Part shown: in pieces, positions 1-64,000 of the stretch
How positions within the stretch are numbered: position 1 is the first letter of the stretch
Layout: each line of letters begins with the position of its first letter
Assembly (NCBI GenBank): GCA_001787405.1
Contig: MFWV01000009.1
Coordinates: 26,278-90,277 of the forward strand
Origin: Candidatus Pacebacteria bacterium RIFOXYA1_FULL_38_18
Lineage (GTDB): Bacteria > Patescibacteriota > Microgenomatia > UBA1400 > PJMF01
Direction: 5' to 3'
Length of the DNA stretch: 64,000 nt
Program-made: the position numbers and the translations under genes
The notes under the pieces: generated by a model
The model's input: the letters and a program-made list of their open reading frames with translations, nothing else
Databases searched by the model: none
What the model was told of the DNA's origin: nothing

Positions 1-101
1 CAAAAGCTCTATGGCATAAGGAAAAGAAGGATCATAAACAAGCCAAAATCCAGCCAAAGCCGAGAGTAAAAATAGTCCCAACCGCCAGGCAATGATCCAA
101 G

Positions 102-1766
102 TTATGATTTTTTTAAAGTCTGTTTTTTTTCTTGCCATATTAATCCAGCCCAAACCAAAAGAGCTAAACCACTAATCACATTACCCGTAATTCTGGGCCA
201 AGTTTGTTGAGTAAAGCGAGACACAATCTGATACTCACCAGGAACCAACTGATAAGCCAATCTGCCTTGAATCAAATCATCATTAAGATAAGTGACCGGT
301 TTATCATTGGCCGTGGTTTGCCAGCCGGCAAAATTCATAGTGGGTTCTGCAATCAGGGCTTCTTGTGTTACTAACAACTGATAGCGACGACTGGAGCCTG
401 TCCAATGCTCAACCGTAAATTCTGCTTGGCCATTCAATACTCTGGGCTCTGGAGACCAGTCGCCAAATAAAATATAGGTAAAGGTTTTTGGTAAATTTTC
501 ATTCAAAGAACTAGTGCTTTGTGGAAATAAATCATATTCCAGAGTGCTTTTATGAAAAATAGCAATAGCCGACAAACGAAAAACTGCCAAGATTTGAATT
601 AAAAATAATAAACCAAGTAGCCACTTAAAACCTCGTCCCAATTGCCAAGTAAAAGCTACTAGCGGAGCCGTAAAAATCAACCAAAATAAAGTTAAACGCC
701 AGGGAAACTGAATAAAACCGATGAGCGGAATTGTTTTCCAAAATACTTGACTGGCTGGCGTTTGTAAAATCAGCAAAAATCCCCCCACCAAACATAAAAA
801 AAACAATTTATGAGCCAATTGCCGATTGGTTCGACCGTATTTGATCAACCACAATGAAGCAATTAGTAGAGAAAACAAAGGGAGCAAACCAACCGCTAGG
901 CTCAGAGTATCAATCGGTACAGAAAAAGAAAAACCAAATGTCAGTGGCGAAGTAACTAGTTGTGAGGGCTGAACTAAGTGTTCGATCGAGCCTACATTGA
1001 GATTGGTTTCATCCAAAACAACCAAGTTTTTCTCCGCTACTGCCGGCAACCAAAACCATAAAGATAATAATCCAGCCAGCAGTACTGTCTTGAGCCATTG
1101 TAACCAGTTGGTTCTATCAAACTTTAAAATACAGAGGTTATAAAAAAACCATAAAATCATTCCAAACATTACTGAGATGTTATGCGAGAGCAAAAAACCA
1201 AGTACGATGGGGATGCTGATTTTCCAAGAAACAAATTTTTTCTGTTTCCAGCGCTGAGTAAGCCATAATAGCCAGGGGAAAAGCCCCAAAGCCCAAACCT
1301 CACCAATGTTGCCTCGAACATAAATTAGGTTAGCCACAAAAGGAGCAGTAAAATAAGTTCCAGCAACAAACAGAGTACTGAGAAGAGAAAAATTTAGCAA
1401 TTTGAGCCAAGAAATGATACCCACTGCGCCCAAAGAAAGACCAGCTACCATGAGTAGTTTAAAAATCAATTCATAAGAAACACCCAAAACACTCAGGGGT
1501 AGTGACAAAATATTAGCCAGTGGATAATTATAATTAAAAACCGGATAGCCATAATGATTCATCAGATTGGGAGCAAGACGAGGGGGAAATTGTCCTTCGC
1601 GGATCGCCACTTTGTAATTGGCAAAACGAGCTAAATGATTTTCTCCATCATGAGTGTAAGGTACACCAGTTTGAAGATATGGCTGAATTAAGACCAATAA
1701 TGGCAAGAAAATAAGCAACCAACTTGGTTTTTTAAATAAATTCTTTAAGACGCTTAGTTTTTTCAT
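102..1766 (-). CDS. Large polytopic membrane protein, GT-C/YfhO-like (paralog A of three); putative glycosyltransferase
   Basis: N-terminal motif HDGENHLARF...REGQFPPRL...HYGYPVFNYNYPL is shared with the ORFs at 19607 and 24604. It has many TM segments and a C-terminal extracytoplasmic domain (NFAGWQ) followed by a final TM. The start is set at the internal MKKLSV, giving a 4-nt overlap with the upstream gene; the ORF track start is 1814. Confidence 0.7.
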   Translation of the reverse strand: MKKLSVLKNLFKKPSWLLIFLPLLVLIQPYLQTGVPYTHDGENHLARFANYKVAIREGQFPPRLAPNLMNHYGYPVFNYNYPLANILSLPLSVLGVSYELIFKLLMVAGLSLGAVGIISWLKLLNFSLLSTLFVAGTYFTAPFVANLIYVRGNIGEVWALGLFPWLLWLTQRWKQKKFVSWKISIPIVLGFLLSHNISVMFGMILWFFYNLCILKFDRTNWLQWLKTVLLAGLLSLWFWLPAVAEKNLVVLDETNLNVGSIEHLVQPSQLVTSPLTFGFSFSVPIDTLSLAVGLLPLFSLLIASLWLIKYGRTNRQLAHKLFFLCLVGGFLLILQTPASQVFWKTIPLIGFIQFPWRLTLFWLIFTAPLVAFTWQLGRGFKWLLGLLFLIQILAVFRLSAIAIFHKSTLEYDLFPQSTSSLNENLPKTFTYILFGDWSPEPRVLNGQAEFTVEHWTGSSRRYQLLVTQEALIAEPTMNFAGWQTTANDKPVTYLNDDLIQGRLAYQLVPGEYQIVSRFTQQTWPRITGNVISGLALLVWAGLIWQEKKQTLKKS

Positions 1767-2800
1767 AAAATACTTTGATAGACTCGCATAGTTTCCTCGG
1801 CAGTTTTCTCCCAAGTAAACTGTTGCTCCCAGTCAGCAGCTTTCTTTACCCAAGCTCTGCGTTTGGCTTGAGTTAAATTTAAGATCATCTCAATATTTTC
1901 TGCCAGTGCCTCCGCAGTAGCTTCAGCAAAAAGAGTAACCTTGCCTCCCACTTCCAATAAAGAAGAGTTGCCAGTTGCTACTACTGGCGTTTTACAACGC
2001 ATTGCTTCCAAAACAGGCAAACCAAAACCCTCAGATAATGAAGGCTGAACATAAACTGCTGCTGCAGAATAAATAGCTGATAAAGTTTGATAGTCATCGC
2101 TTAGAATATCTGGTTTGAACAATACTCGTTTGGCAACATTACTCAGTGCTATTTGCGCCTCTATGGCCTGCCACTCAGGAATGTCTTGTGGGAAAAAATG
2201 TTTGCCTACGCAAACCAACTTGATGTTTTCTGGTAAATATTTGAGAGCTTTGATTAATTGAGGAATATTTTTATTGTAATTAATGTCTCCTACATACAAG
2301 ATATATTTTTCTGGTAACTTGAGTTTGCGCTTGGCTGTTTTTAGTTTGCTGGCAGGTAGTGGTTGTAAAAATGGATTGGCCGCCAGAGGCACTACCGCTA
2401 TTTTTCCCAAAGGTACACCCAAATGAGTAGCAATATCTTGTTGCGAGGCTTGAGAGTCCGTGATGACTTTAGCTACTGTCTTCAGAGCTAGTTTCTGATG
2501 AGCAAAAGCCAACCAGCCTCGTTTGCCCACAGGATATTCTTTGGGAAAAAGAAGTGGGATAACATCATGAATCGTTACTATGGTTTTACTAAATTTGGCC
2601 AGTGGCAAAGTGGGGAAAAATAAATCAAAGAAAGGATAGTGGACAATGTCTATTTTTTTAGGCCTTTGCACTAAACTAGAGCGATACAATTCTATGCCAG
2701 GTTGCTTTTCCAATGCTTCACTCAAAAAACGAGTGTACATTCCCACTCCGCGAATAGCATGACCGGATGAGAGTGGTTGAACATTGATCAGAACTTTCAT
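1763..2800 (-). CDS. GT4 (GT1-fold) glycosyltransferase
   Basis: EGFGLPVLEAMRCKTPVVATGNSSLLEVGG retaining-GT motif. The start is trimmed to MKVLINV for a 4-nt overlap with the gene at 2797. Confidence 0.85.
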   Translation of the reverse strand: MKVLINVQPLSSGHAIRGVGMYTRFLSEALEKQPGIELYRSSLVQRPKKIDIVHYPFFDLFFPTLPLAKFSKTIVTIHDVIPLLFPKEYPVGKRGWLAFAHQKLALKTVAKVITDSQASQQDIATHLGVPLGKIAVVPLAANPFLQPLPASKLKTAKRKLKLPEKYILYVGDINYNKNIPQLIKALKYLPENIKLVCVGKHFFPQDIPEWQAIEAQIALSNVAKRVLFKPDILSDDYQTLSAIYSAAAVYVQPSLSEGFGLPVLEAMRCKTPVVATGNSSLLEVGGKVTLFAEATAEALAENIEMILNLTQAKRRAWVKKAADWEQQFTWEKTAEETMRVYQSIL

Positions 2801-3588
2801 GATCGACTTTCCTTTGTTTGCGTTTGCTCTAGTTCCCACAATTTAAGATAAGCTACTGGATAATGTAAACCGCTCATCAATGCGAAAACAAAACCTGGGT
2901 AACCATCCAAAAAACCTTTATGACGCAAAAAGAGTGAAAGAAAAATCTGCAATGGTTTGATTAAAAAATAATAAAAACCACCCCACCACGTCAAACGTTT
3001 ATTCTCTTCCCACCAAAGTTTGGCTCTAAAAGAAGTGTAGGTATCGAACTTACGCAAATAATCAGCAAAGGTAGGATTGGCAAAGTGGAGCAAATGGCCT
3101 TTTGCCAAACCCACCGAACCGTCCACTGTCATTTGCTCGTGCACATCAGCTTGGGGTAATTTGGCTTTGCCGGCTAAATATAAACGAATGACTGGATCAG
3201 GATACTGCCCGCCTTTGGTGAGCCAGCGACCCAAAAATAAATTTTTACGGCGAAGCCACCAAGCAGAATTTTTTAATTGACCTTCTTTGCGTTTTTTTTC
3301 GATGAGTTTGATAAATTCAAATAATTTTTCGTCCACTACTTCATCAGCATCCAGTTGCAAGATTAATTCCCCGCGAGCCTTATCCATTGCCAGCTGTTTA
3401 TTGATGTGAAAATTTTGTTTGTTGGTAGTTTTATAAACTCGTGCGTCAAAACTTTTGGCAATTTGGGGGGTGCTATCTTTAGAACTGCCATCAACTACAA
3501 TAATTTCATCGGCTAATTTTTTGATAGATGCCAAACAACGAGCCAAGTTTTTTTCTTCATTATAAGTAGCCAGTACAACTGAAATCAT
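2797..3588 (-). CDS. GT2 glycosyltransferase, DPM1/ArnC-like polyprenol-phosphate sugar synthase
   Basis: MISVVLATYNEEKNL...VVDGSSKDST...LDADE: GT2-A fold with DxD. The start is trimmed to MISVV for a 4-nt overlap. Confidence 0.85.
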   Translation of the reverse strand: MISVVLATYNEEKNLARCLASIKKLADEIIVVDGSSKDSTPQIAKSFDARVYKTTNKQNFHINKQLAMDKARGELILQLDADEVVDEKLFEFIKLIEKKRKEGQLKNSAWWLRRKNLFLGRWLTKGGQYPDPVIRLYLAGKAKLPQADVHEQMTVDGSVGLAKGHLLHFANPTFADYLRKFDTYTSFRAKLWWEENKRLTWWGGFYYFLIKPLQIFLSLFLRHKGFLDGYPGFVFALMSGLHYPVAYLKLWELEQTQTKESRS

Positions 3589-5150
3589 AAATCCTTTTCT
3601 ACGATCCAAACTGATGCTGTTTCTGACCATTGTACCAAGATTGTCTCGGTTTGAGAGCGATCTTGTGGCTCAGCAATAAAATGATAATGAGTGAGCTGTT
3701 CTCCATAACGAAAACCTATTTGATTTGGTTGCTGACGAATGATGGTTTTAAAATAAACATCAGGCGGAAGTTTGAGATACCAAGCCAAGATAATATAGTG
3801 ATAACCAGACGGATCGACAATGGCTATCGGCTGATCGGGGTGTTCTGCTTCCACTGTTTGCATTACTTGGGCAAAACCAGGTTGAAAAGCTTGCGTTTGT
3901 TTTGGATAAATTATGAATAATTGAAAAGCGTGATGAGTGGCTTCCAAAACAAGCACCAGTATTATTGCTCCCCAAATAAATTTATTTTGTTTGAGCCAGC
4001 CAGTCAACCAAACCAAGCCCCAAACCGCAATAATTTGTAATAAAACAAAAAAGAGCAAACTACGAGTGGCATGTGGCGCATCAACAGTGATGATGGCTGG
4101 GAGGAGTGAAGCAAAGAGCAACCAAAGCCAAGCCAGTTCGCGTTTGTGAGTTATTGTCAATTTTTTACAAGCTCGAATCGCTCTACCTGTCATGGCTATG
4201 ATTCCCACTCCGGCAAAACAGAAGCTAGTCCATAGGACGTGTCCCAAATTGGGCAGACTGTGCCATGGGTGACTACCACCTGTGGTTAGCAAAAACTTGA
4301 TAGAAAATGAGCTAAATAGATTTTTGATCGATAAATAAATAAAATAAAGATAACGATTGCCGATTAATGATTGCCAGGGTTGATTGAGGCTGGCTCGGAA
4401 ATTGCTCCATTCATGCCAAACAGTCTCATCACTGAAAATAGTAATGCCACTTTTTTGAGAAGTCAAAGCAAGCAATGACCTCAAACCTACCAAAAAAACT
4501 GCTCCCAAAATCAATTCTATGAGAATTAATTTGTTTTTCTGTTTATTGGCAAATCGCAACCAAACGAAAATCATCAAAACTGGTAAAAGTAATAAAGGCG
4601 TGTTGTAGGTAAAAATAGCCAGCAAAAGTAAGATTATTAAAAGCGGAACGTGCCAGCGTCGGGCTTTATGCTGAAATTCCAGTAAAACCACCAAGGCAGC
4701 TATTAGGTAGGTAAGAGCTAAGTTGGCCTCAAAAGCCAAACGCGAATACCAAATAAATACGGGAGAGACCGCTATCAATAAACTTGCCAGCCAAGCCTGT
4801 TTTTCAATGAACTTAATTTTTTTGGCCAGTAAAAAAACCAATGGTACCAGCACCGTACCAGCCAGCGCCGATGGCAGACGAACGGCCAAGTCAGTCAAGC
4901 CAAAAATCTTTAAAAAGGGAATTAATAATAATGGATAACCAGCCAATTTATAGTCGCCAAATGATTCTAGGGTAAGTGGCCAGCTTTTTTGCCATTCATC
5001 TTGGCCGGTTGTTGATAATAAATAAGCATTGTATGCCAGAGCTGCCTCATCGCGGTTGAGAATAGCGGGTAATTGACCCAATTGCCAAACACGCAAGAAG
5101 AAGGCTAATAAGGTGATTGAGATTAATAACCAATTGATTTTTTTATTCAT
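3585..5150 (-). CDS. GT-C family membrane glycosyltransferase (ArnT/PMT-like, GT39/GT83-type)
   Basis: N-terminal TM then first-loop motif LNRDEAALAYNAYLLSTTGQDEW (DE motif) and more than ten TMs. 4-nt overlap with the next gene. Confidence 0.85.
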   Translation of the reverse strand: MNKKINWLLISITLLAFFLRVWQLGQLPAILNRDEAALAYNAYLLSTTGQDEWQKSWPLTLESFGDYKLAGYPLLLIPFLKIFGLTDLAVRLPSALAGTVLVPLVFLLAKKIKFIEKQAWLASLLIAVSPVFIWYSRLAFEANLALTYLIAALVVLLEFQHKARRWHVPLLIILLLLAIFTYNTPLLLLPVLMIFVWLRFANKQKNKLILIELILGAVFLVGLRSLLALTSQKSGITIFSDETVWHEWSNFRASLNQPWQSLIGNRYLYFIYLSIKNLFSSFSIKFLLTTGGSHPWHSLPNLGHVLWTSFCFAGVGIIAMTGRAIRACKKLTITHKRELAWLWLLFASLLPAIITVDAPHATRSLLFFVLLQIIAVWGLVWLTGWLKQNKFIWGAIILVLVLEATHHAFQLFIIYPKQTQAFQPGFAQVMQTVEAEHPDQPIAIVDPSGYHYIILAWYLKLPPDVYFKTIIRQQPNQIGFRYGEQLTHYHFIAEPQDRSQTETILVQWSETASVWIVEKDL

Positions 5151-6835
5151 GGCATTTTTTCAAAATAAATAGCTGCATACTCTGGTCGGTAATCTGCTGT
5201 ATAAAAAATTTTATACCAATTTGGCTGACGAGAGGCAATGGTTTCCAGTTGCCAATCAATAAAATCTTTTCTAGCAATCAAAACTGTTTTTTCAGACAAA
5301 GTAGGTAGTTTTCCCCAATCGAACCAACGAAAACGAATATTATCAATATGGGTGGGCATGTATTGATCAAACTCAATTTTGCTAAAATCCTCAACTGGCA
5401 ATTCATAGGCCATTAGCCACAAATAAAATCTGCTATCGAAAGGCTCGATCCACACTACATCCATTTCTTGTTTTTGTTGCCAAGCTTCATGCGCCAAATC
5501 AGCAAAACCAGTCTGCCACTCACTAGCCGATAGACTGGGATAGACGGAGAAATAAAAAGTAGTGAAGTCCCAAAATGAAAATGCCACTATTGATAGTAAA
5601 CTAAGCCCGAAAGCTAGTTTGAGCCAGCTTGGTTCAACTGCTTGCTTGATTTTCTGCCAACCATAGAAACATCCCCAACCAATCACCACAGTCAGTGGAA
5701 CTAGAGCATTGAGAGAGCGCAAGGCATGAGGGGTGGTTTCTGGTACTGAAGCTGGCAGTAGAGCTGTCAGCCACCACAAGAGCAATAAGACTCCCACTCG
5801 CCAGTGTTTAGTAAACAAAACAAACCAACCATAGATAAAGGGCAAAATAAAAATCGTCAAAAACAAACCATGCCTACCAGTACCATGACGAAGATTGGGA
5901 TCGCCAGTAAAAAAGAGAAAGTCGCTAGAAAGATTGTCTGCATAATTTTTGGCCAGTTCACGAATCAATAAAACTTTGGGATGATAAATGACTTTATCAA
6001 ATAAGGTATTACCGGCTGATAATTTATATTGATTGGAGACTACTGGCCAATCAGCCATGTTCAAAACAGAAGTGGCGCTGAGCCGAAACTGATTGCTGAT
6101 TTTATAAAATGGTGAGCGATACATGGGCCAAAGACTGAGGGTAAAAATCAAGAGCGGTAAAATTAAATTCAAACCAAGCCAGCGCCATAAATTCTGGCCT
6201 TTTCGTTGGGGACCGGCAAATAAACAAATGGTTGCTACAAAAACTACCGGCCAAACAAAACGAATCGAAAAATAAGTATAAGTAGCCAAACCACCCAATA
6301 AAGCTGCGGCCAAGCCCCAAACCCAGTGTTTTTTAGTTTTGAAAGCCAACCAAATACTAGTTGCCATCAGCAATTGACCCACGTGTCCTTCAAAGCCAGT
6401 TCTGGAAAAAAGGATGCTCCAGGGAGTGAGAGCGATAATGAATGCTGTCCACAGAAAAATTGATTGTTGATGCTGTTTTTTTATAGAACCTACCAGCTGA
6501 CTAGCCAAAGCTCCTCCAATGAAAATAGTTGCCATACCAGCCAAGGCGCTGGGTAGCCTCAAAGCCCAATTACTAGCTCCCCACAGTTTAACACTGATAG
6601 AAGCCAGCCAAATATAAACCGGAAGCTTGTAATCACCATAAGACGGGAAAATAGCCGATAGCCAAGCATTACCATGCATGTCCTGACCAGTGGCAGCAAT
6701 GGCTCGCGCATCTACCAAAATCGCTGCTTCATCCCAGTAAAGAGAGACTGGCACCTCTCCCAAACGATAAAAACGCACCGTCAAGCCAATCAAGAAAATA
6801 AAACTCAAAATTAAAGCAAAAAGCCATTTGGACAT
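5147..6835 (-). CDS. GT-C family membrane glycosyltransferase (ArnT/PMT-like)
   Basis: RFYRLGEVPVSLYWDEAAILVDARAIAATGQDMHGNAW; polytopic. Confidence 0.85.
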   Translation of the reverse strand: MSKWLFALILSFIFLIGLTVRFYRLGEVPVSLYWDEAAILVDARAIAATGQDMHGNAWLSAIFPSYGDYKLPVYIWLASISVKLWGASNWALRLPSALAGMATIFIGGALASQLVGSIKKQHQQSIFLWTAFIIALTPWSILFSRTGFEGHVGQLLMATSIWLAFKTKKHWVWGLAAALLGGLATYTYFSIRFVWPVVFVATICLFAGPQRKGQNLWRWLGLNLILPLLIFTLSLWPMYRSPFYKISNQFRLSATSVLNMADWPVVSNQYKLSAGNTLFDKVIYHPKVLLIRELAKNYADNLSSDFLFFTGDPNLRHGTGRHGLFLTIFILPFIYGWFVLFTKHWRVGVLLLLWWLTALLPASVPETTPHALRSLNALVPLTVVIGWGCFYGWQKIKQAVEPSWLKLAFGLSLLSIVAFSFWDFTTFYFSVYPSLSASEWQTGFADLAHEAWQQKQEMDVVWIEPFDSRFYLWLMAYELPVEDFSKIEFDQYMPTHIDNIRFRWFDWGKLPTLSEKTVLIARKDFIDWQLETIASRQPNWYKIFYTADYRPEYAAIYFEKMP

Positions 6836-6859
6836 GTATTTATGGTAACAGAGTTTAAC

Positions 6860-8614
6860 TTACATTTCCTCTGGTGTCTGAATACCCAGTAAAGCCAGTC
6901 CTTCACTCAAAACTAACCTGGTTGCTTGAGTCAAACTCAAACGAACTTGTTGCTGATCCTGAGTTCGGGCGGTTAAAATAGGATTTTGATTGTAAAAAGT
7001 ATTGAATCTTTGTGCCAATTCAAATAGAAATGAGGCTAAATGATGGGGCGTAAATTCTTCAGCAGCTTTTGTCACTACTTCTGCCAAACGATTCAGATAT
7101 TTGATGAGCGCAAGCTCTGTTTGGTCAAAATCATAATTGGCAGGGATTGATAACTGCTGATGCTCTCTTTTATTTAAAACACTCTGGGCTCTTACTGCTG
7201 CATATTGCACATAAGGGCCGGAATTGCCCTTCATACTGAGTATTTCATCCCAGTCAAAAGAGATATCTCTGGCGGCCTCACTTTTTAGATCGTTCCATTT
7301 GAGGGCACCTATCGCTATTTGTTCCACGCTAGCTTGATTGTCTGAGGACAGTGAGGCCGCCCTCTGTTCAGCCTCATCAATCACATCTTGCAACCAAATT
7401 ACATCTCCTTTTCTAGTCGACATTTTTCTAGTCTTGAAACGATATAGGCCGTGTTTTACATGCACTCTTTGCTTGGGTTTGTACCAACCCAGCATTTGCT
7501 CTATTTTATAAAGCTGTTTGAAATATAAACTTTGCTCAGCACCAACCTCATTGATCACCAAATCAGGCTTGAATTCTTTCAATCTGAAATAATCCGTAGC
7601 CAAATCTCTAGTGGAATATAAAGTAGTGCCATCCTTTTTTAAAATCATCAAAGAGGGGAGTGCTTTATCTTCAAAAAAGACTAGTTTTGCTCCATCTTCT
7701 CCTTCACCATAATGACCTCCATTTTTCTCAGATTCATCTTGGGGAAGTTTCTCTCTCAGGATTTCCAAAACTTGCTCCATGCGCCGTTCAAAAAAAGACT
7801 CTCCATAACCCCGACCATTATTTTCCGTAAAAGTTATCTTCAATTTTGTATAAATTTTGTCAAATTCCTGCCAGGATAAATCCACACACCATTGCCAAAT
7901 TGAGCGAGCATCATCATCACCTTCCTCTAGTTTCTTAAACCAAGCTCGTCCATAATCATTCAGAGTGGAATCTTCTTCTGCTCGCTGATGAAACTTGACA
8001 TACAGTTCCACCAGTTCTTTGATCGGCCTAGAAGATTTGCTAATAGCCTCTCGATCTCCCCAAGTTTTGATCGCATAAATTAATTTTCCAAACTGAGTCC
8101 CCCAATCTCCCAAATGATTGTCTCGCAAAACTTCCCAGCCAAGCACTTCATATAAATTGGCCAGAGCATCACCAATGATCGTTGAACGGAGATGACCCAC
8201 AGTAAATGGTTTGGCGATATTAGGTGAGGAATATTCAACAATCACTCGTTTCCCCTGCCCCGCCGGGGGAATAATGGTTTGTATACTAGAAACTTGATTG
8301 ATTTCATTCAATTGACGCAACCAGTATTGTGAAGAGAGAGTAAAGTTGATAAAGCCAGGACCCGCCACACTCATTTCTTGAATATCAGTTTCTTTTGTCA
8401 AAATAACTTGCAATTTTTCTACCAAAGCAGCAGCCAACTCTTTAGGACTGCTAAATTTATCTGTTTGCTTGATGTATTGCAGAGCAACATTGCTACTCCA
8501 ATCACCGAATTGATCATCAGCTGGATGCTCCAACTTGAGTGCTGAGGGTTGAAGGTTTAGTTCACCAAGAGCTTGCTGGATGGCTTGAGTAATAGAGTTA
8601 ATAATCACTCCCAA
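6860..8614 (-). CDS. argS: Arginine--tRNA ligase
   Basis: Class I aaRS: SSPNIAKPFTVGHLRSTIIGDAL (HIGH-like), the N-terminal Add-1 domain pattern QFGDWSSNVALQ, and a C-terminal anticodon-binding domain ending ...EEM. Confidence 0.9.
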   Translation of the reverse strand: MGVIINSITQAIQQALGELNLQPSALKLEHPADDQFGDWSSNVALQYIKQTDKFSSPKELAAALVEKLQVILTKETDIQEMSVAGPGFINFTLSSQYWLRQLNEINQVSSIQTIIPPAGQGKRVIVEYSSPNIAKPFTVGHLRSTIIGDALANLYEVLGWEVLRDNHLGDWGTQFGKLIYAIKTWGDREAISKSSRPIKELVELYVKFHQRAEEDSTLNDYGRAWFKKLEEGDDDARSIWQWCVDLSWQEFDKIYTKLKITFTENNGRGYGESFFERRMEQVLEILREKLPQDESEKNGGHYGEGEDGAKLVFFEDKALPSLMILKKDGTTLYSTRDLATDYFRLKEFKPDLVINEVGAEQSLYFKQLYKIEQMLGWYKPKQRVHVKHGLYRFKTRKMSTRKGDVIWLQDVIDEAEQRAASLSSDNQASVEQIAIGALKWNDLKSEAARDISFDWDEILSMKGNSGPYVQYAAVRAQSVLNKREHQQLSIPANYDFDQTELALIKYLNRLAEVVTKAAEEFTPHHLASFLFELAQRFNTFYNQNPILTARTQDQQQVRLSLTQATRLVLSEGLALLGIQTPEEM

Positions 8615-8661
8615 AGATTATACTGATTAATCAGCATTTGGAAAAGCCGAATCTCAAGAAC

Positions 8662-10362
8662 TCACTCCACAATTGCCAATTGCCAAACCTCTTTTCCAGC
8701 CAAATCCTCAATTATCTCTGGTTGATCTTTGATTTTGAGTCCAGTGAATTGATCGGGCGAGCCAGCAACAATGGCTGGCAGAGTGGTTATTTCCTGCAAA
8801 CTACCTACAAAATGCAGATTGGCAAACTCCAGAAACTCACCCTGATCCTTTTTGACAGTATTATTTTCTCGTTGTACTAAAACAGGATCAGTGGCTGTAT
8901 AAAACCAATAATACATAGCTGGTCTGCCCTGCTCTCTAGTAATGTAAACTGGCAAATCGGGATATTGATTACGCAAAATCTCTACTCTATCAATCAATTG
9001 TTCGTAACCATATTGCCATTCCGAGGAAAATTGTTGCGGATAAACAAATAATAAATGTCGATAAAAAGCAGCAAAACTAAAGCCATAAAAAAAGACTAGA
9101 CTCAGTGGCAAAATAAATAATTTTTTTTGCCAACACTTATCCTTGAGCCATTTAGCAATCCAAACCCAACTCTGCCAAATACCAAAAACAGCGATCAATA
9201 AAAACACCGGAGCAACCGGTAAAATACGCAAGGCATGGGGTACAGTTTTGGACATGGCAGCCGGCAAAATACCAAAAATCAACCACCCAACCAATAATCG
9301 TCGTTTGATTGGTGGCAATTTTTTCAAAACCCAAACCGCACCAACTAATAAAAATATTATTTCTGAAGGGTAAAAAAGACCAAAATAACCAGTAGAGTGA
9401 CGCGGATTTTCATCACCGGCAATAAATAGAAAAGCTGGATTAAAATGTACCAGAAACTGCTCTATTATTTTTGTACCCTGCAAAACAAAACGATGATAAA
9501 CCACTCTGGAGAAAACCGAGTTATGATGTAGTTCTTTGAGCGTATTACTCTCTTTAATAATCGTTAAATCACTAAATAAACTAGTTTCCGTCAAACGCTG
9601 TTTCAGCACTGGAGTCCCTAAGGCAGAACTGAAAGGTTGCAGTAAAGCAGCAGTCAGAAATAAAGGTAAAACATAACCAAAAAGCCAAACATTTTTGAAT
9701 TTGAGTCTCAAATCCTGACTGACAAACTGCCAGCCAATAATCAGGCCCAATACCGGAGCCAAAACTCTAGTACTGTGATAGGTATACAGAGCGGCAAATA
9801 ATAATAAAATGCTCAACATCAACCAAGCAAATCGCCACCGATTTTCTGGTTTGAGCTTAATTGCTTGCCAGCCGGTAATTATGCCCCACAAAATAAAAAA
9901 GCTAGCCAAATTAACTTCCCAACCCGCTCTAGAAAATTGAATAAGCCAAGGCGAAATAGTACTCAAACTTAGAGCAATTAATACTAACCAGCGCCGAGTC
10001 TTGAGTGATAAAATTTCTTGACTAAATTGCCAAACTAGCACTCCCAAACCAGCTACTATCCCCACTCCTGCCAAAATCGATGGCAAGCGAACTGCCAGAG
10101 CGCTCAAACCCCACCATTTGATAAACGGAACTAAAGCATAAAAATAACCACTCGGTTTCCAATCACCAAAAGATTCAAAAGCTACCAACGGCACAGCGCC
10201 ATGATGATCTTTGCCTGTTTCCAAAATAGAATAAGCATCATAACCCAAGGCTACTTCTTCCCAATATAAAGCTGGAGGAGAACTGGTAACTTTGAAAAAT
10301 CTCACCCCAAAAGACACTAACAAAATACTGATTATTGCCCACTGCCAAATCCTTTTTGTCAT
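8662..10362 (-). CDS. GT-C family membrane glycosyltransferase (ArnT/PMT-like)
   Basis: RFFKVTSSPPALYWEEVALGYDAYSILETGKDHHG; polytopic. Confidence 0.85.
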   Translation of the reverse strand: MTKRIWQWAIISILLVSFGVRFFKVTSSPPALYWEEVALGYDAYSILETGKDHHGAVPLVAFESFGDWKPSGYFYALVPFIKWWGLSALAVRLPSILAGVGIVAGLGVLVWQFSQEILSLKTRRWLVLIALSLSTISPWLIQFSRAGWEVNLASFFILWGIITGWQAIKLKPENRWRFAWLMLSILLLFAALYTYHSTRVLAPVLGLIIGWQFVSQDLRLKFKNVWLFGYVLPLFLTAALLQPFSSALGTPVLKQRLTETSLFSDLTIIKESNTLKELHHNSVFSRVVYHRFVLQGTKIIEQFLVHFNPAFLFIAGDENPRHSTGYFGLFYPSEIIFLLVGAVWVLKKLPPIKRRLLVGWLIFGILPAAMSKTVPHALRILPVAPVFLLIAVFGIWQSWVWIAKWLKDKCWQKKLFILPLSLVFFYGFSFAAFYRHLLFVYPQQFSSEWQYGYEQLIDRVEILRNQYPDLPVYITREQGRPAMYYWFYTATDPVLVQRENNTVKKDQGEFLEFANLHFVGSLQEITTLPAIVAGSPDQFTGLKIKDQPEIIEDLAGKEVWQLAIVE

Positions 10363-10368
10363 TTTATT

Positions 10369-11982
10369 TTATTGATTAATATAAATTCTGAATCGTTCCG
10401 AGCCATCACTGCCCAAGATTACTTTATCAGCAGAAAAATTTTTGCTCAACAAATCATCGGTTTGACTGGCTACGACAATCGTATTGGGTCTTTCTACATC
10501 ACCAATATTGATTTCTTCTTTAAATTCATATTTAACCAATGAACCGCCCTGATACCAAATGGGATTAGTTTTTCTTACAAACAGTGCATAAATATAAGGT
10601 TGGCCATAATCACTGGTGAAAATAATTTTATCAACTGCTGTTTTGCCTTGTTCTCCCTTTTCATAGGGAAGCACAAAACGAAATGCTTCCAAATAACCAT
10701 CCTGAAAAGCAGCAGCGCTTGCTGCGGCAAAAACAGTGTAGTAATGATGTAAATAACTAATAAAAAATAAACCATGAAATAAAATAAATGATCCTAATAA
10801 TAAATTTTTGAGGATCGCTGAAAAATTACTTGCAAATAAAGATTGCAAACCAAAAACAGCCAGTAAAATAAAACCGGGCAAACTCAGTAAACTACGATTG
10901 CTATGAGGAACTTCACTGCCTAAAGCTGCCGGTAAAATACCCAAGATCATCATCAACAAACCCAATTTTCCCAACATCATTTGATCAATTTTCTTTTGCT
11001 GTTTGAATAGCAAACAACAAAGTCCCACTATTACTAAACAAAAAGTAGTAAAGAGTAATACTCCCCAACGACCATCACCGTGTCTCAAAGTCGTGGTCGC
11101 TCCCTGTAATAAAAAAGGCGTTGATAGATGAGTGGCAAAATTTGAAATAATCAGGGTGAGTGTTTGGCCGATAGAACTAGTTTCATTGAAAATTAATGTT
11201 CCTGCTCGCTCCAAACCCTTACCAAATAAAGAATCATAAATTAGTGGCTTGGCCACCAATAATCCCACCCCTACTGCCGTAAGAAAACTTTTCCAATAAA
11301 TAACCAACTGTTTTCTTTGTTCAATTATTAAAAACAAAACCAATCCCGGCACCGTGATCTTGGCACTATGATAGGCATAAAGACTAGCCGTAAAACCCAA
11401 GATTGCCAATAAAAAATCTAGATAACGTCGCCATACTTTTTTGACTGCCAAGGCTTTATAAAAAAAATAAATAGCCCAAATAACCAAGGTTAGCGCTAAA
11501 CCGGATTCAAAACCAACTCTGGAAAAATGATGGTGCCAAGGAGAAAGAGCCAATAGACTGCCGGCCAACAAAGCAAGCAATCTGGCACGCTGTAAATTTT
11601 CACCACTTTTCACTGCCAAAATCCGAACCAAATAAATCATACCCAAAACAGCCATCACTCCGCTTAAAGCAAAAGGCAGACGAACTGCCCATAAATTCAT
11701 TCCTCCCAAATAAGTAAAAATACCATTGAGATAAATAGCCAACGGAGCTTTATAGTCTCCAAAAGACCAAAATGAGGTCGGCAAGCGAGTTAGCCATTCA
11801 TCTCTTCTAGTAGTAAAAATCGCAAAGCCGTTATAACCAATTGCTGCTTCATCCCAAGTCATTCCGTGCGGGACTTCACCTAATCGATAAAAACGCAGTA
11901 AGATTGTGATCAATAAAACAACGATCGTACTCCAAAAAAATTGTTTCTTTGTTAATTGAAAAGAAGCCGAGATTACTTTCAT
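10369..11982 (-). CDS. GT-C family membrane glycosyltransferase (ArnT/PMT-like)
   Basis: RFYRLGEVPHGMTWDEAAIGYNGFAIFTTRRDEW; polytopic. Confidence 0.85.
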   Translation of the reverse strand: MKVISASFQLTKKQFFWSTIVVLLITILLRFYRLGEVPHGMTWDEAAIGYNGFAIFTTRRDEWLTRLPTSFWSFGDYKAPLAIYLNGIFTYLGGMNLWAVRLPFALSGVMAVLGMIYLVRILAVKSGENLQRARLLALLAGSLLALSPWHHHFSRVGFESGLALTLVIWAIYFFYKALAVKKVWRRYLDFLLAILGFTASLYAYHSAKITVPGLVLFLIIEQRKQLVIYWKSFLTAVGVGLLVAKPLIYDSLFGKGLERAGTLIFNETSSIGQTLTLIISNFATHLSTPFLLQGATTTLRHGDGRWGVLLFTTFCLVIVGLCCLLFKQQKKIDQMMLGKLGLLMMILGILPAALGSEVPHSNRSLLSLPGFILLAVFGLQSLFASNFSAILKNLLLGSFILFHGLFFISYLHHYYTVFAAASAAAFQDGYLEAFRFVLPYEKGEQGKTAVDKIIFTSDYGQPYIYALFVRKTNPIWYQGGSLVKYEFKEEINIGDVERPNTIVVASQTDDLLSKNFSADKVILGSDGSERFRIYINQ

Positions 11983-12010
11983 ATAAATATTAATTATCGC
12001 GTTCTAAATC

Positions 12011-12871
12011 TTAATTTCTGATTATCCACCAATATGGTCTCCATAATAAATAAGCTACTTTTTGCCAAAAATCACTGTTTTTCCAAGTAAATTTATTGGC
12101 ATTATTCCAGCTCATTTTTTCCATTTTTCTCTGACCAAAAACAGTAGCATTGGTAGTTTCATGATTGTGATCCACAATAGCTTTTGGCTCAAACAAAACT
12201 TTCCAACCACGTTTTCTAGCTTGAAAAGATAAAGCTATGTCTTCCCAATAAGCTGGATAAAACAACTTATTAAATCCACCAATTGCTAGCCATTTTTGTT
12301 TATCAAACACTCCGCTACCACCAGAAACCCAGGCTGTCGGACCACTGGTAAAATCATCCGCTTTGGAATGAATAAACATTCCTCGTTCAAACCACAATTT
12401 GTTTTTACCAGATTTTTTACCATGCTCAATTTCCAATGGACCAACTGCAAAAACAGACTCATCTTGAAAATAGGGTAATAAATACTGAAGAGCAGTTTTT
12501 CTGGGAGCAACGTCACTATTGATCAAGAAAATCAAATCATACTTGGCAGTTCGCACACCCCGATTGGAAGTTTCCCCAAAACGCTGATTCTTGATATTTA
12601 CCAGTAGCAAGACACTAATTTTTTTATTTCCTTGAATAAATAATCCCCGATAAGCCTTCACTCCCGCAACGGGAGCCTTGATTGAGTTCATTTTAAAGTG
12701 ATCTTTCAACCACTGGACCGTGTCATCAGGCCCGGCATCCTCCACTATGATTAATTCGTCTTGGTTCTGCAAACAAGCCAAAACTGCTGGTAAATATTTC
12801 TCCAATAAATGTTTGCCTTTAAAAGTAGGAATCACGGCAGAGACGTGAGGAAGTTGTTTGTTTTTTTTCAT
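12011..12871 (-). CDS. GT2 glycosyltransferase
   Basis: HVSAVIPTFKGKHLLEKYL...IIVEDAGPDDT: GT2 N-terminal fold. Confidence 0.8.
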   Translation of the reverse strand: MKKNKQLPHVSAVIPTFKGKHLLEKYLPAVLACLQNQDELIIVEDAGPDDTVQWLKDHFKMNSIKAPVAGVKAYRGLFIQGNKKISVLLLVNIKNQRFGETSNRGVRTAKYDLIFLINSDVAPRKTALQYLLPYFQDESVFAVGPLEIEHGKKSGKNKLWFERGMFIHSKADDFTSGPTAWVSGGSGVFDKQKWLAIGGFNKLFYPAYWEDIALSFQARKRGWKVLFEPKAIVDHNHETTNATVFGQRKMEKMSWNNANKFTWKNSDFWQKVAYLLWRPYWWIIRN

Positions 12872-13998
12872 TGGTTTAATCTTAAAACTTGCATCATTTC
12901 GCGTAAATTAGTCTCAAATTTTTCTGGTCCAAAATTCTGTGATCGCAACTGTGCTTGAGTTGCCAAGAAAGCGCGCTTATGCTCATTGTTCATAAGCTCG
13001 GCTGTTTTTGCAAGACACGTTTTTTCATCTTGCCACAAAAGCTCAGTCAAACCAGCTCCCAAGATTTCTGGCTGACCACCTTTACTGATCACTACTGGCA
13101 CAGCTCGACTAGCCATTGCCTCCACCGTACTGATTCCAAAATGCTCCATTTTTTCCGGATGCAAATCTTCATCTACTGCAAAACCTGTAGTATGCCAATA
13201 GATAGAGGCTTTAGCGTACCAAGCATCCAATTCATCTCTAGAAACTGTATGAATAATCTTGATGGGCAAACCACTGGCTAGTTTCTTTACTTCTCTGGCA
13301 TATTGTTCATCTTCTACTGAACCAATTAAAACTAATTGCCAGCCCTTACTTTCTTGTGGATATTGTTTTTTTAAATTCTTAAAAAATCGAACTAAAACAT
13401 CTTGGCGTTTGCTATGCAACTGACGGAAAAACCGGCCAACATGAAGAATAATTTTTTCTTTTTGGATTTTTTCACTCAATAACTCAAGTTTGGCAACATC
13501 AACCATGGGCTGATGAACAGCATTGACGCGCAAACCCCAGTGTTTTTCCACAATTTGTTTGGTAAATGCTGAATTGGTATTAACAAATTGCCAACTGAGT
13601 TTTTTTAATCGTTCAAAAAAACTAAGTGGTTGTCTAATCAGGGGAATTTGAATATGAATAACACTCTTACCAGCTCCACTCAAAAATAAACTGCCATCAG
13701 TAATAAAATAAAGCAAATCAAATTGACGAGTCCAGTTAAGTTTTTGCCAAAAACTAGCTTTAGTTCCCAGGGGAGAAGCCAATAACTCCAATTGTTTTAA
13801 ATCTTGACCTAAAAAATCTTGATATTTGGTGTAAATTGCTTCAGTTTCAGAACTTGAGAGTTGCTGATGAAACTCTGTTTGGGGCACAGCCAGAAAAACC
13901 TGACCATAAGTGGCCATGAATTGAGCCACGTCCAATAAATACTTTTCTCCTCCACCAGTGTGTTTGGGAAAATATGGAGAATAAAGACAGATTTTCAT
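12868..13998 (-). CDS. GT4 (GT1-fold) glycosyltransferase
   Basis: FGISTVEAMASRAVPVVISKGGQPEILG C-terminal GT1 motif. Confidence 0.8.
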   Translation of the reverse strand: MKICLYSPYFPKHTGGGEKYLLDVAQFMATYGQVFLAVPQTEFHQQLSSSETEAIYTKYQDFLGQDLKQLELLASPLGTKASFWQKLNWTRQFDLLYFITDGSLFLSGAGKSVIHIQIPLIRQPLSFFERLKKLSWQFVNTNSAFTKQIVEKHWGLRVNAVHQPMVDVAKLELLSEKIQKEKIILHVGRFFRQLHSKRQDVLVRFFKNLKKQYPQESKGWQLVLIGSVEDEQYAREVKKLASGLPIKIIHTVSRDELDAWYAKASIYWHTTGFAVDEDLHPEKMEHFGISTVEAMASRAVPVVISKGGQPEILGAGLTELLWQDEKTCLAKTAELMNNEHKRAFLATQAQLRSQNFGPEKFETNLREMMQVLRLNQ

Positions 13999-14002
13999 TC
14001 AA

Positions 14003-14824
14003 TCACAGCTCCTTTTCGCTCCGCCAAAGAGCCTGAATTTCTTTTTCTTGTTGTTGATATCTCTCTGGTAAATCAGGTTTTTGTTGCAATTCCCAAACTT
14101 GAATATAAACCATGATGCGATTCATACCTTGCACCAAAGCTTCGATCAAACCCACTAAACCATCTCGATAACCTCTTTTTATTACTGCTCGGCGCAAAAA
14201 TTCCATAATACCTTTACGCAAAAGTGTCAAAAAAGTGACAGGCTTCACTCCGGCTTTGCAAATCAACTCTGCCTCCAATTTGGTCCAATTGGCTGATTTT
14301 CTGAGGTTGTCTTCGGTACTGCGATGAGTGAGGTGGATTAATGAAGAGTGCAAAGTGGTTACTTCGCCTTTAAACAGCGGGCTTTCATGAATATCTCCTT
14401 GCCACTCTTTAAAATCAGTTTTTTTAAAGACTCTAGTCACCCAATCTTTTTCCCAACCTCCGTGTTTGAATAAAAACCCATAAAGAAAATTCTCTCGTTT
14501 GAATTTCAAGGCACTGACCTGTGCTGTTTCTGTATGAACCAAGATTTCTTTGGCTAGGGTGGGAGTCACTCGTTCATCAGCATCAATATAAAAAAGCCAG
14601 TCACCAGTAGCATGTTTAATTGCCTCGTCTCTGCGTCTAGCAAATGAAGAATGAGCAAACTCCACTACTTTGGCTCCCAAAGACTCTGCCTTTTGCACTG
14701 TTTCATCTGTTGAGTTGTGATCTATGACCAATATTTCATTACACCAGCCAAGCGTATTTAGACAGCCTTCAATCATAGACGACTCATTGTGAGTTAGGAT
14801 AATGGCGGTTATTTTGAGTTTCAT
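14003..14824 (-). CDS. GT2 glycosyltransferase
   Basis: ITAIILTHNESSMIEGCL...IDHNSTDET...IDADE. Confidence 0.8.
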   Translation of the reverse strand: MKLKITAIILTHNESSMIEGCLNTLGWCNEILVIDHNSTDETVQKAESLGAKVVEFAHSSFARRRDEAIKHATGDWLFYIDADERVTPTLAKEILVHTETAQVSALKFKRENFLYGFLFKHGGWEKDWVTRVFKKTDFKEWQGDIHESPLFKGEVTTLHSSLIHLTHRSTEDNLRKSANWTKLEAELICKAGVKPVTFLTLLRKGIMEFLRRAVIKRGYRDGLVGLIEALVQGMNRIMVYIQVWELQQKPDLPERYQQQEKEIQALWRSEKEL

Positions 14825-15738
14825 AAAATTGGTTGCTTTCCAAAACGAAAAAATAAAAAGTCAAAAACACCTTTTCGTTCGGCATCGGTTCCATTAAAAA
14901 GAGTATTAAAAATAAAACGAATTGCCGTCAGCCAATTGCCCCAAGTGCCATGTTTAACAAATACCAATAAACGATTGCGTGTTTGATAGTATTGTTGAAA
15001 CTTGGAGCCAACTCCACCTGCTGTGGAGCCACCATTCATGTGCCAAACGATTGATTGGGGCACAAAACTTAATTTATAGCCACCCTTTTTTACTCGCAAA
15101 CTGTAATCCATATCTTCGTAATACCCAAAAAATCTTTTGTCCAAAATACCAACATGTTCTGTTACGACTCGCTTAATCATGATAGCGCAACCAGTGGCAA
15201 AATCACAGCTAGTCTGCTGATCAAACTGACCACGATCCACCTCATCTACCCCACGATGAAAAGCAACTAAGTTTTTCCAATCAATACTGCCGCCAGCATA
15301 CCAAAGTACCTTGCCTCGTTCTGATTTTTTATAACTTTTGCGATGAAATTCCAGGCCGGGAGTAAAGTAAATCTTGGAAACAGCAATCCCGATTTTAGGA
15401 TCATTGCGCAGAGTGTCATAGAGCGCTTGTACTCCTTGTTTCTCTACTTCAGCATCAGAATTTAATAGAAAAAAATAATCTGATTGGTAGTTTTTGACAG
15501 CATGGCTTATGCCTAGATTATTTCCTCCCGTAAAACCCAGGTTTGCCTCACTACGGATCAGTTCAACCGGCGCTTTTTTTAAATCTTTGGCCAATTTCAA
15601 CGGTACTTTGGAACCATTATCAACCACTAGAACTTGATGACGAAAACCATCCGCCGTTGCCTTGATAGCAGAACGAATGGCCAAATCTGTTTCTCTGGGG
15701 GTATTGTAATTAACAATAATGGTAGTGACGTGCTCCAT
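14821..15738 (-). CDS. GT2 glycosyltransferase (rhamnosyltransferase-like subgroup)
   Basis: TTIIVNYNTPRETDLAI...VVDNGS. Confidence 0.8.
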   Translation of the reverse strand: MEHVTTIIVNYNTPRETDLAIRSAIKATADGFRHQVLVVDNGSKVPLKLAKDLKKAPVELIRSEANLGFTGGNNLGISHAVKNYQSDYFFLLNSDAEVEKQGVQALYDTLRNDPKIGIAVSKIYFTPGLEFHRKSYKKSERGKVLWYAGGSIDWKNLVAFHRGVDEVDRGQFDQQTSCDFATGCAIMIKRVVTEHVGILDKRFFGYYEDMDYSLRVKKGGYKLSFVPQSIVWHMNGGSTAGGVGSKFQQYYQTRNRLLVFVKHGTWGNWLTAIRFIFNTLFNGTDAERKGVFDFLFFRFGKQPIL

Positions 15739-15765
15739 AGTTTGTCATTCATTATACTATTTATA

Positions 15766-17505
15766 CTACTGGTTTTTACCCTGATATTCCCAAACTTCAA
15801 CACCGGTAGGAGCTGATTGGTGCTTTAAAGTGGTCAGCAACCGATAATCAGGATGATTGCGATTAAAATCAGGAATTTGAGCTTCTTCAACCACAAATAA
15901 AATGTTTTTGTTGTTATACAATTGATTGTTTGACCAATCGATTGATTGAAAATAAATATTATCTAATTTACTAACATGACTAAAACCTTCCACATCATGG
16001 GGATAATATTCAATGCGCGTAGTTAATTCTGCCGGATGACCAGCTTCATAAAATAAAAAATAAATATAAGGAGAATAAGTTTCGTCCTGAAAATAGATGG
16101 CATCGTAATGAGTTTTTTGTTCAGTCAACCAATAAACTAAAGTCTTCATTTGCCACGACCAATAACGAGCATCTTGAATTGGATAAACAAAATAATAATG
16201 AATTAAAAAACGATAAGCATTATAAGATAATCCTATAATTATGAATGAAAATAGAGTGATTAGGACTTTTCTTGAACAATATTTTTGCATTATTTGATGT
16301 AATTTAATAAAACCGTAGACCGAGAGTATTTCAATCACTACAAAAGCCGGTGAAAATCTAATCGTATGATTAGCTTGAAAAGTAATCATAGGTGCAACAC
16401 TGGCCGCCAGCAACCAACCTCCCAACCAAATCTGCCAGCGTTGAGGTCGAATAAATAATGAAGCTATACCAACTACTAAACCAAAAAACATGATCGGGTA
16501 GAAATTTCCAAAACCAGTCAAATTGTGAGCATGATTATCTCCTCCTTGTAAAAACAAAAACTCCGGAGAGATCATCTTAAAAAAATTAGTTTTCAACTGC
16601 ATGAAAAAGGCACTAAATTTGTTGGCGGCCAGCACCAAACTTAACTGTTCAAATTGCGGTACAATGCTACGATATTGATTAACTTGTTTAGTATAAGCAT
16701 CAAGATCAAAGATCGATAAACCATTAAACTTCGTTTGATTAGCTTCCTGGATACCGCTGAATAATAAGAGTGTGCCGATAAAAATAAAAGGAGCCAGACT
16801 AGCTATCACCCAGGATCGATGACCGTTAAAAAACTTTTTCCAAGTCGACCAATAAAGACTCACTGTCATCAACCAAAACAATGGTATAAAAACCTGATAG
16901 GCATGATAACCTACCAAAGTTAAGGCCCACAGTCCTTGTGAGCCAATTAATAAACCCAACCTTTTTCGACCATGCTGAAAGTCACGCCAGACTATTAATA
17001 AGGCCACTAGTCCCCATAAAAACAAAGCTAAGGCAAGATGAGCTTCATAAGCAATATGTGAAAAATGAACTGCCCAAGGAGAAACCGCCAAAATCCATGG
17101 CACTAAAAGTGACAACCAAGTACGAATTTTTTTATCCTTGATTAATAATAAAACCAACCAATAACTACTGACAACCACACTCACGCCCGCTAAAGCCGAG
17201 GGCAAACGCACTGTCCAAGTAGTTAAACCAAACACTTTGACCAACGGAATTAAAACATAGATATAAAGCGGTAATTTCCAGTCACCGAATGATTCAATTT
17301 GCAACGGCCAAGCCACTCCGCGTTCATCTCGACCAGTTTCTAATAAAGAATAAGCTGTGTAACCTAAAGAAGCCTCATCACGATTGAGTTCTATCGGCAC
17401 TTCCCCTAGTTTAAAAAAACGTAAAACAATAGCTAAAATAAAAATCAAACCAACCAAAAGTTGATGTCGATGATTAATGAGTGAAGTTTTAATTTTATTC
17501 ATCAA
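15766..17505 (-). CDS. GT-C family membrane glycosyltransferase (ArnT/PMT-like)
   Basis: RFFKLGEVPIELNRDEASLGYTAYSLLETGRDERG; polytopic. Confidence 0.85.
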   Translation of the reverse strand: MMNKIKTSLINHRHQLLVGLIFILAIVLRFFKLGEVPIELNRDEASLGYTAYSLLETGRDERGVAWPLQIESFGDWKLPLYIYVLIPLVKVFGLTTWTVRLPSALAGVSVVVSSYWLVLLLIKDKKIRTWLSLLVPWILAVSPWAVHFSHIAYEAHLALALFLWGLVALLIVWRDFQHGRKRLGLLIGSQGLWALTLVGYHAYQVFIPLFWLMTVSLYWSTWKKFFNGHRSWVIASLAPFIFIGTLLLFSGIQEANQTKFNGLSIFDLDAYTKQVNQYRSIVPQFEQLSLVLAANKFSAFFMQLKTNFFKMISPEFLFLQGGDNHAHNLTGFGNFYPIMFFGLVVGIASLFIRPQRWQIWLGGWLLAASVAPMITFQANHTIRFSPAFVVIEILSVYGFIKLHQIMQKYCSRKVLITLFSFIIIGLSYNAYRFLIHYYFVYPIQDARYWSWQMKTLVYWLTEQKTHYDAIYFQDETYSPYIYFLFYEAGHPAELTTRIEYYPHDVEGFSHVSKLDNIYFQSIDWSNNQLYNNKNILFVVEEAQIPDFNRNHPDYRLLTTLKHQSAPTGVEVWEYQGKNQ

Positions 17506-17514
17506 ATTTTTAAT

Positions 17515-18441
17515 TTACATTTGAAATTTACGCCTGATTTGCCAATAAATTTTTCTGAAACCGCCAGTATGCCTAACCTGATAATCAGCCCACCAATAAT
17601 GCCAAATTCGTTGCATTTGCTGCAAAGATTTACCCAAATCCTCTGGCTTGGTAACCTTGAAACCTTGGTTGCCCCATTGTTTTAAATAAATAACAGCTTC
17701 ATACATAGCCTGCAATAATGAGAGCGCCACGCCATGCATGCCTTCTTCCACGCCATCCATCATCAGGGCGCGTTTGGCAAACTCTCCTGCAAACTTCTCC
17801 AAAACTACTGCGCTGGAAAAGTCTTTTATTTCAGTACGCTCCTTGGCTTGAATGCTGGTGTAGTGATTGAGTTTGGTAACAAAATGATCAACATCATCAT
17901 AATTGAAATGCTGAAGAGCATACTTTTCTTCTGTGGGCAAATAAACTTCTTTTCCCTTGACGTCTGGCAGTCTATGTACGCCAACCTGCCAGGAAACCGC
18001 TCCTTTTTTAAACAACCTAGGTTGATAATCAGGCCACCAACCAGTTTTAGTTATCCAATGCCCGAACACAATGTTTTTCCTGGGCAGCCAATAAACATCT
18101 GCAGCTGATTCCTGATCTAGAGTCTGTAAAACAATTTGTTTGAGCTCATCACTCACCACCTCATCGGCATCAACAACCAAGATCCACTCATGACTGGCCT
18201 TACTCAAAGCAAAATTCCGGGCTGGATCTGCATAGCCCAAATCTTTATGCTGAAAAATCTTTTTGGTGAATTTTCTGGCCAAGGTGAGAGTGCCGTCACT
18301 GCTGTACATATCCACTATCACGATTTCATCCGCGAAACTAACCGATCTCAAAGTCCGTACAATAGTGTTAGCCACATCTTTGGTATTGATCACTACCGAT
18401 AATTTGACTGAGCGCATGTCGTCATTGTACCGTTTTTTCAC
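17515..18441 (-). CDS. GT2 glycosyltransferase, DPM1-like polyprenol-phosphate sugar synthase
   Basis: KLSVVINTKDVANTIVRTL...VDMYSSDGT...VDADE. Confidence 0.8.
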   Translation of the reverse strand: MKKRYNDDMRSVKLSVVINTKDVANTIVRTLRSVSFADEIVIVDMYSSDGTLTLARKFTKKIFQHKDLGYADPARNFALSKASHEWILVVDADEVVSDELKQIVLQTLDQESAADVYWLPRKNIVFGHWITKTGWWPDYQPRLFKKGAVSWQVGVHRLPDVKGKEVYLPTEEKYALQHFNYDDVDHFVTKLNHYTSIQAKERTEIKDFSSAVVLEKFAGEFAKRALMMDGVEEGMHGVALSLLQAMYEAVIYLKQWGNQGFKVTKPEDLGKSLQQMQRIWHYWWADYQVRHTGGFRKIYWQIRRKFQM

Positions 18442-18486
18442 TAAAGTAAAAATAGATGATAATCAATCGTCGATTGATCTTTAACC

Positions 18487-18515
18487 TTGTGACAGTTTTT
18501 CTAAACTGTTACAAT
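18487..18515 (+). promoter_or_regulatory. Sigma70-like promoter TTGTGA-N17-TACAAT overlapping an imperfect inverted repeat (TTGTGACAG-N10-CTGTTACAA)
   Basis: Read directly from the divergent intergenic region between the GT2 gene (-) and the gene at 18529 (+). The spacing is 17 nt and the ATG lies 14 nt downstream of the -10. Confidence 0.35.
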
Positions 18516-18528
18516 TTTTTTAAGTTAA

Positions 18529-19629
18529 ATGAAAAAAATATTGACCAATTCCATCTTTTGGCTTTTTGTTTTAATTTTTTCTACTACCATTCTAGCAACC
18601 TTAATTCATCGCGCCGAAATCTTCATTCCCACCAATCGTAAGGCTATCAGTCTAGCTTACAGTCAATCGCAGTATGTTCTGGGCGATGAAGCTTTACAAA
18701 AAATAGATGACAATACTCTCTATCAGTATGCAGCCGAAGCCTATCTTCGGGGCGAAGATCCCACGACAATCAATTTTGAGCATCCTCCACTGGGTAAATA
18801 TTTATTTGGTCTGTCGCTACAACTATTTAATCAAGTTTTAGTCATCAATATTTTATTGTTTGCTATTTGTTTGAGTCTATTTGCTCTTCTTCTAAAACAA
18901 TTGAAGTTTTCTGAGACCTTTATTTTCTTGGCAGTTGGTTATTTGGCATTGGGCAGTGGTTTGAGTGGCCATTTGCGCACGGCTCTTTTTGATTTGCAGA
19001 TTTTAATTTGGTCGTTGGCATTTTTTAATGTTTTATTTTTGACAAAAGAAAATTGGCAAAAATATACTTTGCTTGGCTTAGTGCTGGGTTTGTTGATGGC
19101 TACTAAGTATTTTTTTCCGATCATTTTTTTATTTATTGGTCTGTTGGGTATCTGGGTTTGGCAAAAACAAACTTGGAAAAAAGCAATTTTGAGTCTGGTA
19201 ATAGCCGTAATCACTTATTTATTTAGTTATATTGTTTTCTTTCTTCATCAGCATTCATTGATGGATTTTATTCGTTTTGAATGGTTTCGTTTCCGTTGGT
19301 GGACAGGTAATCGAACCATTCCCAAGTTTATTATTTTGCAGACTTTGTTTCTGGGAAAATATCAAGCTTGGTGGGAACCAACTCGGCAATATTTGCCCAG
19401 CGGTGATTGGAATTGGAGTTGGCCTATCTTGTTTATTGTTTATCTCATTTCACTCATCAAACAAAAACTATCATTAAAGACAGCCATAATTATTCTTTAT
19501 ACTCTAGGTTTATTGGGAATTTTTCTCCTTGGATCGGCCGTTTATGGTCGTTATCTACTACAATTAATTCCTTTCTGGTTAATTATTATTGGTCGGGCTT
19601 ACCAAAATGTACAAAAAAATAATCACTAA
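18529..19629 (+). CDS. Small PMT_2-like GT-C membrane protein
   Basis: FEHPPLGKYLFGLSL motif (the HPPLgK of PMT/ArnT-type enzymes), a preceding LGDEAL loop, and about ten TM segments. Confidence 0.7.
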   Translation: MKKILTNSIFWLFVLIFSTTILATLIHRAEIFIPTNRKAISLAYSQSQYVLGDEALQKIDDNTLYQYAAEAYLRGEDPTTINFEHPPLGKYLFGLSLQLFNQVLVINILLFAICLSLFALLLKQLKFSETFIFLAVGYLALGSGLSGHLRTALFDLQILIWSLAFFNVLFLTKENWQKYTLLGLVLGLLMATKYFFPIIFLFIGLLGIWVWQKQTWKKAILSLVIAVITYLFSYIVFFLHQHSLMDFIRFEWFRFRWWTGNRTIPKFIILQTLFLGKYQAWWEPTRQYLPSGDWNWSWPILFIVYLISLIKQKLSLKTAIIILYTLGLLGIFLLGSAVYGRYLLQLIPFWLIIIGRAYQNVQKNNH

Positions 19630-21358
19630 ACTTTCCAACTTATTAAAACTTAAAACTACCAAAAAGTGGTTGATTTTAATCATTAGTCTCGGCATCATTT
19701 TGGGTGGAATATTTTTAGCTATTCGTAAGATGAGAATTTCTCAAGGAATGTGGTATTCCTTTGATGATGTCCATGTTATCAGAACCGTGGCTATGGCTCA
19801 TGAACTTGAGCGCGGTCAATTTCCAGTCAGAATACTCAGTGATTTTGGTAATGGTGGCGGTTATCTTTTTTTTAATTTTTATTCTCCGCTGGTTTATTAC
19901 TTGACTGCTGGATTGGTTTTTCTTGGTAATCATCCGCTCAATGCCGTTAAGCTTGCTTTTCAGTTGTGTTATTTACTGGGAGCCTTGGGCATGTGGACTT
20001 GGTTGCGCCGACTCTTTCCTCAAAAACCCTGGGTCGCTGTTATCGGTAGCTTGTTGCTGATTGGTAGCGGTTATTTCAACTATGATGCTTATGTGAGAGG
20101 TTCATTGGGCGAATTGAGTGGTTTTGCCCTTACTCCCTGGCTTTTTTGGCTTTATGAAAATCTGAAAACTAGCCCAAGAAATAAACTGAGTATTGGTTTG
20201 CTGGCGCTAGCTATCAGTACTTTCATGTATGTTCATATGATTACAGCCTTTATTGTTTTGCCTTTTCTGGGTTTGCGTTGGATTTGGGATCTTTATTTTC
20301 ATCAACTCAAACCAACCAAACGCTGGAATTTGGCTTGGGCAGGCTTACTATCAATAGGTCTTTCAGCTTCCTATCTTTTGCCAGTAATAGTCGAAAAATC
20401 ATTGGTTTGGTACAGTCAAATAGATTATGTCACCCAAGGCTTTCAAAGTGGCTTTGTTTCTTTTGTTGAACTGGTCGGTTGGCAAAAAAATGCCGATCCC
20501 ACCATTCTGCCCATGACTGTTGGGTCCTGGTTGAGCCTGAGTGCTGGGATAGCGATCATCTTCAGTTGGCAACAATTAAAAAGATTGACTGGCAAACAGA
20601 TGATGGTGCAATCCTCACTCTGGTGGTTTGCTGTCAGCGGTTTATTGTTGGCATTATTTATTCAAAGTAAATGGAGTAGAGTGATTTGGGAAAATAGTAG
20701 TCTTTTGCAAATGACTCAATTTCCCTCTCGTTATCTAATGATTATCAGCCTTTTGGCTGTCTTGATTGTTAGCCTGGGCTTGGCTAATTGGAAAAAAGAT
20801 CTAATTGCTATTTTATTGGGAATTACTCTTCTTTCTTTGACTTGGTGGCAAAATCAGCCGCTCATGACCCCGTCCGGATATTACTTTACTGATGAGTTTA
20901 GAGCAGAAGATCTGTGTAGCTCCTCAACTTGGCAGTACGAATATCTACCCAAATGGACACAGGAGTGTTTGCCAAAAGGTCACTCTTTTCCCATAGCGAC
21001 CAGCTCAGAAGCCTTGGAAATCTTGGACGTTCAAGTGGCCGATAACCTCACTTCACTGGAGATAAAAACCAATGGAAAACCTGGCGAATTAATCATTACT
21101 CGTTATTATTTTCCTGGTTGGCAAATCAAGAGTGATCAGCAAATTCTTGAGTCTTATCCTGTTGGTAAATATGGTTTGTTGGGTGCACGAATATCCACCA
21201 ATCAAACTCAACTTAGTGTTCAGTTTACCGACACTCCCATTAGAACTTGGGCCAATAATATTTCAATCAGTAGTTTAATTATAGGATTATGGTTGATAAC
21301 GACCGATAGTATTACTTTGATTAGAAAAAAATTAAAGCTGAAATTCAAAAAACCTTAA
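19607..21358 (+). CDS. Large polytopic membrane protein, GT-C/YfhO-like (paralog B)
   Basis: MWYSFDDVHVIRTVAMAHELERGQFPVRIL...GNGGGYLFFNFYSPLVYY, and a C-terminal domain with YFPGWQ before the final TM. The start is chosen at the internal MYKKII; the ORF track start is 19589. Confidence 0.7.
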   Translation: MYKKIITKLSNLLKLKTTKKWLILIISLGIILGGIFLAIRKMRISQGMWYSFDDVHVIRTVAMAHELERGQFPVRILSDFGNGGGYLFFNFYSPLVYYLTAGLVFLGNHPLNAVKLAFQLCYLLGALGMWTWLRRLFPQKPWVAVIGSLLLIGSGYFNYDAYVRGSLGELSGFALTPWLFWLYENLKTSPRNKLSIGLLALAISTFMYVHMITAFIVLPFLGLRWIWDLYFHQLKPTKRWNLAWAGLLSIGLSASYLLPVIVEKSLVWYSQIDYVTQGFQSGFVSFVELVGWQKNADPTILPMTVGSWLSLSAGIAIIFSWQQLKRLTGKQMMVQSSLWWFAVSGLLLALFIQSKWSRVIWENSSLLQMTQFPSRYLMIISLLAVLIVSLGLANWKKDLIAILLGITLLSLTWWQNQPLMTPSGYYFTDEFRAEDLCSSSTWQYEYLPKWTQECLPKGHSFPIATSSEALEILDVQVADNLTSLEIKTNGKPGELIITRYYFPGWQIKSDQQILESYPVGKYGLLGARISTNQTQLSVQFTDTPIRTWANNISISSLIIGLWLITTDSITLIRKKLKLKFKKP

Positions 21359-21411
21359 ATTATAGGATGTTGATAATTTAAAATAGAGTAGGGGAGTATT
21401 TTTTTTAAATC

Positions 21412-23088
21412 ATGAGGAAAAATATAAGCTTAATTTTATTGACTGTTATTGTGACGTTGGGTTTTATTTTCCGATTCATTAATTTGACTGACACCCCTGC
21501 TGGTTTTAATTGGGATGAGGCTTCTGTCGGTTACAATGCTTATTCTCTGTTATTGACTGGCAAAGACGAGTTCGGTCGCAGTTGGCCCATATTTATTGAA
21601 TCATTTGGTGATTTCAAAACTGGACTCTATAGTATGATGCTTGTGCCTATCATTAATTGTCTGGGTCTTAATGTTTTCTCAGTTAGAGTGCTCAATGTTT
21701 TTATTGGTACCAGTTTGATTATTGCCGGTTATTTTTTGGGGAAACAATACTTTAAAAGAACAACAGAGGCCCTAATACTAGCTGGTTTATTGGCTTTCTC
21801 ACCTTTGGCGATTCATTTATCACGCTTTACGCTGGAATGGTACGCTGCCCTACCTCTTTTTGTAACAGGAGTCGGGTTATTAATTCATGAAAAAAAATTC
21901 AGTTGGCGTCTGATTCTAGCTACCGTTTTATTGGGTTTTAGTTTGTACTGGTATCACAGTCTGCGATTAATCTTACCGTTCTTTCTCTTCAGTTACTTTC
22001 TAATTTATCGTTCGCAACTACTCAAAGAGAAAAAAATCTTTATTTTGAGTTTGGTTGTAGGTTTACTCAGCATCACTCCCCTCTTGATTGCTTTCAAACA
22101 AAATAATATTTTGACCAGACCTCAGGCGGTAGCCATTTTTAATGATAGTGAACAGCAAAGATTGCAAACAGAAAGCTTATATCGTTTTACGACCGCCAGT
22201 GTTCCTTTGCGCAGAATCTTGGCCAATAAAGGAGTTTATTATTTGCAAGAAATTGCCTATCGATATCTAGGTCATTTTTCTCCTGAGTTTTTATTTTTTG
22301 GCACTGATGCCACTCCCAGAATCAGCATTCATCAAGTAGGCAAACTACAATTAGTAGCGCTCCCCTTTCTAATTATTGGTTTTGCCGAAGTTTTGAAAAA
22401 ACGAAGTAAAGAGAATCTGCTGATTTTAAGCTGGGTTTTTCTAGCTCCTCTGCCCGCCAGCCTAACCACTGATGCACCACATGGCTTGCGCAGTTTATTA
22501 CTTTTGCCTGTTTTATTATTGATTGTCGTGATTGGCTTGAGCAGAGTTCATCTTTATTTTAAAAAGCATTGGTCGTCAACTTCAGTCACTTTGATGGAAG
22601 CTTTTATCTTTCTTGTTTTTATGGCAAATTTTCTTTCACAAATTTCGCATTATTTTCTTTTTTATGCGGAGGAAACTACCTCTTATTGGCAAGCTGATCA
22701 ACAAGAAATGGTTCATAAATTAAATCTTTATAAAGATCAATATCAACAAGTTTTGGTTAGCACTGATGATGGCCAACCTTATATTTTTATTGCCTTTTTT
22801 ACCCCAATTAACCCTTTAGAGTTTCAACAAGCCATCAAAAATCAACAACAAATTTTTAATTCTAGGGTTAATCAACTGGGTAACCTCATTTTTAAAACCA
22901 TTCATTCTGAAGATTATTGTCTGCCAAATACTCTAATCATTACCAAAAACTTTCCAGTAGTAAAAAATCTAAAACCAATCGCCACTGTTTATCTGCCAAA
23001 TCGTTGGCATGAACCTAAAGAGAGTTTTTATTTCTTTGAAACTGACAATCCCCTCATTCGGAGTCAATTATGTCCGGTTGAAAAATAG
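21412..23088 (+). CDS. GT-C family membrane glycosyltransferase (ArnT/PMT-like)
   Basis: RFINLTDTPAGFNWDEASVGYNAYSLLLTGKDEFGRSW; polytopic. Confidence 0.85.
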   Translation: MRKNISLILLTVIVTLGFIFRFINLTDTPAGFNWDEASVGYNAYSLLLTGKDEFGRSWPIFIESFGDFKTGLYSMMLVPIINCLGLNVFSVRVLNVFIGTSLIIAGYFLGKQYFKRTTEALILAGLLAFSPLAIHLSRFTLEWYAALPLFVTGVGLLIHEKKFSWRLILATVLLGFSLYWYHSLRLILPFFLFSYFLIYRSQLLKEKKIFILSLVVGLLSITPLLIAFKQNNILTRPQAVAIFNDSEQQRLQTESLYRFTTASVPLRRILANKGVYYLQEIAYRYLGHFSPEFLFFGTDATPRISIHQVGKLQLVALPFLIIGFAEVLKKRSKENLLILSWVFLAPLPASLTTDAPHGLRSLLLLPVLLLIVVIGLSRVHLYFKKHWSSTSVTLMEAFIFLVFMANFLSQISHYFLFYAEETTSYWQADQQEMVHKLNLYKDQYQQVLVSTDDGQPYIFIAFFTPINPLEFQQAIKNQQQIFNSRVNQLGNLIFKTIHSEDYCLPNTLIITKNFPVVKNLKPIATVYLPNRWHEPKESFYFFETDNPLIRSQLCPVEK

Positions 23089-23107
23089 TTTTCCTTTTGA
23101 AACTGAT

Positions 23108-24607
23108 TTATTTTCTCAATAAACTGTGCACTTCCTTGTTGAGCTGGCGCCAACCAAATAAAGCAATACTCAGTAAATAAATCAGGCCACTTGAAATTAT
23201 GCCAATAACTAACATTCGCAAACCCTGAGTCCAGATTTGCATACCTAGTAAACCTAAAGTAGCCATGATTACTGATCCTATTAAAGCCAATTTTACTTGA
23301 GGAAAAACCTCGATTGGGACATATTTTTTGACCATCCTAATTGACAAAACCGAGGTAAAAGAAATGATTAGTGCCGACCAAGCCACTCCGTTAAATCCAA
23401 CTTTCCAAAGCAAAAGCGGAGTGATAATCCAAGTTAGCATTGTCCATAAACTCATTAATTTTAAAGTCTTATTGATCTGTCCAATAGCATTGAGTGTATT
23501 GACCAAGGGAGTAGAAAGAGCTGCCCAACCGATGCTTAGTGCAAATAAAATAAAGCTGACCACGGCAGGCTCCCATTGTTTATATCTCTCTACTACTTGA
23601 ATTAACGGCCAAATAAAAACACTCATTGCTGTCAAAATAGGAAAAATGGCCAAAGAAATGAAAAACAGTGATTTTTCGATCGCTTTTTTGAGTAAGTCAG
23701 TACGTGATTGTAAACGCGAATAAGTGGGAAAAGTGATGGCTAATACGTTCTGGACAGTGAGGTTATATGGGTATTGCGACCAGCTTTTTGCCCATTGAAT
23801 ATAACCAAATTGATCTAATGGTAAAAATATGCCCAGTCCCAAAAAGAAAAGTTGATCTTTGATGCGAGCTAGAAAATCATTGAGCTGAAACTTTACGCCA
23901 TAACTCAATAATGATTTGAGTACTTTAGTATTCCAACGCAAGCCAATTTCCCGCCACGGTTCGATCGACCACATAATTATTACTCCCACGATGGACCTGG
24001 CCACAATGGCATAGGCATAAGAAATAACTCCAAAGCCATGCCAAGCTAGATAAACCAGCAAACCATAAAAAACTATTTGCTCAAAAATTTGGGGAATAAC
24101 CAATTTATTAAATAATAATTTACGCTCCAACTTGATGGAAGAAATTGTTTTCAAGGTAGCCAGAGGAAATGAGATAGCCAAGCTGACTAGCAACCAAGCT
24201 CCAGCCCCACCCACTTTGGCTTGAACCCAGCCCGTTAGCAACAACAAAATAATGATTCCTACAATCAACCAACTCAATAGCCACTGAAGAGTAAACACCA
24301 CTCTATATTCACTTTTGTTTGGCTCATCCTTTTTTTGCACCAATGCCGCAGCCAAACCAATATCGGAAAAGAAAATTAACAACCCAATAATCTGAATCAC
24401 GAAACCGTATATGCCAAAATCTTCTGGCGAAAAAAAGGCACTCAAAATCAAAGCCGAAACCAAACCAATGATCTGTAAAACCGCTGTTCTCAAAAAATAA
24501 GATAAAGCGCCCATTACAGAGCGATGTTTAATATTGGCAATTTCTTCTGCGTCAGTTAATAACTCTTCAACTTCGTCTGTGGTATCAACTGGAGTGTGTT
24601 GAATCAT
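23108..24607 (-). CDS. Polysaccharide/oligosaccharide flippase (Wzx-like, MOP superfamily)
   Basis: About 12-14 TM segments with the typical N-terminal HRSVMGALSYFLRTAVLQIIGLVSALILSAFFSPEDFGIYG pattern of polysaccharide biosynthesis proteins. Confidence 0.75.
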   Translation of the reverse strand: MIQHTPVDTTDEVEELLTDAEEIANIKHRSVMGALSYFLRTAVLQIIGLVSALILSAFFSPEDFGIYGFVIQIIGLLIFFSDIGLAAALVQKKDEPNKSEYRVVFTLQWLLSWLIVGIIILLLLTGWVQAKVGGAGAWLLVSLAISFPLATLKTISSIKLERKLLFNKLVIPQIFEQIVFYGLLVYLAWHGFGVISYAYAIVARSIVGVIIMWSIEPWREIGLRWNTKVLKSLLSYGVKFQLNDFLARIKDQLFFLGLGIFLPLDQFGYIQWAKSWSQYPYNLTVQNVLAITFPTYSRLQSRTDLLKKAIEKSLFFISLAIFPILTAMSVFIWPLIQVVERYKQWEPAVVSFILFALSIGWAALSTPLVNTLNAIGQINKTLKLMSLWTMLTWIITPLLLWKVGFNGVAWSALIISFTSVLSIRMVKKYVPIEVFPQVKLALIGSVIMATLGLLGMQIWTQGLRMLVIGIISSGLIYLLSIALFGWRQLNKEVHSLLRK

Positions 24608-26379
24608 GATTTATTTTTTTTCTTTAAATTTAATGAATTTAATTGTTTTTTGGGAATCAATAAAAAGACCAATATCAACCAAGAAAATAAACTAAGTAAG
24701 TCAGCATATTTTCTAACGGGAGTAGACAGAAAACGTAAAGCAACTAAATGCTGGCCGGCTGGCACTGTTACAGAGATATTGCCATTTTCACCAATCTGGC
24801 GATTCCAGCGTTGGTTATCAATTTCTAGCCCCCAGCCGGGATAGTCGGCTACGGCCAGCTCAAGAGTGGCCTCACTGGTAAAATTAGTCTTGATCAATTT
24901 TTCATGTACTCGTTCCACCAATATCTCGAAACTATCTGCTGGTAATTCTTGACTATTGATAATTAACTCTTCCGGAATCAAGGTCGGCGGGATGGGCATG
25001 CCCACTACTGCATAATCAGGCAGAATATTACTCAGGTTTTTTCTCATCAAAAGTGGATCGGTATAATAATAGTCTTCATTGCGCTCCAAAAATTTTTCTG
25101 GTCTAAAATAAGTCACTGAACCAATGACCATGATGATCACTAGTAATAATGAACCATAAACTCTTGTCAATTTATTTTTGATAAACCAAGTCAGACTGCC
25201 AATCAAAAGAGCGATTAATAGAATAATAATGCTCAACCATCTCCAGGGGAACTGAGCATATTTTAATAAAAATATTTGATCCCACAACCACTGTGATTTC
25301 AGTAAAGACATATAAAAACCAATCAAAAGTAAAAAGCCGAAAAGTAATACCAAGCCCAAAACTTTTTTTGAAGGAAAAAGCGGTTGGCGACCTCTCAGCC
25401 AATTCCAAAATCTTCCTACACTGATCAAACCCAACACGCCCAAACTAAGCCACTGTCCCCAACCCAGGAAAAAAGAAATATCATCATCTACTCCCCAAGC
25501 ACTGCCACCATAATCCCAATTGGGTTGAAAAAATTGCCTGATATATAAAAAATGTAAACGATAATCAAAATAATAAGTAAAGATCGTATCTTCTATTTGA
25601 GTGAGGTTTTTTTCAAAAAACGCCGGTATTAAATAAAAAGCCGATAAACCCAAAGCCAACAATACACTTAGCGCTAGACTACCCAAAATTCTAACAAAGT
25701 TTCGCCAACGAAATTGATTGCGATAAAAAAACTCTGGTGCTTTGCGCCAAAATAAAATCACAAAAAACCCAAACACAAAAAGACCTAGGATAGGCATAAA
25801 AAGTAGAGTAATAATGTTGTGTGATAAAAATAATCCCACTAAGGCCAAACTCAGCATCAACCAGCCATTTTTCTCACGATGAAAAACCTTGATAACACCC
25901 AAGAAAATCCAAGGTAAAAATAGAATCGCCCAAGCTTCATTGAGCGCCCCTCTCACAAATAAATTGACTGCTCGATAAGGAGCCAGAGTTAGGGCAGCCG
26001 CAGTCAACAAACCACCACTTTTACCAAATAATTTTTTTCCCAACAGATAGCCACCCATGATGGTGCCCGCATTAACCACAAGAAAAAGTGCTTTGATGGC
26101 CAATACTACATCTGCACTCAACCAATAAATGATGGCTCCCAAATAAAAAGGCAGTGGACCATAAAACTCAAATAAAGGCATGCCGTAGCCAAATCCAAAA
26201 TTCTGCGTCCAACGAACGGGAAAATGACCGTCACCCAAGGCTCTCGTCATCTCAGCGATTCGACCAGCATGAGTATAGTCATGAATGCGAAAAAATTTGG
26301 GACTAAATAACGACCAAGAGCTGGCCAAAAAAATTAAAATCAAAAAATAAAGTGGCAACCAGGTTTTTATTTTTTTCAC
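24604..26379 (-). CDS. Large polytopic membrane protein, GT-C/YfhO-like (paralog C)
   Basis: FFRIHDYTHAGRIAEMTRALGDGHFPVRWTQNFGFGYGMPLFEFYGPLPFY, and a C-terminal YPGWG domain plus terminal TM. Confidence 0.7.
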   Translation of the reverse strand: MKKIKTWLPLYFLILIFLASSWSLFSPKFFRIHDYTHAGRIAEMTRALGDGHFPVRWTQNFGFGYGMPLFEFYGPLPFYLGAIIYWLSADVVLAIKALFLVVNAGTIMGGYLLGKKLFGKSGGLLTAAALTLAPYRAVNLFVRGALNEAWAILFLPWIFLGVIKVFHREKNGWLMLSLALVGLFLSHNIITLLFMPILGLFVFGFFVILFWRKAPEFFYRNQFRWRNFVRILGSLALSVLLALGLSAFYLIPAFFEKNLTQIEDTIFTYYFDYRLHFLYIRQFFQPNWDYGGSAWGVDDDISFFLGWGQWLSLGVLGLISVGRFWNWLRGRQPLFPSKKVLGLVLLFGFLLLIGFYMSLLKSQWLWDQIFLLKYAQFPWRWLSIIILLIALLIGSLTWFIKNKLTRVYGSLLLVIIMVIGSVTYFRPEKFLERNEDYYYTDPLLMRKNLSNILPDYAVVGMPIPPTLIPEELIINSQELPADSFEILVERVHEKLIKTNFTSEATLELAVADYPGWGLEIDNQRWNRQIGENGNISVTVPAGQHLVALRFLSTPVRKYADLLSLFSWLILVFLLIPKKQLNSLNLKKKNKS

Positions 26380-26428
26380 AAAGACATTGTAGCCTATCTA
26401 AGGGTGAATACCCAAGATGCTTTTGTTT

Positions 26429-26437
26429 TGCTACAAT
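26429..26437 (+). promoter_or_regulatory. Possible extended -10 element TGcTACAAT upstream of the LCP gene
   Basis: Sequence TGCTACAAT lies 25 nt upstream of the ATG at 26462. The -35 is weak. Confidence 0.25.
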
Positions 26438-26461
26438 TCCTATCAAACTAAGGTTTAATCT

Positions 26462-27649
26462 ATGAAAAAAACAACTGTTACCAAACAAGAAACTGCCAAG
26501 ACTCACTCTTCTAAAACTTTTCCCTCCGCTTCTATCACGTCTTTCTCAGATTCCAACCGGTCAAAATCTGATTTCAAGTTTGGGGAAGTTTTTCTCAAAG
26601 CAATTTTTTTGACGGCGGGCATCACTATTTTGATGTTACTAATAACTGCTCTAGGAATAGGAATCTGGAGCTATGGTCAATTCCAAAAATTCTTAACCAT
26701 CGCCAAACTTGATCGAGCAAGCTTGATTGAAGAATTAAAAACCGGTTGGCAAACAGCTCCCATAGCAGATCAAGATCATAAAAACATTTTATTATTGGGC
26801 ACAGACACAACTGCGGATCGTAGTAATTTTCCCACTCTAACCGATACCATCATGCTTTTTTCTATTAATCTTAAAAATGGAGAAATCAATACTCTCCCTT
26901 TACCCAGAGATTTGTGGAGTGATGTTTATCAAACTAAAATCAATGCTCTCTATATTTATGGTCAAGAACGTTATCCTGATAATCCAGAACAATTCACTGC
27001 TGAAGTCGTTCAAGAAATGACTGGCATACCCATCCACCACACTCTAGTTTTGTCCCTTGATCAACTTCAAGAACTGATCGATCTAGTAGATGGAGTGGAG
27101 ATAAAAGTAGAAAAAGGCTTCACCGATCCACTCTATCCCAAGTCTGATGTTGATGTTTCGGTGGAAACCGATCCAGAAATTCTTTATGAAACAATTGTTT
27201 TTGAAGCGGGAGAACAAAAACTATCTGGACCGCGAGCCTTACAATATATTCGCAGTAGACACAGTGAAGACGAACAAGGTCATGATTTAGCTCGTGGAGC
27301 GCGTCAACAACAAGTCATTGCTGCATTAATTACCAAACTTACTAACTACAAACTATTCCTCACTCAACCAGAATTAGCTGCCAAGCTCTATGTTTTTTAT
27401 CAAAGAGATTTTGCCAAAGCATTATCTTTACCAGAACTGGTTGCTACTATCAAAACATTATTGCCTTATCGAGAAAATTTGGAATTTACCAGTCATCAAC
27501 TGAGCGACATTGATGATGATCCCACTGACGGCGTCTTGGACAATCCGGCTCGTTTGTCAATCTATCAATATCAATGGGTTTACATCATCACTGATGAGCA
27601 AAAATTTCAAACACTAGTTCAAGAAAAACTAATTTTAGGTCATAATTAG
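26462..27649 (+). CDS. LytR-CpsA-Psr (LCP) family glycopolymer-to-peptidoglycan ligase
   Basis: N-terminal TM; ILLLGTDTTADRSNFPTLTDTIMLFSINL...LPRDLW...GPRALQYIRSRH are the LCP signature blocks. Confidence 0.85.
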   Translation: MKKTTVTKQETAKTHSSKTFPSASITSFSDSNRSKSDFKFGEVFLKAIFLTAGITILMLLITALGIGIWSYGQFQKFLTIAKLDRASLIEELKTGWQTAPIADQDHKNILLLGTDTTADRSNFPTLTDTIMLFSINLKNGEINTLPLPRDLWSDVYQTKINALYIYGQERYPDNPEQFTAEVVQEMTGIPIHHTLVLSLDQLQELIDLVDGVEIKVEKGFTDPLYPKSDVDVSVETDPEILYETIVFEAGEQKLSGPRALQYIRSRHSEDEQGHDLARGARQQQVIAALITKLTNYKLFLTQPELAAKLYVFYQRDFAKALSLPELVATIKTLLPYRENLEFTSHQLSDIDDDPTDGVLDNPARLSIYQYQWVYIITDEQKFQTLVQEKLILGHN

Positions 27650-27666
27650 CCAAAGTTAATCAATTT

Positions 27667-27861
27667 ATGTTTACCAAACTTCCCCAGCCAATTGAACCGC
27701 GGTTTGTCATTAGATTATTGGTAGCCATTATCGTAATACTGGCTTTTTTGGCTGGTTACTATCACTCAGCCCTTGGTGTCGAACAAGAAAAACTAAAACA
27801 ACTAGAAATTCAAATAGAGTCACTACAAATTAAAGAAATTGAAATTGAGGAAAAATTATGA
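27667..27861 (+). CDS. Small single-TM protein with coiled-coil tail (hypothetical; FtsB/DivIC-like architecture)
   Basis: 64 aa with a TM (VIRLLVAIIVILAFLAGYY) then EQEKLKQLEIQIESLQIKEIEIEE. Its stop overlaps the rmlB start, suggesting translational coupling. Confidence 0.4.
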   Translation: MFTKLPQPIEPRFVIRLLVAIIVILAFLAGYYHSALGVEQEKLKQLEIQIESLQIKEIEIEEKL

Positions 27862-28871
27862 GTCAAACAATTTTAGTTACTGGGGGAGCCGGATTTATCG
27901 GTGCCAACTTTATTCATTATTGGTTTAAAAACCATCCGGAAGATCAAATCATCAACTTGGATGTACTTACCTATGCAGGCAACTTGGATAATCTGACCAG
28001 TGTTAATGATTTGCCCAATTATACTTTTGTGAGAGGTGATATTCGTGATAAAGAACTTGTCAATAAAATCATGGATGAAATAGATGTCGTTGTTCATTTT
28101 GCAGCCGAATCACATGTGGATCGATCAATCAAAAATCCAGAAATTTTTTTGGAAACCAATATTATTGGTACCCAGATATTGCTAGAGTCTGCTCTCAAAC
28201 ATAATTTAAAACGTTTTCATCATATCTCTACTGATGAAGTTTTTGGGGCATTGCCTCTGAACACTACTGAGAAATTTACTCTGGATACTCCCTATAATCC
28301 CCACAGTCCCTACTCTGCCAGCAAGGCAGCAGCAGATCACTTGGTGCGCGCTTACGGCACTACTTATGGTCTGCCTTACACCATCACCAACTGCACCAAT
28401 AATTACGGCCCTTTCCAATTTCCGGAAAAATTCATTGCTCTTACTATCACCAATTTACTGGAAGGTAAAAAAATTCCTGTCTATGGCGACGGCCTCTATG
28501 TCAGAGATTGGTTACACACAGAAGATCATTGTCGGGCCATTGATCGAGTGCTTGCTGATGGAAAACTGGGTAAAACTTATCTTGTAGGTGGTATGACCAA
28601 AGATGTTTCCAACTTGGAAATCTCCAGAATGATTTTGGAAATCATGGGTGAAAGTGAAGATAAAATCGAACACGTCAAAGATCGACCTGGTCACGATCGC
28701 CGTTATGCTATTGATTGGAGTGAAACCAAAGCGCAGTTGGGTTGGGAACCGAGTATTACTCTGCAGAAAGGTCTAGAACAAACCGTAAAATGGTATCAAG
28801 AAAACCAAGCGTGGTGGAAAAAATTAAAACAAACCAATCAACAATATTTTACCGAACATTATAAAAATTAA
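27858..28871 (+). CDS. rmlB: dTDP-glucose 4,6-dehydratase
   Basis: ILVTGGAGFIGANF...HFAAESHVDRSI...YSASKAAADHLVRAY...TNCTNNYGPFQFPEKFI. Confidence 0.9.
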   Translation: MSQTILVTGGAGFIGANFIHYWFKNHPEDQIINLDVLTYAGNLDNLTSVNDLPNYTFVRGDIRDKELVNKIMDEIDVVVHFAAESHVDRSIKNPEIFLETNIIGTQILLESALKHNLKRFHHISTDEVFGALPLNTTEKFTLDTPYNPHSPYSASKAAADHLVRAYGTTYGLPYTITNCTNNYGPFQFPEKFIALTITNLLEGKKIPVYGDGLYVRDWLHTEDHCRAIDRVLADGKLGKTYLVGGMTKDVSNLEISRMILEIMGESEDKIEHVKDRPGHDRRYAIDWSETKAQLGWEPSITLQKGLEQTVKWYQENQAWWKKLKQTNQQYFTEHYKN

Positions 28872-28885
28872 GCCTAAGGATTTTT

Positions 28886-29671
28886 ATGAAAGTACTGCTA
28901 ACCAATGATGATGGCTATCAAGCCTTAGGTTTGCGCATCGTGGCCTCAATTCTGAAAGAAAAATTTGAACAAATTATTATTGCTGCTCCCAAAACTCAGC
29001 AAAGTTCTACTGGTGGGAGTTTCCCAGGAAAAGGTAATTGGGGTAAAGATCAAGTTGATGGGATGGAGGTTTTGTGGGTGGATGGTCCCCCTTCTGATGC
29101 AATAGAGCTGGCAGGAGAATTATATGGCAATGATTTTGATTTGATTTTTTCTGGTATGAATATGGGTACCAATGTAGGCTCAGTACCCGCTTCTGGCACA
29201 TTGGGCGCTGCTAACCATGCCCTAGAAAAAGCCATTGCCCCAAAAGCATTAGTTTTTAGTTGGCGAGTGCCGGAAGAGCTATGGGATAAAACTGCTCCCA
29301 ATCTACCTTTGGCAAAATATAAAAAATATCCCACCAGCACAGTGCGCAAATTGATTGAGCTGACTTTAGAAAATGATTTTTGGGGAGCTGAGTTATTAAA
29401 CTTCAATCTTCCTGAAAACCAACCTGATTTTCTGAGAATTTGCGAACCGGCCAAACAAGCTTATAAAAAATATTATGCCTATACTTTAGCGGTCGATCAC
29501 CAGGTCAAAACCTATCAAAAAATTGGTGCCGACCCCAGAATCTTAACCGGCGATTTGCATTTTGATGCCAATGCACTCTCTCAAGGCTATGCTACCGTTG
29601 TTCCTTGGCTCTCCAATCGCTATGTCAATCAGAACTTACTCAAGCTAATTGGTACAGAAATTAAGCTCTAG
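28886..29671 (+). CDS. surE: SurE-like 5'/3'-nucleotidase/phosphatase
   Basis: MKVLLTNDDGYQALGLRIVASIL...IIAAPKTQQSSTGGSF matches the SurE N-terminal LLxNDDG signature. About 260 aa. Confidence 0.65.
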   Translation: MKVLLTNDDGYQALGLRIVASILKEKFEQIIIAAPKTQQSSTGGSFPGKGNWGKDQVDGMEVLWVDGPPSDAIELAGELYGNDFDLIFSGMNMGTNVGSVPASGTLGAANHALEKAIAPKALVFSWRVPEELWDKTAPNLPLAKYKKYPTSTVRKLIELTLENDFWGAELLNFNLPENQPDFLRICEPAKQAYKKYYAYTLAVDHQVKTYQKIGADPRILTGDLHFDANALSQGYATVVPWLSNRYVNQNLLKLIGTEIKL

Positions 29672-29681
29672 AAAGATTTTT

Positions 29682-30557
29682 ATGAAAAATAATTTATTAA
29701 CCACTGGTTTAAATGGACTGGTTGGCTCGCATTTTGCTCTGGATTTCCATAATACCTATGAATTTGACAATCTTGATCTGCGCGACAAAAACCAACCAAT
29801 AGACATCACTAACTATGAACAAGTGCTCAAACGCTTTCAAACCTCTCAAGCCACCCACGTCATCCACCTAGCAGCATTTACCGATGTCACTGGTGCTTGG
29901 CAACAGACTGATGATAAAAATGGATTGACTTATAGGGTAAATGTAGTGGGAACAGAGAATATTGTTCGAGCAGCAGAAGTAACCAATAAACATATTATTT
30001 ATGTTTCTACTGCTTATGTTTTTGATGGCGAAAAAAAAGAACTTTACACTGAACAAGATCAACCCAATCCCATTGAGTGGTACGGCAAAACCAAATGGTT
30101 GGCTGAAGAAGCGGTCAAAAAATCAACTGCACCTACAACTATCCTGCGCATTGACCAGCCTTTTCGTTCCGATCAATTTGAAAAAATAGATACCGTGCAC
30201 CTGATTATCAAAGGCATTCAAGAAAAAATTCTTCATCCACAATTTACCAATCATTTTTTTGGTCCCACCTATGTGAATGATTTTAGTAAAGTACTGGATT
30301 TTGTGATTCGCACCAAACTGACCGGTCTTTATCACGCCTCTAGTGGGGAGAGTTGGTCTGATTTTGAGTTTGCCAAACTAATCAATGAAGCTCTTCAGCT
30401 GGGTGGCGAAATTAAAGAGGGAGATTTGGACGCTTATCTAGCTAAATCCGAGCGTCCTTATCAGCGCAATACCGCCATGGATACCACTAAATTGACAAAA
30501 ATCTTGGATTTTAAACAAAAAACGATCGAAGAGGCAATTGGAGAAGTAGAGTTTTAG
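29682..30557 (+). CDS. rmlD: dTDP-4-dehydrorhamnose reductase-like NAD(P)-dependent reductase
   Basis: LLTTGLNGLVGSHF...YVSTAYVFDGEK; about 290 aa in the RmlD-type SDR family. The start is chosen at MKNNLL after the surE stop; the ORF track start is 29649. Confidence 0.7.
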   Translation: MKNNLLTTGLNGLVGSHFALDFHNTYEFDNLDLRDKNQPIDITNYEQVLKRFQTSQATHVIHLAAFTDVTGAWQQTDDKNGLTYRVNVVGTENIVRAAEVTNKHIIYVSTAYVFDGEKKELYTEQDQPNPIEWYGKTKWLAEEAVKKSTAPTTILRIDQPFRSDQFEKIDTVHLIIKGIQEKILHPQFTNHFFGPTYVNDFSKVLDFVIRTKLTGLYHASSGESWSDFEFAKLINEALQLGGEIKEGDLDAYLAKSERPYQRNTAMDTTKLTKILDFKQKTIEEAIGEVEF

Positions 30558-31201
30558 CTTTTTTGATTTTTGCGCCAAGCGGTGATTTTTTGATGATCGC
30601 CGGTCAGTAATTCTGCCGGTACGCGCCAACCTTGGTAGTTCTCTGGTCGAGTATATTGTGGATGACCAAGTTTACCTGGTGTGCTGTGCGATTCATCCAG
30701 ATTGCTTAACTCATTACCGAGTACTCCAGGAATTAATCGGGTCAAAGCATCAACCATCACTGTTACAGCTGGTTCGCCACCAGTCAGCACATAATCACCA
30801 ATCCTGATTTCTTCATCGATCAAGTGTTTTACTACTCGCTCGTCTACTCCTTCATAGTGACCGCAAATGAGTGCCAGGCGATCTAGCGTCTGCCAATCTC
30901 CAGCCGTTTGCTGAGTAAAAACCTTACCTTTGGCGGAAGTGAGAATAATTTTCTCTTTCGCCATTCCCTTTTTAAACTTAAATTCTTGTAGTGCCAAATT
31001 AATCGGCTCCACTTTCATCACCATACCCGGACCACCACCATAAGGCCGATCATCAGTGGTGTGGTGTTTATCAGTCGCAAAATCACGCAGATTGACTATC
31101 TGAATTTTGAGTAACTTATTTTTCAAGGCCCGACCAAGAATGGAGGTCGCAAAGACTGAGTTAAAAAACTCAGGGAAAAGAGTAAAAATAAAGATTTGCA
31201 C
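30554..31201 (-). CDS. trmD: tRNA (guanine37-N1)-methyltransferase
   Basis: MQIFIFTLFPEFF...RPYGGGPGMVMKVEPI...DYVLTGGEPAVTVMVDALTRLIPGVLGN. Confidence 0.9.
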   Translation of the reverse strand: MQIFIFTLFPEFFNSVFATSILGRALKNKLLKIQIVNLRDFATDKHHTTDDRPYGGGPGMVMKVEPINLALQEFKFKKGMAKEKIILTSAKGKVFTQQTAGDWQTLDRLALICGHYEGVDERVVKHLIDEEIRIGDYVLTGGEPAVTVMVDALTRLIPGVLGNELSNLDESHSTPGKLGHPQYTRPENYQGWRVPAELLTGDHQKITAWRKNQKS

Positions 31202-31267
31202 TCTTCAATTATATAATGCTAAGTCCTTTTTGGAATGATATACTGGCTCAATAATCTAGAGAAATTT

Positions 31268-32566
31268 ATGAACATCACTATTATCGGTACCGGATTTGTA
31301 GGAGTAGTAACGGCAGCAGTTTATGCTTCCTTTGGTCACCAGGTCATTGGTTTGGATGTTGATGAACAAAAAATTTCCAGCTTGAAAAAAAGTCAGGTGC
31401 CTTTTTATGAGCCTGGTTTGGAAGAACTTCTCAAAGAACAACAGGCTCACCACAACCTAAGTTTTACCACGGATTATCAAACTGCCATCAAAGATGCTGA
31501 GATTATTTTTGTTACGGTAGGCACTCCTTCCGCTCCCGATGGCCAAGCTGATTTGCGGTTTGTGTTTGCCAGTGTAGAGTCACTTGCTCCTCACTTGCAA
31601 AAACAAGCCATTGTCGTGATTAAGTCCACTGTTCCACCCGGCACTTTGGATAAAGTGGAGGAATTGATTCATTCGCACACTGAAACTGCCTTTTACACTG
31701 CTGCTGTCCCAGAATTTCTGCGAGAAGGTTCAGCCGTAGCAGACACTCTTCATCCTGATCGCATCGTGTTGGGTGCCACTAATGAACAAGTCTTTAAAAA
31801 ACTAGAAGAATTACATCGACCACTGCAGGCTCCAATGATCAGAGTTAAGCCAGAATCGGCTCAAATGGCCAAATATGCAGCCAATGCTTATCTAGCCACC
31901 CGCATCACTTTTATCAATCAAATTGCCGATTTGTGTGAAAAAAATGGAGCTAATGTAGAAGAAGTTGTGGTAGCCATTAGTCCTGATAAACGTATTGGAG
32001 CTCATTATTGGTATCCTGGTTTTGGTTATGGAGGTTCATGTTTTCCCAAAGATGTAAAAGAGTTGGCGGCTTATTCACGCGCCATTGGTGAGAGTGATAA
32101 TTTATTCAATAAAGTCAATGATCTCAATCAAGACAGAATTCCCAAACTCTTGGACAATTTTGAAAAGAAGATTGGTGGTTGGGAAAATAAACAAGTGGCT
32201 GTTTTGGGCTTATCTTTCAAACCAAATACTGATGATATGCGTGAATCCCCCGCCACCCTAGTCATTCCGATTTTGCTGAGTAAAGGAGCTAGTGTAACTA
32301 GTTTTGATCCCATGGCCGATTGGCAAAGATTTTTACGTTTGGAAAAAATGGAAAAAAATCATCAGCAATCCGAAACTCTCAAACAAGCCGTCAAAGATGC
32401 AGATGTCATTATTGCTTTGGTAGAGTGGCCAGAAATTATTGGTTTTGATTTTGCCGAAACTAAAACAACCAAGCAACAGTGGTTTATTGATGCTCGCAAT
32501 CAATTTTCTCCAACAATCATCAAAAAAATAGGTTATCACTATCTAGGCTTGGGACGCCCATCATGA
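31268..32566 (+). CDS. ugd: UDP-glucose 6-dehydrogenase (nucleotide-sugar dehydrogenase family)
   Basis: MNITIIGTGFVGVVTAA...GGSCFPKDV catalytic Cys motif. The start is moved to the MNITIIG Rossmann start; the ORF track start is 31235. Confidence 0.85.
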   Translation: MNITIIGTGFVGVVTAAVYASFGHQVIGLDVDEQKISSLKKSQVPFYEPGLEELLKEQQAHHNLSFTTDYQTAIKDAEIIFVTVGTPSAPDGQADLRFVFASVESLAPHLQKQAIVVIKSTVPPGTLDKVEELIHSHTETAFYTAAVPEFLREGSAVADTLHPDRIVLGATNEQVFKKLEELHRPLQAPMIRVKPESAQMAKYAANAYLATRITFINQIADLCEKNGANVEEVVVAISPDKRIGAHYWYPGFGYGGSCFPKDVKELAAYSRAIGESDNLFNKVNDLNQDRIPKLLDNFEKKIGGWENKQVAVLGLSFKPNTDDMRESPATLVIPILLSKGASVTSFDPMADWQRFLRLEKMEKNHQQSETLKQAVKDADVIIALVEWPEIIGFDFAETKTTKQQWFIDARNQFSPTIIKKIGYHYLGLGRPS

Positions 32567-33507
32567 CCGATATTATTTTAATCACTGGAGGAACTGGGTT
32601 TGCTGGCTCTCATTTGGTAGAGGCTTTATTGGCCAAAAATCAAGCTCCAGAGACCATTCATGTTACTAGTTTTTCAAATAAACCTGGATTTGTCGGTCAG
32701 TTATTACCTGCAACCAACATTCATCAACTCGATCTAACTCAAACAGAAGCAGTTATAAAAGTTTTTACTAAGCTTCAACCAACTCAAATCTTTCATCTGG
32801 CTAGTTTCTCTTCACCTAGTCTAAGTTTGGAAAATACCGCCAAAGCCATCGAGACCAATGTCGAGATTCAAATGAATGTGCTGGAGGCAATGCGCGTGCA
32901 TACTCCCCAAGCTCGTCTATTATCAATCGGCAGTGCTTCTGAGTACGCCAGTTCACCAGAGCCTCTAAGTGAAACCAGCATCTTGGGTCCTCATGATCCT
33001 TATGGCGTTTCCAAAGTTGCCCAAGACATGTTGGCTTATTCCTATGCCGTACGTTTTGAGCTGGATATTGTGCGAGTCAGACCATTCAATCACATTGGCG
33101 AGCGTCAAGAAAAAGGTTTTGTAGTCAGCGATTTTGCTCATCAGATTATTCAAATTGAACGAAAGCTACAACAAGAAATTCAAGTAGGCAATCTACAAGT
33201 TACCAGAGATTTTTCTGATGTAAAAGACATTGTCCAAGCCTATTTATTATTGATGGCTGAAGGAAAATCCGGTGAAGTTTATAATGTGGGTAGTAGTAAA
33301 GATGTTACTATTCAAGAACTATTGGCCAGAATGAAGGCTCTCTCTACGGTTGATTTTGCAATCAAAGTGGTGGAGCAAAAACAACGTCCGGGAGATATTC
33401 CTCGTAGCGTGGCTGAGATTAGTAAAATTAGTAAACTGGGTTGGCAACCAACTATTCCTCTTGAAAAAACATTGGAACGAATATTAAATTGGTGGAGACA
33501 ACAATAA
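32563..33507 (+). CDS. NAD-dependent epimerase/dehydratase family, GDP-4-keto-6-deoxy-D-mannose reductase (Rmd)-like
   Basis: ILITGGTGFAGSHL...YGVSKVAQDML (YxxxK) at about 314 aa, sitting immediately upstream of gmd. Confidence 0.65.
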   Translation: MTDIILITGGTGFAGSHLVEALLAKNQAPETIHVTSFSNKPGFVGQLLPATNIHQLDLTQTEAVIKVFTKLQPTQIFHLASFSSPSLSLENTAKAIETNVEIQMNVLEAMRVHTPQARLLSIGSASEYASSPEPLSETSILGPHDPYGVSKVAQDMLAYSYAVRFELDIVRVRPFNHIGERQEKGFVVSDFAHQIIQIERKLQQEIQVGNLQVTRDFSDVKDIVQAYLLLMAEGKSGEVYNVGSSKDVTIQELLARMKALSTVDFAIKVVEQKQRPGDIPRSVAEISKISKLGWQPTIPLEKTLERILNWWRQQ

Positions 33508-33519
33508 GAAAGGGAATTT

Positions 33520-34497
33520 ATGAAAAAAGCATTTATCACCGGCATTACCGGTCAAGACGGATCATATTTAGCTGAGTTTTTATTGGAAAAAGGCTATCAA
33601 GTTTATGGACTGACTCGCAGAACCAGTACCCAAAATTTTGATCGTATTAAAAAAATTGTTCACAATCCCAATTTGAAATTAATTTCAGGAGATTTAGTTG
33701 ATCAGAACTCACTCACTTTTGCTTTTAAAGATACTCAGCCTGATGAAGTTTATAACCTAGCTGCTCAATCATTTGTGCAAGCTTCCTGGGAACAACCAGT
33801 TTTGACTGGCGAATTTACTGGCTTGGGAGTAACCAGAGTATTGGAAGCAATGCGTCTAGCTTGTCCAGGGGCTAAGTTTTATCAAGCCAGCTCCAGTGAA
33901 ATGTTTGGTAAGGTGCTGGAAACTCCACAGAATGAAAAAACACCATTTTACCCACGCTCTCCTTATGGAGTAGCCAAGGTTTATGGTCATTGGATTACGA
34001 TTAATTATCGAGAATCTTACGACTTATTTGCCGTCTCTGGCATTTTATTCAATCATGAGTCCCCTCGTAGAGGTTTGGAGTTTGTTACCAGAAAAATTGC
34101 CAATGGAGTAGCCAGAGTAAAATTGGGCAAACAGCAATTCGTGGAACTGGGCAATCTAGAATCAAAACGAGACTGGGGCTATGCCAAAGATTATGTGGAA
34201 GCCATGTGGTTGATGTTACAACAAGATAAGGCAGAAGATTTTGTGATCGCCACTGAAGAAACTCACTCCGTCAGAGAATTTTTACAACTAGCCAGTAAAG
34301 CAGCCGGGATTAATGACTGGGAATCAATTTACAAACATAATCCCGTTTTTGATCGACCAGCAGAAGTAGACATGCTCATTGGTGATGCTAGCAAAGCCAA
34401 AAAGAAACTAGGTTGGAAACCATCAGTAGATTTTGAGGGATTGGTCACTTTGATGGTTGAGGCCGAACTAGAAGAAGAACGTAAAATAAAGGCGTAA
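33520..34497 (+). CDS. gmd: GDP-mannose 4,6-dehydratase
   Basis: [35 protein letters not shown]...ISGDL...SSSEMFG...[19 protein letters not shown]. Confidence 0.9.
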
Positions 34498-34507
34498 GAT
34501 TCATTTT

Positions 34508-35683
34508 ATGAAAAAAAAGTCGGCCATTATCATCATTCCTACTTATAATGAGCGAGAAAACATCACTGCTACCCTGGAACAAGTCTATGCTGTGTTGCGT
34601 ACCGTTAAAAATTGGCAATGCGGAGTCTTGGTAGTTGATGATACTTCTCCAGACAAAACCTATGAATTGGTAAAAAAACTGCAAAATAAATATAGTAATT
34701 TGCATTTATTTCTCAACAAACGAAAAGCCGGTTTGGGTGGGGCTTATCTCAAAGGCATGGCTCATGCTTTTAATGAACTGGGAGCCGATCTCGTTTTTCA
34801 GTTTGATGCTGATTTATCTCACGATCCCAAAAAAATTCCGCAGTTTTTGAAAAAAATCGAAGCCGGCAATGATTTGGTGTTGGGCTCGCGCTATATTCCT
34901 GGTGGCAGTATTCCTGATAATTGGGGTCTGCATCGAAAATTCCTGAGTGTAATAGGTAATTTATTCATCAACATTGTGTTGACCAATTTTAATGTGCGTG
35001 ATTGGACTACTGGTTATCGAGCCGTTAATAAAAAAGTTTATCAAGCCGTTTCTCCAGAACTAACAACAGAGCGTTTTTCAGGATATACTTTTCAGATAGG
35101 CTTTTTACATAAAGCTATCAGTAAGGGTTTCAAGGTCGCTGAAGTGCCATTTCACTTCAAAGATCGTAATTTTGGTAAAAGTAAAATAGGACCAGAGTAT
35201 ATTAAAAATACTCTGTTATACATCATGAAGGCTCGCTTACAAGAAATTTTCAAAAACAGAATCTTTAAATTTTTGGTAGTGGGTAGTGTCGGTGCTTTTG
35301 TGCAGTTATCTACTTTGCAAATCTGGCGATTATTATTTCCCTTTCAACTTGCCTTTTTCCTAGCCATTGAGGGAGCCGTTATAAGTAATTTTATTTTTAA
35401 TAATTTTTGGACTTTTTCTGATCGAAAATTACAATCCAAACAATATTTCTCCAAATTTTTACAATTTAACTTAGCTTCAGGAGGCTCAATTATTATTCAG
35501 CAATTAATTGCTTTTCTGGGAGAAATGTATCTTGGTTTGTTTGATTTATTCACTCTACCCATAATCAATTTTACTATCGACACCGGCACAATGTATGCCG
35601 TCGTAGGAATCTTGATTGGGATGTTCTGGAACTTTTTTGCCTACAGTAAGATTATTTGGAAAAAACAAAACAAGGCTCATTAA
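34508..35683 (+). CDS. GT2 polyprenol-phosphate sugar synthase (DPM1/GtrB-like) fused to a C-terminal GtrA-like membrane domain
   Basis: AIIIIPTYNERENI...VVDDTSPDKT...FDADLSHDP followed by a 4-TM tail, FKFLVVGSVGAFVQLSTLQIWRLLF..., that is typical of GtrA. Confidence 0.8.
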   Translation: MKKKSAIIIIPTYNERENITATLEQVYAVLRTVKNWQCGVLVVDDTSPDKTYELVKKLQNKYSNLHLFLNKRKAGLGGAYLKGMAHAFNELGADLVFQFDADLSHDPKKIPQFLKKIEAGNDLVLGSRYIPGGSIPDNWGLHRKFLSVIGNLFINIVLTNFNVRDWTTGYRAVNKKVYQAVSPELTTERFSGYTFQIGFLHKAISKGFKVAEVPFHFKDRNFGKSKIGPEYIKNTLLYIMKARLQEIFKNRIFKFLVVGSVGAFVQLSTLQIWRLLFPFQLAFFLAIEGAVISNFIFNNFWTFSDRKLQSKQYFSKFLQFNLASGGSIIIQQLIAFLGEMYLGLFDLFTLPIINFTIDTGTMYAVVGILIGMFWNFFAYSKIIWKKQNKAH

Positions 35684-37249
35684 ATGAAGGTAACTGCCTC
35701 CTGGAAAAAAATCATCCTGGGATTGTTGTTGATAAGTGGAGTTTTTTTGCGTTTTTATAATCTTGCTGGCACCTTGCAATTTCAAGGCGATCAAGGTCGC
35801 GATGCTATCGTGGTAGCTGATATTTTCCGTCAAAAGGATCTGGTTTTTATCGGTCCTGTAACTAGTGTGGGCAATATGTACTTAGGTCCACTTTATTACT
35901 ACTTTATGCTACCTTTTTTATGGCTTTCTTATCCCAGTCCATTGGGACCTGTCTATGCTGTAGCCTTATTGGGAGTGATAGTCACTTATCTTATTTATAA
36001 ACTGGGCAAAGATCTAATCGGCAAAACAGGAGCTTTGCTGGCTACCTTCTTTTTTACCTTTAGTGCCACGATTACGCAAACTTTTCGTTTTAGCTGGAAT
36101 CCCAATCCAGCGCCATTTGTCTCTATCGTGATGATTTGGGCTACTGCTCAAGCTTGGCAGAAAAATCCTCGTTACTGGATCTTGGTGGCAATTACTTTTA
36201 GTGTCCTTATTCAACTTCATTACATGACTTTACTGGCTGCACCGGCAGCTGGAATAATTTGGCTGGTTGATTTTTGGCAACGACATCGGAAAGCGCCCAA
36301 GAAACTTCGTCCTTATTGGCAACAACTAAAGTTATTGATCCTGCCAACGCTGATCGGCGCTCTTATTTTTCTATTATCTCTAACTCCATTGGTGCTTTTT
36401 GATCTAAAACATGAGGCCACCAATCTTCAAGCTTTCAAATCACTACTAACCAGTGAGGAAAACTTCACTCCTACCGGTACTGTCAAATCTTTGCTGGGTA
36501 AAACTACTGAAACCCTCAAAGAAACCGAGGGCAGAGGCATGCATATTTTATTTGAATATATGATTGGAAAAAATAGACCTCTAAATCAATCATTATTGTA
36601 TTTGGTTTCTTTTGTTTTACTGATTAATTTATGGAAAAAACATCAACTTGGAAAAGAATCAAAAAAAGAATGGGTGCTCGTTTCTTATTTGGGATTTGGT
36701 ATCTTGGGCACTGCTTTGTACCAACACACTATTTTTGATCACTATATTGCCTATCTTTTTCCTATCACTGTTTTGGTTTATGGTTTTGTCTTGACCAAAA
36801 TAAGACCGCATTGGCTGGGTTTTCTAGCCGGAATTTTATTTGTGGCAGTTTTTCTGCAATATAATCTCCCTCGATTGCCACTCAAAACTACCGGTTGGAC
36901 AATGGCTGATATTCAGCAAACCAGTCAAGAAATCTTGAAGCATGTCAAACCAGGAGAAAAGTACAACTTGGTTTTATTATCCGAAAGCCGTGATATTAAT
37001 GGCCAAAATTATCGTTATTTTTTGACTACTGGTCACACTAGGCCAGTCTCAGAAAATGAACGCGGAGAAATAGAAACTTTGTTTATTATTAATGAAGAGA
37101 AAAAAATTAGTAAAGTTACTGATTCTCCCATTTATGAAATAGTCGTCTTTCCTAATAAAGAACCTGCTGAAGTTTTTTCAATCGATAACGGTCCAGAAAT
37201 CACGATTTTGCGTACAACTACCCAAGAAAGCTTGGAACCGCTAGAATGA
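35684..37249 (+). CDS. GT-C family membrane glycosyltransferase, ArnT-like (variant first-loop motif DQGRDA)
   Basis: LRFYNLAGTLQFQGDQGRDAIVVADIF aligns to the ArnT DETRYA loop. It is polytopic with a large C-terminal soluble domain. Confidence 0.65.
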   Translation: MKVTASWKKIILGLLLISGVFLRFYNLAGTLQFQGDQGRDAIVVADIFRQKDLVFIGPVTSVGNMYLGPLYYYFMLPFLWLSYPSPLGPVYAVALLGVIVTYLIYKLGKDLIGKTGALLATFFFTFSATITQTFRFSWNPNPAPFVSIVMIWATAQAWQKNPRYWILVAITFSVLIQLHYMTLLAAPAAGIIWLVDFWQRHRKAPKKLRPYWQQLKLLILPTLIGALIFLLSLTPLVLFDLKHEATNLQAFKSLLTSEENFTPTGTVKSLLGKTTETLKETEGRGMHILFEYMIGKNRPLNQSLLYLVSFVLLINLWKKHQLGKESKKEWVLVSYLGFGILGTALYQHTIFDHYIAYLFPITVLVYGFVLTKIRPHWLGFLAGILFVAVFLQYNLPRLPLKTTGWTMADIQQTSQEILKHVKPGEKYNLVLLSESRDINGQNYRYFLTTGHTRPVSENERGEIETLFIINEEKKISKVTDSPIYEIVVFPNKEPAEVFSIDNGPEITILRTTTQESLEPLE

Positions 37250-38013
37250 TAAACATGGCAAATAACTCTCCTTTTCTATCAGTGGTAGTGCCCTCTTTCA
37301 ATGAACAAAAAAATATTGCCAGAGGAGTATTGTCAGAAATGCTGGATTATTTAAAAACTCAAGATTATTCTTGGGAAATAATCCTCACCGATGACGGTAG
37401 CACCGATGGTACTGTTGAAAAACTAACGGCCTTTGCTAAGAACCATCCTCACATTAAAGTTTTGAAAAATCTGCACGCCGGAAAAGGACCCACTGTGGCA
37501 GCAGGAATGTTGGCTGCTAACGGTCAATGGCGTTTATTTACTGATTTTGATCAATCAACTCCCCTTTCAGAAGTAGAAAAATTATTTGCTTTTACTGATA
37601 CTCATCAAGTTATTTTTGGTTCTAGAGAAATAAAAGGAGCCAAAAGAGACAAGGAACCATTTTATCGTCACTTGATGGGGAGAGGCTTTAATTTATTGGT
37701 CCGGATTATGGCAGTACCCGGAGTCAGCGATACTCAATGTGGTTTTAAGTTATTTTCAGCACCCACAGCAGAAACACTATTCAAAAAATTATATGTTTAT
37801 GGTCATCAAACAGAACGGCCAGATGCCTTCACTGGTGCTTTTGATGTGGAATTATTATTTTTGGCCAGAAAACTGGGATTTGCGAGTATTGAGGTGCCCA
37901 TTCTTTGGCGACATCATGCCACTGATCGAGTCAGTCCTATTAAAGATTCCTTGCGCATGTTGCGTGATATTTTATTGATCAGATGGGCCAAAATAACGGG
38001 TAAATATCGATAA
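37246..38013 (+). CDS. GT2 polyprenol-phosphate sugar synthase (DPM1/ArnC-like)
   Basis: FLSVVVPSFNEQKNI...LTDDGSTDGT...TDFDQS. Confidence 0.8.
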   Translation: MINMANNSPFLSVVVPSFNEQKNIARGVLSEMLDYLKTQDYSWEIILTDDGSTDGTVEKLTAFAKNHPHIKVLKNLHAGKGPTVAAGMLAANGQWRLFTDFDQSTPLSEVEKLFAFTDTHQVIFGSREIKGAKRDKEPFYRHLMGRGFNLLVRIMAVPGVSDTQCGFKLFSAPTAETLFKKLYVYGHQTERPDAFTGAFDVELLFLARKLGFASIEVPILWRHHATDRVSPIKDSLRMLRDILLIRWAKITGKYR

Positions 38014-38015
38014 AA

Positions 38016-39305
38016 ATGTTTAAAAAAAATAACCTGAAAATTGGTAATCCCTTAAGTTTGCTATTTAAATTATTATTTGTTTTCAACTTACTTTACGTTT
38101 TTTGGTCATATTCTCTTACCGATCCCAACTTAATTCTCACTAGTTGGCCACCTTATTGGCAATTTCAGCAAAGAATGTGGCAGTTCTTTTTTCATCAGCG
38201 AGAGTGGTTGAGTTATGGATATGCTAGTTTGATGATCGGTTTATTTGCTGTTTATTTTTGGGGTATTTATTTGACTGGCAAACAAACCGCAAAAATCGTC
38301 CAGCGAAAAGATTTTTTTAAATATCTATTGGCTCTCTCTCCTCTGTTGCTAAGTTACAACGCTCTTTCTCATGATGTATTTAATTACATTTTTAATGCCA
38401 AAATGATTCTGGTTTATCATGCCAATCCTCATCTTCAAGTTGCTCTGGATTTTGTTCGTGATGATTGGGTTCGGTTTATGCATAACACCCATACCCCAGC
38501 TCCATATGGTTACGGCTGGACCGCTCTTTCACTATTACCTTCTTTTTTGGGAGCAAGCAAATTTGTCGCTACCTGGTTACTCTTTCGAGCTTGGGCTGTT
38601 ATTAGTTTGGTTTTGTTGTACCAAGTGATAGTCAAATTAACTAGTAAAGTTACTGGTAAATCATTGAGCCTGCCTTCTTTTTGGTTATTATTTGCCAATC
38701 CGCTGTTATTTATCGAAATAATCGCCAATCAACACAATGATTTATGGATGCTGGTGCCAGCCTTAACTTCTATTCTATTGGTCATTGAAAAACCAACCTG
38801 TTTGCTTGGGCGCAGTCAATTGACAAAAAAAACAATGAGTGTTTTGCTTTTCAAATTATTACTTTCCATAGGCTTATTGATTTTCTCGATTTCCATCAAA
38901 CTAGCTACCCTGGTGCTAATTCCTATTTGGTTGCTAATCATTGCTCGCTGGTTTGTGCCTTTAATAAAACAAAGGATTTCTAAATTTAATTTGATGTGGT
39001 TGAACTCGGTTGCTCTTTTTCTGCCACTTTTTACTGCTCGTTCACAACAATTTCTCCCTTGGTATTTGATCTGGTCTTTGGTCTGGCTACCTGTCATCAA
39101 AATTGGGTGGTGGAAACGTTGGCTGGTGATAATTTCTCTAACCGCCATGGCTCGTTATCTACCTTGGTTGTGGGCCGGTGGCTTTGACAGTCAAGTCTTG
39201 TGGCAACAAAAATTATTTTTATGGGGTGGAGCAGTGGGACTGTGGTTGATTATTTCTTTATTTTCACTCTTTAAAGCTAAAGTAGCTTACAATAAAAAAA
39301 CATGA
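38016..39305 (+). CDS. Polytopic membrane protein, probable GT-C-type glycosyltransferase (DUF2029/GT87-like guess)
   Basis: About 12 TM segments with the loop motif NALSHDVFNYIFNAK. It is co-operonic with GT2 and GT-C genes. Confidence 0.5.
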   Translation: MFKKNNLKIGNPLSLLFKLLFVFNLLYVFWSYSLTDPNLILTSWPPYWQFQQRMWQFFFHQREWLSYGYASLMIGLFAVYFWGIYLTGKQTAKIVQRKDFFKYLLALSPLLLSYNALSHDVFNYIFNAKMILVYHANPHLQVALDFVRDDWVRFMHNTHTPAPYGYGWTALSLLPSFLGASKFVATWLLFRAWAVISLVLLYQVIVKLTSKVTGKSLSLPSFWLLFANPLLFIEIIANQHNDLWMLVPALTSILLVIEKPTCLLGRSQLTKKTMSVLLFKLLLSIGLLIFSISIKLATLVLIPIWLLIIARWFVPLIKQRISKFNLMWLNSVALFLPLFTARSQQFLPWYLIWSLVWLPVIKIGWWKRWLVIISLTAMARYLPWLWAGGFDSQVLWQQKLFLWGGAVGLWLIISLFSLFKAKVAYNKKT

Positions 39306-40852
39306 AAAAAATCTTTAAGCCAATTACTTTATTTTTCTTGGGTTGTTTGGTAGTTTATTTGGCTACTCATCTGCCTGCTTTGACTAAACTACCAGTTTTT
39401 GCTGATGAAGCAATCTATCTTCGTTGGGCCCAACTTATTCTGGACGACTGGCGACAATACTTATTTTTCCCTCTCAATGACGGCAAAACGCCGTTATTTA
39501 TCTGGCTAGCAGTGGGATCGCTCAAAATATTTACCGATCCATTATTGGCTGGTCGAATGATTTCTTTAATTGCCGGTCTGGTTCAGGTTTGGGTGACAGT
39601 TTCGATAGTTAAAAAACTGGGAGGCCAAAAAATCGCTGTTGTTTTTGCAACTTTGACAGTGATTTGGTTACCTTTTTGGTTTTTTCATCATCGAATGGCT
39701 TTGATGGACGGCCTGTTAGTTCTTTGGCTTTCTCTTTCAATCAATAGTTTGCTATCTGCTAGTTTGAAAAAATCCAAGCGTTGGCAAGCACTACTGGGAG
39801 CAGGTTTGTTTTTTGGCTTGTCATTATTGACCAAGTTATCAGCTCTATTATTTATTCCGATTCTTTTACTTGTACCTTGGTTGGTTAAAACTAAAAAAAT
39901 CAATCATGCTCACACTCTCAGTTGGAGTGTTGGCACGCTATTAATTGGTTTGTTAGTTTTTCTCAGTCTCAAGTTGCAACCTGCCTTTGGCCAGTTATTT
40001 AATCGTGGCAACGATTTTCTTTATCCATTAAATGAAGTTTTGGCTCTGAAAGTTTGGCCGGTTGTTTTTGCCAATAGCCGTCATGTTTGGCAAGTACTGA
40101 ATGCTTATCTAACTTGGCCAATCCTGATTTTACCTATCTTGGGTCTTTGGCAAACAAAGTGGCAGAGAAAGCATTTTATTTTATTATTGACTGCTTTGGG
40201 CTTCTTGGGGCCAATCATTTTATTGAGCAAAGTGCTCTATCCTCGTTATTTATTACCAGCTGCCCTACCCATAACAATCTCAGCTTCATTGGCTTTTGAA
40301 CAGTTTTTTTTGAGTACCAAAAAAGCAATAAAAAAACCCTTCATTTTTTTCATTAAAGTTAGTTTCTTAATCTTTGGCATTACTTTTGTCAGCACTAAAG
40401 CTCTAGAATTTACCCTCATTTCCTGGCAAGACCCCAACCATCTGCCCTTCACTGATCTGGATAGATCTCAATATTTACAAGCTTGGTCTGCTGGAAATGG
40501 TATCAAAGAAACAACCGATTATTTATTATTAACCGCTCAAGAACACACCGTCGCTGTCGCCACCGAAGGCTATTTTGGTACTTTGCCCGATGGAGTCTTG
40601 ATGTATTTGCATAATCAAGATGTGACCAATATTTTGGTTGAGGGCATTGGTCAGCCGATTCACGAAATTCCCGATGATTTTGCTAAAAAGGCTCAATATT
40701 TTGAACAAGTTTGGTTAGTAGTAAATTCTCACCGACAAATGATGCATTTAACTCCCGATCAACCGAATGTTGCTTTGATTAAAAAATATTGTCGAGTAAA
40801 TCATGCTCCTTGTCTGGAAATCTGGGACATTACTCAGCTAGTTCATCAGTAA
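39302..40852 (+). CDS. GT-C family membrane glycosyltransferase, ArnT-like
   Basis: LPVFADEAIYLRWAQLIL (DE motif as in ArnT DETRY), polytopic, with a C-terminal soluble domain. Confidence 0.8.
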   Translation: MKKIFKPITLFFLGCLVVYLATHLPALTKLPVFADEAIYLRWAQLILDDWRQYLFFPLNDGKTPLFIWLAVGSLKIFTDPLLAGRMISLIAGLVQVWVTVSIVKKLGGQKIAVVFATLTVIWLPFWFFHHRMALMDGLLVLWLSLSINSLLSASLKKSKRWQALLGAGLFFGLSLLTKLSALLFIPILLLVPWLVKTKKINHAHTLSWSVGTLLIGLLVFLSLKLQPAFGQLFNRGNDFLYPLNEVLALKVWPVVFANSRHVWQVLNAYLTWPILILPILGLWQTKWQRKHFILLLTALGFLGPIILLSKVLYPRYLLPAALPITISASLAFEQFFLSTKKAIKKPFIFFIKVSFLIFGITFVSTKALEFTLISWQDPNHLPFTDLDRSQYLQAWSAGNGIKETTDYLLLTAQEHTVAVATEGYFGTLPDGVLMYLHNQDVTNILVEGIGQPIHEIPDDFAKKAQYFEQVWLVVNSHRQMMHLTPDQPNVALIKKYCRVNHAPCLEIWDITQLVHQ

Positions 40853-40921
40853 AACCACCCCAACTTACTTCACTTGCAAAATTTTAAGGATTTTTTAATC
40901 TAAAAAGTGTAAGTTTCTATC

Positions 40922-41581
40922 ATGTCAAAAAAACTAGCACTTTTTTCGACTGCCCCTGTGATCCGTCACAGCTTTTCCACCCCAATTACCAATATTCTGC
41001 TCAATACTCAAATCGCTGTTCAAGCTCTACCTGTTGAGGCTAGAGCCTTATCCGACATTTATTTGCAACGCGTTTTGCTCAATGCAAATTATTTAAGCTC
41101 AGCGCTGCAAACTGCGACTTCAACTCATTCATGGTTTTCTCCCAAACAGGCTTTAAAAGAACTGCTCACGCTCAATGATGACACTAAATTAAAACAACAT
41201 TTAATCAGTCGCTTACCAGTAACTGATAATTTTAAATTATCGGGTAATAAACTTTTTTTCCAAGAAATGGTGGCTTGTTTATTAAACAATGCCTATGAAA
41301 GCTATGCTCCAGAAAAAATTAACAAACCAATTTTTTTAAGTTTTAGCTTGAAAAATAAAGTCGGCGTGCTATCTGTTGCTGACGGTGGACAGGGAATGAA
41401 TTGGTTAAAACAAAAAATGAGTATCAATCAATTTTATTCCAGCAAACAAAATCATTCTGGTTTGGGTCTCTACTTTGTCAAGAAAACTTTGGAGCAAGAT
41501 TTTGGCGGTAAATTTTTATTAAGTTCTAGACCACAAAAAGGCACCGTCATTACTCTAAGTTTTCCTCCGCACAGCGGTTAA
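40922..41581 (+). CDS. Sensor-less histidine kinase core (DHp + HATPase_c only)
   Basis: H-box-like VIRHSFSTPITNIL near residue 16, N-box LLNNAYESYA, G1 DGGQGMNW and G2 HSGLGLYFVKK. No TM or sensor domain. 219 aa. Confidence 0.75.
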   Translation: MSKKLALFSTAPVIRHSFSTPITNILLNTQIAVQALPVEARALSDIYLQRVLLNANYLSSALQTATSTHSWFSPKQALKELLTLNDDTKLKQHLISRLPVTDNFKLSGNKLFFQEMVACLLNNAYESYAPEKINKPIFLSFSLKNKVGVLSVADGGQGMNWLKQKMSINQFYSSKQNHSGLGLYFVKKTLEQDFGGKFLLSSRPQKGTVITLSFPPHSG

Positions 41582-42244
41582 GCAATAACCAAAACCACGA
41601 TGAGTCTGCAACATAAAACTATACTCTCCCAATTTTTGACGCAAGCGACGAATATAAACGTCCACGGTACTGGCATTTGGTTCATAATTTGCTGGCCATA
41701 AAGTTCGAGTGAGCTGATGACGAGAAATAACTGCACCAGAAGCTTGTGCCAAACAATTCAGAACTTCGGTTTCGCGGCGGCGCAGTTGGGTTTTATAATC
41801 CGGGGTTTCTATCACACCCTGATTGGGATAAAAAACCAACTCTCCTATCAGCAAGCGCCGCCCTTCCTGATCAGTCACTCGTTGCATAGCCAAAAGATTG
41901 CGCACTCGCAATCTCAACTCCGCCAAAGAAAAGGGTTTTGCCAAATAATCATCGCCTGCCGTCTCCAAACCTTGGATCCTATCTTTAATCTCACCTTTTT
42001 TGCTCAAAAACAAAATCTTGACTTTGGGTAAAATGTCTTTGGCGTACTCTCCAGCCAATAAAGCATCCTCTTTATTAATCAAGCGATCCATGACGCATAA
42101 ATCAAAATGATGGTTCTCTATCTGCTGATAAAAATCCTGCAGAGTATTGACTGCCCGCACATTAACTTGTTTATTCTCTAAGGCTATTTTTAAAGTTTGA
42201 GCTAAATTTAAATCATCTTCCAAAATTAAAATTTTTTTCATCAC
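41555..42244 (-). CDS. OmpR/PhoB-family response regulator
   Basis: Receiver domain: KILILEDD, phospho-acceptor CVMDRL and conserved K in DDYLAKPF. C-terminal winged helix: ETEVLNCL...VDVYIRRLRQKL. Confidence 0.85.
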   Translation of the reverse strand: MMKKILILEDDLNLAQTLKIALENKQVNVRAVNTLQDFYQQIENHHFDLCVMDRLINKEDALLAGEYAKDILPKVKILFLSKKGEIKDRIQGLETAGDDYLAKPFSLAELRLRVRNLLAMQRVTDQEGRRLLIGELVFYPNQGVIETPDYKTQLRRRETEVLNCLAQASGAVISRHQLTRTLWPANYEPNASTVDVYIRRLRQKLGEYSFMLQTHRGFGYCLTAVRRKT

Positions 42245-42309
42245 AACTCCTCTGGTATACTATTAATCTAGCTAGCTTAACAAACTAAGCTTAAAAAATC
42301 CTTAAAAAA

Positions 42310-42383
42310 TCCCGGGTGGTGAAATGGCATCACTACAGGCTCTGAACTTGTCATTCTAGGTTCGAATCCTAGCCCGGGATCCA
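42310..42383 (+). tRNA. tRNA-Gln (anticodon CTG)
   Basis: Manual cloverleaf: 7-bp acceptor stem (TCCCGGG/CCCGGGA with a U1:A72 pair as in bacterial tRNA-Gln), D-stem GTGA/TCAC, anticodon stem ACAGG/CTTGT with loop CTCTGAA, T-arm CTAGG-TTCGAAT-CCTAG, and an encoded CCA. Confidence 0.85.
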
Positions 42384-42404
42384 CCCAAAACATATCCTAT
42401 AATA

Positions 42405-42433
42405 TTGACATTTGATATATTTTGTGCTAGTAT
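42405..42433 (+). promoter_or_regulatory. Near-consensus sigma70 promoter TTGACA-N17-TAGTAT
   Basis: Read directly, 20 nt downstream of tRNA-Gln. It heads about 400 nt of non-coding, structured sequence before the ATG at 42827. Confidence 0.45.
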
Positions 42434-42826
42434 ATGTAGCATCCTACAAGAGTAATCTTCTAGGATTTTTTATAAGAAAAATATGACTAAAGAGGAGCGA
42501 GGCCTACTTTAAGATAACTTTAAAAACTCCTTTTTTGTTGGTAGAAACCTGGTTGGAAATAAAATCTTTTCTCCTGAGTTTTTCAGGATAGTTTCTAACT
42601 AGATTTCTGCTATTAAGCTGTAGGTTGTTGATAGCAGGTTTTGAGTAAAACAAGGTTAGAAACAGCTTCTAACAAATTGTTTTTCAAGAAAAAAAACCTA
42701 CATCTGCACTTTAATAATTTGCGAAAAACAAAACCCTCCGACCTGAATGGGTAGCTTTTTGGACATTAATCGATAGTGTTCAGCAAGCTATCCATTCGGG
42801 ATAGTAAACCTACAAAGGAGAGAAAA

Positions 42827-43333
42827 ATGTTCAGCAAGAAACCCAAATGGGTAAGAGCCCTTGCATGGTGTATAACCCTGCAAGTAATTTTTGCATGGGC
42901 AATCATCACTCGGGAAATGATCCGAGACCACACCTATTCCGGAAAGGAAGAGGTTGTGGTTAAAATTTACAGAGGTTACAACATCGATATTTATGTTGAA
43001 ACCCCTGTTGCCATTGAGGCAACAAGCCTCGATTTTTTCCTGCTCGAGAGGGGCGGGGAATATCTATATGGCATACCTTATTCTCCTCTAGAATTTGGGG
43101 AGCATAAGTATTTTTCTCTCACTGGAGAAATCTCTAGTGGAGAATGGGAGGTTTCAGGGGATGAAGAAATAAGCCTGAGACTTGTCAGCGAAGAAGAAGA
43201 AAATGAAAAAGGGATAGAGGTAAGAATCTATCCCCGGGAACCAGTAATCTTCTCCATTATCTTCTTCAATGCCCTGTTTTCTCTCGCAGTTTGGGCATTA
43301 ATGATGGCACCTATCTGGATATTTTTTAATTAA
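42827..43333 (+). CDS. Hypothetical two-TM membrane protein with acidic central domain; compositionally atypical
   Basis: The start is chosen at the ATG preceded by AAAGGAGAGAAAA, a strong Shine-Dalgarno; the ORF track start is GTG 42776. It has N- and C-terminal TMs. Local GC content and codon usage (CTC, CGG, GGG, AGG) differ from neighbouring genes. Confidence 0.55.
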   Translation: MFSKKPKWVRALAWCITLQVIFAWAIITREMIRDHTYSGKEEVVVKIYRGYNIDIYVETPVAIEATSLDFFLLERGGEYLYGIPYSPLEFGEHKYFSLTGEISSGEWEVSGDEEISLRLVSEEEENEKGIEVRIYPREPVIFSIIFFNALFSLAVWALMMAPIWIFFN

Positions 43334-43340
43334 GTGCAGA

Positions 43341-43456
43341 AAAAGCCTGAAGTAGAGAAAAAAGATAGAAAAGGAGTGTGTTGCGATAAGCAATACACAC
43401 GTGTGATTACAACACACTTTCCTTTCTATCTTTATCTCGTAAATCTTCAGGCTTTT
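43341..43456. repeat. 116-nt imperfect palindrome (giant hairpin) with perfect CACACGTGTG centre; putative bidirectional terminator or MITE-like element
   Basis: Outer arms AAAAGCCTGAAG / CTTCAGGCTTTT are perfect. Inner arms GATAGAAAAGGAGTGTGTTG / CAACACACTTTCCTTTCTATC are near-perfect. The flanks are T-rich on both strands. Confidence 0.6.
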
Positions 43457-43550
43457 CTTTATTTAAAACCTAAATTGAAAAAATTATTTATAGGCAAAAA
43501 ACCAGTTTTACCATTACACCCTTGTCAGAAAGATATGATAAAGTACTCTC

Positions 43551-44420
43551 ATGCCAGATAAATTCAATGCTACCTGGGTTTCTTATAGCTCTATTAGTGA
43601 TTGGCAAAAATGTCCCAGAGCTTACTTTTTGAAAAACATTTACCGCAATCCTAATACCGGCAATAGAGTTCAGCTGGCCGCCCCTTCCCTCTCTCTGGGT
43701 CAAGCAGTACATGAAGTGATTGAAAGTTTGTCGATTCTACCCGTTGATAAACGTTTTACGGAATCATTGTTAAAAAAATATGAACAAATCTGGAAAAAGG
43801 TTAGTGGAAAAATCGGCGGATTTCTTGATGAGCAAACCGAACTGAACTTTAAACAACGTGGCGAAGTGATGTTGCAAAAAGTGATGAAAAATCCAGGACC
43901 AGTAGGTGAATTAGCTATCAAAATTAAAGAAAACTTACCTCAATACTGGCTTTCTGAAGAAGATGAGATTATTTTATGTGGCAAAGTCGATTGGCTAAAA
44001 TATTCTCCAGAAACAGATAAAGTTGAGATTTTAGATTTCAAAACTAGTACCAAAAAAGAGCGTCCTGACTCACTGCAGTTACCTATTTATTTATTACTCG
44101 TCACCAATACCCAATCAAGAACAGTAACCGGAATGAGTTATTGGTACTTAGGGTTTTCGGATCAACCAGAATCAGTAGATCTTCCAGATTTGAAAGAATC
44201 GCACAACACCATTCTAAAAATTGCAAAAGAAATCAAGCTCGCCCGCAAATTAGAGCGTTTCCGCTGTCCCAATGGAGAGGCAGGTTGTCCTATTTGCAAA
44301 CCCTTTGAAAAAATCGTAACCCAAGAAGCTGAGTTTGTCGGCACCAATCCAATTTATAAACAAGATATTTTTATTCTGCCCGATCTTCAAGAAAAGCAAG
44401 CAGACAGTTATATTCTTTAA
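43551..44420 (+). CDS. Cas4-like PD-(D/E)xK nuclease with 4Fe-4S cluster cysteines (RecB/AddB nuclease-domain family)
   Basis: N-terminal Cys in DWQKCPRAYFLK; motif II/III VDWLKY...VEILDFKTS (DxK-T); QLPIYLLL (QxxxY); C-terminal RCPNGEAGCPICKPF (C-x6-C-x2-C). No CRISPR array or other cas genes are present in the window. Confidence 0.7.
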   Translation: MPDKFNATWVSYSSISDWQKCPRAYFLKNIYRNPNTGNRVQLAAPSLSLGQAVHEVIESLSILPVDKRFTESLLKKYEQIWKKVSGKIGGFLDEQTELNFKQRGEVMLQKVMKNPGPVGELAIKIKENLPQYWLSEEDEIILCGKVDWLKYSPETDKVEILDFKTSTKKERPDSLQLPIYLLLVTNTQSRTVTGMSYWYLGFSDQPESVDLPDLKESHNTILKIAKEIKLARKLERFRCPNGEAGCPICKPFEKIVTQEAEFVGTNPIYKQDIFILPDLQEKQADSYIL

Positions 44421-44422
44421 TT

Positions 44423-45697
44423 ATGTTTAAAAATTTTGATCAAAGATTGGGAATTGTCTTTGCCATTCAGATTACGGAAGTATTGGGTTTTTCTTTAATT
44501 TTGCCGTTTTTGCCATTTTACGCCTTGGAGTACGGCGCCTCTCCTTTTACGGTGGGAATGATTCTGACTGTCTTTTCTTTATTTCAGTTTATTTCATCTC
44601 CTATTATGGGTTCATTGAGTGATGGTTATGGAAGAAGACCACTACTACTACTTTCACAATTTTCTACTTTTATTAGTTTTCTAGTTTTGGGTTTTGCCAA
44701 TAGTTTGTGGCTGATTTTTCTTTCCAGAATTATTGATGGTTTGCTGGGTAGTAATTTTACGATTGCTCAAGCTTATATTAGTGATATTACTTCCAAAAAA
44801 AATCGCAGTAAAGCTTTTGGTCTTTCCAGTGCAGCTTTTGGTTTTGGATTTTTAATTGGTCCGGCAATCGGCGGTTATTTATCTCGTTTTGGTTACTCAG
44901 TACCGGCTTTTCTCGCAGCAGGCATTTCCTTACTCAGCATCTTATTAACTTATTTTTATCTACCAGAAACTATCAAAAACAAAAAGGATCGTCGTAATTT
45001 TTCTTTTTCAGAAATAAAGATTATTGATCTTTCTCGTTTCAAAAAATACTTTAACAAACCTCAGGTTAGTTTTGTTTTATGGCAGTTTTTTCTTTTTTCT
45101 TTGGCTCACATAGTCTGGACAAGTAGTTTTGCGGTTTATGGAAACCTAAAATTTGGTCTTACAGCAGAAACCGTTGGCTTTCTCCTAGCTTACATTGGTT
45201 TATTGAGCGTCATTTTGCGCTCTCTAGTGATCCCCAAGTTAATTGATTATTTCAAGGAGCGCAGTTTAACTATTTTAGGTATGAGCGTTATCATTTTAGG
45301 GTTGCTTTTGGCTCCTTTTTTCCATACTCTCTCCCCATTTTTTATAGTAATCACGCTCTTTGCTTTTGGTACCGGCATTTCTAGACCATTACTGATGGGA
45401 GCTATTTCCCGTTCTGCACCAGATAATGAGCAGGGTGCGGTAATGGGAGTGGCCAATTCTTTGAGTAGCCTGACTCAAATCATCGGACCTGTTTGGGGAG
45501 GACTTTTGCTCTCCCTTCTCTTTCCTGACAGTGTTTTATTGACTGGAGCTGGCATTATGACAATCGGACTAATTTTAGTTTTGAAACAACCTATTGAGAA
45601 GATTCCCAACCCACGTGAGACACTGCCAAAAAAAATGAGGCTAGAGCCAATAAACTTAGAAACAAACTCAAAAAAACAATCAATTTCCAAAAACTAA
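44423..45697 (+). CDS. MFS transporter (drug/H+ antiporter-like)
   Basis: GMILTVFSLFQFISSPIMGSLSDGYGRRPLLLLSQ (MFS motif A G-x-L-x-D-x-x-G-R-R) and 12 TM segments. Confidence 0.85.
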   Translation: MFKNFDQRLGIVFAIQITEVLGFSLILPFLPFYALEYGASPFTVGMILTVFSLFQFISSPIMGSLSDGYGRRPLLLLSQFSTFISFLVLGFANSLWLIFLSRIIDGLLGSNFTIAQAYISDITSKKNRSKAFGLSSAAFGFGFLIGPAIGGYLSRFGYSVPAFLAAGISLLSILLTYFYLPETIKNKKDRRNFSFSEIKIIDLSRFKKYFNKPQVSFVLWQFFLFSLAHIVWTSSFAVYGNLKFGLTAETVGFLLAYIGLLSVILRSLVIPKLIDYFKERSLTILGMSVIILGLLLAPFFHTLSPFFIVITLFAFGTGISRPLLMGAISRSAPDNEQGAVMGVANSLSSLTQIIGPVWGGLLLSLLFPDSVLLTGAGIMTIGLILVLKQPIEKIPNPRETLPKKMRLEPINLETNSKKQSISKN

Positions 45698-45744
45698 ACT
45701 GTGGCGAAACCATGAATTTATCATGCGCTTTTTATTTATTACAG

Positions 45745-46584
45745 TCAAGTAAGCCAAGTTTTTTTAGTTTTTAAAGTAGCAATAGCAAAACGATTTTTTC
45801 CAAATTGATCAAGTTTTACTTTAATCTCAAAATCTGGGCTGATTTGTTCCAAAACGGATTGCGTATGAGTGTCATCTACTTCTAGATAAATTTTACCGGT
45901 TTTTTTTAAATAATGTTTGGCAAGGTGCAGTAATTGAGTGATTAATCTCAATCCAGTCTCTCCACCATCAAGAGCTTTGAGTGGTTCAAAGTCTTTAACC
46001 GATGAATCAAGCTGATTTAAACGAGTTGTTGGAACGTAAGGTAGATTGGCAATGATGTAATCAAAGTTATTTACTCGATCAATTTCTGCCAGCAAATCTG
46101 TTTGCTTGAAACTGAGCTGACCATGATTCAATTGATTGTCAAAAAGATTTTGGAAGTTGAGTTTGGCAACTTCTAGAGCAGAGTGGCTCAGATCCGTTAG
46201 AGTTAACTGAAAAGCCAATTGCTGTTGTTCCAATAAGCTTGCCAAACTCAAACCAATCACGCCACTACCAGTCCCTATCTCAATTAATTGCAAGGGTTCG
46301 AGTTGATGAGATTGTTTGGCTAAATCAGCTTGATTAACTTGGTCAGCGCGATTAGATAAGTCTTGCCAAATCAGTTCTACCAACTCTTCGGTTTCTACTC
46401 TGGGAATCAAGACTGCAGGACTAACAGAGAATTCTTTCCCCAAAAACTCAACCTTACCAGTAATGTATTCCACGGGCATTTCTCCATAACGATCAATTTC
46501 TGTGGGAGAGATACCAGCGCGCAATAAATGATTTTTTTCGTAAGAACTTAAATCTCGACTATTTTGATGTTGATTGATAATCAC
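45745..46584 (-). CDS. HemK/PrmC-family class I SAM-dependent methyltransferase (release-factor glutamine N5-MTase-like)
   Basis: IEIGTGSGVIGLSLA (motif I) and IIANLPYVP (an NPPY-like D/N-P-P-Y variant). Confidence 0.6.
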   Translation of the reverse strand: MIINQHQNSRDLSSYEKNHLLRAGISPTEIDRYGEMPVEYITGKVEFLGKEFSVSPAVLIPRVETEELVELIWQDLSNRADQVNQADLAKQSHQLEPLQLIEIGTGSGVIGLSLASLLEQQQLAFQLTLTDLSHSALEVAKLNFQNLFDNQLNHGQLSFKQTDLLAEIDRVNNFDYIIANLPYVPTTRLNQLDSSVKDFEPLKALDGGETGLRLITQLLHLAKHYLKKTGKIYLEVDDTHTQSVLEQISPDFEIKVKLDQFGKNRFAIATLKTKKTWLT

Positions 46585-46658
46585 AACTTGTATTTTACGA
46601 CAAATTAGTTAAACTGGCGTTTACCAATTACAACCTAAAAAGTGGAAGGATACTTGAA

Positions 46659-47402
46659 ATGGATAATAAAAATCGCATCAATCTCATCGGAGCCGTAATA
46701 GTTCTTGTTATTGGCTTTTTCCTAGGCTCATTTTGGGCTGAAAATAAATTTTTAAGAAATAATCAAGCTACTCCGACTGGAAATACCCCTAGTGTGGCTA
46801 CTCCCACTCCTCCTGTTTTTGATTTAGCCAAAGTCCCAGCCATCACCGAAGATGATCATCTGCTGGGCAATCCCGATGCTGATATTATTTTGATAGAGTA
46901 TTCTGATTTTGAATGTCCTTGGTGTAGTCGCTTTCATCCCACAATGAAAGAAATCTCAGAGGAATATGGCGATCGAGTAGCCTGGGTATATAGACAAAAT
47001 CCAGTGCCTTCTCTTGGTCATCTCCAAGCTCAACTTAGTGCGGAAGCCTCAGAGTGTGCTGCCAAAATTGCCGGCAATGAAGCTTTCTGGGCTCTTTCAG
47101 ACAAAATGTTTGAAAATGCTTCTTTATTGGTTGAAAAAAATCAAAGTGCTGGCCCTGCTTTGACTGAAGAAAAACTACTTGGATACTCCGCAAGTGTGGG
47201 AATTAACATTCAAGCCATGCAAAAATGTTTGGACAACAAGGAAACCAAAGACTTGGTTGCCGAAGATTTGGCTGGTGCCAAAACCGCTGGTATTACTGGT
47301 ACTCCCTCAACAGTACTCATCACCAAAGAGGGTGACGGTGAATTGATTAGAGGTGCTGTTCAGTTTGAACAATTGCAAGCTGTTATTGAAAAATATTTAT
47401 AA
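46659..47402 (+). CDS. DsbA-like thiol:disulfide oxidoreductase (thioredoxin fold), membrane-anchored
   Basis: N-terminal TM then EYSDFECPWCSRFHP (CPWC active site). Confidence 0.75.
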   Translation: MDNKNRINLIGAVIVLVIGFFLGSFWAENKFLRNNQATPTGNTPSVATPTPPVFDLAKVPAITEDDHLLGNPDADIILIEYSDFECPWCSRFHPTMKEISEEYGDRVAWVYRQNPVPSLGHLQAQLSAEASECAAKIAGNEAFWALSDKMFENASLLVEKNQSAGPALTEEKLLGYSASVGINIQAMQKCLDNKETKDLVAEDLAGAKTAGITGTPSTVLITKEGDGELIRGAVQFEQLQAVIEKYL

Positions 47403-47422
47403 ACAAAATCAAAAACTAAATA

Positions 47423-47451
47423 AAAAAGCGTCCTTTTGGGCGCTTTTTTTA
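47423..47451. terminator. Bidirectional rho-independent terminator between the convergent dsbA-like and recJ genes
   Basis: AAAAAAGCGTCC-TTTT-GGGCGC-TTTTTTT: a GC stem flanked by an A-run and a T-run. Confidence 0.6.
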
Positions 47452-47474
47452 TTTTTTGTTTTTATTCTTTGGTT

Positions 47475-49106
47475 TTATTCTTTGGGCTGCAAATCTTTAA
47501 TAATTAGTTGTAGAGTAATTCGCTCACGCCATTGATTGGCTTCTAGCACTCCAGCCACATTGATCAATTGCCCAGGATTGAGATTAATCGCCAGCTCACC
47601 CTTACCCCAAGCTAGAGCTGTTAGCTCTGATCCTCCCTCAGTAGCTTGAATCGTAAGTTTTAAGTGTTGACTTTCATTACCCACTGTTTGAACTTGAGCA
47701 ATTTTGACATCTTGTAGGGCAAAAACTGGTTCTGGATTTGCTTGGCCAAAAGGAGCGAATTTCTGGATCATTTTGACCAATTTTTCATCAATCATTGTAA
47801 AAGGCAATAAGCACTCAATCTCCATGGTTTTCTGCAATAACAATGGATCAATACTCTCTCTAGCCTGCTCATAAAGATGGGCCATCAATTCTTTTAATTT
47901 ATTTTTTTCAAAACCAAAACCGGCAGCCATAGGATGACCGCCCACTTCCAACAAATATTGACGAGCGGTTCTGATTAACTCAGTAATATTCACTCCCGGT
48001 ACAGATCTGGCTGAAGCCTTGGCTACTTCCCCACGGGTACTAATCACAATGACTGGTTTGGCGTACCAATTGGCCAATTTACCAGCAATCAAACCAATTA
48101 CTCCTTCATGAAAATCAGCAGAGTGAGCGATTAACAAACTCTCTTTTTTTTGACCGATCACTTGTTGTTTGGCTATTTGCATTAAATCTGTCGTCAACTG
48201 TTGCCGATCAAGATTGGTATCATCCACTATGGTCGCTAGGGCCATAGCTCTAGTTTCGCTAGTGGTACACAATAAGCGCAGGGCGTCCAAGCCATGAGAA
48301 AGTCTGCCCATAGCATTAATGCGGGGCGCCAAAGTATAGCCAATCATACCGGCATCTATTTTTTTGTTTTGCAAGTTTGCTACTTTGATCAAGGCTTTCA
48401 AGCCCAATCGAGTAAGTTTATTGATGGCTTGTAAACCATGAAAAACCAAACTGCGATTGATCCCTTGTAATGGCATCATGTCAGAAACAGTAGCCAAACC
48501 CACTAAGTCTAAAGATTTTTGAACTGCTAACTCATTTAATTCTCTAGCCAAAAACCAAGCCACCGCTGCTCCAGAAACTGCCGTACTGTGCACGATTGCC
48601 AAAGCCTCAGGCAAGGTAGCTTCTGGTTGATGATGATCGGTAATGATTACTTCTACACCTTTGGCAACCAAATCTTGCACTGCTTCTATGGCCACTATGC
48701 CAGTATCCACCGTCACGATCAGCGAAGGCAGGGTGCGTTTTTCCAACTCCTGAATAGCTGCCCAAGTCAAGCCATAACCATGTTTTTCTCGATGAGGAAT
48801 GAGCGGTAAAACTTGAGCTCCCAGGTCATATAAAGCCTCCCACATAATGGCTGTGGCACAAATTCCATCTGCGTCATAGTCGCCAAATACCAAAATTTGT
48901 TCTTTTTTCTCTATTGCCTGCAAGATACGCTTTTGCGCTTTGCGAACCTGTTTTGGATCGATTCCCACCTCTTTCAAAGAAATTTGGCTGGGTTTGACTG
49001 GTTCAAAAAACGCTTCCGGATCAGTAATTTGACGATTATCTAGCATCAATTGCTCTAGATCTTCAAGAGTTTTGGGGACATTCTTGCTTAAAAATTGCCA
49101 TTGCAT
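47475..49106 (-). CDS. recJ: Single-stranded-DNA-specific exonuclease RecJ (DHH family)
   Basis: ILVFGDYDADGICATAIM (DHH motif I/II), ITDHHQPE (DHH) and a C-terminal OB-fold region. Confidence 0.85.
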   Translation of the reverse strand: MQWQFLSKNVPKTLEDLEQLMLDNRQITDPEAFFEPVKPSQISLKEVGIDPKQVRKAQKRILQAIEKKEQILVFGDYDADGICATAIMWEALYDLGAQVLPLIPHREKHGYGLTWAAIQELEKRTLPSLIVTVDTGIVAIEAVQDLVAKGVEVIITDHHQPEATLPEALAIVHSTAVSGAAVAWFLARELNELAVQKSLDLVGLATVSDMMPLQGINRSLVFHGLQAINKLTRLGLKALIKVANLQNKKIDAGMIGYTLAPRINAMGRLSHGLDALRLLCTTSETRAMALATIVDDTNLDRQQLTTDLMQIAKQQVIGQKKESLLIAHSADFHEGVIGLIAGKLANWYAKPVIVISTRGEVAKASARSVPGVNITELIRTARQYLLEVGGHPMAAGFGFEKNKLKELMAHLYEQARESIDPLLLQKTMEIECLLPFTMIDEKLVKMIQKFAPFGQANPEPVFALQDVKIAQVQTVGNESQHLKLTIQATEGGSELTALAWGKGELAINLNPGQLINVAGVLEANQWRERITLQLIIKDLQPKE

Positions 49107-49182
49107 GAATCATAGCCTATCACAAAATCATCATTCCTACCGCCTCTGCCGACCACACTCAAGATACTCTATAATGGTTTTT

Positions 49183-50778
49183 ATGAAACTAAGATTGCCA
49201 TTTGAAGTGCTTTTTATTTTACACAAACTTCAACAAGGGGGATTCACGGCTTTTTTGGTAGGTGGATCGGTCAGAGACTTGATTATGCAAACCGTGACTA
49301 ATGATCAAACAACCCAAGCTCTTGTCACTGACTACGACTTCACTACCAATGCCAAACCAGAGGAAGTTCAGGCCATCTTTCCTGATAGTTTCTATGAAAA
49401 TGAGTTTGGTACGGTGGGAGTAACTCATGAAAATCTCTGGGAAATGTTACAAAAGCAATATTTTCAGTTGCCAGCCCAAACCATTGCCACTCTCTATCAA
49501 GCTTCTATCAAAAAACAACAACGACCTAGTTTGATCGATCTTTCACAAGCTTCCAAAATCCATGAATCATTACTGGTTCCAGATCAGGCTACTCAAAAAA
49601 ACTCAACTCAACCCAAACCATTTGAAATCACGACTTATCGAGCAGACGGCACTTATGACGATCATCGTCGGCCAACTAGTGTAATTTGGGGCAAGAGTAT
49701 TGAAGATGATCTCAAAAGACGCGACTTTACCATCAATGCCATGGCTCTCAACATCAAACAAACCGTTTTGGATGATTTTTTTAGTCAACAAGTTTTTCCT
49801 TCCCATCTGGAACTTGAGCAAAATCAATATAATTTAGTTGATCCTTTTGACGGATTACAAGATTTGGCCCGCAAAGAAATTATTGCTGTGGGAGAAGTTG
49901 ATCTGCGCTTTAAAGAAGATGCGCTGAGAATGTTGCGTGCTATTCGATTTTCCACGCAACTAGCCATGACTATTAATCCTCTCACTCTGGATGCCATCAA
50001 AGAATATGCTCCTTCGATTAAATATATTAGTTGGGAAAGAATTCAGGACGAGTTCTTCAAGATTCTCAGTAGTCCCCTGCCCAAGCAAGGAATAGAACTG
50101 ATGGACCAAGTTGGTCTATTGGAGTTTATTATGCCTGAATTGCTTGAAGGAAAAGAAGTGGAACAAGGAGGTCATCATAATACTGACGTCTGGACTCATT
50201 CCTTGGATTCGGTCGATCATTGTCCCTCACTCGATCCCGTAGTGCGTTTGGCCACTTTACTGCATGATATCGGCAAACCCAGAACTCAAAAAGTAATTGA
50301 AGGTAAAATTACTTTTTATAATCATGAAATCGTCGGTTCGCGCCTGGCTGCCAAGATAGCTCAGCGCCTTCGTTTGTCCAAAAAAGATTCCGAGCGCTTA
50401 TTTATCCTGGTGCGCTATCACATGTTCCACTATCAACCACAAAATACAGACGCTTCTATCAGGCGTTTTATGCGCAAAGTGGGTCTGGAAAACATTGATG
50501 ACATCTTGGATTTGCGCGAAGCTGACCGGCTGGGCAGCGGAGCGCGCAAAACCAGCTGGCGTTTGGAAGAGATGAAAGAGCGCATTGTAGAACAACTCAA
50601 TCAACCCATGGATGTCAAAGATCTAGCTATTGATGGCCATGATTTGATTGAAAAACTAAACTTGAAACCAGGTAAAAAAATCGGGGAAATTCTAGATCAA
50701 TTATTTGAAGAAGTTCTGGAAAACCCTCAACTCAATACTCCAGAAACTTTGCTGGAAAAAGCCAAACAGCTCGTTTAA
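49183..50778 (+). CDS. cca: CCA-adding tRNA nucleotidyltransferase with HD domain
   Basis: GFTAFLVGGSVRDLIM...DFTINAMAL (pol-beta NTase head) and HNTDVWTHSLDSVDH...LHDIGKP (HD domain). The start is chosen at MKLRLPF; the ORF track start is 49072. TATAAT sits at 49169-49174, so the transcript may be leaderless. Confidence 0.8.
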   Translation: MKLRLPFEVLFILHKLQQGGFTAFLVGGSVRDLIMQTVTNDQTTQALVTDYDFTTNAKPEEVQAIFPDSFYENEFGTVGVTHENLWEMLQKQYFQLPAQTIATLYQASIKKQQRPSLIDLSQASKIHESLLVPDQATQKNSTQPKPFEITTYRADGTYDDHRRPTSVIWGKSIEDDLKRRDFTINAMALNIKQTVLDDFFSQQVFPSHLELEQNQYNLVDPFDGLQDLARKEIIAVGEVDLRFKEDALRMLRAIRFSTQLAMTINPLTLDAIKEYAPSIKYISWERIQDEFFKILSSPLPKQGIELMDQVGLLEFIMPELLEGKEVEQGGHHNTDVWTHSLDSVDHCPSLDPVVRLATLLHDIGKPRTQKVIEGKITFYNHEIVGSRLAAKIAQRLRLSKKDSERLFILVRYHMFHYQPQNTDASIRRFMRKVGLENIDDILDLREADRLGSGARKTSWRLEEMKERIVEQLNQPMDVKDLAIDGHDLIEKLNLKPGKKIGEILDQLFEEVLENPQLNTPETLLEKAKQLV

Positions 50779-50841
50779 GCTTATCTATCCAGCAATTTGT
50801 TTGGTATTTGTTCAGCAAATGAATCAAGGCTTATTTTTAAA

Positions 50842-51537
50842 TTACTTGAGTTGCCAGGTTCCGATTTTTCTCGATTTGCTCATACTAGCATTGCCGGTTA
50901 CCAAACTAACAGAATCTATCTCATAACTAAATGGGGTCATTGTTTGGGAAATTTCCTCAACTTGAGCGTGAAATTCTTGACTAACTGGCTGATTAAAACG
51001 ACATAGTGTTACGTTGCTAAAAAAATATTTATCATTTATATAAACCTTGTTATCTGGAATGCCTGCCTCAATCAAAGCCCGATCAAGATCAAAAATAATT
51101 TTATCTAGTTCTTCATCTGTCGTACCAACCAAGGCTAAATTATTGGGAAAAAGTAATAATCGATAATAATATGCCTGAAAAGCATGGTGTTGTGAAACAA
51201 CCCGAGAAAAAATAGTTTTTGCTTGCTCAATCACTTGCTCGTCAAAATTGGGTGGATTGGCCACTGTGCGCAAGTTTTTAATCGTCATATGCAATGAAGT
51301 ATCTGGATAATAATAAATTGAATGATCAAGTTTTTTTAAATTATCAATCAATTGATGAACTTTTTGGAAAAAAGATTGATCAGGAAAATGAACGCTGGTT
51401 AAACAAATTCTAGGATCATTGGCATAATCCTCTGTAGGTTTTACCGTACTAAAATTAAGAGCTTGATTTTTGATCGCTTTTTCAATTTGTTCAATCACTT
51501 CTCGTTGTTTTTGTTGAAAAGTGACTCTCTTTGTCAT
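50842..51537 (-). CDS. Hypothetical protein (possible degenerate 2H-phosphoesterase/LigT-like)
   Basis: One H-x-T-x motif (SLHMTIKNL) and a second degenerate one (SNVTLCRF). Weak evidence. Confidence 0.4.
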   Translation of the reverse strand: MTKRVTFQQKQREVIEQIEKAIKNQALNFSTVKPTEDYANDPRICLTSVHFPDQSFFQKVHQLIDNLKKLDHSIYYYPDTSLHMTIKNLRTVANPPNFDEQVIEQAKTIFSRVVSQHHAFQAYYYRLLLFPNNLALVGTTDEELDKIIFDLDRALIEAGIPDNKVYINDKYFFSNVTLCRFNQPVSQEFHAQVEEISQTMTPFSYEIDSVSLVTGNASMSKSRKIGTWQLK

Positions 51538-51561
51538 ATTAATAATATGAAAGTGTGAAAT

Positions 51562-52164
51562 TTATAGGCTTTGTTGCTGTTCACGATGAGTAAATTCTGC
51601 CTCATCACCAATGATCATGATTCTAGTGCGGTAAAGAATCTCCATCACAAACGGATCACGACGGGCTTTGCGAAACTCAAATTCTTCTTTGTCAAAAACA
51701 GCATAATTGACTTCTCTGCCCAGTCTCTTTTCTTCTTCCTTCATTAAAGCCTGTAATTCGGGTAAAACCACGTCACCAATAATCAAGACTTCAACTTCAT
51801 CTTTGGTAGGAACAAGACCCTTAATGAATTTTCCAGAGAACATGACAAACTTCAGATCCCCCAGCTTGCGTCGTAAACGACGAATTTTTTGACCCAAACC
51901 AGTGGCTTTGATCACGATTTGCTGTAATTCCTGATAATAAAGGTAACGAGGATTCAGAGAATAATAAAGACGATTGCCTCTCTGTTCACTTTTGAGCAAA
52001 CCAGTGCCCAGTAAACGGTCTAGCTCTCGACGAACTGCATTAATTTCTTCTTTGATTTCTCTAGTTATTTGGCGAACATAATACATTTCCTCTGGATTGT
52101 TATAAAACAACTCCAGCATCTTCACTCGTACTCTAGAAACAATTAAATCGCGTAAGTCTGCCAT
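51562..52164 (-). CDS. Winged-helix DNA-binding protein (ArsR/MarR-like N-terminus) with uncharacterized C-terminal domain
   Basis: N-terminal RVRVKMLELFYNNPEEMYYVRQITREIKEEINAVRRELDRLLGTGLLKSEQRGNRLYYSL has an HTH plus wing pattern. Confidence 0.5.
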   Translation of the reverse strand: MADLRDLIVSRVRVKMLELFYNNPEEMYYVRQITREIKEEINAVRRELDRLLGTGLLKSEQRGNRLYYSLNPRYLYYQELQQIVIKATGLGQKIRRLRRKLGDLKFVMFSGKFIKGLVPTKDEVEVLIIGDVVLPELQALMKEEEKRLGREVNYAVFDKEEFEFRKARRDPFVMEILYRTRIMIIGDEAEFTHREQQQSL

Positions 52165-52253
52165 AAGAATATGAACTATTTATGTACTCAAATTATACCA
52201 CAGTTAATATCTTGATTTGACTATTTGACTGAGTTTTAAAACTACAACTGAAC

Positions 52254-53435
52254 CTAATATGTTACGTCCGTACCGATACCTACTACAGAAATCCAGGTTA
52301 GTCCTCTGGCCATAGGAATATCTTGGCCACGACTGTCTACAAAACGTAGTTCATCAGTACGAGTTTTTTTAGTCCAAGTAGCCTCTATTGCTTCTCCATG
52401 TTTGAAAATGAGAGCATCTCCAGTGCCAGTGGTGCCATAGAGCATGTGTTTCTTTTCATTAATCGGTCCTTTTTCCGTAGCAAATAGAACCACTACGTTT
52501 TTGGCAGTAATTTGCTCATCATTATTATGATCTTTATTGGCCTGACCACCCATTGTTTGCAAAAAGCCATCTTTGGTTTCGTCATAATTCCACTCCTGCG
52601 AATAATCACTGTAACCATCCCAAAACCCATAGGCTACTTTTTTGACGTTGCCAGCAGCGGGAGCTAGGTCCTCGAATGTCCAAGGCTGAAAATCAGCCAA
52701 CCAATCAGTTCCAGGAACAACTCGACGATTAACTATCCTATCAGGAGACATATTGGTCCACTCACGCTCTGTCGCCACTGCCCAGAGTTTTTCAGTAGTA
52801 GTAACCATGGTATGTTCAGTGGCCAATTCTTTACCAGGCAATCGATTGTAATCTCTAACAAAAGTGGGGTAACCTACCGAAAATTGATTGATGTCGTTTT
52901 CCAAACCCCAACCATAACTAGAGATTTGACCTAAAGCATCGGTAGGACCTGGTACGTTAGCTCCCCCTACATGAACATACATTGGGAAATTATAACCAGA
53001 TGCCCAATCTACAAAGTAAGTTCTAGCAGAACGAATTGGTGCCAATTCCACATCTTGAATTTGAGCTGCACAATAATAAACTGCGCCAAAACGAGTCACT
53101 CCTCCTTCGGCAATGGCTTCAAAAATCACATCTGCTCTACTTAGTCCAGAATGCGGTCTGGCTTCAGGATGATTTTCGATCATTACAAATAAAGGTCGGC
53201 GTTTTTCCCAAGCGTTTTTCTCTGTTTGAGTATAAAGCTGACCATTGATGGGACAAGTTTGATCTCTGGGTTCGTTGGGGTCTATTTTGAGCAAAGCTTC
53301 CAACAAAGTTTCCCCTTTCGAGCCATTGCTTGGCAAAACCACTTTGCTCTTTTCCATATAGGAAAAAGCACTAAAAGAAAGAATGGTAGAAAGACCATAT
53401 AAAACTAAAGCTACTAAAAGATGTTTTTTCTGCAT
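52254..53435 (-). CDS. Secreted/lipoprotein-like protein, DUF3048 (YerB)-like
   Basis: Signal peptide MQKKHLLVALVLYGLSTILSFSAFS, then RPLFVMIENHPEARPHSGLSRADVIFEAIAEGGVTRF. The start is trimmed to MQKK; the ORF track start is 53453. Confidence 0.5.
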   Translation of the reverse strand: MQKKHLLVALVLYGLSTILSFSAFSYMEKSKVVLPSNGSKGETLLEALLKIDPNEPRDQTCPINGQLYTQTEKNAWEKRRPLFVMIENHPEARPHSGLSRADVIFEAIAEGGVTRFGAVYYCAAQIQDVELAPIRSARTYFVDWASGYNFPMYVHVGGANVPGPTDALGQISSYGWGLENDINQFSVGYPTFVRDYNRLPGKELATEHTMVTTTEKLWAVATEREWTNMSPDRIVNRRVVPGTDWLADFQPWTFEDLAPAAGNVKKVAYGFWDGYSDYSQEWNYDETKDGFLQTMGGQANKDHNNDEQITAKNVVVLFATEKGPINEKKHMLYGTTGTGDALIFKHGEAIEATWTKKTRTDELRFVDSRGQDIPMARGLTWISVVGIGTDVTY

Positions 53436-53526
53436 GTTGATCAATCCTTTCATTTATCAAACAGTTTAGTATAAACAAAATTTAAAAATATGACACCTAG
53501 TATAATTTTCTTTCTAAATTTTGAAT

Positions 53527-54651
53527 CTAGCTCTGGAAAATTTGAGCAATATCTCTAAATGATACCAAAATAATCAAACCAACCAAGAGTAAAAATCCAG
53601 CATAATGAGCAGCCCCCTCAATTTGCTGAATGCGTTTTTTACCCACTATTTTTTCCAACAAAATAAATAAAATTCTTCCGCCGTCCAAAGCAGGAATGGG
53701 GAGAAGATTCATGATTCCCAAGTTTATCGATAAAATTCCTGAAAATTCCAGCAAAGGAGCCCAGCCACTGGTCAAGATTTTACTGCTACTAGCCTGATGC
53801 ACAATGCCAACAGGTCCGGTCAAACCAGTAGGAACCGTTCCCGCAGTCAAGAGATCACGAAATAAATCTACCACGGCTCCAACAATCAATATCCCTAAAG
53901 CAACCGATTGCCGAATTCCATACCAAACGCCATTGATTAATTGACTATGCCAAGATCCTTTTTCCAAAAAGAAATCTGCAAACACTACTCCAATTGCACC
54001 CTCACCCGCTGGAGATTCAGCCTCAGAGCGTAAATAGATTGGGTTTTCTATTTGCGTGTCTGAACAAACCAAGCCTTCACAAGAGTCAGTAAAAATAATC
54101 TGCACTTCTTGACCTTGATTTTGCTGAACAAACTCTATCACTGCTTTGGTAGTTTCTGTTAGCACTAAATCGCCAAATAATTTAAAGCCAATAATCTCAC
54201 TTTGAGCTTGTAAACCAGCCTTTTCCGCTGGTGAATTGACTGCCACTGTTTCTATTCTGGGTCTGCCATTTAAAAAATGGGGAACACCCATTATTCCAAA
54301 AACAATACAGAAAGCCAAAACAGCATAAAGAATATTTGCCAAAGGCCCTGCAAAAATTATGGCAGTTCTTGCCCAGGCTGATTTAGCATAAAATGCTTTG
54401 GGATTGGCTGTTTGAGCGTCATTTTCACTGGGATTAACATCTTCTCCCTCCAACTTTACAAAACCGCCAAAAGGAATGGCATTCAGAGTGAAATGCGCAC
54501 CTTGCCAGATAAATAGTTTTTTTAAACGCGGAGGATAGCCAAAACCAAATTCCTGAACCTTAACTCCTTGTTTGCGAGCCACCAAAAAATGACCCAACTC
54601 ATGAATTACCACTAATAACGACAAAATTAAAATAAAGATTAAAACTGTCAT
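53527..54651 (-). CDS. rseP: RseP-type site-2 zinc metalloprotease (M50) with PDZ domain
   Basis: VIHELGHFLVARKQGV (HExxH) and a C-terminal LDGGR (motif LDGG). Confidence 0.85.
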   Translation of the reverse strand: MTVLIFILILSLLVVIHELGHFLVARKQGVKVQEFGFGYPPRLKKLFIWQGAHFTLNAIPFGGFVKLEGEDVNPSENDAQTANPKAFYAKSAWARTAIIFAGPLANILYAVLAFCIVFGIMGVPHFLNGRPRIETVAVNSPAEKAGLQAQSEIIGFKLFGDLVLTETTKAVIEFVQQNQGQEVQIIFTDSCEGLVCSDTQIENPIYLRSEAESPAGEGAIGVVFADFFLEKGSWHSQLINGVWYGIRQSVALGILIVGAVVDLFRDLLTAGTVPTGLTGPVGIVHQASSSKILTSGWAPLLEFSGILSINLGIMNLLPIPALDGGRILFILLEKIVGKKRIQQIEGAAHYAGFLLLVGLIILVSFRDIAQIFQS

Positions 54652-54659
54652 GAATTTTT

Positions 54660-55217
54660 TTAAAATGAAGTAAGTTCTTTTTCCTTTTCTTTAGTCAACT
54701 CATCTATTTTGGTTGAATATTCCTTAACTACTTCCTCCAATTCCGATAAAGACAACTTGATGTCATCTTCACTAATACCAGCACCACCTTCTTGATCTTC
54801 AATTTCTTGTTTGATTTCAGCGCGCACAGATCGCAACATCACTCGACTGTTTTCAGCTTTTTGATGTAAAATCTTGACCATTTCTTGACGACGTTCCTGA
54901 GTTAAAGAAGGTACTGGCACTTTGATTGAGTCACTATCCACCACTGGACTGAGATTAAGATTGGCTGCTTGAATACCTTTTTCTATCTCAGCAATTAAAC
55001 CTTTATCCCAAGGAGAAACCACTAATAGACTAGAATCAGGCACCGAAATAGAGGCTAGTTCATTTAAATGTAAACGAGAGCCATAAGCTTCTACCATCAC
55101 CTCATCCAACATTTGAATAGAGGCTCTGCCAGTACGCAAGTTTGCCACTTCTTGTTGGACATGTTTTAAAACTTTTTCAAATTGTGCTAAATAGTCACTT
55201 TTATTTATCATAATCAA
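54660..55217 (-). CDS. frr: Ribosome recycling factor
   Basis: ANLRTGRASIQMLDEVMVEAYGS...QERRQEMVKILHQKAE. Confidence 0.9.
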   Translation of the reverse strand: MIMINKSDYLAQFEKVLKHVQQEVANLRTGRASIQMLDEVMVEAYGSRLHLNELASISVPDSSLLVVSPWDKGLIAEIEKGIQAANLNLSPVVDSDSIKVPVPSLTQERRQEMVKILHQKAENSRVMLRSVRAEIKQEIEDQEGGAGISEDDIKLSLSELEEVVKEYSTKIDELTKEKEKELTSF

Positions 55218-55267
55218 TCATTTTACCAGAGTTTGTTCTAGATCAACAGATACGGTACACTATTGTT

Positions 55268-56167
55268 ATGAAAAATTATTTTCAGAATTATTTTAAAAAT
55301 CTTTTTACCAGTTTTTTTGATCTACAAGTCTATCACCGCTTTATCCAAGGAAAAACTAGTCAAGCAGTTTGGCATTTCACAATTAGTATGCTATTGATTG
55401 GTATAGTTGTCGGCTGGCAAATCTATACTCACGCCATTCCAGCCGTCAGAGAAGCCATTGATAATAATTTGGATTATTTGGCAACCAATTATCCACAAGA
55501 CTTAAATATTCGTTGGGATGGAGCTCAATTGACTACAGAACCAGAACAATATCACTTTTTAGCCATTCATCCAGAAAAATTACCACTTTTTAACTCTCTC
55601 AAAGAAGATTTTTCAGGACCATTGTTAATCTACACCAATACCAATCTAACCATGGCTGAGGCCGATAAACTTTTAACTCAACACAATAGTATTATGGTTA
55701 TAGATCAAAACTCGATTTTTGCCATTACAGATGAACAAGAAGGCTTAAGGAGTCTTGTCTTATCTGAATATTTTGATGACAAACAAATAGAAATCAATCA
55801 AACCAATCTTGCTCAATATGAACAAATAGTAAAAGATAATTTAAATAGCTGGTTGGATCTTTTTTCAAAAATTGTTTTTCCATTTTTTGTGTTTGGCTTG
55901 CTTTTAATCAGATTGGTCACTTCTTTAATCATGGCTACTATTTTATGGATTCCGGCCAGATTGGGAAAAATCATCAATACTTGGCAACAAAGCTGGCGTT
56001 TTACTTTGGTTTTGTCGGTGGTAGTAGAAATCATCTACTGGATTTCGTCACTACTTTACCCCGATTTAAGTTTTCCAGTTTATGGAATAGCTTTCTGGGT
56101 CTTGAGTTTATTTATCTTGCTTTCACTCAAAACTCAAACAAAAATCAGCTCAAAATCAAAAACCTGA
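55268..56167 (+). CDS. Polytopic membrane protein, DUF1189-like
   Basis: N-terminal YFQNYFKNLF...YHRFIQGKTSQAVWHFTISMLLIGIV resembles the DUF1189 N-terminal pattern. Two TM clusters. Confidence 0.5.
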   Translation: MKNYFQNYFKNLFTSFFDLQVYHRFIQGKTSQAVWHFTISMLLIGIVVGWQIYTHAIPAVREAIDNNLDYLATNYPQDLNIRWDGAQLTTEPEQYHFLAIHPEKLPLFNSLKEDFSGPLLIYTNTNLTMAEADKLLTQHNSIMVIDQNSIFAITDEQEGLRSLVLSEYFDDKQIEINQTNLAQYEQIVKDNLNSWLDLFSKIVFPFFVFGLLLIRLVTSLIMATILWIPARLGKIINTWQQSWRFTLVLSVVVEIIYWISSLLYPDLSFPVYGIAFWVLSLFILLSLKTQTKISSKSKT

Positions 56168-56179
56168 GTAATTTTTTAT

Positions 56180-56557
56180 TTACCGAGCGTCATCAATTCT
56201 CAATTTTAAATCAAGCGGAGGAAAAGGTAGATCCTGAGTGGTGGGATTGGCTTGCTCTAAGTTTTGTTTGGCAATTTCTAGGCGTTGTTCCAAAGGACTC
56301 AAAACCGATGGGATACCATTTGATGAAGTTTCTTCTTCTTCTGGATCGTCCATTGTTGGTGACAACCTCAAAACAATGATTAGCGCAATGATTAATAATG
56401 TTGCCACTCCTCCCACAAGTAACCACTTCCATTTGGAAAAACGAGAAGGTTTTATTTCCTCTTTTTGTTCTGGAGGAGGTTGAACAACCACCGGCTTTTC
56501 TAGTAAGGGTTCTTCAACTATAAACTGGGTCTGATTTTGATTATATGTGTCTGTCAT
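56180..56557 (-). CDS. Small single-TM membrane protein (hypothetical)
   Basis: 125 aa with a central TM, KWKWLLVGGVATLLIIALIIVL. 4-nt overlap with the upstream gene. Confidence 0.45.
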   Translation of the reverse strand: MTDTYNQNQTQFIVEEPLLEKPVVVQPPPEQKEEIKPSRFSKWKWLLVGGVATLLIIALIIVLRLSPTMDDPEEEETSSNGIPSVLSPLEQRLEIAKQNLEQANPTTQDLPFPPLDLKLRIDDAR

Positions 56558-57387
56558 AGTTGTCGCAATCTCTCTTGTAAGAAAGATACTAATTTATTCA
56601 AATCTGCATAAATTGGATTGAGAGTCTTGCTCAAATTGTTATAAAAACTGCCACTATTTTCTTCTCTCAGATCAACCTCCAAACTCGTCCAGGTAGCTTT
56701 GAGTAGATCAACCAAAAATTGATTTATTCGCTCAGTTTCACGCACCGATCTTTCCAAAGCAATCCCACTTTGACTTGCTTCTTCTTTTAATAAATCTTGG
56801 TTGATCGCCGTTAATTGATCTAAAACGTTTTGTAATTTTCCCAAAGATAATAATGAGATGGTTTGTTGAGCAACATCGACTAAAATAAGAGATTGAGTCG
56901 TAAAAGCATCACTCAATTGATTTAACTGCTCACGATCATTGGCGCCAGAAATAGCTTGTTGATGAGTCTGTAGCCAATTTTTTTGTACTTCCAAACGATT
57001 TAACACCAATTCTTTGAGTGATAACTCCACTCCTTCAGCAGCAATCAAGCTTACCCTCAATAAATCAAAATAAGTAATCAAAACCTGATTGCGCAACTTC
57101 ATCACTTTGCTGGCTACATCAGTCACTTCATTAATAGATGCCAAAGTCTGTAATTGACGGTATTGATCACGAGCAATGACGAATTCTTTCTCAGCTAAAC
57201 GATATTCAGAAAGTTGGCCCCGATAAATATTATTCAGCTCTACTAGTTCTGCATCAAAACGCTGTTTTTGTAAAATTACTTGCTCGGTTTGTTCTTGAGA
57301 GTTTTGCTCGTCTGGATTCTCTTGCGCCAAACAACTAGTGGGCAATACTAGTAAAGTAAAACTTAATAAAATCAGTAAATATTTCAT
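56554..57387 (-). CDS. Secreted coiled-coil protein (hypothetical)
   Basis: Signal peptide MKYLLILLSFTLLVLPTSCLA and a Q/E/L-rich heptad-like sequence. Confidence 0.55.
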   Translation of the reverse strand: MKYLLILLSFTLLVLPTSCLAQENPDEQNSQEQTEQVILQKQRFDAELVELNNIYRGQLSEYRLAEKEFVIARDQYRQLQTLASINEVTDVASKVMKLRNQVLITYFDLLRVSLIAAEGVELSLKELVLNRLEVQKNWLQTHQQAISGANDREQLNQLSDAFTTQSLILVDVAQQTISLLSLGKLQNVLDQLTAINQDLLKEEASQSGIALERSVRETERINQFLVDLLKATWTSLEVDLREENSGSFYNNLSKTLNPIYADLNKLVSFLQERLRQL

Positions 57388-57388
57388 T

Positions 57389-57646
57389 TTAAATAGTAAT
57401 TAAAAATAATAATAAACCAATTAATAAAGAAACAGCAAAATATTCTGTGATGACCTTACTGTTTAGACGACTGGTTTTGATATGAGTAGTAATACCCCAA
57501 AGAAAATAAAAAACAGCAAAAATAAGACTAGATAGGCGCTGGGCAACCCGATTGGGCCAAACCGCAAAAAAATAAAATAAAAATATTCCAATTCCTATTA
57601 GTAAAACAGCGTAGGCAAGTTTGTGATGGTTAAAATTGAATTTCAT
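57389..57646 (-). CDS. Small two-TM membrane protein (hypothetical)
   Basis: 85 aa with two hydrophobic helices. 2-nt gap to the next gene. Confidence 0.4.
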   Translation of the reverse strand: MKFNFNHHKLAYAVLLIGIGIFLFYFFAVWPNRVAQRLSSLIFAVFYFLWGITTHIKTSRLNSKVITEYFAVSLLIGLLLFLITI

Positions 57647-57650
57647 AATT

Positions 57651-58619
57651 TTATTGAATTAAACCACTACGGAAAAAGATCAAGATAAAAGTTACCGCGC
57701 CCAAAACTAATAAATGCCCCAAATTTTTATTGAAAGCCATCACTATTTGACGATTACGAACAATAAAACTGTCATAAATCAGAGTAGCCGTAATCAAAAT
57801 AATCACTGCCAAAAAGAAAGCTTTTGTCAGGTGGAGAGGGGTGAGCAATACTGGATTATCTAAAGGATTTGGTAATAGTACCGAACCAGCCAATACCTGA
57901 GTTTCCTGATCAGTTGCTGATTTTACTGATGCTACTTCTTGTCTGGCAGAATCAGTCAATAACTGTTGTTGGCCAGCTTTATTATTGGCTACTGTAGTGG
58001 GACTCCCAAACATTTGCACCACCAAAGTAGTTTCAAATCCTTGTAAATTACCATTGATTACCGCAATGCCAATCTCTTCAAATTTATTATTTACAATGTT
58101 TGCACGATGAGTAGGTGATTTCATCCAAGCCTCCATCATTTCAGTCGTATCCATAAAATCACGAGCCAAATTTTCCCCAGCAGCTTTATAAACATAACCA
58201 GATTCTTTAATGAAGCTCCAAGGCTCCATACCGTCTGGTGAAGTATGAGACCAATATTGATCAGTAAACATATCCTGACCTTTAGCCAAAGCCGCTTGGG
58301 ATAATTTTTCGTTAATTTTTAGTTCTGATAGTCCTTGATTAACTCGTTGCTGATTGGTCTGAATTAGGACATCTTCGGCCGTAATATTGGAAGCATAACC
58401 CAAAATAGAACTACTTAAACTTGGGAAAAAACGCAATGCTCGCACTATGGAAAATGAAGCCAGCACAATCAAACAAAAATACAAAATAGATTCTGGGTGC
58501 AAAAGTTTAGAGCGGTAATAATTGCGCTTTGAAGGTCTGAAAAGATGAGTAAGAGTGCTACCTAGCTTGGCGGGCTGGTGGCGCTTTCTTCTTCGGGGCA
58601 TGGTCTCTATTATGCACAT
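57651..58619 (-). CDS. CAP (SCP/PR-1/YkwD-like) domain protein, membrane-anchored at both ends
   Basis: YWSHTSPDGMEPWSFIKESGYVYKAAGENLARDF...EAWMKSPTHRANIVNNKFEEIGIAV is the CAP domain signature. It has N-terminal and C-terminal TM helices. Confidence 0.7.
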   Translation of the reverse strand: MCIIETMPRRRKRHQPAKLGSTLTHLFRPSKRNYYRSKLLHPESILYFCLIVLASFSIVRALRFFPSLSSSILGYASNITAEDVLIQTNQQRVNQGLSELKINEKLSQAALAKGQDMFTDQYWSHTSPDGMEPWSFIKESGYVYKAAGENLARDFMDTTEMMEAWMKSPTHRANIVNNKFEEIGIAVINGNLQGFETTLVVQMFGSPTTVANNKAGQQQLLTDSARQEVASVKSATDQETQVLAGSVLLPNPLDNPVLLTPLHLTKAFFLAVIILITATLIYDSFIVRNRQIVMAFNKNLGHLLVLGAVTFILIFFRSGLIQ

Positions 58620-58671
58620 TCTTGCCCATCTCTACAAGAGAAATTGCAAGAATGCTCGGATTCAAGAAGAT

Positions 58672-59259
58672 TTAAACTTGATCTAGATGAAAAATTACAT
58701 CCAAATCAAACACATCGCCCATAGCTTCTGAACCACAATTATCGGTACGCATCATCAAGTGCATTTTTGCTGATCCCACTCCCACCCAAGCATCAACTTG
58801 GTTTCCCCAAAATGTTTCCAAACTACTCACAGTATTAATCGACGTCCAATCAATTGTTTGCGCCTCCAATATTGTTTGATTTTCTGGATCAGCACTATTA
58901 TCAAAACCAATCCAAACCTCTGCACACTTATCCAGCTCCCCTTCACCAGCAACATCGGTCTCTGATTCAGGATTATCTCCTTCTGCACTATTCTTGGTCA
59001 CCAACTCCATCCAAAAATTACCATCCAGGCCACCGACGCTAGCTATAGGTAACCAAAATTCACGAATTTCTCCAGCAACTAAATTATTAAATACATAGCT
59101 AACCGTACTGGGATCATTTTCACCCACTTTCAAATTGAGAGTAGCTCCTCTCACTTTGACCGTAGTTTGTTCAATATCTTGCAATAGTGCCCTGGAAACA
59201 GTTGCCAAACTAAAACTCAACAGTCCCGCCAAAATTATTGCTATCAAGAGTTTTTTCAT
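58672..59259 (-). CDS. Secreted protein, possibly TasA/camelysin-like (SipW-cognate-type signal)
   Basis: Signal MKKLLIAIILAGLLSFSLATVSRA, then ...TVKVRGATLNLKVGEND...FNNLVAGEIREF, reminiscent of the TasA N-terminus. Weak. Confidence 0.45.
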   Translation of the reverse strand: MKKLLIAIILAGLLSFSLATVSRALLQDIEQTTVKVRGATLNLKVGENDPSTVSYVFNNLVAGEIREFWLPIASVGGLDGNFWMELVTKNSAEGDNPESETDVAGEGELDKCAEVWIGFDNSADPENQTILEAQTIDWTSINTVSSLETFWGNQVDAWVGVGSAKMHLMMRTDNCGSEAMGDVFDLDVIFHLDQV

Positions 59260-59274
59260 CCTCTCCTTTCTTTT

Positions 59275-60174
59275 TTATTTTTTACTACTACTTATGCTCA
59301 GTTTTTTTAAACTTAAGCGGTTATCAATAATTCTGGATTGATTTTTATCACGAATCATCAACCAAATTACTCCAGCCAACACTAGCCAAACCAACCAAAC
59401 AAACCAACTCTGATCCACCAATTGTTTCAATCGCTCTTGCCAATAACTCAACTGAGTGGCTGAGTTTTCGTCTTCAGCACCCAACACCTGCCCAGCAAGC
59501 CTTGCTTCATCAAAAGCAACCACATCTGGCTCTTTGATTGGCTGATTCAATTTTTCACCAACATCATCTCCATTTTTAATTACATCTGGAATTTCTTGAA
59601 TTACTATTGACTGATCAACAATCATTGACTGACCAAAAATCTTTATGGATTGTAAAATTACTCCTGACGGATTGAGCAAATCTCCCATTTCTCCAGCAAA
59701 AATCGTCAAAGTTTGCGCTCCACTCAAAGAGCCTAAATAAAGTTTTTCTGTTTGTAACTTACAACAAATCTGGGCGATGCTTTTTTTCAAAATTACTTGG
59801 TTATTTAAAAACACTACTATGACCGGATCATCAAATCCCGCCTCGGTTTCTTGAGACCAAGGCTGATAAATCAATTCCAACCAAACATCCTGATTCTGAT
59901 CAAGTGCAAATTCTTTTCTAAAACTGTTTTGCACCAAAAAATGAGGTTCCGCACTCGTATTGAGTAATACTTCTTGATCAATTAAAGAAAATAATAAATC
60001 AGCAGCCTCTTCACCCGCAAACTCTGCTTTGACCACCTCGCCAAATTCCCAAGACCCATCCAGTTGTGAACCAAATAACTCACTTTCTGGAGTAAAAACC
60101 TTTGCTCCAACACCAGAAGCTAGCCACAAAAGCCCACAAATTAATTCGATAATAATCAATGAAAAAAACTTCAC
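59275..60174 (-). CDS. Membrane-anchored extracytoplasmic protein with C-terminal TM plus basic tail (hypothetical)
   Basis: N-terminal signal/TM; C-terminal WFVWLVWLVLAGVIWLMIRDKNQSR. No LPXTG or PEP motif. Confidence 0.5.
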   Translation of the reverse strand: MKFFSLIIIELICGLLWLASGVGAKVFTPESELFGSQLDGSWEFGEVVKAEFAGEEAADLLFSLIDQEVLLNTSAEPHFLVQNSFRKEFALDQNQDVWLELIYQPWSQETEAGFDDPVIVVFLNNQVILKKSIAQICCKLQTEKLYLGSLSGAQTLTIFAGEMGDLLNPSGVILQSIKIFGQSMIVDQSIVIQEIPDVIKNGDDVGEKLNQPIKEPDVVAFDEARLAGQVLGAEDENSATQLSYWQERLKQLVDQSWFVWLVWLVLAGVIWLMIRDKNQSRIIDNRLSLKKLSISSSKK

Positions 60175-60260
60175 CCTCTCAGCTTAAAAGACAATTCTGA
60201 CAAAAACCGTAACATCCGTTGAGTGCCTGAGGAAAAAAACGTATAATACCCATCTGCTAG

Positions 60261-60332
60261 GCCCCATCGTCTAGCGGTTAGGACATCGGGTTCTCATCCC
60301 GGCAACTGGGGTTCGATTCCCCATGGGGTCAC
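60261..60332 (+). tRNA. tRNA-Glu (anticodon CTC)
   Basis: Manual cloverleaf: acceptor GGCCCCA/TGGGGTC (one G-U), D-arm GTCT-AGCGGTTA-GGAC, anticodon stem TCGGG/CCCGG with loop TTCTCAT, T-arm TGGGG-TTCGATT-CCCCA, discriminator A. CCA is not encoded. Confidence 0.8.
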
Positions 60333-60341
60333 AAAACAGAA

Positions 60342-60371
60342 AAGATTGCTTCAGCAATCTTTTTTTGTTTT
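60342..60371 (+). terminator. Rho-independent terminator downstream of tRNA-Glu
   Basis: AAAGATTGC-TTCA-GCAATCTTT followed by TTTTTGTTTT. Confidence 0.7.
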
Positions 60372-60466
60372 ATAAGCTCACGATTGGAAAAGATCACTAG
60401 TTCGCCCTACGAAGTACAAATAATTCTTCCTTCAGCCTGAGTAATTCGCAGGAACAAAGCGACGAG

Positions 60467-60490
60467 AATTCCCCATGGGGTCACAAAACA
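60467..60490 (+). repeat. Direct repeat duplicating the 3' end of tRNA-Glu (ATTCCCCATGGGGTCACAAAACAG), att-site-like
   Basis: The identical 24-mer occurs at 60317-60340 (the tRNA 3' end plus 8 nt) and at 60467-60490. Confidence 0.6.
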
Positions 60491-60561
60491 GGAATTTAGA
60501 GGAATAATTTTGGAGTTAATTTCAATAAAGCCTTTGTATATAGCTCTATTGTAAACGTAAT

Positions 60562-61086
60562 TTATTTAGTGGAAATACTAGCTAGTTTTCCAAGTTCTTC
60601 ATCAAAACGATAATGAGAGTAGGAAACCGGTTTATTATTAGCATCTAGTTCTACTACGCTCAAGCTAATAGAGTCTGTTGATTCGGCTACAGGAACTCTA
60701 ATTTCAAATTGTTTATCGATTATTACCAAGTGATTCTTATTTAGTTTTACCGATTCAACTGTAACAAGAGGAAAGTTAGCAGCTAATTCTTCCATTCTAT
60801 CAAAGTATGCTTTTTGATCGTCGCCATCAACATTTCTTGATTCAATAAGCTCTCCATTTTTATAAACCTTCCAATTGCCAGTTATATGGATTTGATATCG
60901 ACCTCTTTCATAAGGCTCATCTTGTCCATCTTTTCCGGGTAATGTGTCGGTGTATTTTTGACCCAAATCAATAGTTAGCCAGCCATCAGCAGGATGTATA
61001 ACTCTCCAAATTGATTTACCAATAACTTCTTTGAAAGACAATATAAAATCTTGAATTGATATGGATTGCTTATTCATAATGTTCAT
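60562..61086 (-). CDS. Hypothetical protein (no recognisable family), in AT-rich segment
   Basis: 174-aa ORF. Local composition is more AT-rich than the flanking core genes. Confidence 0.45.
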   Translation of the reverse strand: MNIMNKQSISIQDFILSFKEVIGKSIWRVIHPADGWLTIDLGQKYTDTLPGKDGQDEPYERGRYQIHITGNWKVYKNGELIESRNVDGDDQKAYFDRMEELAANFPLVTVESVKLNKNHLVIIDKQFEIRVPVAESTDSISLSVVELDANNKPVSYSHYRFDEELGKLASISTK

Positions 61087-61266
61087 TATAGTAAATTGAA
61101 GAGAATTTGATATCTTATTTTATCTATTCATAGCTTTCTCTTACCGATATAGTTGCTTCATCTAGTTCATCCATTTTAGTTCAATTCCCCCCCCTACACA
61201 GTAATAATGTCAAATCATCACAATCTCAAAAAAAATATTTCAATAACTCAATCATGAGCTGATAGA

Positions 61267-61842
61267 ATGGTGGATGTGCAAATAAAAAAATGGAAATTAT
61301 TGTCCAGAAAGAATGTTTCGCCCAGCAAATGGTTTCCCGTAGAAAAGAGAGTTTATAAACTCCCAAATGGAAAAATAGTCGATGATTTTACGGTTGCCAC
61401 CCTCGCTGATGTAGCAATGATTGTGCCGATTACTATTGATGAAAAAATAGTTTTTGTTCGTCAATATAAACCTGGCTACGATGAGGTAATTATAGAATTT
61501 CCCTCAGGTAGAATGGAAAACAATCATAAAAATATCAAAGAAACAGCCATACACGAACTGGAAGAAGAAACTGGTATAAAAACTAATTCTCTAAATTTTA
61601 TTGGTATTTTTTCTGGATTTGTAACTAAAGCCACAGAAAAAGTACATTGTTACTTGGTGGAAAATGCCGAATTTAATTCTATACAAAATCTAGATGAGAC
61701 TGAAGAAATAGAAGTAATTGCTTTGAGTTTTGATGAAGTGGAATTATTGATTGAAAAAAATAAAATCAATGCAGCGATTACGGTAGCAGCTTGGGATCTG
61801 ACGAAAAGAAAATTTAAACATAAATTTTCAACCTGGAAATAA
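61267..61842 (+). CDS. Nudix hydrolase (ADP-ribose pyrophosphatase-like)
   Basis: Nudix box GRMENNHKNIKETAIHELEEETGI (G-x5-E-x7-REuxEExGu pattern). Confidence 0.75.
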   Translation: MVDVQIKKWKLLSRKNVSPSKWFPVEKRVYKLPNGKIVDDFTVATLADVAMIVPITIDEKIVFVRQYKPGYDEVIIEFPSGRMENNHKNIKETAIHELEEETGIKTNSLNFIGIFSGFVTKATEKVHCYLVENAEFNSIQNLDETEEIEVIALSFDEVELLIEKNKINAAITVAAWDLTKRKFKHKFSTWK

Positions 61843-61864
61843 TTTATTATAATATAATTCAAGT

Positions 61865-62119
61865 ATGCCTAGAAATCCTGATTATCAAAAGTTTTTAGAT
61901 ATTCATGTGGATGGTCAGCCTGATGGCTTGCCTCAAAATCAAGAAAGTGTCGCCACACCTGAAGAGATTGGTTGGCGCAAACAATATCAGATGAGAAGAG
62001 CGATTGGTAAAGCTAGAAGGGGTGTTGCCACCAGAGAAGACTTGATTTATTTAGCAAAGCACGGTCTTTATTATCCAGATACACCCAGGTCATTGCGAAA
62101 AAAAACAAATAAAAAATAA
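61865..62119 (+). CDS. Small basic hypothetical protein
   Basis: 84-aa ORF 22 nt after the Nudix gene, with no recognisable motif. Confidence 0.3.
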   Translation: MPRNPDYQKFLDIHVDGQPDGLPQNQESVATPEEIGWRKQYQMRRAIGKARRGVATREDLIYLAKHGLYYPDTPRSLRKKTNKK

Positions 62120-62139
62120 AATCTAAATTAGATTAATCT

Positions 62140-63903
62140 TTATTTTCTCTCTTCAGCTTCCTCAATCCCTTTGAGACCATAAACTAAAAACCAAGCAATT
62201 CCTGCTTGATCGGCTGGATCTTGCCAAGAAAATCTACCCTGAAATTCTACGGTTAGGTTGGTGTTCAAAACATTTTCCATAGCTCCTACTGCAGGTACTA
62301 TTTCAGACCAATATGACCTTAGACGTTGCTCGATTTCCTTGATAAAAATCAAGGACCTGGAAACAATTATTTCATTCAAAATAAGTCGGGGCACCTGGCC
62401 CTGTTCAACTAACTCTATCAAAATTTCTTGAATGATTGCTTGGCTGATTTTTTCAGTGCGATCTGTTTTTTGAAATTTTGTTTTATATCTGGAATTAATT
62501 TCTTGATAAAGAGCTCTTTCATAAGCTGAGAGATTTTTTTCGCTAGCTAGTTTGGCTACTAAATCAGTTACTCTTTGAAAGTCCAAATGATCTGTCCCCA
62601 AACCAAAATTAATACGACTGATTCCATCTGGAAAATTCTTTTTCAAAAATAAGGCAATACTGATGATTTTTTCTTTGGGGTATGCAGTTTCTTCTCCAGA
62701 ATATTGATTGATTTCCAGATTTTCCAGAGTTCTCAGATGAGCTACTTCTGGCAAAATGCTTCCCCTAACTACTGGTTCTTTTTCTCTAGACATTTGCAAA
62801 CCAATGACAAAATGTTCTTGGGCTAATTCTTGACTCATTTTACCGGGACGATTAAAGCCTATTAAGACTTCTTCCAAAGTCACTGATTCATGCAGACCTT
62901 TTAGCCAATCAGGGAAAAGACCATACTTGGAAGTAGGTGCCTGATGTTGGTCAAAAACAGTTTTATCTCCAGTAAAGAAGGCATCAATCAATACAGCTGA
63001 TTCTTGTTCGGCACGAGGATCAAATAAAATCCAGGGATTGTTGCCCAATCTGGTTTGATCGCCGTGATAAGTAAATGCCGAACGAATCGTAACTTGATAA
63101 CCTTCTCTCAAGCCAGCCAGAATTTTTTCTTTAATTTTTGCTTGATTGGTTCTCTCCACCTCTCCTTCTTTTGAAATATTCAATTTCATGGGGCGGTAAA
63201 GAGTGATTATTTCCTTTGGAAAAACTTCGTTGATGAGAGCTTGAGATTGAGCTTTGATTGAACTGAATGTTCTTTTGATCAAAGGTCTTTTCTCTTGCAA
63301 TTCCAGATAGTTCTTTCCATATGTTATTTCTCCTGTTGATCCAACCAATCCCTCAGTCCAAAAACTAGTTCCCAGTTTTTTTCTCTGCTCCAATCTTTCG
63401 GCTGCTACTGGCTCCAATCGATGTTTGATGATTTTTAATTTGCCCTGATAAACCTGACCATTGTCACTATTTACCGATAACCAATCGCCTTTTTTGATTC
63501 TGGTATTTTTAAAACAAAGGGTGGCTTCTTTTATTCTCAAATCTTCATTACCGCAACCCATCACTCCCACACCACCCTGGGCGTTGATGATGCTAGCTAC
63601 ATGACTTTGAGCTGTACCCCGAAAAGAAACTATGGCAAACCGCCGATTAAACTCTCCCATTAGTCTCAACAGTTCTACTTCATTTTCAATTAATTCTTGA
63701 ACAAGGATAACTGAATCACCATCTTCCAAGAGAGTAGCGGCATCAGTAAAATTGGTTGCCAGTTTGCCCACCAATACTCCCCCTCCTATTCCATGACCCT
63801 GAGCCAATAATCTATCCTCTTGAATCGCTCGTCGTTCTTCTTTTTGAGTAAAAGTGCTTTTTAGAGCATCAATGTCTTGCGGTTTGATTAATTTTCTCAA
63901 CAA
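62140..63903 (-). CDS. Protein with N-terminal PEP-utilizing-enzyme mobile (phosphohistidine swivel) domain and a long uncharacterized C-terminal region
   Basis: FAIVSFRGTAQSHVASIINAQGGVGVMGCG aligns to the GGRTSHAAIIAREL-GIP-CVVGC phospho-His motif of PPDK/PEP synthase/EI. No ATP-grasp is recognised and the domain order is atypical. Confidence 0.55.
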   Translation of the reverse strand: MLRKLIKPQDIDALKSTFTQKEERRAIQEDRLLAQGHGIGGGVLVGKLATNFTDAATLLEDGDSVILVQELIENEVELLRLMGEFNRRFAIVSFRGTAQSHVASIINAQGGVGVMGCGNEDLRIKEATLCFKNTRIKKGDWLSVNSDNGQVYQGKLKIIKHRLEPVAAERLEQRKKLGTSFWTEGLVGSTGEITYGKNYLELQEKRPLIKRTFSSIKAQSQALINEVFPKEIITLYRPMKLNISKEGEVERTNQAKIKEKILAGLREGYQVTIRSAFTYHGDQTRLGNNPWILFDPRAEQESAVLIDAFFTGDKTVFDQHQAPTSKYGLFPDWLKGLHESVTLEEVLIGFNRPGKMSQELAQEHFVIGLQMSREKEPVVRGSILPEVAHLRTLENLEINQYSGEETAYPKEKIISIALFLKKNFPDGISRINFGLGTDHLDFQRVTDLVAKLASEKNLSAYERALYQEINSRYKTKFQKTDRTEKISQAIIQEILIELVEQGQVPRLILNEIIVSRSLIFIKEIEQRLRSYWSEIVPAVGAMENVLNTNLTVEFQGRFSWQDPADQAGIAWFLVYGLKGIEEAEERK

Positions 63904-64000
63904 TTTATTTTCAAATCGTTGATTTAGATCTGCTGGAGATTGAAAAGAGGCAAGCTGAAGAATTCGGTCTATTAGAGCTAAAACTATTTTAATCTTGGCT

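What the first reader, a model, noticed from the sequence alone, without database searches (positions are those of the whole stretch)
3585..23088. Lineage-specific expansion of six highly similar ArnT/PMT-like paralogs
The ORFs at 3585, 5147, 8662, 10369, 15766 and 21412 share the same N-terminal architecture and the near-identical first-loop motif [YN][WR][DE]EA[AS][IL]GY[ND]AYSLL.TG.DE.G..WP. Their C-terminal soluble domains diverge. This looks like repeated duplication with diversification of acceptor specificity, that is, a toolkit of related transferases acting on different positions or acceptors. The ORF at 35684 carries a DQGRDA variant of the catalytic loop (E to Q) and may be catalytically altered or use a different mechanism.
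Basis: seen in the sequence. Interest (0 to 1): 0.55.

Follow-up and report, generated by a model that had tools for sequence, protein, structure and literature searches.

The report
Ancient conserved membrane glycosyltransferase paralog operon
Six related membrane sugar-transferase genes really are here, but they are old, individually conserved paralogs. Four of them form an operon shared by dozens of related ultra-small (CPR) bacteria, so this is a conserved cell-envelope glycan toolkit, not a recent expansion private to this genome.

Summary
The six ORFs exist as described and are homologous over almost their full length. "Highly similar" is wrong: pairwise identity is only 25-35%.

The window comes from Candidatus Pacebacteria RIFOXYB1_FULL_39_46 (CPR/Microgenomates). 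Four paralogs (D-C-B-A, 10369-11982 down to 3585-5150) sit in a tightly packed operon: gt2b-D-C-(ArgRS)-B-A-gt2a-gt4a-K. That gene order recurs across the 80 species-representative loci. Each of A-D is its own orthologous clade (bootstrap 90-97) under purifying selection (dN/dS about 0.07-0.13). E and F also have orthologs elsewhere, in other genomic contexts. So the recent, private-expansion reading fails, while the "toolkit of non-redundant transferases" reading survives.

The AlphaFold model (pLDDT 95.7) has a GT-C fold equally close to STT3/PglB, ArnT and PMT. It meets no ArnT-specific criterion. ORF 35684 belongs to a separate, conserved GT-C subfamily. Its GDQGRD motif is invariant in 119 of 120 homologs, it keeps the universal first Asp, and it directly follows a homolog of polyprenyl-phosphate-mannose synthase. 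It is probably active, not crippled.

Function is inferred: outward-facing, polyprenyl-phosphate-sugar-dependent decoration of an envelope glycan.

The parts
3585..5150 (-). Paralog A (521 aa), a GT-C membrane glycosyltransferase and the last of the four operon paralogs
   Evidence: Pfam PMT_2 36.5 bits and PMT 32.3 bits, both above cutoff. AF2 model has pLDDT 95.7 and a GT-C fold. Its orthologous clade has 77 members, bootstrap 97. It is 100% identical to P0001 from Pacebacteria RIFOXYB1_FULL_39_46.
5147..6835 (-). Paralog B (562 aa); its stop overlaps the start of A by 4 nt
   Evidence: PMT_2 26.4 bits, just above the 26.1 cutoff. Clade of 67 members, bootstrap 90. B lies directly upstream of A in 52 of 63 loci. 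The B-A gap has a median of -4 nt and is <=10 nt in 95% of 58 loci.
8662..10362 (-). Paralog C (566 aa)
   Evidence: No relevant Pfam hit even at E<=1. BLASTP to A/B/D/E/F gives E from 1e-38 to 2e-46. Clade of 45 members, bootstrap 97.
10369..11982 (-). Paralog D (537 aa), the first of the four operon paralogs
   Evidence: PMT_2 32.9 bits. Clade of 34 members, bootstrap 90. The D-C gap has a median of -4 nt.
15766..17505 (-). Paralog E (579 aa), lying between two GT2 genes
   Evidence: No Pfam hit. BLASTP to A gives 7e-45 and to F 5e-51. Homologs at 36-40% identity exist elsewhere, one next to a D ortholog in L085. It groups with Woesebacteria-labelled P0093 at bootstrap 100. It is absent from the gt2e-gt2d junction in L017, L020 and L052.
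21412..23088 (+). Paralog F (558 aa by ORF; the database copy is annotated as 545 aa), the only one on the + strand
   Evidence: No relevant Pfam hit. About 27 homologs at 42-63% identity, then a drop to 33%. The homolog in L084 lies in an unrelated context of purine and Fe-S genes.
4977..5057 (-). First-loop motif site in A (NRDEAALAYNAYLLSTTGQDEWQKSWP). Equivalent sites: 6659-6739(-), 10186-10266(-), 11779-11859(-), 17305-17385(-), 21508-21588(+)
   Evidence: Motif scores are 13-21 of 22, against a background maximum of 8. E35 is invariant and D34, D51 and E52 nearly invariant across 125 family members. D34-E35 sits at the N-cap of the first extracytoplasmic helix.
6860..8614 (-). Arginyl-tRNA synthetase gene inserted between C and B
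   Evidence: The L001 ortholog (67% identical) carries Arg_tRNA_synt_N, tRNA-synt_1d and DALR_1. It is present between C and B in only 9 of the 54 loci that have at least 8 kb of upstream sequence; elsewhere C and B abut.
102..3630 (-). Conserved operon tail: gt2a (2797-3630), gt4a (1763-2839) and K (102-1814, a GT-C-like protein of a second family)
   Evidence: Pfam Glycos_transf_2 and Glycos_transf_1. gt2a-gt4a follow A in 56 of 65 loci, and K also follows in 47 of 65. The K ortholog in L001 hits PTPS_related.
12011..15738 (-). Conserved operon head: gt2d (14821-15738), gt2c (14003-14824), gt4b (12868-13998), gt2b (12011-12871), all cytoplasmic Leloir-type glycosyltransferases
   Evidence: Pfam. 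The same order occurs in L001 at 66-74% identity and in many other loci.
17515..21358 (.). gt2e (17515-18441, -), I (18529-19629, +, weak PMT_2) and L (19589-21358, +, PTPS_related GT-C)
   Evidence: Pfam. L, K and M are mutually homologous: BLASTP E 2e-11 to 2e-19 at 26-27% identity.
23108..27649 (.). Wzx-type flippase (23108-24607, -), GT-C-like M (24604-26379, -) and an LCP-family ligase (26462-27649, +)
   Evidence: Pfam Polysacc_synt_3 at 4e-44 and LytR_cpsA_psr at 5e-30. M has weak YfhO, PMT_2 and PTPS_related hits. In 8 variant loci the C-A-B-K-M block lies next to wzx-lcp-rml genes.
27858..34497 (+). Mainly nucleotide-sugar genes: RmlB-like dehydratase, SurE, RmlD-like reductase, UDP-glucose dehydrogenase, epimerase and GDP-mannose 4,6-dehydratase. 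An unrelated 215-aa ORF lies on the opposite strand at 30554-31201.
   Evidence: Pfam.
34508..35683 (+). Polyprenyl-phosphate hexose synthase (GT2 fused to a GtrA/DPMS transmembrane domain), immediately upstream of G
   Evidence: Pfam Glycos_transf_2 plus GtrA_DPMS_TM. It is a full-length homolog of Pyrococcus furiosus dolichol-phosphate mannose synthase 5mlz (E 5e-45, residues 7-363) and also matches ArnC structures.
35684..37249 (+). G (521 aa), a separate GT-C subfamily carrying the GDQGRD motif (residues 35-40)
   Evidence: PMT_2 34.7 bits. No significant BLASTP match to A-F, but the profile-profile comparison gives probability 98.8% and E 8.6e-17. There are 1,283 homologs; D36, G38, R39 and D40 are invariant and Q37 is present in 119 of 120. 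AF2 pLDDT is 90, and the best fold match is ArnT 5f15 at TM 0.62.
37246..40852 (+). GT2 (37246-38013), J (38016-39305, a polytopic membrane protein with no family hit) and H (39302-40852, PMT_2/PMT GT-C), all tightly packed after G
   Evidence: Pfam. Overlaps or gaps of 4 nt or less are read from the coordinates.

Best explanation
The six ORFs are ancient, individually conserved paralogs of a large, uncharacterised subfamily of GT-C (PMT_2-type) integral-membrane glycosyltransferases. Every named source for this subfamily is in the Microgenomates/Patescibacteria group.

Predicted architecture (from the model of A):
- Eleven transmembrane helices with the N-terminus inside the cell.
- An invariant acidic pair (D34-E35 in A) at the start of the first outward-facing helix.
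- Further invariant outward-facing residues: D51/E52, D66-x-K68, R137/E141, H297 and H360/R363.
- A C-terminal outward-facing alpha/beta domain of about 100 aa.

Genomic organisation:
- Four paralogs (D, C, B, A) belong to a tightly packed operon, gt2b-D-C-(ArgRS)-B-A-gt2a-gt4a-K, whose order is conserved across many species.
- E and F are further family members whose position varies between genomes.

Proposed mechanism (inferred, not shown):
- Cytoplasmic GT2/GT4 enzymes build a glycan on a polyprenyl carrier.
- The Wzx-type protein flips it to the outer face.
- GT2 polyprenyl-phosphate-sugar synthases, such as the DPMS homolog at 34508, make lipid-linked monosaccharide donors.
- On the outer face, each GT-C paralog transfers a sugar from such a donor to a different position or acceptor of the envelope glycan.
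- The LCP enzyme then attaches the product to the wall.

This resembles the division of labour among mycobacterial Emb/Aft/Mpt enzymes. ORF 35684 is a different, equally conserved GT-C subfamily paired with its own donor synthase. Its DQ motif is the normal state of that subfamily.

The confidence of 0.6 is for the whole statement. The structural and evolutionary part (ancient, conserved GT-C paralogs in a conserved operon) I put at about 0.9. The specific mechanism (outward-facing, polyprenyl-phosphate-sugar-dependent elaboration of a wall glycan, one linkage per paralog) I put at about 0.5.
For: Shown by tool results:
- Full-length homology among the six, and a motif unique to the six sites.
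- GT-C fold. The AF2 model has pLDDT 95.7 and pTM 0.94. Foldseek probability is 1.00 to STT3/PglB (E 1e-7, TM 0.53-0.55), ArnT 5f15 (E 3.5e-6, TM 0.51), Pmt4 (TM 0.50), DPY19 and ALG12, with weaker matches to AftA and Emb.
- Topology. The short 'in' loops hold 9 K/R in 26 residues; the short 'out' loops hold 0 in 18. All conserved polar loop residues lie on the 'out' side.
- Antiquity and non-redundancy:
  - Orthologs are 55-64% identical, paralogs 25-35%.
  - The A-D clades have bootstrap support of 90-97.
  - Synteny is conserved across the 80 species-representative loci.
  - dN/dS against the closest relative is 0.07-0.13, similar to ArgRS at 0.069.
  - Residues E35, D66, K68 and R363 are invariant in all 125 aligned members, so all copies look catalytically competent.
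- Operon structure. Median gaps between adjacent genes are -4 nt.
- Pathway context in the window: Wzx-type flippase, LCP ligase, nucleotide-sugar genes and a GT2+GtrA fusion. The fusion is a full-length DPMS homolog, E 5e-45.
- In 8 variant loci the GT-C block abuts the wzx-lcp-rml genes.
- For G: the motif is invariant and its helix register is equivalent to that of A. PMC7801869 reports that all GT-C transferases recovered in its homology search keep at least the first Asp of this motif (D55/E56 in ArnT, D77/E78 in Pmt1, D281/D282 in Emb).
Against: - No biochemical data exist for any member. Donor, acceptor and product are all unknown.
- The profile of the six finds no solved structure by sequence, even at E<=1. 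Residue-level catalytic assignments therefore rest on position in a predicted model.
- C, E and F match no relevant Pfam family.
- No polyprenyl-phosphate-sugar synthase was securely identified inside the D-C-B-A operon itself. gt2a's best solved match is GmaR, a protein glycosyltransferase, and only over the GT2 core. Donors would have to come from genes about 30 kb away.
- A protein acceptor, rather than a polysaccharide acceptor, is not excluded.
- dS is near saturation (1.1-1.7), so the omega values are rough.
- Deep nodes of the family tree are poorly supported, for example C with Levybacteria at 57%. How far back the duplications go beyond the clade sampled by the 80 loci is uncertain.
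- All trees are neighbour-joining on Kimura distances, not maximum likelihood.
Confidence: 0.6

Rival explanations
1. One reading: a recent, lineage-specific burst of duplications in this genome. The copies then diversify their acceptor specificity, mainly through the C-terminal soluble domains.
For: The C-terminal domain is the most divergent region, at 17% identity against 40% in the first loop. E and F vary in presence and position between genomes, so some copy-number turnover does occur.
Against: - Paralogs are only 25-35% identical.
- Each of A-D has one-to-one orthologs in dozens of species, in conserved order.
- E and F have their own orthologs or close homologs elsewhere.
- The six do not form a single clade in the family tree.
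- The C-terminal fifth of each of A-D gives omega of 0.04-0.15 between orthologs, with no sign of ongoing diversifying selection.
Confidence: 0.07
2. The paralogs are protein O- or N-glycosyltransferases, like PMT or the oligosaccharyltransferases. Each would modify a different set of secreted or surface proteins (pilins, S-layer or wall proteins) rather than a polysaccharide.
For: The best fold matches are the oligosaccharyltransferases STT3/PglB, and PMTs also match. A reaches the Pfam PMT (GT39) cutoff. PGAP names relatives 'glycosyltransferase family 39 protein'. gt2a's closest solved homolog is GmaR, which glycosylates a protein.
Against: - No PMT C-terminal 4TMC or MIR domain was detected, and no STT3 Pfam hit was reported for the six.
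- TM-scores are about equal for lipid-, glycan- and protein-modifying GT-Cs, so the fold does not discriminate between acceptor types.
- The operon is embedded among Leloir glycosyltransferases, a Wzx flippase, an LCP ligase and rhamnose/GlcA/GDP-sugar genes, which is typical of wall-polysaccharide loci.
Confidence: 0.2
3. The adjacent gene pairs B-A and D-C encode obligate heterodimers, as with Pmt1-Pmt2 or EmbA-EmbB. The paralogs would then be subunits of one or two complexes rather than independent enzymes. This is compatible with the best explanation.
For: B-A adjacency holds in 52 of 63 loci, with a median 4-nt overlap; D-C shows the same overlap. Even the rearranged loci (C-A-B-K) keep A next to B. 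Known GT-Cs of this class work as dimers (general knowledge of Pmt1-Pmt2 6p25, the Pmt4 homodimer and EmbA-EmbB 7bvc, all of which appear).
Against: Every gene in the operon is equally tightly packed, so overlap is not specific to the pairs. No multimer prediction or co-evolution analysis could be run.
Confidence: 0.2
4. The proteins are not glycosyltransferases. They would be GT-C-fold proteins with another role, such as accessory factors for lipid-linked glycan flipping (Agl23-like) or polymerase/ligase-type enzymes.
For: A's only NCBIfam hit is TIGR03663, 'flippase activity-associated protein Agl23', at 44 bits against a cutoff of 126. A also has a weak hit to O_anti_polymase.
Against: Both hits are far below their cutoffs. 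The invariant acidic EL1 motif, the conserved Lys and Arg on the outer face, and the full-length fold matches to bona fide transferases all point to catalysis.
Confidence: 0.05

Closest known systems
Mycobacterial/corynebacterial GT-C arrays (EmbA/B/C, AftA-D, MptA-D, PimE) that extend arabinan and mannan on the outer face from polyprenyl-phosphate sugars
   Same: Many divergent GT-C paralogs in one genome, each presumed to make one linkage. They depend on a polyprenyl-phosphate-sugar synthase (Ppm1/DPMS-type; a DPMS homolog is present here). Each has a C-terminal extracytoplasmic domain. AftA and Emb are recovered as fold matches.
   Different: No detectable sequence relationship; the fold matches are weaker (E 0.02-0.05, TM 0.40-0.43) than those to STT3 or ArnT. 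The proteins here are much smaller (520-580 aa against about 1,000-1,400 for Emb and AftD). The organism is a CPR bacterium. Here four paralogs lie in one conserved operon, and 13 GT-C-like genes lie within 41 kb.
ArnT (GT83; 4-amino-4-deoxy-L-arabinose transferase, PDB 5EZM/5F15)
   Same: GT-C class fold with an acidic pair at the start of the first periplasmic helix (D55/E56 in ArnT, D34/E35 in A), and a small C-terminal periplasmic domain. Size is similar, at about 520-550 aa. Public annotations call relatives 'ArnT-like'.
   Different: - None of the six hits the ArnT NCBIfam model.
- No PDB sequence hit was found.
- ArnT's TM-score (0.51) is no better than that of STT3/PglB (0.53-0.55).
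- The model of A has 11 TM helices, against 13 reported for ArnT (PMC7801869).
- No arn-operon genes other than a distant ArnC/DPMS-like GT2.
- ORF 35684 (G), not the six, is the most ArnT-like protein in the window (TM 0.62).
Protein O-mannosyltransferases (GT39; Pfam PMT PF02366 and the looser PMT_2 PF13231)
   Same: DE motif in loop 1. PMT_2 is reached by A, B and D, and PMT by A. Pmt4 and Pmt1/2 are fold matches. Paralogous PMTs are known to have distinct substrate sets and to dimerise.
   Different: C, E and F reach neither model. No MIR or PMT_4TMC domain is present. The matches to Pmt1/2 cover only about 270 residues. The genomic context suggests a polysaccharide acceptor rather than a protein one.
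Three-component extracytoplasmic glycosylation systems (GtrA/GtrB/Gtr-type; polyprenyl-P-sugar synthase + flippase + GT-C; Kelly et al. 2024, PMC11127046)
   Same: The pair 34508 (GT2 synthase fused to a GtrA-type membrane domain) plus 35684 (GT-C) has exactly this logic and is directly adjacent. The six paralogs would use the same kind of donor.
   Different: In the D-C-B-A operon no dedicated synthase or flippase is recognisable next to each GT-C. Four GT-Cs are chained together, rather than one GT-C per side-chain module.

Membership tests
GT-C superfamily (class with STT3/PglB, ArnT, PMT) | Polytopic membrane fold shared with solved GT-C enzymes | tested here: met
   The AF2 model of A (pLDDT 95.7) gives Foldseek probability 1.00 to STT3/PglB, ArnT, Pmt4, DPY19 and ALG12, with E from 1e-7 to 3e-4 and TM about 0.5. 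The other five paralogs are linked to A by full-length BLASTP.
GT-C superfamily | Conserved acidic residue or pair in the first extracytoplasmic loop after TM1 | tested here: met
   E35 is invariant and D34 at least 90% conserved in 125 sequences. The pair sits at the N-cap of helix 33-48, after TM1 at 7-21, on the 'out' side by the positive-inside rule. The reference motif comes from PMC7801869.
GT-C superfamily | Uses a polyprenyl-phosphate-linked sugar donor | not testable with these tools
   Only indirect evidence: a DPMS homolog (E 5e-45 to 5mlz) is encoded in the window.
Pfam PMT_2 (PF13231) | Score at or above the gathering cutoff of 26.1 bits | tested here: inconclusive
   A scores 36.5, B 26.4 and D 32.9, so all three meet it. 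C, E and F have no hit even at E<=1. Most database relatives carry precomputed PF13231.
GT39 protein O-mannosyltransferase (Pfam PMT PF02366) | PMT model at or above its cutoff, plus the C-terminal PMT_4TMC or MIR domains | tested here: not met
   Only A reaches PF02366 (32.3 against 22.7 bits). No PMT_4TMC or MIR hit was found in any of the six.
ArnT (GT83) | Match to the ArnT equivalog model NF009784 (cutoff 567 bits), or sequence similarity to 5EZM/5F15 | tested here: not met
   None of the six hits the model; only ORF 39302 does, at 27.7 bits. The family profile finds no PDB chain at E<=1.
ArnT (GT83) | Structural similarity to ArnT that is specifically higher than to other GT-C enzymes | tested here: not met
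   ArnT 5f15 gives TM 0.51 and E 3.5e-6, ranked 14th behind STT3 and PglB at TM 0.53-0.55.
ArnT (GT83) | arn operon context and a lipid A acceptor | tested here: not met
   No ArnA, ArnB or ArnD-type genes were recognised in the window. Absence of LPS in CPR bacteria is general knowledge and was not tested here.
Three-component GT-C system (applies to ORF 35684) | Adjacent polyprenyl-P-sugar synthase, GtrA-type membrane component and GT-C | tested here: met
   ORF 34508-35683 combines GT2 with GtrA_DPMS_TM and is a DPMS homolog. ORF 35684 starts at the next base and has a GT-C fold.

The most novel reading that the evidence does not exclude
Pacebacteria-type Microgenomates devote a strikingly large share of a genome that is typically small in CPR bacteria to outward-facing glycan chemistry: at least 13 GT-C-like genes in 41 kb. 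The conserved D-C-B-A operon would encode two obligate heterodimeric GT-C enzymes (D-C and B-A). These would build a clade-defining, so far undescribed wall or surface glycopolymer entirely from lipid-linked monosaccharides. That would be a CPR counterpart of the mycobacterial arabinan/mannan machinery, and perhaps the basis of host-cell attachment in these episymbionts.
Probability: 0.2. Interest if true: 0.65.

Novelty: new member of a known kind. Interest (0 to 1): 0.38.

Why it matters
CPR/Patescibacteria have tiny genomes and almost no experimental biochemistry. What their envelope is made of, and how they attach to hosts, is largely unknown.

This window shows that a whole clade keeps a fixed four-paralog GT-C operon, plus further GT-C genes, under selection that looks as strong as on the ArgRS gene embedded in the same operon. 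That points to an important, conserved surface glycan and gives concrete candidate enzymes for it.

The family is large, at over 8,000 50%-identity clusters. It is poorly captured by Pfam and has no solved relative by sequence. Splitting it into orthogroups (A, B, C, D, E, F) would improve annotation, which currently lumps everything as 'glycosyltransferase family 39' or 'ArnT-like'.

As a genome-scan finding it is an informative correction rather than a surprise: multi-paralog GT-C toolkits are a known theme.

Tried and rejected
- **Locus search with the six-paralog alignment:** I solved this by using an alignment of A orthologs.
- **PDB sequence search with the family profile:** no hit even at E<=1.
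- **NCBIfam:** nothing reached a curated cutoff for any GT-C, GT2 or GT4 protein.
- **Literature:** five searches found nothing on GT-C/PMT_2 expansions in Patescibacteria, Microgenomates or Pacebacteria.
I computed it between orthologs instead, and even there dS is about 1.1-1.7.
- **Clade-specific specificity residues:** a search for positions conserved within each of A-D but differing between them found only two (positions 292 and 362 of A). No clear specificity signature emerged.
- **hhalign register for the DQ motif:** the alignment placed G's GRD40 opposite A's GxD51 and gapped out the DE segment. I judged that region unreliable and relied on the helix register in the two models instead.
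- **Deep phylogeny:** the attempt to date the duplications relative to other Microgenomates phyla gave weak support, apart from E with Woesebacteria.
- **RNA scans:** Rfam and tRNA scans found nothing relevant to the finding.

Full report
**What is in the sequence**

ORF listing confirms six ORFs of 521-579 aa at the coordinates given. Five are on the minus strand and one on the plus strand. I call them A (3585-5150), B (5147-6835), C (8662-10362), D (10369-11982), E (15766-17505) and F (21412-23088).

All 15 pairs align by BLASTP over roughly 400-555 residues, with E-values from 1.7e-17 to 4.7e-51. Identity is only 25-35% (MAFFT alignment A1).

It reaches 21, 21, 18, 17, 14 and 13 of 22 fixed positions at exactly six sites, and nothing else scores above 8. 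The motif is therefore real and specific, but 'near-identical' holds only for E and F.

Identity falls along the protein:
- 40% in TM1 plus the first loop
- 24-29% in the rest of the membrane core
- 17% in the last 100 or so residues

The title's 'highly similar' is not.

**Source and family**

Paralog A is 100% identical to a protein of Candidatus Pacebacteria bacterium RIFOXYB1_FULL_39_46, a CPR/Microgenomates metagenome-assembled genome.

Family assignment by standard libraries is weak:
- Pfam PMT_2 is reached by A, B and D, and PMT by A only.
- C, E and F match no relevant family, even at E<=1.
- NCBIfam gives only a sub-threshold Agl23 hit for A.
- A profile of the six finds no PDB chain by sequence at E<=1.

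The family is nevertheless very large. A profile of 125 members finds 57,180 50%-identity cluster representatives at E<=1e-3, 20,017 at E<=1e-10 and 8,032 at E<=1e-30. All named sources are Microgenomates-type Patescibacteria: Pace-, Woese-, Levy-, Ames-, Gottesman- and Roizmanbacteria. They are annotated generically as 'glycosyltransferase family 39' or 'ArnT-like'.

**Structure**

AlphaFold2 on A, using the 125-sequence alignment, gives pLDDT 95.7 and pTM 0.94.

Foldseek against the PDB returns only GT-C enzymes at significant scores:
- STT3/PglB: E 1e-7, TM 0.53-0.55
- ArnT 5f15: E 3.5e-6, TM 0.51
- Pmt4: TM 0.50
- DPY19 and ALG12
- AftA and Emb, more weakly

So the GT-C fold is established, but there is no specific affinity for ArnT.

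From the helices of the model I count 11 transmembrane segments. The short loops assigned to the inside carry 9 K/R in 26 residues. Those assigned to the outside carry none in 18. This supports an N-in, C-out topology.

All conserved polar loop residues lie on the outside: D34, E35, D51, E52, D66, K68, H297 and H360. So do residues at the outer ends of helices: R137, E141 and R363.

D34-E35 sits at the N-cap of the first extracytoplasmic helix. This is the position of the active-site pair D55/E56 in ArnT, D77/E78 in Pmt1 and D281/D282 in Emb, as compiled in PMC7801869. The residue equivalence is inferred from position, because I could not superpose coordinates.

**Is it a lineage-specific expansion? 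No, not for A-D**

A 55%-identical ortholog of A lies on contigs of Pacebacteria GW2011-type genomes (GC 47%, against 39% here). The gene order there is identical: gt2d-gt2c-gt4b-gt2b-D-C-ArgRS-B-A-gt2a-gt4a-K. Each gene is 54-74% identical to its positional counterpart, while cross-paralog identities stay at 27-31%.

A scan of the GTDB species representatives with an A-ortholog alignment returned 80 loci. In those loci:
- B lies directly upstream of A in 52 of 63.
- B-C lies upstream in 30 of the 54 loci with at least 8 kb of upstream sequence, and B-C-D in 26 of 54.
- gt2a-gt4a follows A in 56 of 65, with K next in 47 of 65.

A neighbour-joining tree of 255 family members puts A, B, C and D into separate, nearly pure clades of 77, 67, 45 and 34 sequences. 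Bootstrap support is 97, 90, 97 and 90, and each clade contains the window's copy.

Genes in the operon overlap or nearly touch. The median gap is -4 nt for D-C, B-A, gt2b-D and gt4a-K.

Against the closest relative (L004, 77-83% amino-acid identity), dN/dS is 0.079 for A, 0.072 for B, 0.112 for C and 0.131 for D. ArgRS, embedded in the same operon, gives 0.069. The C-terminal fifths give 0.04-0.15. dS is 1.1-1.7, so these values are approximate.

The duplications that produced A-D therefore predate the radiation of all these species. Each copy is kept under purifying selection that looks about as strong as on ArgRS.

**E and F**

E has homologs at 36-40% identity. One lies next to a D ortholog in a differently arranged GT-C-rich locus. 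E groups with a Woesebacteria-labelled protein in 100 of 100 bootstraps. In L017, L020 and L052, gt2e and gt2d are adjacent with no E between them.

F has about 27 homologs at 42-63% identity, followed by a break to 33%. One of them lies among purine and Fe-S genes.

E and F are therefore also not private to this genome, but their position, and probably their presence, vary. This is the only part of the 'expansion' idea that survives.

In a wider tree the six do not form one clade. Deep nodes are weakly supported, for example C with Levybacteria at 57%.

**Context and likely mechanism**

The first 41 kb hold 13 GT-C-like membrane proteins:
- the six paralogs A-F
- a second paralog family K/L/M (PTPS_related/YfhO-like, mutually 26-27% identical)
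- G, H and I (PMT_2-type)
- J, which has no family hit and is counted only provisionally

The region also encodes:
- seven GT2 and two GT4 Leloir-type enzymes
- a Wzx-type flippase
- an LCP-family ligase
- genes for dTDP-rhamnose-type, UDP-glucuronate and GDP-deoxyhexose precursors

ORF 34508-35683 is a GT2 fused to a GtrA/DPMS membrane domain. It is a full-length homolog of Pyrococcus dolichol-phosphate-mannose synthase (E 5e-45) and also matches ArnC.

In eight loci with a rearranged order (C-A-B-K-M), the GT-C block directly abuts the wzx-lcp-rml genes.

The best-supported model is as follows:
- A lipid-linked glycan is built in the cytoplasm and then flipped.
- It is elaborated on the outer face by GT-C enzymes, each using a polyprenyl-phosphate sugar and each making a different linkage.
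- It is finally attached to the wall by the LCP enzyme.

Fold, topology, residue conservation, synteny and selection are shown. Donor, acceptor and division of labour are inferred. A protein acceptor and heterodimeric pairing (B-A, D-C) remain open.

**ORF 35684 (G)**

G has no significant BLASTP similarity to A-F, but it is homologous at profile level (hhalign probability 98.8%, E 8.6e-17, 405 columns). It has 1,283 homologs at E<=1e-5; the 120 best listed are 50-83% identical to G.

In 120 of these homologs, F33, G35, D36, G38, R39 and D40 are invariant, and Q37 is present in 119.

Its AF2 model (pLDDT 90) starts the first extracytoplasmic helix at G35-D36, just as A starts it at R33-D34. 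The hhalign register disagrees in that low-confidence stretch.

Several facts argue against impaired catalysis:
- The first Asp, which PMC7801869 reports is shared by all the GT-C transferases recovered in its search, is retained.
- A second invariant Asp (D40) lies one helical turn further on.
- G's best fold match is ArnT with bound undecaprenyl phosphate (TM 0.62).
- The gene begins at the base after the DPMS homolog.

G looks like the GT-C component of a classical three-component glycosylation module (PMC11127046). It is not a catalytically compromised copy of the six.

**Comparison with known systems and verdict**

Functionally, the closest analogy is the multi-paralog GT-C machinery of mycobacteria and corynebacteria, together with Gtr-type three-component systems.

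By membership, the six belong to the GT-C superfamily (met) and loosely to PMT_2 (three of six). They fail the tests for GT39 PMT proper and for ArnT/GT83.

I found no paper describing this family or operon in Patescibacteria in the searchable library.

I classify the finding as a new, uncharacterised member set of a known kind. It is of moderate interest, mainly for CPR envelope biology and for annotation.

Noticed in passing
window 102-1814(-), 19589-21358(+), 24604-26379(-): A second three-member paralog family of large polytopic membrane proteins (K, L, M). They are 26-27% identical, with BLASTP E from 2e-11 to 2e-19. Pfam hits are to PTPS_related, with weak YfhO and PMT_2 hits. They share an HD..H...R...G.FP motif near the N-terminus. 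K is the conserved last gene of the operon (47 of 65 loci).
   Followed up: partly
window 6860-8614(-): An arginyl-tRNA synthetase gene sits inside the glycosyltransferase operon between paralogs C and B. It is found there in only 9 of the 54 loci with enough upstream sequence; in most other genomes C and B abut. A housekeeping gene appears to have been inserted into, and co-transcribed with, an envelope-glycan operon.
   Followed up: partly
window 34508-40852(+): A second tightly packed GT-C block: DPMS homolog, G, GT2, J and H, with overlaps or gaps of 4 nt or less. J (38016-39305, 429 aa) is a polytopic membrane protein with no Pfam or NCBIfam hit at all.
   Followed up: partly
L007, L009, L011, L012 and many others; L038 (DASPLQ010000012.1); L048; L058: Many GTDB species-representative records that carry this Patescibacteria-type operon are titled 'uncultured Pseudomonadales', 'Vitreimonas sp.' (a 1.41-Mb contig), 'Methylococcaceae' or 'Limisphaerales'. 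The record titles probably carry wrong taxonomy, or the bins are mislabelled.
   Followed up: no
L022, L027, L033, L037, L039, L043, L044, L060: An alternative conserved arrangement, wzx-C-A-B-K-M. It lacks D, reverses the A/B order, and lies directly next to lcp and rhamnose, UDP-GlcA and GDP-sugar genes. This links the GT-C block physically to the wall-glycan export and attachment genes.
   Followed up: partly
window 21412-23088(+): The database copy of F (P0241, from the sister bin RIFOXYC1_FULL_39_21) is annotated as 545 aa, against 558 aa for the longest ORF. The true start codon is uncertain.
   Followed up: no
window 2797-3630(-), 14003-14824(-), 17515-18441(-): Three GT2 genes (gt2a, gt2c, gt2e) are themselves paralogs, judged by their L001 counterparts matching all three at 26-32% identity. 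They share a hydrophobic or amphipathic C-terminal tail. gt2a's best solved homolog is GmaR, a protein glycosyltransferase. They could be either Leloir transferases or lipid-phosphate-sugar synthases.
   Followed up: partly
window 42310-42383(+), 60260-60332(+): tRNA-Gln(CTG) and tRNA-Glu(CTC) are the only RNA genes detected by ARAGORN and by Rfam at gathering thresholds.
   Followed up: yes
L085 6477-8384: In a related genome the equivalent GT-C-rich locus also contains a 635-aa protein with weak MptA_B_family/GT87 hits. These are the mycobacterial mannosyltransferase families, which strengthens the analogy to actinobacterial lipoglycan machinery.
   Followed up: no

What the first reader, a model, noticed from the sequence alone, without database searches (positions are those of the whole stretch)
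42310..43460. Compositionally atypical mini-island immediately downstream of tRNA-Gln
Directly after tRNA-Gln(CTG) there is a near-consensus promoter (TTGACA-N17-TAGTAT). About 400 nt of non-coding sequence follow, with several hairpins (ATCCTA-N14-TAGGAT plus a T-run at 42441-42472; GTTTCTAAC/GTTAGAAAC; GAATGGGTAGC/GCTATCCATTC). Then comes a gene with a strong SD encoding a two-TM acidic protein whose GC content and codon choice (CTC, CGG, GGG, AGG) are clearly higher and different from the surrounding AT-rich genes. A 116-nt palindrome closes the segment. tRNA-adjacent position, atypical composition and palindromic boundary together suggest a horizontally acquired cassette of unknown function, possibly a small mobile or defence-related module, with an unannotated structured RNA or leader.
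Basis: seen in the sequence. Interest (0 to 1): 0.6.

Follow-up and report, generated by a model that had tools for sequence, protein, structure and literature searches.

The report
Self-locking mRNA cassette beside tRNA-Gln
Next to a tRNA gene in a Candidatus Pacebacteria genome sits a strain-specific, self-contained gene for a small membrane protein whose messenger RNA carries a conserved, previously undescribed set of folding elements that appear to keep it closed, a rare glimpse of RNA-level gene control in these uncultivated bacteria.

Summary
The compositional claim holds only in part. The ORF's GC (0.42) is within the window's range. Its codon usage is atypical (p≈0.003), but the rare, GC-ending codons sit in hairpin stems.

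The window is Candidatus Pacebacteria RIFOXYB1_FULL_39_46. In relatives the slot between tRNA-Gln and a PD-(D/E)XK nuclease gene holds different genes, so the segment is a variable islet. I found no integrase, att repeat, phage or plasmid relative, or defence-model hit.

The 168-aa product (two TM helices flanking a β-sandwich, pLDDT 92) belongs to a rare unannotated family of 16 clusters.

Eight units in seven loci share one mRNA frame:
- a 5' box;
- a CU-rich anti-SD;
- a 26-bp leader hairpin (92% of cells paired, 14/26 pairs with compensatory changes, G·U-rich, absent from Rfam);
- the SD;
- a 3' box complementary to the 5' box, with a compensatory indel and a swap;
- a compound terminator.

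Only in this genome is the coding sequence also packed with hairpins (z=-7.1 against synonymous shuffles; other genes -3.0 to +1.6).

Best reading: an insulated accessory envelope-protein gene with a hok/aapA-like locked mRNA.

The parts
42310..42383 (+). tRNA-Gln(CTG). Conserved backbone gene and left border of the variable slot.
   Evidence: ARAGORN and Rfam tRNA, 57 bits. The same tRNA follows the response-regulator gene in L007, L017 and L019. Homology with L007 stops at the tRNA 3' end.
42405..42433 (+). Sigma-70-like promoter candidate P1: TTGACA-17-TAGTAT with a TGn extension.
   Evidence: It is the only >=10/12 match with TG in the 64 kb. Function is not shown.
42441..42472 (+). AU-rich hairpin plus U-run. 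It is either the tRNA-Gln terminator or a 5'-terminal hairpin of the P1 transcript.
   Evidence: (I19). It has too few G-C pairs to be called by the terminator scan.
42473..42702 (+). Species-specific upstream leader, rich in hairpins. It contains a weaker promoter-like site, P2 (42538-42565). It also has four mutually complementary segments at 42549-42673.
   Evidence: GC-corrected stability reaches z+ = -3.1, stronger on the + strand. It has no counterpart in the other units.
42703..42711 (+). 5' box, TCTGCACTT (family consensus TCTTGCACTT). It is complementary to the 3' box.
   Evidence: I4; duplex -13.5 kcal/mol, 0/500 shuffles. In L015a, L015b, L016 and L023 the box starts 4-7 nt after a -10-like box, so there it is probably the mRNA 5' end.
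42734..42739 (+). CU-rich anti-SD (CCCUCC). CUCC at 42736-42739 pairs with GGAG at 42817-42820.
   Evidence: MFE folds. An anti-SD:SD helix closes the leader hairpin in 7 of 7 units folded.
42742..42800 (+). Conserved leader hairpin of 26 pairs (covariance-model hit 42733-42810).
   Evidence: 92.1% of cells are paired and 14/26 pairs show changes on both sides (0/500 shuffles). Slid controls give 35-46%. The + strand scores 81 bits and the - strand 41 bits. Independent hits: L023 at 48.3 bits and L020/L021 at 26.9 bits.
42814..42822 (+). Shine-Dalgarno sequence AAAGGAGAG, 4 nt before the ATG.
   Evidence: Only about 9 of 55 genes in the window have an SD-like motif.
42827..43333 (+). CDS of a 168-aa acidic protein: TM helix, roughly 105-aa beta-sandwich, TM helix. 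The CDS itself is hyper-structured.
   Evidence: pLDDT 92.1. MFE -189 versus -139.2±7.0 for synonymous shuffles, z=-7.1; about 11 tiled local stem-loop domains; z=-8.2.
43332..43340 (+). 3' box, AAGTGCAGA. It overlaps the stop codon and is complementary to the 5' box.
   Evidence: Relative to the family consensus there is a compensatory 1-nt deletion in both boxes. L023 carries an A-U to U-A swap.
43338..43466 (+). Compound hairpin terminator. The outer stem GCCTGAAG/CTTCAGGC (43345-52/43445-52) is followed by TTTTCTTTATTT and encloses a branched inner domain. An A-tract on the 5' side makes it bidirectional in form.
   Evidence: z=-10; z=-6.4 on both strands. Sequence is shared with the L015a and L015b terminators. 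Long compound terminators follow the gene in L015b, L016, L020, L022 and L023.
43512..43550 (+). Right border of the variable slot. This is the conserved promoter region of the PD-(D/E)XK nuclease gene, whose ATG is at 43551.
   Evidence: The BLASTN match to L003 starts at 43512. A -10-like box 7 nt before the ATG suggests a leaderless mRNA.

Best explanation
The segment is a strain-specific, fully insulated, single-gene expression unit. It occupies a variable slot between tRNA-Gln and a conserved PD-(D/E)XK nuclease gene in a Candidatus Pacebacteria genome.

The product is a small acidic envelope protein. Its N-terminus is predicted to be cytoplasmic, followed by TM1, an outward-facing beta-sandwich of about 105 aa, and TM2. 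It belongs to a rare, unannotated family. Its two named members are Patescibacteria.

The mRNA is built to close on itself:
1. A 5' box pairs with a 3' box placed directly before the terminator.
2. A conserved 26-bp leader hairpin brings a CU-rich anti-SD on its 5' side against the SD on its 3' side, masking the ribosome-binding site.
3. A long compound hairpin with a U tract ends the transcript and shields the 3' end.

In this genome the coding region is additionally packed with hairpins encoded through synonymous sites. That explains the odd codon choice.

I infer that the full-length transcript is stable but poorly translated. I also infer that expression needs an opening event: cleavage of the long hairpin by a double-strand-specific RNase, 3' trimming as in hok/aapA mRNAs, or binding of a factor to the sequence-conserved base of the hairpin.

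Shown in silico: the variable slot, the protein family and fold, the conserved hairpin with covariation, the box complementarity with two compensatory events, SD pairing in all units, and the hyper-structure.

Inferred: transcription start sites, translational gating, the activating step, and the protein's role at the cell surface.
For: Variable slot:
- Relatives keep GT-HK-RR-tRNA-Gln on one side and PDDEXK-(MFS)-PrmC-DsbA-RecJ-CCA on the other.
- Between them they carry a Trx-like gene only (L017), five other genes (L007/L019), or other small ORFs (L003, L008, L009).
- Homology breaks at the tRNA 3' end and resumes at 43512.

Protein:
- The word-index search of 5.8 billion clusters finds only itself.
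- HMMER against 1.84 billion representatives finds 15 homologues at 25-36% identity with the same architecture.
- The AF2 model has pLDDT 92.1.
- No Pfam, PADLOC or PDB-sequence match.

mRNA frame:
- The leader hairpin is present upstream of the gene in the window, L014, L015b, L016, L022, L020/21 and L023. It also precedes an unrelated 109-aa ORF (L015a).
- RNAalifold gives 26 pairs. The pair count gives 92.1% paired, 14/26 pairs changed on both sides, 0/500 shuffles and 35-46% for slid controls.
- Many conserved G·U pairs, and roughly twofold higher + strand CM scores, point to RNA on the sense strand.
- 5'/3' box duplexes are -12 to -15.4 kcal/mol in 5 of 7 units. The window shows a compensatory indel and L023 an A-U to U-A swap.
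- The SD is paired to an adjacent CU-rich tract in 7/7 MFE folds, z between -3.0 and -7.6.

Hyper-structure:
- Synonymous-shuffle z=-7.1 versus -3.0 to +1.6 for the 54 other genes.
- 18 of the 22 GC-corrected windows with z+<-3 in the 64 kb lie at 42521-43361.

The design matches type I toxin mRNAs (5'-3' long-distance interaction, CU-rich anti-SDs, inert full-length form) as described in PMC6733600.
Against: - There are no expression data. The start site in the window is unknown, and the window copy lacks the -10 box that precedes the 5' box in the other units.
- The anti-SD:SD helix in the window is only 4 bp, -6.6 kcal/mol.
- The 5'/3' pairing is weak in L016 and L020.
- It rests on only two compensatory events among conserved sequences.
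- Only eight units were available, several from short contigs.
- All copies of the window's gene are 100% identical, so the CDS hairpins cannot be tested by covariation.
- Homologous genes are not hyper-structured, so that feature could have a mutational rather than a selective origin.
- Two family members (L010, L013) lack the frame.
- The protein's function is not indicated by any database or fold match.
Confidence: 0.55

Rival explanations
1. Type I toxin-antitoxin-like or abortive-infection module. The membrane protein is harmful when made. Its mRNA is kept inert by the 5'-3' lock and SD masking. An unseen antisense RNA or a processing step controls killing.
For: - The mRNA design parallels hok and aapA.
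- The product is a membrane protein.
- Distribution is sporadic and falls in variable regions. One contig carries two tandem units beside Type ISP R-M and GmrSD genes.
- The window's mRNA is extremely structured.
Against: - The protein has 168 aa and a well-folded ectodomain, far larger than type I toxins.
- The same frame carries a soluble-looking 109-aa ORF (L015a) and, in L022, an added lipoprotein gene.
- No promoter-like site is predicted on the minus strand within 42384-43550.
- No PADLOC hit.
Confidence: 0.17
2. Mobile or integrative cassette. The unit was inserted next to the tRNA by site-specific or cassette-type recombination. The conserved flanking boxes and palindromes are DNA recombination sites rather than RNA elements.
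For: - The position is tRNA-adjacent and the cassette is absent from relatives.
- The same non-coding frame flanks different ORFs in different genomic contexts.
- The 5' and 3' boxes form an inverted repeat bracketing the ORF.
- A 116-nt palindrome follows the ORF, within the attC size range.
Against: - There is no integrase or recombinase nearby.
- There is no repeat of the tRNA 3' end.
- No attC core sites (RYYYAAC/GTTRRRY) are present in the palindrome (sequence).
- The promoter lies outside the left box and the terminator outside the right box, which fits transcript ends better than element ends.
- Conserved G·U pairs and the strand asymmetry of CM scores favour RNA.
- There are no phage, plasmid or viral relatives.
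Confidence: 0.1
3. An ordinary lineage-specific gene with a strong terminator. The hairpins and codon bias are by-products of local mutation (template switching at quasi-palindromes) or of chance, and have no regulatory role.
For: - The homologues' CDSs are not hyper-structured.
- Most CDS stems are Watson-Crick and the minus strand also folds well (z=-6.45), as DNA-level inverted repeats would.
- No covariation test of the CDS hairpins is possible.
Against: - The leader hairpin, the anti-SD/SD arrangement and the boxes are conserved with compensatory changes across proteins only about 30% identical.
- The leader is 81% identical between the window and L014, against 30% protein identity.
- The stability is biased to the + strand at 42500-42760 and 43000-43140.
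Confidence: 0.1
4. The locus is mainly a large structured non-coding RNA of about 1 kb, and the ORF is incidental.
For: The whole stretch from 42500 to 43460 is the most structured part of the 64 kb. It lies next to a tRNA gene, as some large ornate RNAs do (own knowledge).
Against: - The ORF has 15 homologues with conserved motifs and architecture, and a pLDDT 92 model.
- No Rfam large-RNA family matches.
- Homologous loci lack the CDS structure.
Confidence: 0.03

Closest known systems
hok/sok and aapA/IsoA type I toxin mRNAs (PMC6733600; Gultyaev et al. 1997, cited there)
   Same: [quoted passage not shown]
- CU-rich anti-SD elements that trap the SD.
- A very stable full-length transcript.
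- Conservation of the fold by coupled covariation.
- A membrane-protein product.
- Sporadic, sometimes multi-copy chromosomal distribution.
   Different: - The product is 168 aa with a folded ectodomain, not a peptide of 30-60 aa.
- The 3' box pairs with the extreme 5' box rather than with the SD.
- No antisense antitoxin was found.
- The same frame also carries non-membrane ORFs.
- There is no evidence of toxicity.
5'UTR-3'UTR pairing in ordinary bacterial mRNAs, e.g. icaR of Staphylococcus aureus (own knowledge, not checked here)
   Same: A 3' UTR segment base-pairs with the 5' UTR of the same mRNA to limit translation and to create a double-stranded RNase substrate.
   Different: In icaR the 3' UTR motif pairs directly with the SD. 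Here the SD is masked locally, and the end-to-end pairing involves a separate conserved box.
RNase III-processed leader hairpins, e.g. phage lambda N, T7 early mRNAs, adhE (own knowledge)
   Same: A perfect or near-perfect leader hairpin of 20 bp or more lies upstream of the ribosome-binding site. Cutting it would separate an inhibitory upstream segment (here the anti-SD and 5' box) from the SD.
   Different: No cleavage data exist. The basal half of the stem is conserved in sequence, which suggests specific recognition beyond generic dsRNA.
tRNA-adjacent genomic islets and phage 'morons', i.e. autonomous promoter-ORF-terminator units (own knowledge)
   Same: A single accessory gene with its own promoter-like site and terminator. 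Codon usage is atypical. It is absent from relatives and sits next to a tRNA gene in a slot whose content varies between lineages.
   Different: There is no integrase, att repeat, prophage context or phage relative. The atypical codons are tied to RNA stems.
Integron gene cassettes (ORF + attC)
   Same: A short ORF followed by an imperfect palindrome of about 116 nt. The same kind of frame is found around different ORFs.
   Different: There is no IntI, no R''/R' core sites and no cassette array at this locus. The unit has its own promoter-like site and SD, and a U tract after the palindrome.

Membership tests
tRNA-adjacent integrative island / integrative mobile element | Integrase or recombinase gene within or beside the segment | tested here: not met
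   ORF list and Pfam of the neighbours show a response regulator, a PD-(D/E)XK nuclease and an MFS transporter.
tRNA-adjacent integrative island / integrative mobile element | Direct repeat of the tRNA 3' end at the distal border (attL/attR) | tested here: not met
   No direct repeat of 11 nt or more links the tRNA to 43300-43620.
tRNA-adjacent integrative island / integrative mobile element | Absent from the same slot in close relatives | tested here: met
   L003, L007/L019, L008, L009 and L017 carry other genes between tRNA-Gln and PDDEXK.
tRNA-adjacent integrative island / integrative mobile element | Composition foreign to the host genome | tested here: inconclusive
   GC z=1.3, GC3 p=0.034 and codon usage p=0.0026. 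The GC3 excess sits in stems.
tRNA-adjacent integrative island / integrative mobile element | Relatives on phages, plasmids or viral contigs | tested here: not met
   all returned no match.
Anti-phage defence system (PADLOC models) | Protein matches a defence-system HMM | tested here: not met
   None for the window protein. One member of 16 gave a single weak hit, E=0.017.
Anti-phage defence system (PADLOC models) | Recurrent location in defence islands | tested here: inconclusive
   Only L015 lies beside Type ISP R-M and GmrSD. The other contexts are glycosyltransferases, acetate kinase/peptidase, or unknown genes.
Integron gene cassette | attC with R'' (RYYYAAC) and R' (GTTRRRY) core sites, and an IntI nearby | tested here: not met
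   Neither core site is present at the ends of 43339-43466 (sequence). No integrase was found.
Type I toxin-antitoxin (hok/aapA-like) | Small hydrophobic toxin, below about 60 aa | tested here: not met
   The product has 168 aa with a beta-sandwich ectodomain. The frame also carries a 109-aa soluble-looking ORF.
Type I toxin-antitoxin (hok/aapA-like) | 5'-3' long-distance interaction in the toxin mRNA, kept by covariation | tested here: met
   Tested in silico only. Duplexes of -12 to -15.4 kcal/mol occur in 5 of 7 units, with a compensatory indel (window) and a swap (L023).
Type I toxin-antitoxin (hok/aapA-like) | SD sequestered by CU-rich anti-SD | tested here: met
   Tested in silico only. 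The SD is paired in 7/7 MFE folds of the 5' UTRs.
Type I toxin-antitoxin (hok/aapA-like) | Antisense RNA antitoxin overlapping the toxin mRNA | tested here: inconclusive
   No promoter-like site on the minus strand within 42384-43550. A consensus scan cannot exclude one.
Type I toxin-antitoxin (hok/aapA-like) | Toxicity of the protein | not testable with these tools
   Needs expression in cells.
Rho-independent terminator | G+C-rich stem directly followed by a U tract | tested here: met
   GCCUGAAG/CUUCAGGC followed by UUUUCUUUAUUU. The fold gives -57.8 kcal/mol, z=-10. It is unusual in enclosing a branched inner domain of about 90 nt.
Any described RNA family (Rfam 15) | Covariance-model score at or above the gathering threshold | tested here: not met
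   Only the tRNAs pass in the window. At E<=10 the region 42384-43600 gives only sub-threshold matches, mostly to eukaryotic RNA families plus two bacterial ones (S10-Clostridia leader, MicC), none near its gathering score. Nothing is found in L014, L022 or L023 at E<=1.

The most novel reading that the evidence does not exclude
The conserved frame may define a new class of self-locking mRNA cassettes in Patescibacteria. The frame consists of the 5' box, the anti-SD, the sequence-conserved 26-bp leader hairpin, the 3' box and the compound terminator. On this reading it is a portable post-transcriptional 'safe' that can hold different small genes. Those genes would stay silent until a specific RNase or RNA-binding factor opens the transcript. 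The window's copy, with its hairpin-saturated coding sequence, would be an extreme form. If the cargo proteins are conditionally harmful surface or membrane effectors, for example phage-exclusion or abortive-infection proteins, this would extend the hok/aapA principle to full-size proteins in a phylum where almost no RNA regulation is known.
Probability: 0.3. Interest if true: 0.75.

Novelty: new variant of a known kind. Interest (0 to 1): 0.6.

Why it matters
- Patescibacteria (CPR) are uncultivated and very few of their regulatory RNAs are known. This locus provides a candidate new cis-regulatory RNA family with covariation support and a clear, testable model: SD masking plus 5'-3' end pairing.
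- It also exposes a rare, unannotated envelope-protein family.
- It is a striking case in which synonymous sites of a whole coding sequence appear to be used for RNA structure.
- It warns that 'atypical codon usage' next to a tRNA gene can reflect RNA folding rather than foreign origin.
- The covariance model built here could be used to map the regulon across metagenomes.

Tried and rejected
- Rfam at gathering and at E<=10 found nothing but tRNA.
- Pfam, PADLOC and PDB-sequence profiles of the family gave no consistent hit.
- No phage, plasmid or viral relatives of the protein, the DNA or the motif were found.
- No att-like repeat was found.
- The only inverted repeat across the ORF is the 5'/3' box pair. 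By itself it is near chance level for one sequence (my own estimate). It became meaningful only through conservation in the other units.
- The palindrome and leader-hairpin arms are not dispersed repeats in the window.
- A search for remnants of the relatives' slot genes (Trx-like, 113-119-aa family, MscS-like) found only insignificant matches, best E=0.12 in a 1.35-kb search space.
- The integron attC reading was rejected for lack of core sites and IntI.
- The hairpin-rich state is not a trait of the relatives' slot regions. It is also not a trait of the homologous genes.
- Literature searches found no description of this motif.
Full report
**1. What is in the sequence**

The window is from Candidatus Pacebacteria bacterium RIFOXYB1_FULL_39_46 (GCA_001788645.1). 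Contigs from NCBI and ENA assemblies are 100% identical to it over 20.5 kb.

- tRNA-Gln(CTG) lies at 42310-42383.
- A TTGACA-N17-TAGTAT promoter-like site with a TGn extension lies at 42405-42433. It is the only >=10/12 match with TG in the 64 kb.
- The 168-codon ORF runs from 42827 to 43333. It follows the SD AAAGGAGAG (42814-42822).
- Its product has pI 4.7 and two TM helices.
- The 116-nt palindrome folds at -57.8 kcal/mol, z=-10.
- Rfam finds only the two tRNAs at gathering thresholds. At E<=10 it gives only sub-threshold matches in the region.

**2. Composition**

- The ORF's GC (0.42) is the 89th percentile of same-size windows, with z=1.3 among 55 genes. 'Clearly higher GC' is therefore an overstatement.
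- GC3 (0.423) ranks 54th of 55. Against 5000 length-matched segments of other genes, p=0.034.
- Codon log-likelihood is the worst of the 55 genes, p=0.0026.
- The fraction of rare codons is 0.177, against 0.090±0.018 elsewhere.
- The GC-ending codons are concentrated at base-paired third positions: GC3 is 0.55 when paired and 0.175 when unpaired. The difference of 0.374 compares with 0.117±0.09 (maximum 0.286) for the other genes.
- The codon anomaly is therefore tied to RNA or DNA hairpins and is not clean evidence of a foreign donor.

**3. The slot is variable**

Relatives were found through the downstream PD-(D/E)XK nuclease (57-86% identity) and through the tRNA sequence. All keep the same backbone: glycosyltransferases, a histidine kinase, a response regulator (-) and tRNA-Gln (+) on one side. 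On the other side they keep PD-(D/E)XK, (MFS), PrmC, DsbA-like, RecJ and the CCA enzyme. The stretch in between differs:

- L017 has only a thioredoxin-like gene on the opposite strand.
- L007/L019 have five genes: an MscS-like gene, genes of 210, 136 and 119 aa, and a Trx-like gene.
- L003 and L008 have a 113/114-aa homologue of the 119-aa gene plus other small ORFs.
- L009 has a 295-aa ORF.

None of these resembles ORF168. The window holds no significant remnant of them. Homology with L007 ends at the tRNA 3' end. Homology with L003 resumes at 43512, in the nuclease gene's promoter region.

I found no integrase and no repeat of the tRNA end. There are no dispersed copies of the palindromes. 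There is no phage, plasmid or viral relative. The segment is a single-gene islet in a variable slot, with no sign of how it arrived.

**4. The protein**

- The word-index search of 5.8 billion clusters returns only the protein itself.
- An exhaustive HMMER search of 1.84 billion representatives returns 15 homologues. They are 25-36% identical and 129-183 aa long.
- All share the same layout: an N-terminal TM helix with a conserved Trp, then an ectodomain of about 105 aa, then a C-terminal TM helix. The ectodomain motifs are Y-x-G, S-x-Y-F, G-I-P-x(2)-P-P-L-x-Y, Y-F and G-x-W.
- The AF2 model built with this alignment has pLDDT 92.1 and shows a beta-sandwich between two long helices.
- PDB and BFVD fold searches give only weak, generic beta-sandwich hits. 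The two other fold libraries were unavailable.
- No Pfam, PADLOC or PDB-sequence match was found.
- The two named members are Pacebacteria and Woesebacteria.
- Genomic contexts differ, and none is next to a tRNA:
  - L016 sits between PMT_2 glycosyltransferases.
  - L015 sits beside Type ISP R-M and GmrSD genes.
  - L010 sits beside acetate kinase and an M10 peptidase.
  - The remaining contigs are short.

**5. A conserved mRNA frame (the main new result)**

Folding the flanks of the homologues showed that the leader hairpin of the window (42742-42800) recurs upstream of family members. Their proteins are only about 30% identical. The window and L014 leaders are 81% identical, against 30% protein identity.

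Eight units in seven distinct loci share the following order:

- (a) A 5' box, TCTTGCACTT (window TCTGCACTT, 42703-42711). In L015a, L015b, L016 and L023 it starts 4-7 nt after a -10-like box, so there it is probably the 5' end of the RNA.
- (b) A CU-rich anti-SD.
- (c) The hairpin.
- (d) The SD and start codon.
- (e) One ORF, or two in L022.
- (f) A 3' box, (AA)GTGCAAGA (window AAGTGCAGA, 43332-43340), directly before the terminator.
- (g) A long compound hairpin plus a U tract.

One unit (L015a) carries an unrelated 109-aa ORF. L022 adds a 119-aa lipoprotein gene.

Support for the hairpin:
- RNAalifold predicts 26 pairs.
- On eight sequences, 92.1% of cells are paired and 14 of 26 pairs show changes on both sides. 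No shuffle in 500 reaches this, and slid controls reach 35-46%.
- Several positions keep G·U pairs.
- A covariance model scores the sense strand at 74-85 bits and the antisense strand at 33-41 bits, which argues for an RNA element.
- The model found two sequences it was not built from. L023 scores 48.3 bits (E 5.6e-14), just before its start codon. L020/L021 score 26.9 bits.
- No further copy exists in the window or in the other loci.
- Nothing in Rfam matches these regions.

Support for the 5'/3' box pairing:
- Duplex energies are -13.5 (window, 0/500 shuffles), -15.0, -15.4, -12.6 and -12.0 kcal/mol in five units. They are weak in L016 and L020.
- Relative to the consensus, the window has lost one U in the 5' box and the matching A in the 3' box.
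- L023 has an A-U to U-A swap.

In all seven 5' UTRs that could be folded, the MFE pairs the SD with the CU-rich tract across the base of the hairpin. The z-scores run from -3.0 to -7.6.

**6. Hyper-structure in this genome**

- Sliding 120-nt folds show that 14 of the 20 most stable windows of the 64 kb lie in 42700-43460.
- After correcting for GC, 18 of the 22 windows with z+<-3 lie in 42521-43361. The bias is towards the + strand at 42500-42760 and 43000-43140.
- The CDS alone folds at -189.0 kcal/mol, against -139.2±7.0 for synonymous-codon shuffles (z=-7.1, 0/200). The other 54 genes give z between -3.0 and +1.6.
- Dinucleotide shuffles give z=-8.2 on the + strand and -6.45 on the - strand.
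- The structure is a tiling of about 11 local stem-loop domains whose helices are 4-10 bp long.
- Homologous genes are ordinary, with z from +1.05 to -1.9. L015b is the exception at -3.05.
- The slot regions of relatives are not unusually structured.
- All known copies are identical, so selection on these stems cannot be tested by covariation.

**7. How it most likely works**

The unit is transcriptionally insulated.
- A promoter-like site lies upstream. The window copy lacks the -10 box seen next to the 5' box elsewhere. Transcription therefore probably starts at P1 (about 42440) or P2 (about 42572) and adds a species-specific, hairpin-rich leader.
- A compound terminator separates the unit from the leaderless-looking nuclease gene downstream.

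The transcript is predicted to close on itself, with the 5' box paired to the 3' box and the SD masked across the base of the leader hairpin. This is the logic of hok and aapA toxin mRNAs. In those, a 5'-3' long-distance interaction and CU-rich anti-SDs make the full-length RNA stable and translationally inert until it is processed (PMC6733600).

A 26-bp hairpin lying between the anti-SD and the SD is also a plausible substrate for a double-strand-specific RNase, and a cut there would free the SD. This is an inference from general knowledge and was not tested. The sequence-conserved basal stem suggests specific recognition by a factor.

The product is predicted to sit in the membrane with an acidic beta-sandwich facing outward. 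Its role is unknown, and I favour an accessory surface function.

Confidence is high for the anatomy and conservation, moderate for translational gating, and low for the activating step and the protein's role.

**8. Comparison with known systems and novelty**

- It fails the tests for an integrative island: no integrase and no att repeat.
- It fails for an integron cassette: no IntI and no core sites.
- It has no PADLOC defence-system hit.
- It matches no Rfam family.
- It works like a hok/aapA-type locked mRNA but is not a member of that group. The product is too large, there is no antisense RNA, and the frame carries non-membrane cargo.

I rate it a new variant of a known kind: a new cis-RNA motif and mRNA architecture, attached to a new small protein family in Patescibacteria, plus an unexplained hairpin-saturated coding sequence.

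**9. Limits**

- There are only eight units, some on short contigs.
- E-values from the quickly calibrated model are rough.
- There are no expression data.
- The collection scans of genomes and metagenomes were exhausted before the motif was recognised, so its true distribution is unknown.

Noticed in passing
window, all 55 gene starts; e.g. 43531-43550 before the ATG at 43551: Only about 9 of 55 genes have an SD-like motif. Many starts sit a few bases after a -10-like box, e.g. GATAAAGT 7 nt before the PD-(D/E)XK ATG. This suggests widespread leaderless or SD-independent initiation in this genome. ORF168's strong SD and long leader are exceptions.
   Followed up: partly
window 42549-42673: Four mutually complementary segments occur here: UUGGAAAU, GUUUCUAAC, GUUAGAAAC and UUCUAAC. 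They can pair 1:2/3:4 or 2:3. The 3:4 hairpin is followed by AAAUUGUUUUUC. This is an attenuator-like arrangement of alternative structures in the species-specific part of the leader.
   Followed up: no
window 42489-42540: An SD-like AAAGAGGAG pairs with CUCCUUUUU and is followed by a U-run. Together with P1 and the 42441-42472 hairpin, this could define a separate RNA of about 100 nt. That RNA would carry an anti-SD-like CUCCUUU complementary to the ORF168 SD.
   Followed up: no
L015 7008-8585: Two units with the same 5' box, leader hairpin, 3' box and terminator lie in tandem. The first carries an unrelated 109-aa ORF with no Pfam hit. The pair sits about 2.6 kb from a Type ISP restriction-modification gene and a GmrSD gene.
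   Followed up: partly
L022 885-1244: In this unit the family gene is followed, inside the same 5'/3' frame, by a 119-aa predicted lipoprotein gene (lipobox LVAC).
   Followed up: partly
L003 811-1152, L008 53-397, L019 1590-1949: A conserved 113-119-aa protein of unknown function (31-48% identity, no Pfam) recurs in the same tRNA-Gln/PD-(D/E)XK slot in three relatives. A thioredoxin-like 160-aa gene recurs in L017 and L019. The window has lost or never had both.
   Followed up: partly
L003 413-691: A 92-aa ORF in the relative's slot gives a weak, sub-threshold Pfam hit to Effector-associated domain 8 (EAD8, E=0.003).
   Followed up: no
window 58481-58660, 37301-37420, 62421-62540, 60261-60380: These are the other windows with unusually stable + strand folds (GC-corrected z<-3). 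The one at 60261 is tRNA-Glu with its downstream hairpin at 60333-60370. The others lie inside or at the ends of genes and were not examined.
   Followed up: no
L004, L005 (genome contigs records): Contigs carrying PD-(D/E)XK homologues at 50-57% identity are titled 'uncultured Pseudomonadales' and 'uncultured Gammaproteobacteria'. That is surprising, because every named hit for this protein is a Patescibacteria lineage. The labels may reflect mis-binning.
   Followed up: no
P0016 (L023 1294-1827): JGI names this family member 'heme/copper-type cytochrome/quinol oxidase subunit 2'. No Pfam or fold result here supports that name. It probably reflects the TM-plus-beta-sandwich layout.
   Followed up: partly
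window 43013-43042: An intrinsic-terminator-like motif lies inside the ORF168 coding sequence: AUUGAGGCAACAAGCCUCGAU followed by UUUUUUCC. It could cause premature termination when the mRNA is not being translated.
   Followed up: no

Follow-up and report, generated by a model that had tools for sequence, protein, structure and literature searches.

ACE1, AdnA and AddB are nucleases that bind 4Fe-4S clusters; their D-DxK channel is buried, and single-stranded DNA threaded into it is cut (PMC12094033). Genes of the Cas4 family have been found outside CRISPR loci in many genomes of CPR bacteria (Hudaiberdiev et al., 2017; PMC5704561). In that survey, the CPR genes were mostly vertically inherited and their function, in defence or in repair, was unknown; uncharacterised defence or repair roles were proposed for the solo-Cas4 proteins of the small-genome CPR and DPANN lineages (PMC5704561).

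The nuclease gene, its motifs and its fold

The gene analysed here lies in a 64-kb stretch of DNA from a member of Candidatus Pacebacteria (the window) and is followed, after a gap of 2 nt (taa-tt-atg), by a gene for an MFS transporter. An earlier note on this DNA had reported the transporter at that distance, and the ORF at 44423..45697 confirms it. The same note had listed the hallmarks of Cas4 and AddB nucleases, all of which can be read in the 289-aa translation. The features of the locus are given below, with residue conservation taken from two alignments, A1 (44 close homologs) and A2 (31 homologs down to 23% identity).

42310..42383, + strand: tRNA-Gln(CTG), a conserved synteny landmark
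43551..44420, + strand: gene (ORF with ATG start, 289 aa) for a stand-alone PD-(D/E)XK (PF12705) nuclease, predicted to be an iron-sulfur protein
43611..43613, + strand: codon of Cys21 (WQKCPRAY), which is invariant in A1 and A2 and would be the N-terminal ligand in an Fe-S 'iron staple'
43710..43724, + strand: His54...Glu58 (HEVIE) in the first long helix, both residues invariant in A1
43989..43991, + strand: Asp147 of motif II (GKVDW), invariant in A1 and A2
44034..44045, + strand: Asp162-Phe-Lys164-Thr165 (ILDFKTS), motif III with the D-x-K catalytic core
44076..44090, + strand: Gln176-Leu-Pro-Ile-Tyr180, the QxxxY motif; Q176, L177 and Y180 invariant in A1 and A2
44265..44297, + strand: Cys239-x6-Cys246-x2-Cys249 (C-PNGEAG-C-PI-C), the three C-terminal predicted Fe-S ligands
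44391..44417, + strand: C-terminal tail, acidic and disordered, that ends in a conserved hydrophobic tip (…EKQADSYIL-COOH); putative docking motif
44423..45697, + strand: gene (ORF, 424 aa) for an MFS (DHA1/Tet(A)-like) transporter

Analysis of the two alignments showed that the motif residues, the three C-terminal cysteines included, are all invariant in A1. In A2, D162, K164 and C249 are invariant as well, and H54, C239 and C246 are each retained in at least 90% of the sequences. By this alignment-based measure, the conservation of the motif residues far exceeds chance. The catalytic set of the PF12705 type (D...D-x-K and QxxxY) is present and conserved, as are one N-terminal and three C-terminal cysteines in a fold that, according to Foldseek, matches those of Fe-S-binding relatives; the four cysteines are predicted to bind an Fe-S cluster. 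The nuclease site of RecB has a histidine metal ligand, and by analogy His54 is a putative metal ligand here.

In Pfam searches, the protein matched PDDEXK_1 (PF12705) with an E-value of 1.8e-20 (74.4 bits, cut-off 22), residues 10-249 aligning with positions 2-240 of the 247 in the profile. The match to Cas_Cas4 (PF01930) was restricted to the C-terminal half and had an E-value of 4.2e-5 (24.1 bits, cut-off 22.7), so that the comparison of PF12705 with Cas4 profiles suggested in the earlier note came out far in favour of PF12705. No Cas4 model, nor any other meaningful model, of NCBIfam matched the nuclease, and searches of PDB sequences, whether started from the protein alone or from a profile of 44 sequences, returned chance matches only. 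In PADLOC, it matched Aga_Cas4-like_Nuc (E=4.5e-8) and Cas4 models (2e-8). The AlphaFold2 model is confident over its full length (pLDDT 91.6). Its best match in Foldseek was the pAgo-associated nuclease ACE1 (E=4e-8, TM 0.58-0.62), followed by the nuclease domains of AdnA (7e-7) and AddB (6e-5), whereas matches to CRISPR-associated Cas4 were far weaker (E ~0.03). Among viral structures (BFVD), E-values reached 2e-11 at a TM of ~0.6, and phrog_69 matched with E=7e-12. Within the PD-(D/E)XK superfamily, the nuclease falls in the branch of RecB, AddB, AdnA and Cas4.

The nuclease gene is intact, and its motifs and fold class are established. That it might encode a degenerate, non-catalytic remnant of a protein of the AddB or RecB type has a practically negligible chance: only the general family relationship speaks for such a remnant, and against it stand the invariant catalytic and cluster residues, the uniform length of the family (275-295 aa in thousands of sequences) and the confident full-length model. 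The earlier note had regarded a lack of catalytic residues on alignment as grounds for giving up its assignment; D147, D162 and K164 are invariant.

Distribution of the family and its genomic neighbourhoods

The family comprises more than 5800 clusters at 90% identity and, at 50% identity, ~57 clusters with E-values of at most 1e-30 or 308 with E-values of at most 0.001, all of them stand-alone proteins, and is found in at least 573 GTDB species-level genomes. Existing annotations call its members 'PD-(D/E)XK nuclease family protein'. Close homologs have 228-339 aa and the top representatives no more than 378 aa, which is too short for a helicase domain. Identity among the members is 55-86%, and 55-60% across class-level lineages. 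No close relative was found in the 2.9 million viral contigs of IMG/VR. Species-level loci were retrieved with a pattern derived from A1, because A2 was too divergent for pattern-based retrieval; the 80 neighbourhoods compared represent 76 other species and 4 earlier loci, one of which is the window's own contig. Near the A-type loci, we found no second copy of the nuclease, be it of subfamily A, subfamily B or the P0277 type.

In close relatives, the gene order is kept: response regulator, tRNA-Gln, a variable stretch, nuclease, methyltransferase, DsbA, RecJ and CCA enzyme. Identities among the Pacebacteria relatives are 65-76% for the nuclease, 56-67% for RecJ and 53-71% for the CCA enzyme, and the nuclease, which lies on the conserved side of this syntenic block, ranks first or second in conservation within it. 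The 1.17 kb between tRNA-Gln and the nuclease gene are the variable stretch of the locus: loci L001, L003, L010 and L011 retain the tRNA, but the genes that separate it from the nuclease differ. Across the family, the neighbours are FtsEX, RsuA, Dus, and ribosomal and metabolic genes; the most frequent neighbour families occur in no more than 15 of the 80 loci, and the frequent ones (FtsE, FtsX, RsuA) are housekeeping. RecJ lies 3 kb from the nuclease in the Pacebacteria block only, and RecA-RecX lie 3.5 kb away in a single subfamily-B locus; neither helicase nor recombination genes show a consistent linkage to the family, and there is no helicase family among the annotated recurrent neighbours. 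The nuclease gene is vertically inherited and strongly conserved in Patescibacteria (Microgenomates-type lineages and some Parcubacteria).

The transporter is a different matter. It has a strong MFS_1 match (E=2e-72), and its best NCBIfam match is the Tet(A/B/C) family, scoring 223 bits (cut-off 475). The earlier note had treated the two genes as a pair, but an MFS gene lies directly downstream of the nuclease and in the same direction, outside the window organism, in only 3 of the ~76 other species (L009-L011). The gaps in these three loci (5-12 nt) and in the window (2 nt) make co-transcription likely in the four organisms, and the two genes are probably co-transcribed in the window organism; in the same four, the MFS protein is as conserved as the nuclease (64-67% identity). 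A scan for sigma-70 promoters over positions 42200-45900 found 7 sites versus 8.8 ± 2.8 in shuffled sequence, a number not above expectation, and we assign no promoter. These short gaps and the equal conservation are what could be cited for a functional two-gene module, which we nevertheless regard as highly improbable: ~70 of the 76 other species have no MFS gene next to the nuclease, among them the nearest relatives L001 and L003, whose synteny is otherwise identical; in L029 and L032 the MFS gene is convergent, on the opposite strand; and no mechanism is known that would connect an efflux pump of the DHA1 type with a DNA nuclease in the cytoplasm. The MFS gene is a lineage-specific neighbour, co-transcribed at most and without a functional link to the nuclease.

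As the earlier note had stated, the locus has no CRISPR or cas context: we found no CRISPR-like repeats in the 64-kb window and no cas1, cas2 or helicase gene in the precomputed Pfam annotation of its ~2.9-64 kb part, and none of the 80 related loci contains a cas gene. Within four genes on each side of the nuclease in those 80 loci, we likewise saw no recurrence of pAgo, restriction-modification or other defence genes; no conserved neighbour of Argonaute size was seen in the neighbourhoods examined, PADLOC matched none of the genes adjoining the nuclease, and no integrase was matched at the locus. The G+C content of the locus is flat (0.36-0.38), and that of the nuclease gene is native. A defence island or acquired cassette can be rejected on this flat composition, the missing integrase and defence matches, the conserved synteny and the occurrence in at least 573 species. 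An acquired cassette at a tRNA integration site is likewise rejected for the nuclease: its gene and tRNA-Gln each form a conserved anchor of the locus, and variation is confined to the stretch that they enclose. The nuclease was not acquired and is not part of a defence cassette; the link to such a cassette drawn in the earlier note is not supported, given the native G+C, the housekeeping synteny, the lack of PADLOC matches in the adjoining genes and the lack of a close viral relative among the contigs searched.

It is a separate question whether the nuclease, in the manner of solo-Cas4 or ACE1, could act in defence by processing invading DNA with a partner encoded elsewhere. The best structural match (ACE1), the PADLOC matches given above and the defence or repair role proposed for solo-Cas4 of CPR and DPANN (Hudaiberdiev et al., PMC5704561) are in favour of this reading. 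We consider it quite unlikely, given that no defence gene recurs in the 80 neighbourhoods, that no close relative was found in IMG/VR, and that 55-60% identity across class-level lineages combined with stable housekeeping synteny is atypical for defence genes. Of the two alternatives raised in the earlier note, a DNA-end-processing or a defence module, the former names the most plausible chemistry and the latter is not supported, with no recurrent defence neighbours. The better RecB/AddB match with housekeeping synteny, which that note had set against its own reading, is essentially what we found, but the protein is complete and stand-alone, not a fragment.

The C-terminal tail and the proposed role

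A disordered acidic tail that closes in a conserved hydrophobic tip is common to all members of the family. The last residues of the nuclease (281-289) have a pLDDT of 46 in the AlphaFold2 model. S286 and L289 are retained in at least 90% of the sequences, and the pattern acidic-[S/G]-x-[IVL]-[LIV] closes each of the 79 species-level orthologs that were read. In the sister subfamily B, with more than 2000 proteins, the tip reads [DE]-D-L-P-F, and 116 of 119 sequences carry a tip of the SSB type. DLPF is the tip of the bacterial SSB tail, and the SSB-like tip in the sister subfamily suggests that the tail end is a docking motif. The window protein itself (...QADSYIL) combines an acidic linker with a hydrophobic tip that is neither IPF nor LPF, so that an SSB-type tip ([DE]-D-[IL]-P-F-COOH) can be assigned to subfamily B only. 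The tail probably docks the nuclease onto a partner protein. A beta-clamp-binding motif is judged unlikely: the tips do not resemble the canonical QLGLF, which is carried by a neighbouring exonuclease in related loci, so that the usual clamp motif seems to be in use in these lineages. We sought an SSB homolog for comparison of tail tips and found none in 1.1 Mb of CPR loci; a literature search on nucleases with SSB-like tails returned nothing relevant.

We favour, as rather probable by analogy with described relatives, a housekeeping nuclease of single-stranded DNA ends, vertically inherited and docked through its tail, that would act in repair or recombination. [quoted passage not shown] The four-cysteine Fe-S cluster would staple the N-terminal helix to the C-terminal region, a free end of single-stranded DNA would be threaded into a narrow channel, and the strand would be cut or degraded at a metal site formed by His54, Asp147, Asp162 and Lys164. 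The activity could serve end resection or the processing of flaps or gaps in recombinational repair, any unwinding would come from a separately encoded helicase, and the disordered acidic tail with its hydrophobic tip would dock the nuclease onto its partner.

A bolder version of this scheme seems possible but doubtful: the family would be a 'hub-docked' nuclease whose mimic of the SSB tail (in the window subfamily, the variant tip E-[S/G]-x-I-L) plugs into the network of SSB partners (helicases, RecJ, RecO and others), giving a split end-resection machine, assembled in trans, that replaces AddAB or RecBCD in ultra-small genomes. It is unlikely, on the other hand, that the enzyme serves nucleotide salvage or DNA uptake, degrading imported single-stranded DNA to nucleotides in hosts without de novo nucleotide synthesis. 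Its conservation throughout reduced-genome CPR lineages and the single-stranded-end chemistry of its fold class would fit salvage, but the competence genes ComEC, DprA and ComF are not among its recurrent neighbours, and a channel-type, tail-docked Fe-S enzyme is more elaborate than bulk degradation of DNA requires.

The nuclease is an unremarkable representative of its large family. It does not mark a new system of defence, and the transporter is paired with it only incidentally. The family occurs in CPR bacteria alone, no member is known to have been characterised, and its proteins carry a conserved docking-type tip. If the tail does recruit the nuclease to the SSB network, the family would show genome-reduced bacteria assembling DNA-end processing from separate minimal parts.

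Comparison with known nucleases

CRISPR-associated Cas4 (PF01930/COG1468; for example, SSO0001 in PDB 4IC1 and the type I-C Cas4 in 8D3L) belongs to the same superfamily as the window protein and, like it, has four cysteines and a DxK core. It differs in that its profile matches only the C-terminal half of the nuclease, the structural match is weak, and there is no cas1, cas2 or array nearby; with no array, no cas gene and PF12705 outscoring PF01930 (74.4 vs 24.1 bits), the nuclease is not a CRISPR-associated Cas4. The CPR solo-Cas4 set of Hudaiberdiev and colleagues was defined by COG1468-type profiles, whereas the window nuclease is of the PF12705 type; the pfam12705 section of that work covers phage clades and fusions with UvrD or COG1205 helicases and has no stand-alone CPR clade (PMC5704561). 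Phage COG2887 enzymes ('RecB family exonuclease' or Cas4-family exonucleases of actinophages and others) are alike in size and fold, but their identity to the nuclease is only 12-17%, and its context is that of cellular housekeeping.

AdnA of the mycobacterial AdnAB and AddB of the Bacillus AddAB resemble the nuclease in the PF12705 domain, in the His/Asp/Asp-x-Lys/QxxxY site and, by prediction, in the Fe-S 'iron staple'. In both, a helicase-like subunit of ~1000-1150 residues, encoded beside its partner subunit, carries the nuclease as its C-terminal domain; the window nuclease has 289 aa, stands free and has no helicase gene in its vicinity. With neither a helicase fusion nor a helicase among its annotated recurrent neighbours, it does not belong to the AddAB, AdnAB or RecBCD helicase-nucleases. 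ACE1 is alike in being a stand-alone protein of ~270-290 aa with a D-DxK site and one N-terminal and three C-terminal cysteines (PMC12094033), although its sequence identity to the nuclease is only 13-16%. ACE1 occurs in cyanobacteria only, where its gene always shares an operon with that of a long-A pAgo and the two proteins form a heterodimer; near the 80 nuclease loci, there is no pAgo. The absence of an Argonaute operon and the housekeeping neighbourhoods exclude the nuclease from APACE1 (long-A pAgo plus ACE1). Finally, the conserved C-terminal tip is a feature of the nuclease family, and none has been reported for ACE1.

Active site and fold of the nuclease

Two co-directional genes and a landmark upstream of them define the locus:

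42310–42383, tRNA-Gln(CTG), a conserved landmark
43551–44420, + strand, nuclease ORF with an ATG start, 289 aa (ORF listing)
44423–45697, + strand, ORF for an MFS_1 transporter, 424 aa (MFS_1, E = 2e-72)

The translation of the nuclease ORF contains every motif that the earlier note had listed for it, namely C21 (WQKCPRAY), D147 (GKVDW), D162-F-K164-T165, Q176-LPI-Y180 and C239-x6-C246-x2-C249. In the comparison of PF12705 with Cas4 profiles that the same note had proposed, the protein matched PDDEXK_1 (PF12705) over its full length (E = 1.8e-20, 74 bits, cut-off 22), whereas the match to Cas_Cas4 (PF01930) was weak and limited to the C-terminal half (E = 4e-5, 24.1 bits, cut-off 22.7) and none of the NCBIfam Cas4 models matched. 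PADLOC returned weak matches to Cas4 and 'Aga_Cas4-like_Nuc' (2e-8 to 5e-8), and PHROGs returned generic phage 'exonuclease' families (7e-12).

Across 44 aligned close homologs, C21, H54, E58, D147, D162, K164, Q176, Y180, C239, C246 and C249 were invariant, as was a GGF motif at positions 89–91. Among 31 homologs with identities down to 23%, C21, D147, D162, K164, Q176, Y180 and C249 were still invariant, and H54, C239 and C246 were kept in at least 90%. Thus, selection acts on the active-site residues and the cluster ligands alike, and the active site is intact. This conservation contradicts the view of the protein as an inactive relic, which we consider extremely improbable.

The AlphaFold2 model is confident, with a mean pLDDT of 91.6 and a pTM of 0.86, except for the last nine residues (pLDDT 46). 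Its top match in a Foldseek search of the PDB was ACE1 (9IAC, 9IAB; E = 4e-8, TM 0.58–0.62), followed by the nuclease domain of AdnA from mycobacterial AdnAB (7e-7), AddB (6e-5) and then RecE and Dna2; genuine CRISPR Cas4 structures (8D3L, 4IC1) reached only ∼ 0.03. The BFVD matches were phage COG2887/RecB-family exonucleases (TM ∼ 0.6, identity 12–17%). ACE1, AdnA and AddB are 4Fe-4S proteins with a buried D-DxK site, in which ssDNA is threaded into a narrow channel; ACE1 is an Argonaute-associated Cas4-family enzyme, an ssDNA endonuclease that does not cut duplex DNA (PMC12094033). The predicted fold of the nuclease is that of this Fe-S channel-nuclease class. Taken together, the profile, structure and database matches place it on the AddB/AdnA/ACE1 side of the Cas4 superfamily, and not in Cas4 proper.

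Distribution and genomic context

Searching 5.8 billion protein clusters with the nuclease gave 5825 matches at E ≤ 1e-3. The best 120 of these had identities of 57–100% (no full-length protein exceeding 86%) and lengths of 228–323 aa, nearly all of them 285–295 aa. Named sources among these 120 were Pacebacteria, Woesebacteria, Shapirobacteria and 'Patescibacteria group', and the annotations included 'PD-(D/E)XK nuclease family protein', 'RecB family exonuclease', 'DNAse subunit B' and 'Cas4'. An exhaustive HMMER search of 1.84 billion representatives at 50% identity returned 308 clusters with a threshold of E ≤ 1e-3, and 57 when this was tightened to E ≤ 1e-30; no matched family cluster among these representatives was long enough for a helicase domain. 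Judged by these searches, the family is compact and sharply bounded.

When one genome per GTDB species was scanned with conserved peptides, at least 573 genomes had a relative, and record titles among the matches listed included Pace-, Woese-, Shapiro-, Dojka-, Magasanik-, Beckwith-, Roizman- and Levybacteria; scanning the IMG/VR viral contigs with the same peptides gave no relative. Dozens of GTDB representatives with a Patescibacteria-type nuclease and synteny (among them the related loci L010, L013 and L015) are titled 'uncultured Pseudomonadales' or 'Gammaproteobacteria', and these are probably mislabelled. The family is lineage-wide, strongly conserved, vertically inherited and stand-alone in architecture. 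A 2017 paper had already recorded genes of the Cas4 family away from CRISPR loci in CPR bacteria, describing them as vertically inherited and without a known function; its pfam12705 section gives no description of this stand-alone clade (PMC5704561).

The two closest relatives (L001/L002 and L003/L004, with nucleases 76% and 66% identical to that of the window) share with the window the order GT2, MptA_B, PMT_2, histidine-kinase ATPase, response regulator, tRNA-Gln, variable stretch, nuclease, PrmC-like methyltransferase, DsbA, RecJ, CCA enzyme and SecDF. Within this block, the nuclease (65–76% identity) is the best or second-best conserved protein, compared with RecJ (56–67%), the CCA enzyme (53–71%) and the methyltransferase (41–53%). 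It sits on the conserved side of the variable stretch between it and the tRNA-Gln (42384–43550), a gene-turnover spot in which relatives carry from one to five small genes that are unrelated to each other, including an ion channel, a thioredoxin and a single-domain response regulator. ORFs in this part of the window are:

42776–43333, one membrane-protein ORF without family
43334–43561, 75-aa ORF overlapping the nuclease start

The 75-aa ORF has no family and is uncalled on the public contig, and is therefore probably spurious. Terminator-like hairpins are commoner than expected in the region 42200–45900 (8 versus 3.0 ± 1.5 in shuffles), with examples at 43013–43033 (+) inside the upstream 185-aa ORF and at 45495–45516 (+) inside the MFS gene.

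When every ORF lying no more than four genes from the nuclease was clustered across 80 loci, no neighbour family occurred in more than 15 of them; frequent neighbours were FtsE, FtsX, an EnvC/peptidase-like protein, the pseudouridine synthase RsuA, DsbA and a P-type ATPase. The downstream gene lies on the opposite strand in about 44 of 76 loci. Of two distant members, one (L093) lies among transketolase, FBP aldolase and RNR genes and the other (L095) next to Dus and close to RecA-RecX and ribosomal genes. No partner is encoded near the nuclease.

The MFS gene does begin 2 nt past the nuclease, as had been reported (...tat att ctt taa tt atg...). Its best NCBIfam match, the Tet(A/B/C) family, scores 223 bits, far under the cut-off of 475, which makes the protein a generic DHA1-like pump. 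In tblastn searches of the related loci with the window's neighbours, an MFS gene was directly downstream and co-directional in only three (L009, L010 and L011; gaps of 5–12 nt), downstream yet convergent in two (L029 and L032), while in five more an MFS homolog lay elsewhere, before or after the nuclease or kilobases off. The two closest relatives have none. Its absence there, together with its retention in more remote relatives, is most simply explained by an ancient adjacency that was lost repeatedly, rather than by a functional pair; a true nuclease–MFS module, for which the 2-nt gap might speak, is contradicted by synteny and very unlikely.

Tandem-repeat and spaced-repeat searches found no CRISPR array in the 64-kb window. 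The window is recorded as part of a 164-kb metagenomic contig (ENA ERZ27254746 k141_384637), whose precomputed Pfam annotation, covering ∼ 2.9–64 kb of the window, lists glycosyltransferases, ArgRS, TrmD, RecJ, the CCA-adding enzyme, RRF and similar genes, and neither cas genes nor a helicase; the reported absence of repeats and of cas1/cas2 holds over these spans. Nearly two-thirds of the window (∼ 1–41000) is one large cell-envelope glycosylation region, with many GT2, GT1, PMT_2 and MptA_B glycosyltransferases, sugar epimerases, dehydratases, a flippase and LytR_cpsA_psr, broken up by ArgRS and TrmD; several of its ORFs, of 560–590 aa, have no Pfam family.

The earlier note was right to see a stand-alone Cas4-superfamily nuclease here, but its suggestion of a defence or MFS module is not borne out: the synteny is of the housekeeping kind, the G+C content over the locus (0.36–0.38) equals that of the rest of the window, PADLOC had no matches for the upstream 185-aa ORF or the MFS protein, and the MFS adjacency is rarely kept. 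The gene is ordinary for its own lineage. A defence role with an unlinked partner, which has in its favour just the resemblance to ACE1 and a general suggestion by Hudaiberdiev et al. (PMC5704561), seems to us quite unlikely.

C-terminal tips

The last cysteine is followed by a conserved segment (GEAEFVG...Y.QD.YIL), a variable acidic linker and a conserved extreme C-terminus, which AlphaFold leaves disordered:

44391–44417, acidic tail with hydrophobic tip ...DSYIL-COOH, nuclease residues 281–289

The window protein ends in ...EKQADSYIL, with S286 and L289 retained by at least 90% of its close homologs. All 79 species-level orthologs whose ends could be read finish in an acidic residue, S/G, any residue and [IVL][LIV]-COOH. 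The tail resembles a short linear motif of the docking or degron type.

Several of the 31 more distant homologs end in DLPF. A search seeded with one of these, P0153 (36% identical to the window nuclease), retrieved a sister subfamily (B) of at least 2050 proteins, with names including Gottesmanbacteria, Shapirobacteria, WWE3 and Microgenomates. Among its full-length top matches, 116 of 119 end in [LI]-P-F, mostly [DE]-D-L-P-F, past a low-complexity linker. Subfamily B loci include:

L092, 196–1077
L094, 249–1121
L095/L096, 6001–6870

In B. subtilis, the SSB tail has the form DDDLPF. The subfamily B tip is that of the bacterial SSB C-terminus; the window nuclease carries a variant tip instead. 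In SSB, the tip DDDIPF recruits its many partners, RecJ included (PMC5872125, PMC4846377). Across the family, then, a nuclease core is joined through a flexible acidic linker to a hydrophobic tip, an arrangement that looks like a docking device. No SSB gene was found in 1.1 Mb of CPR loci, and a literature search found no description of nucleases with an SSB-like tail. Shapirobacteria names appear in the lists of both subfamily B and the window nuclease's own subfamily (A), so the two may be paralogs within one genome.

Some neighbours also have distinctive ends. A ∼ 200-aa RNase_H-superfamily, PolB-exo-like 3'-5' exonuclease is convergent to the nuclease in six loci (L022, L027, L035, L038, L056 and L077); the L027 copy, whose gene is the next one downstream of the nuclease, has the C-terminus ...PQLGLF-COOH, a canonical beta-clamp-binding motif. 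In a Magasanikbacteria locus (L051, 8702–9226, +), an IrrE/Peptidase_M78-type metalloprotease 1.8 kb downstream of the nuclease ends in ...KEEIPF-COOH, an SSB-like tip on a protein of DNA-damage-response type. In L093, two PDDEXK_1 genes (7241–7924, −, 227 aa; 8001–8831, +, 276 aa) lie head to head and may form a two-nuclease pair.

Proposed role and relation to known systems

The four cysteines would bind an Fe-S cluster, and the enzyme would act on free ssDNA ends, by analogy with AdnA and AddB on the 5'-terminated strand and with ACE1 on ssDNA. It would serve recombinational repair or general DNA-end processing in reduced genomes, with unwinding supplied in trans. We lean towards this reading, of a stand-alone Fe-S channel nuclease for ssDNA ends, as the probable one; nucleotide salvage from imported DNA appears rather unlikely. 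What remains of interest is the uncharacterised, CPR-restricted nuclease family, with C-terminal tips that are either SSB-like or variant.

By context, the nuclease falls outside three known systems: it differs from CRISPR Cas4 because its locus has no cas genes or array (and its Cas4 profile match is poor), from AddAB and AdnAB because it has no helicase fusion or partner subunit, and from APACE1 because it has no Argonaute. It is a PF12705 member and a stand-alone relative of ACE1 and of the AddB and AdnA nuclease domains.
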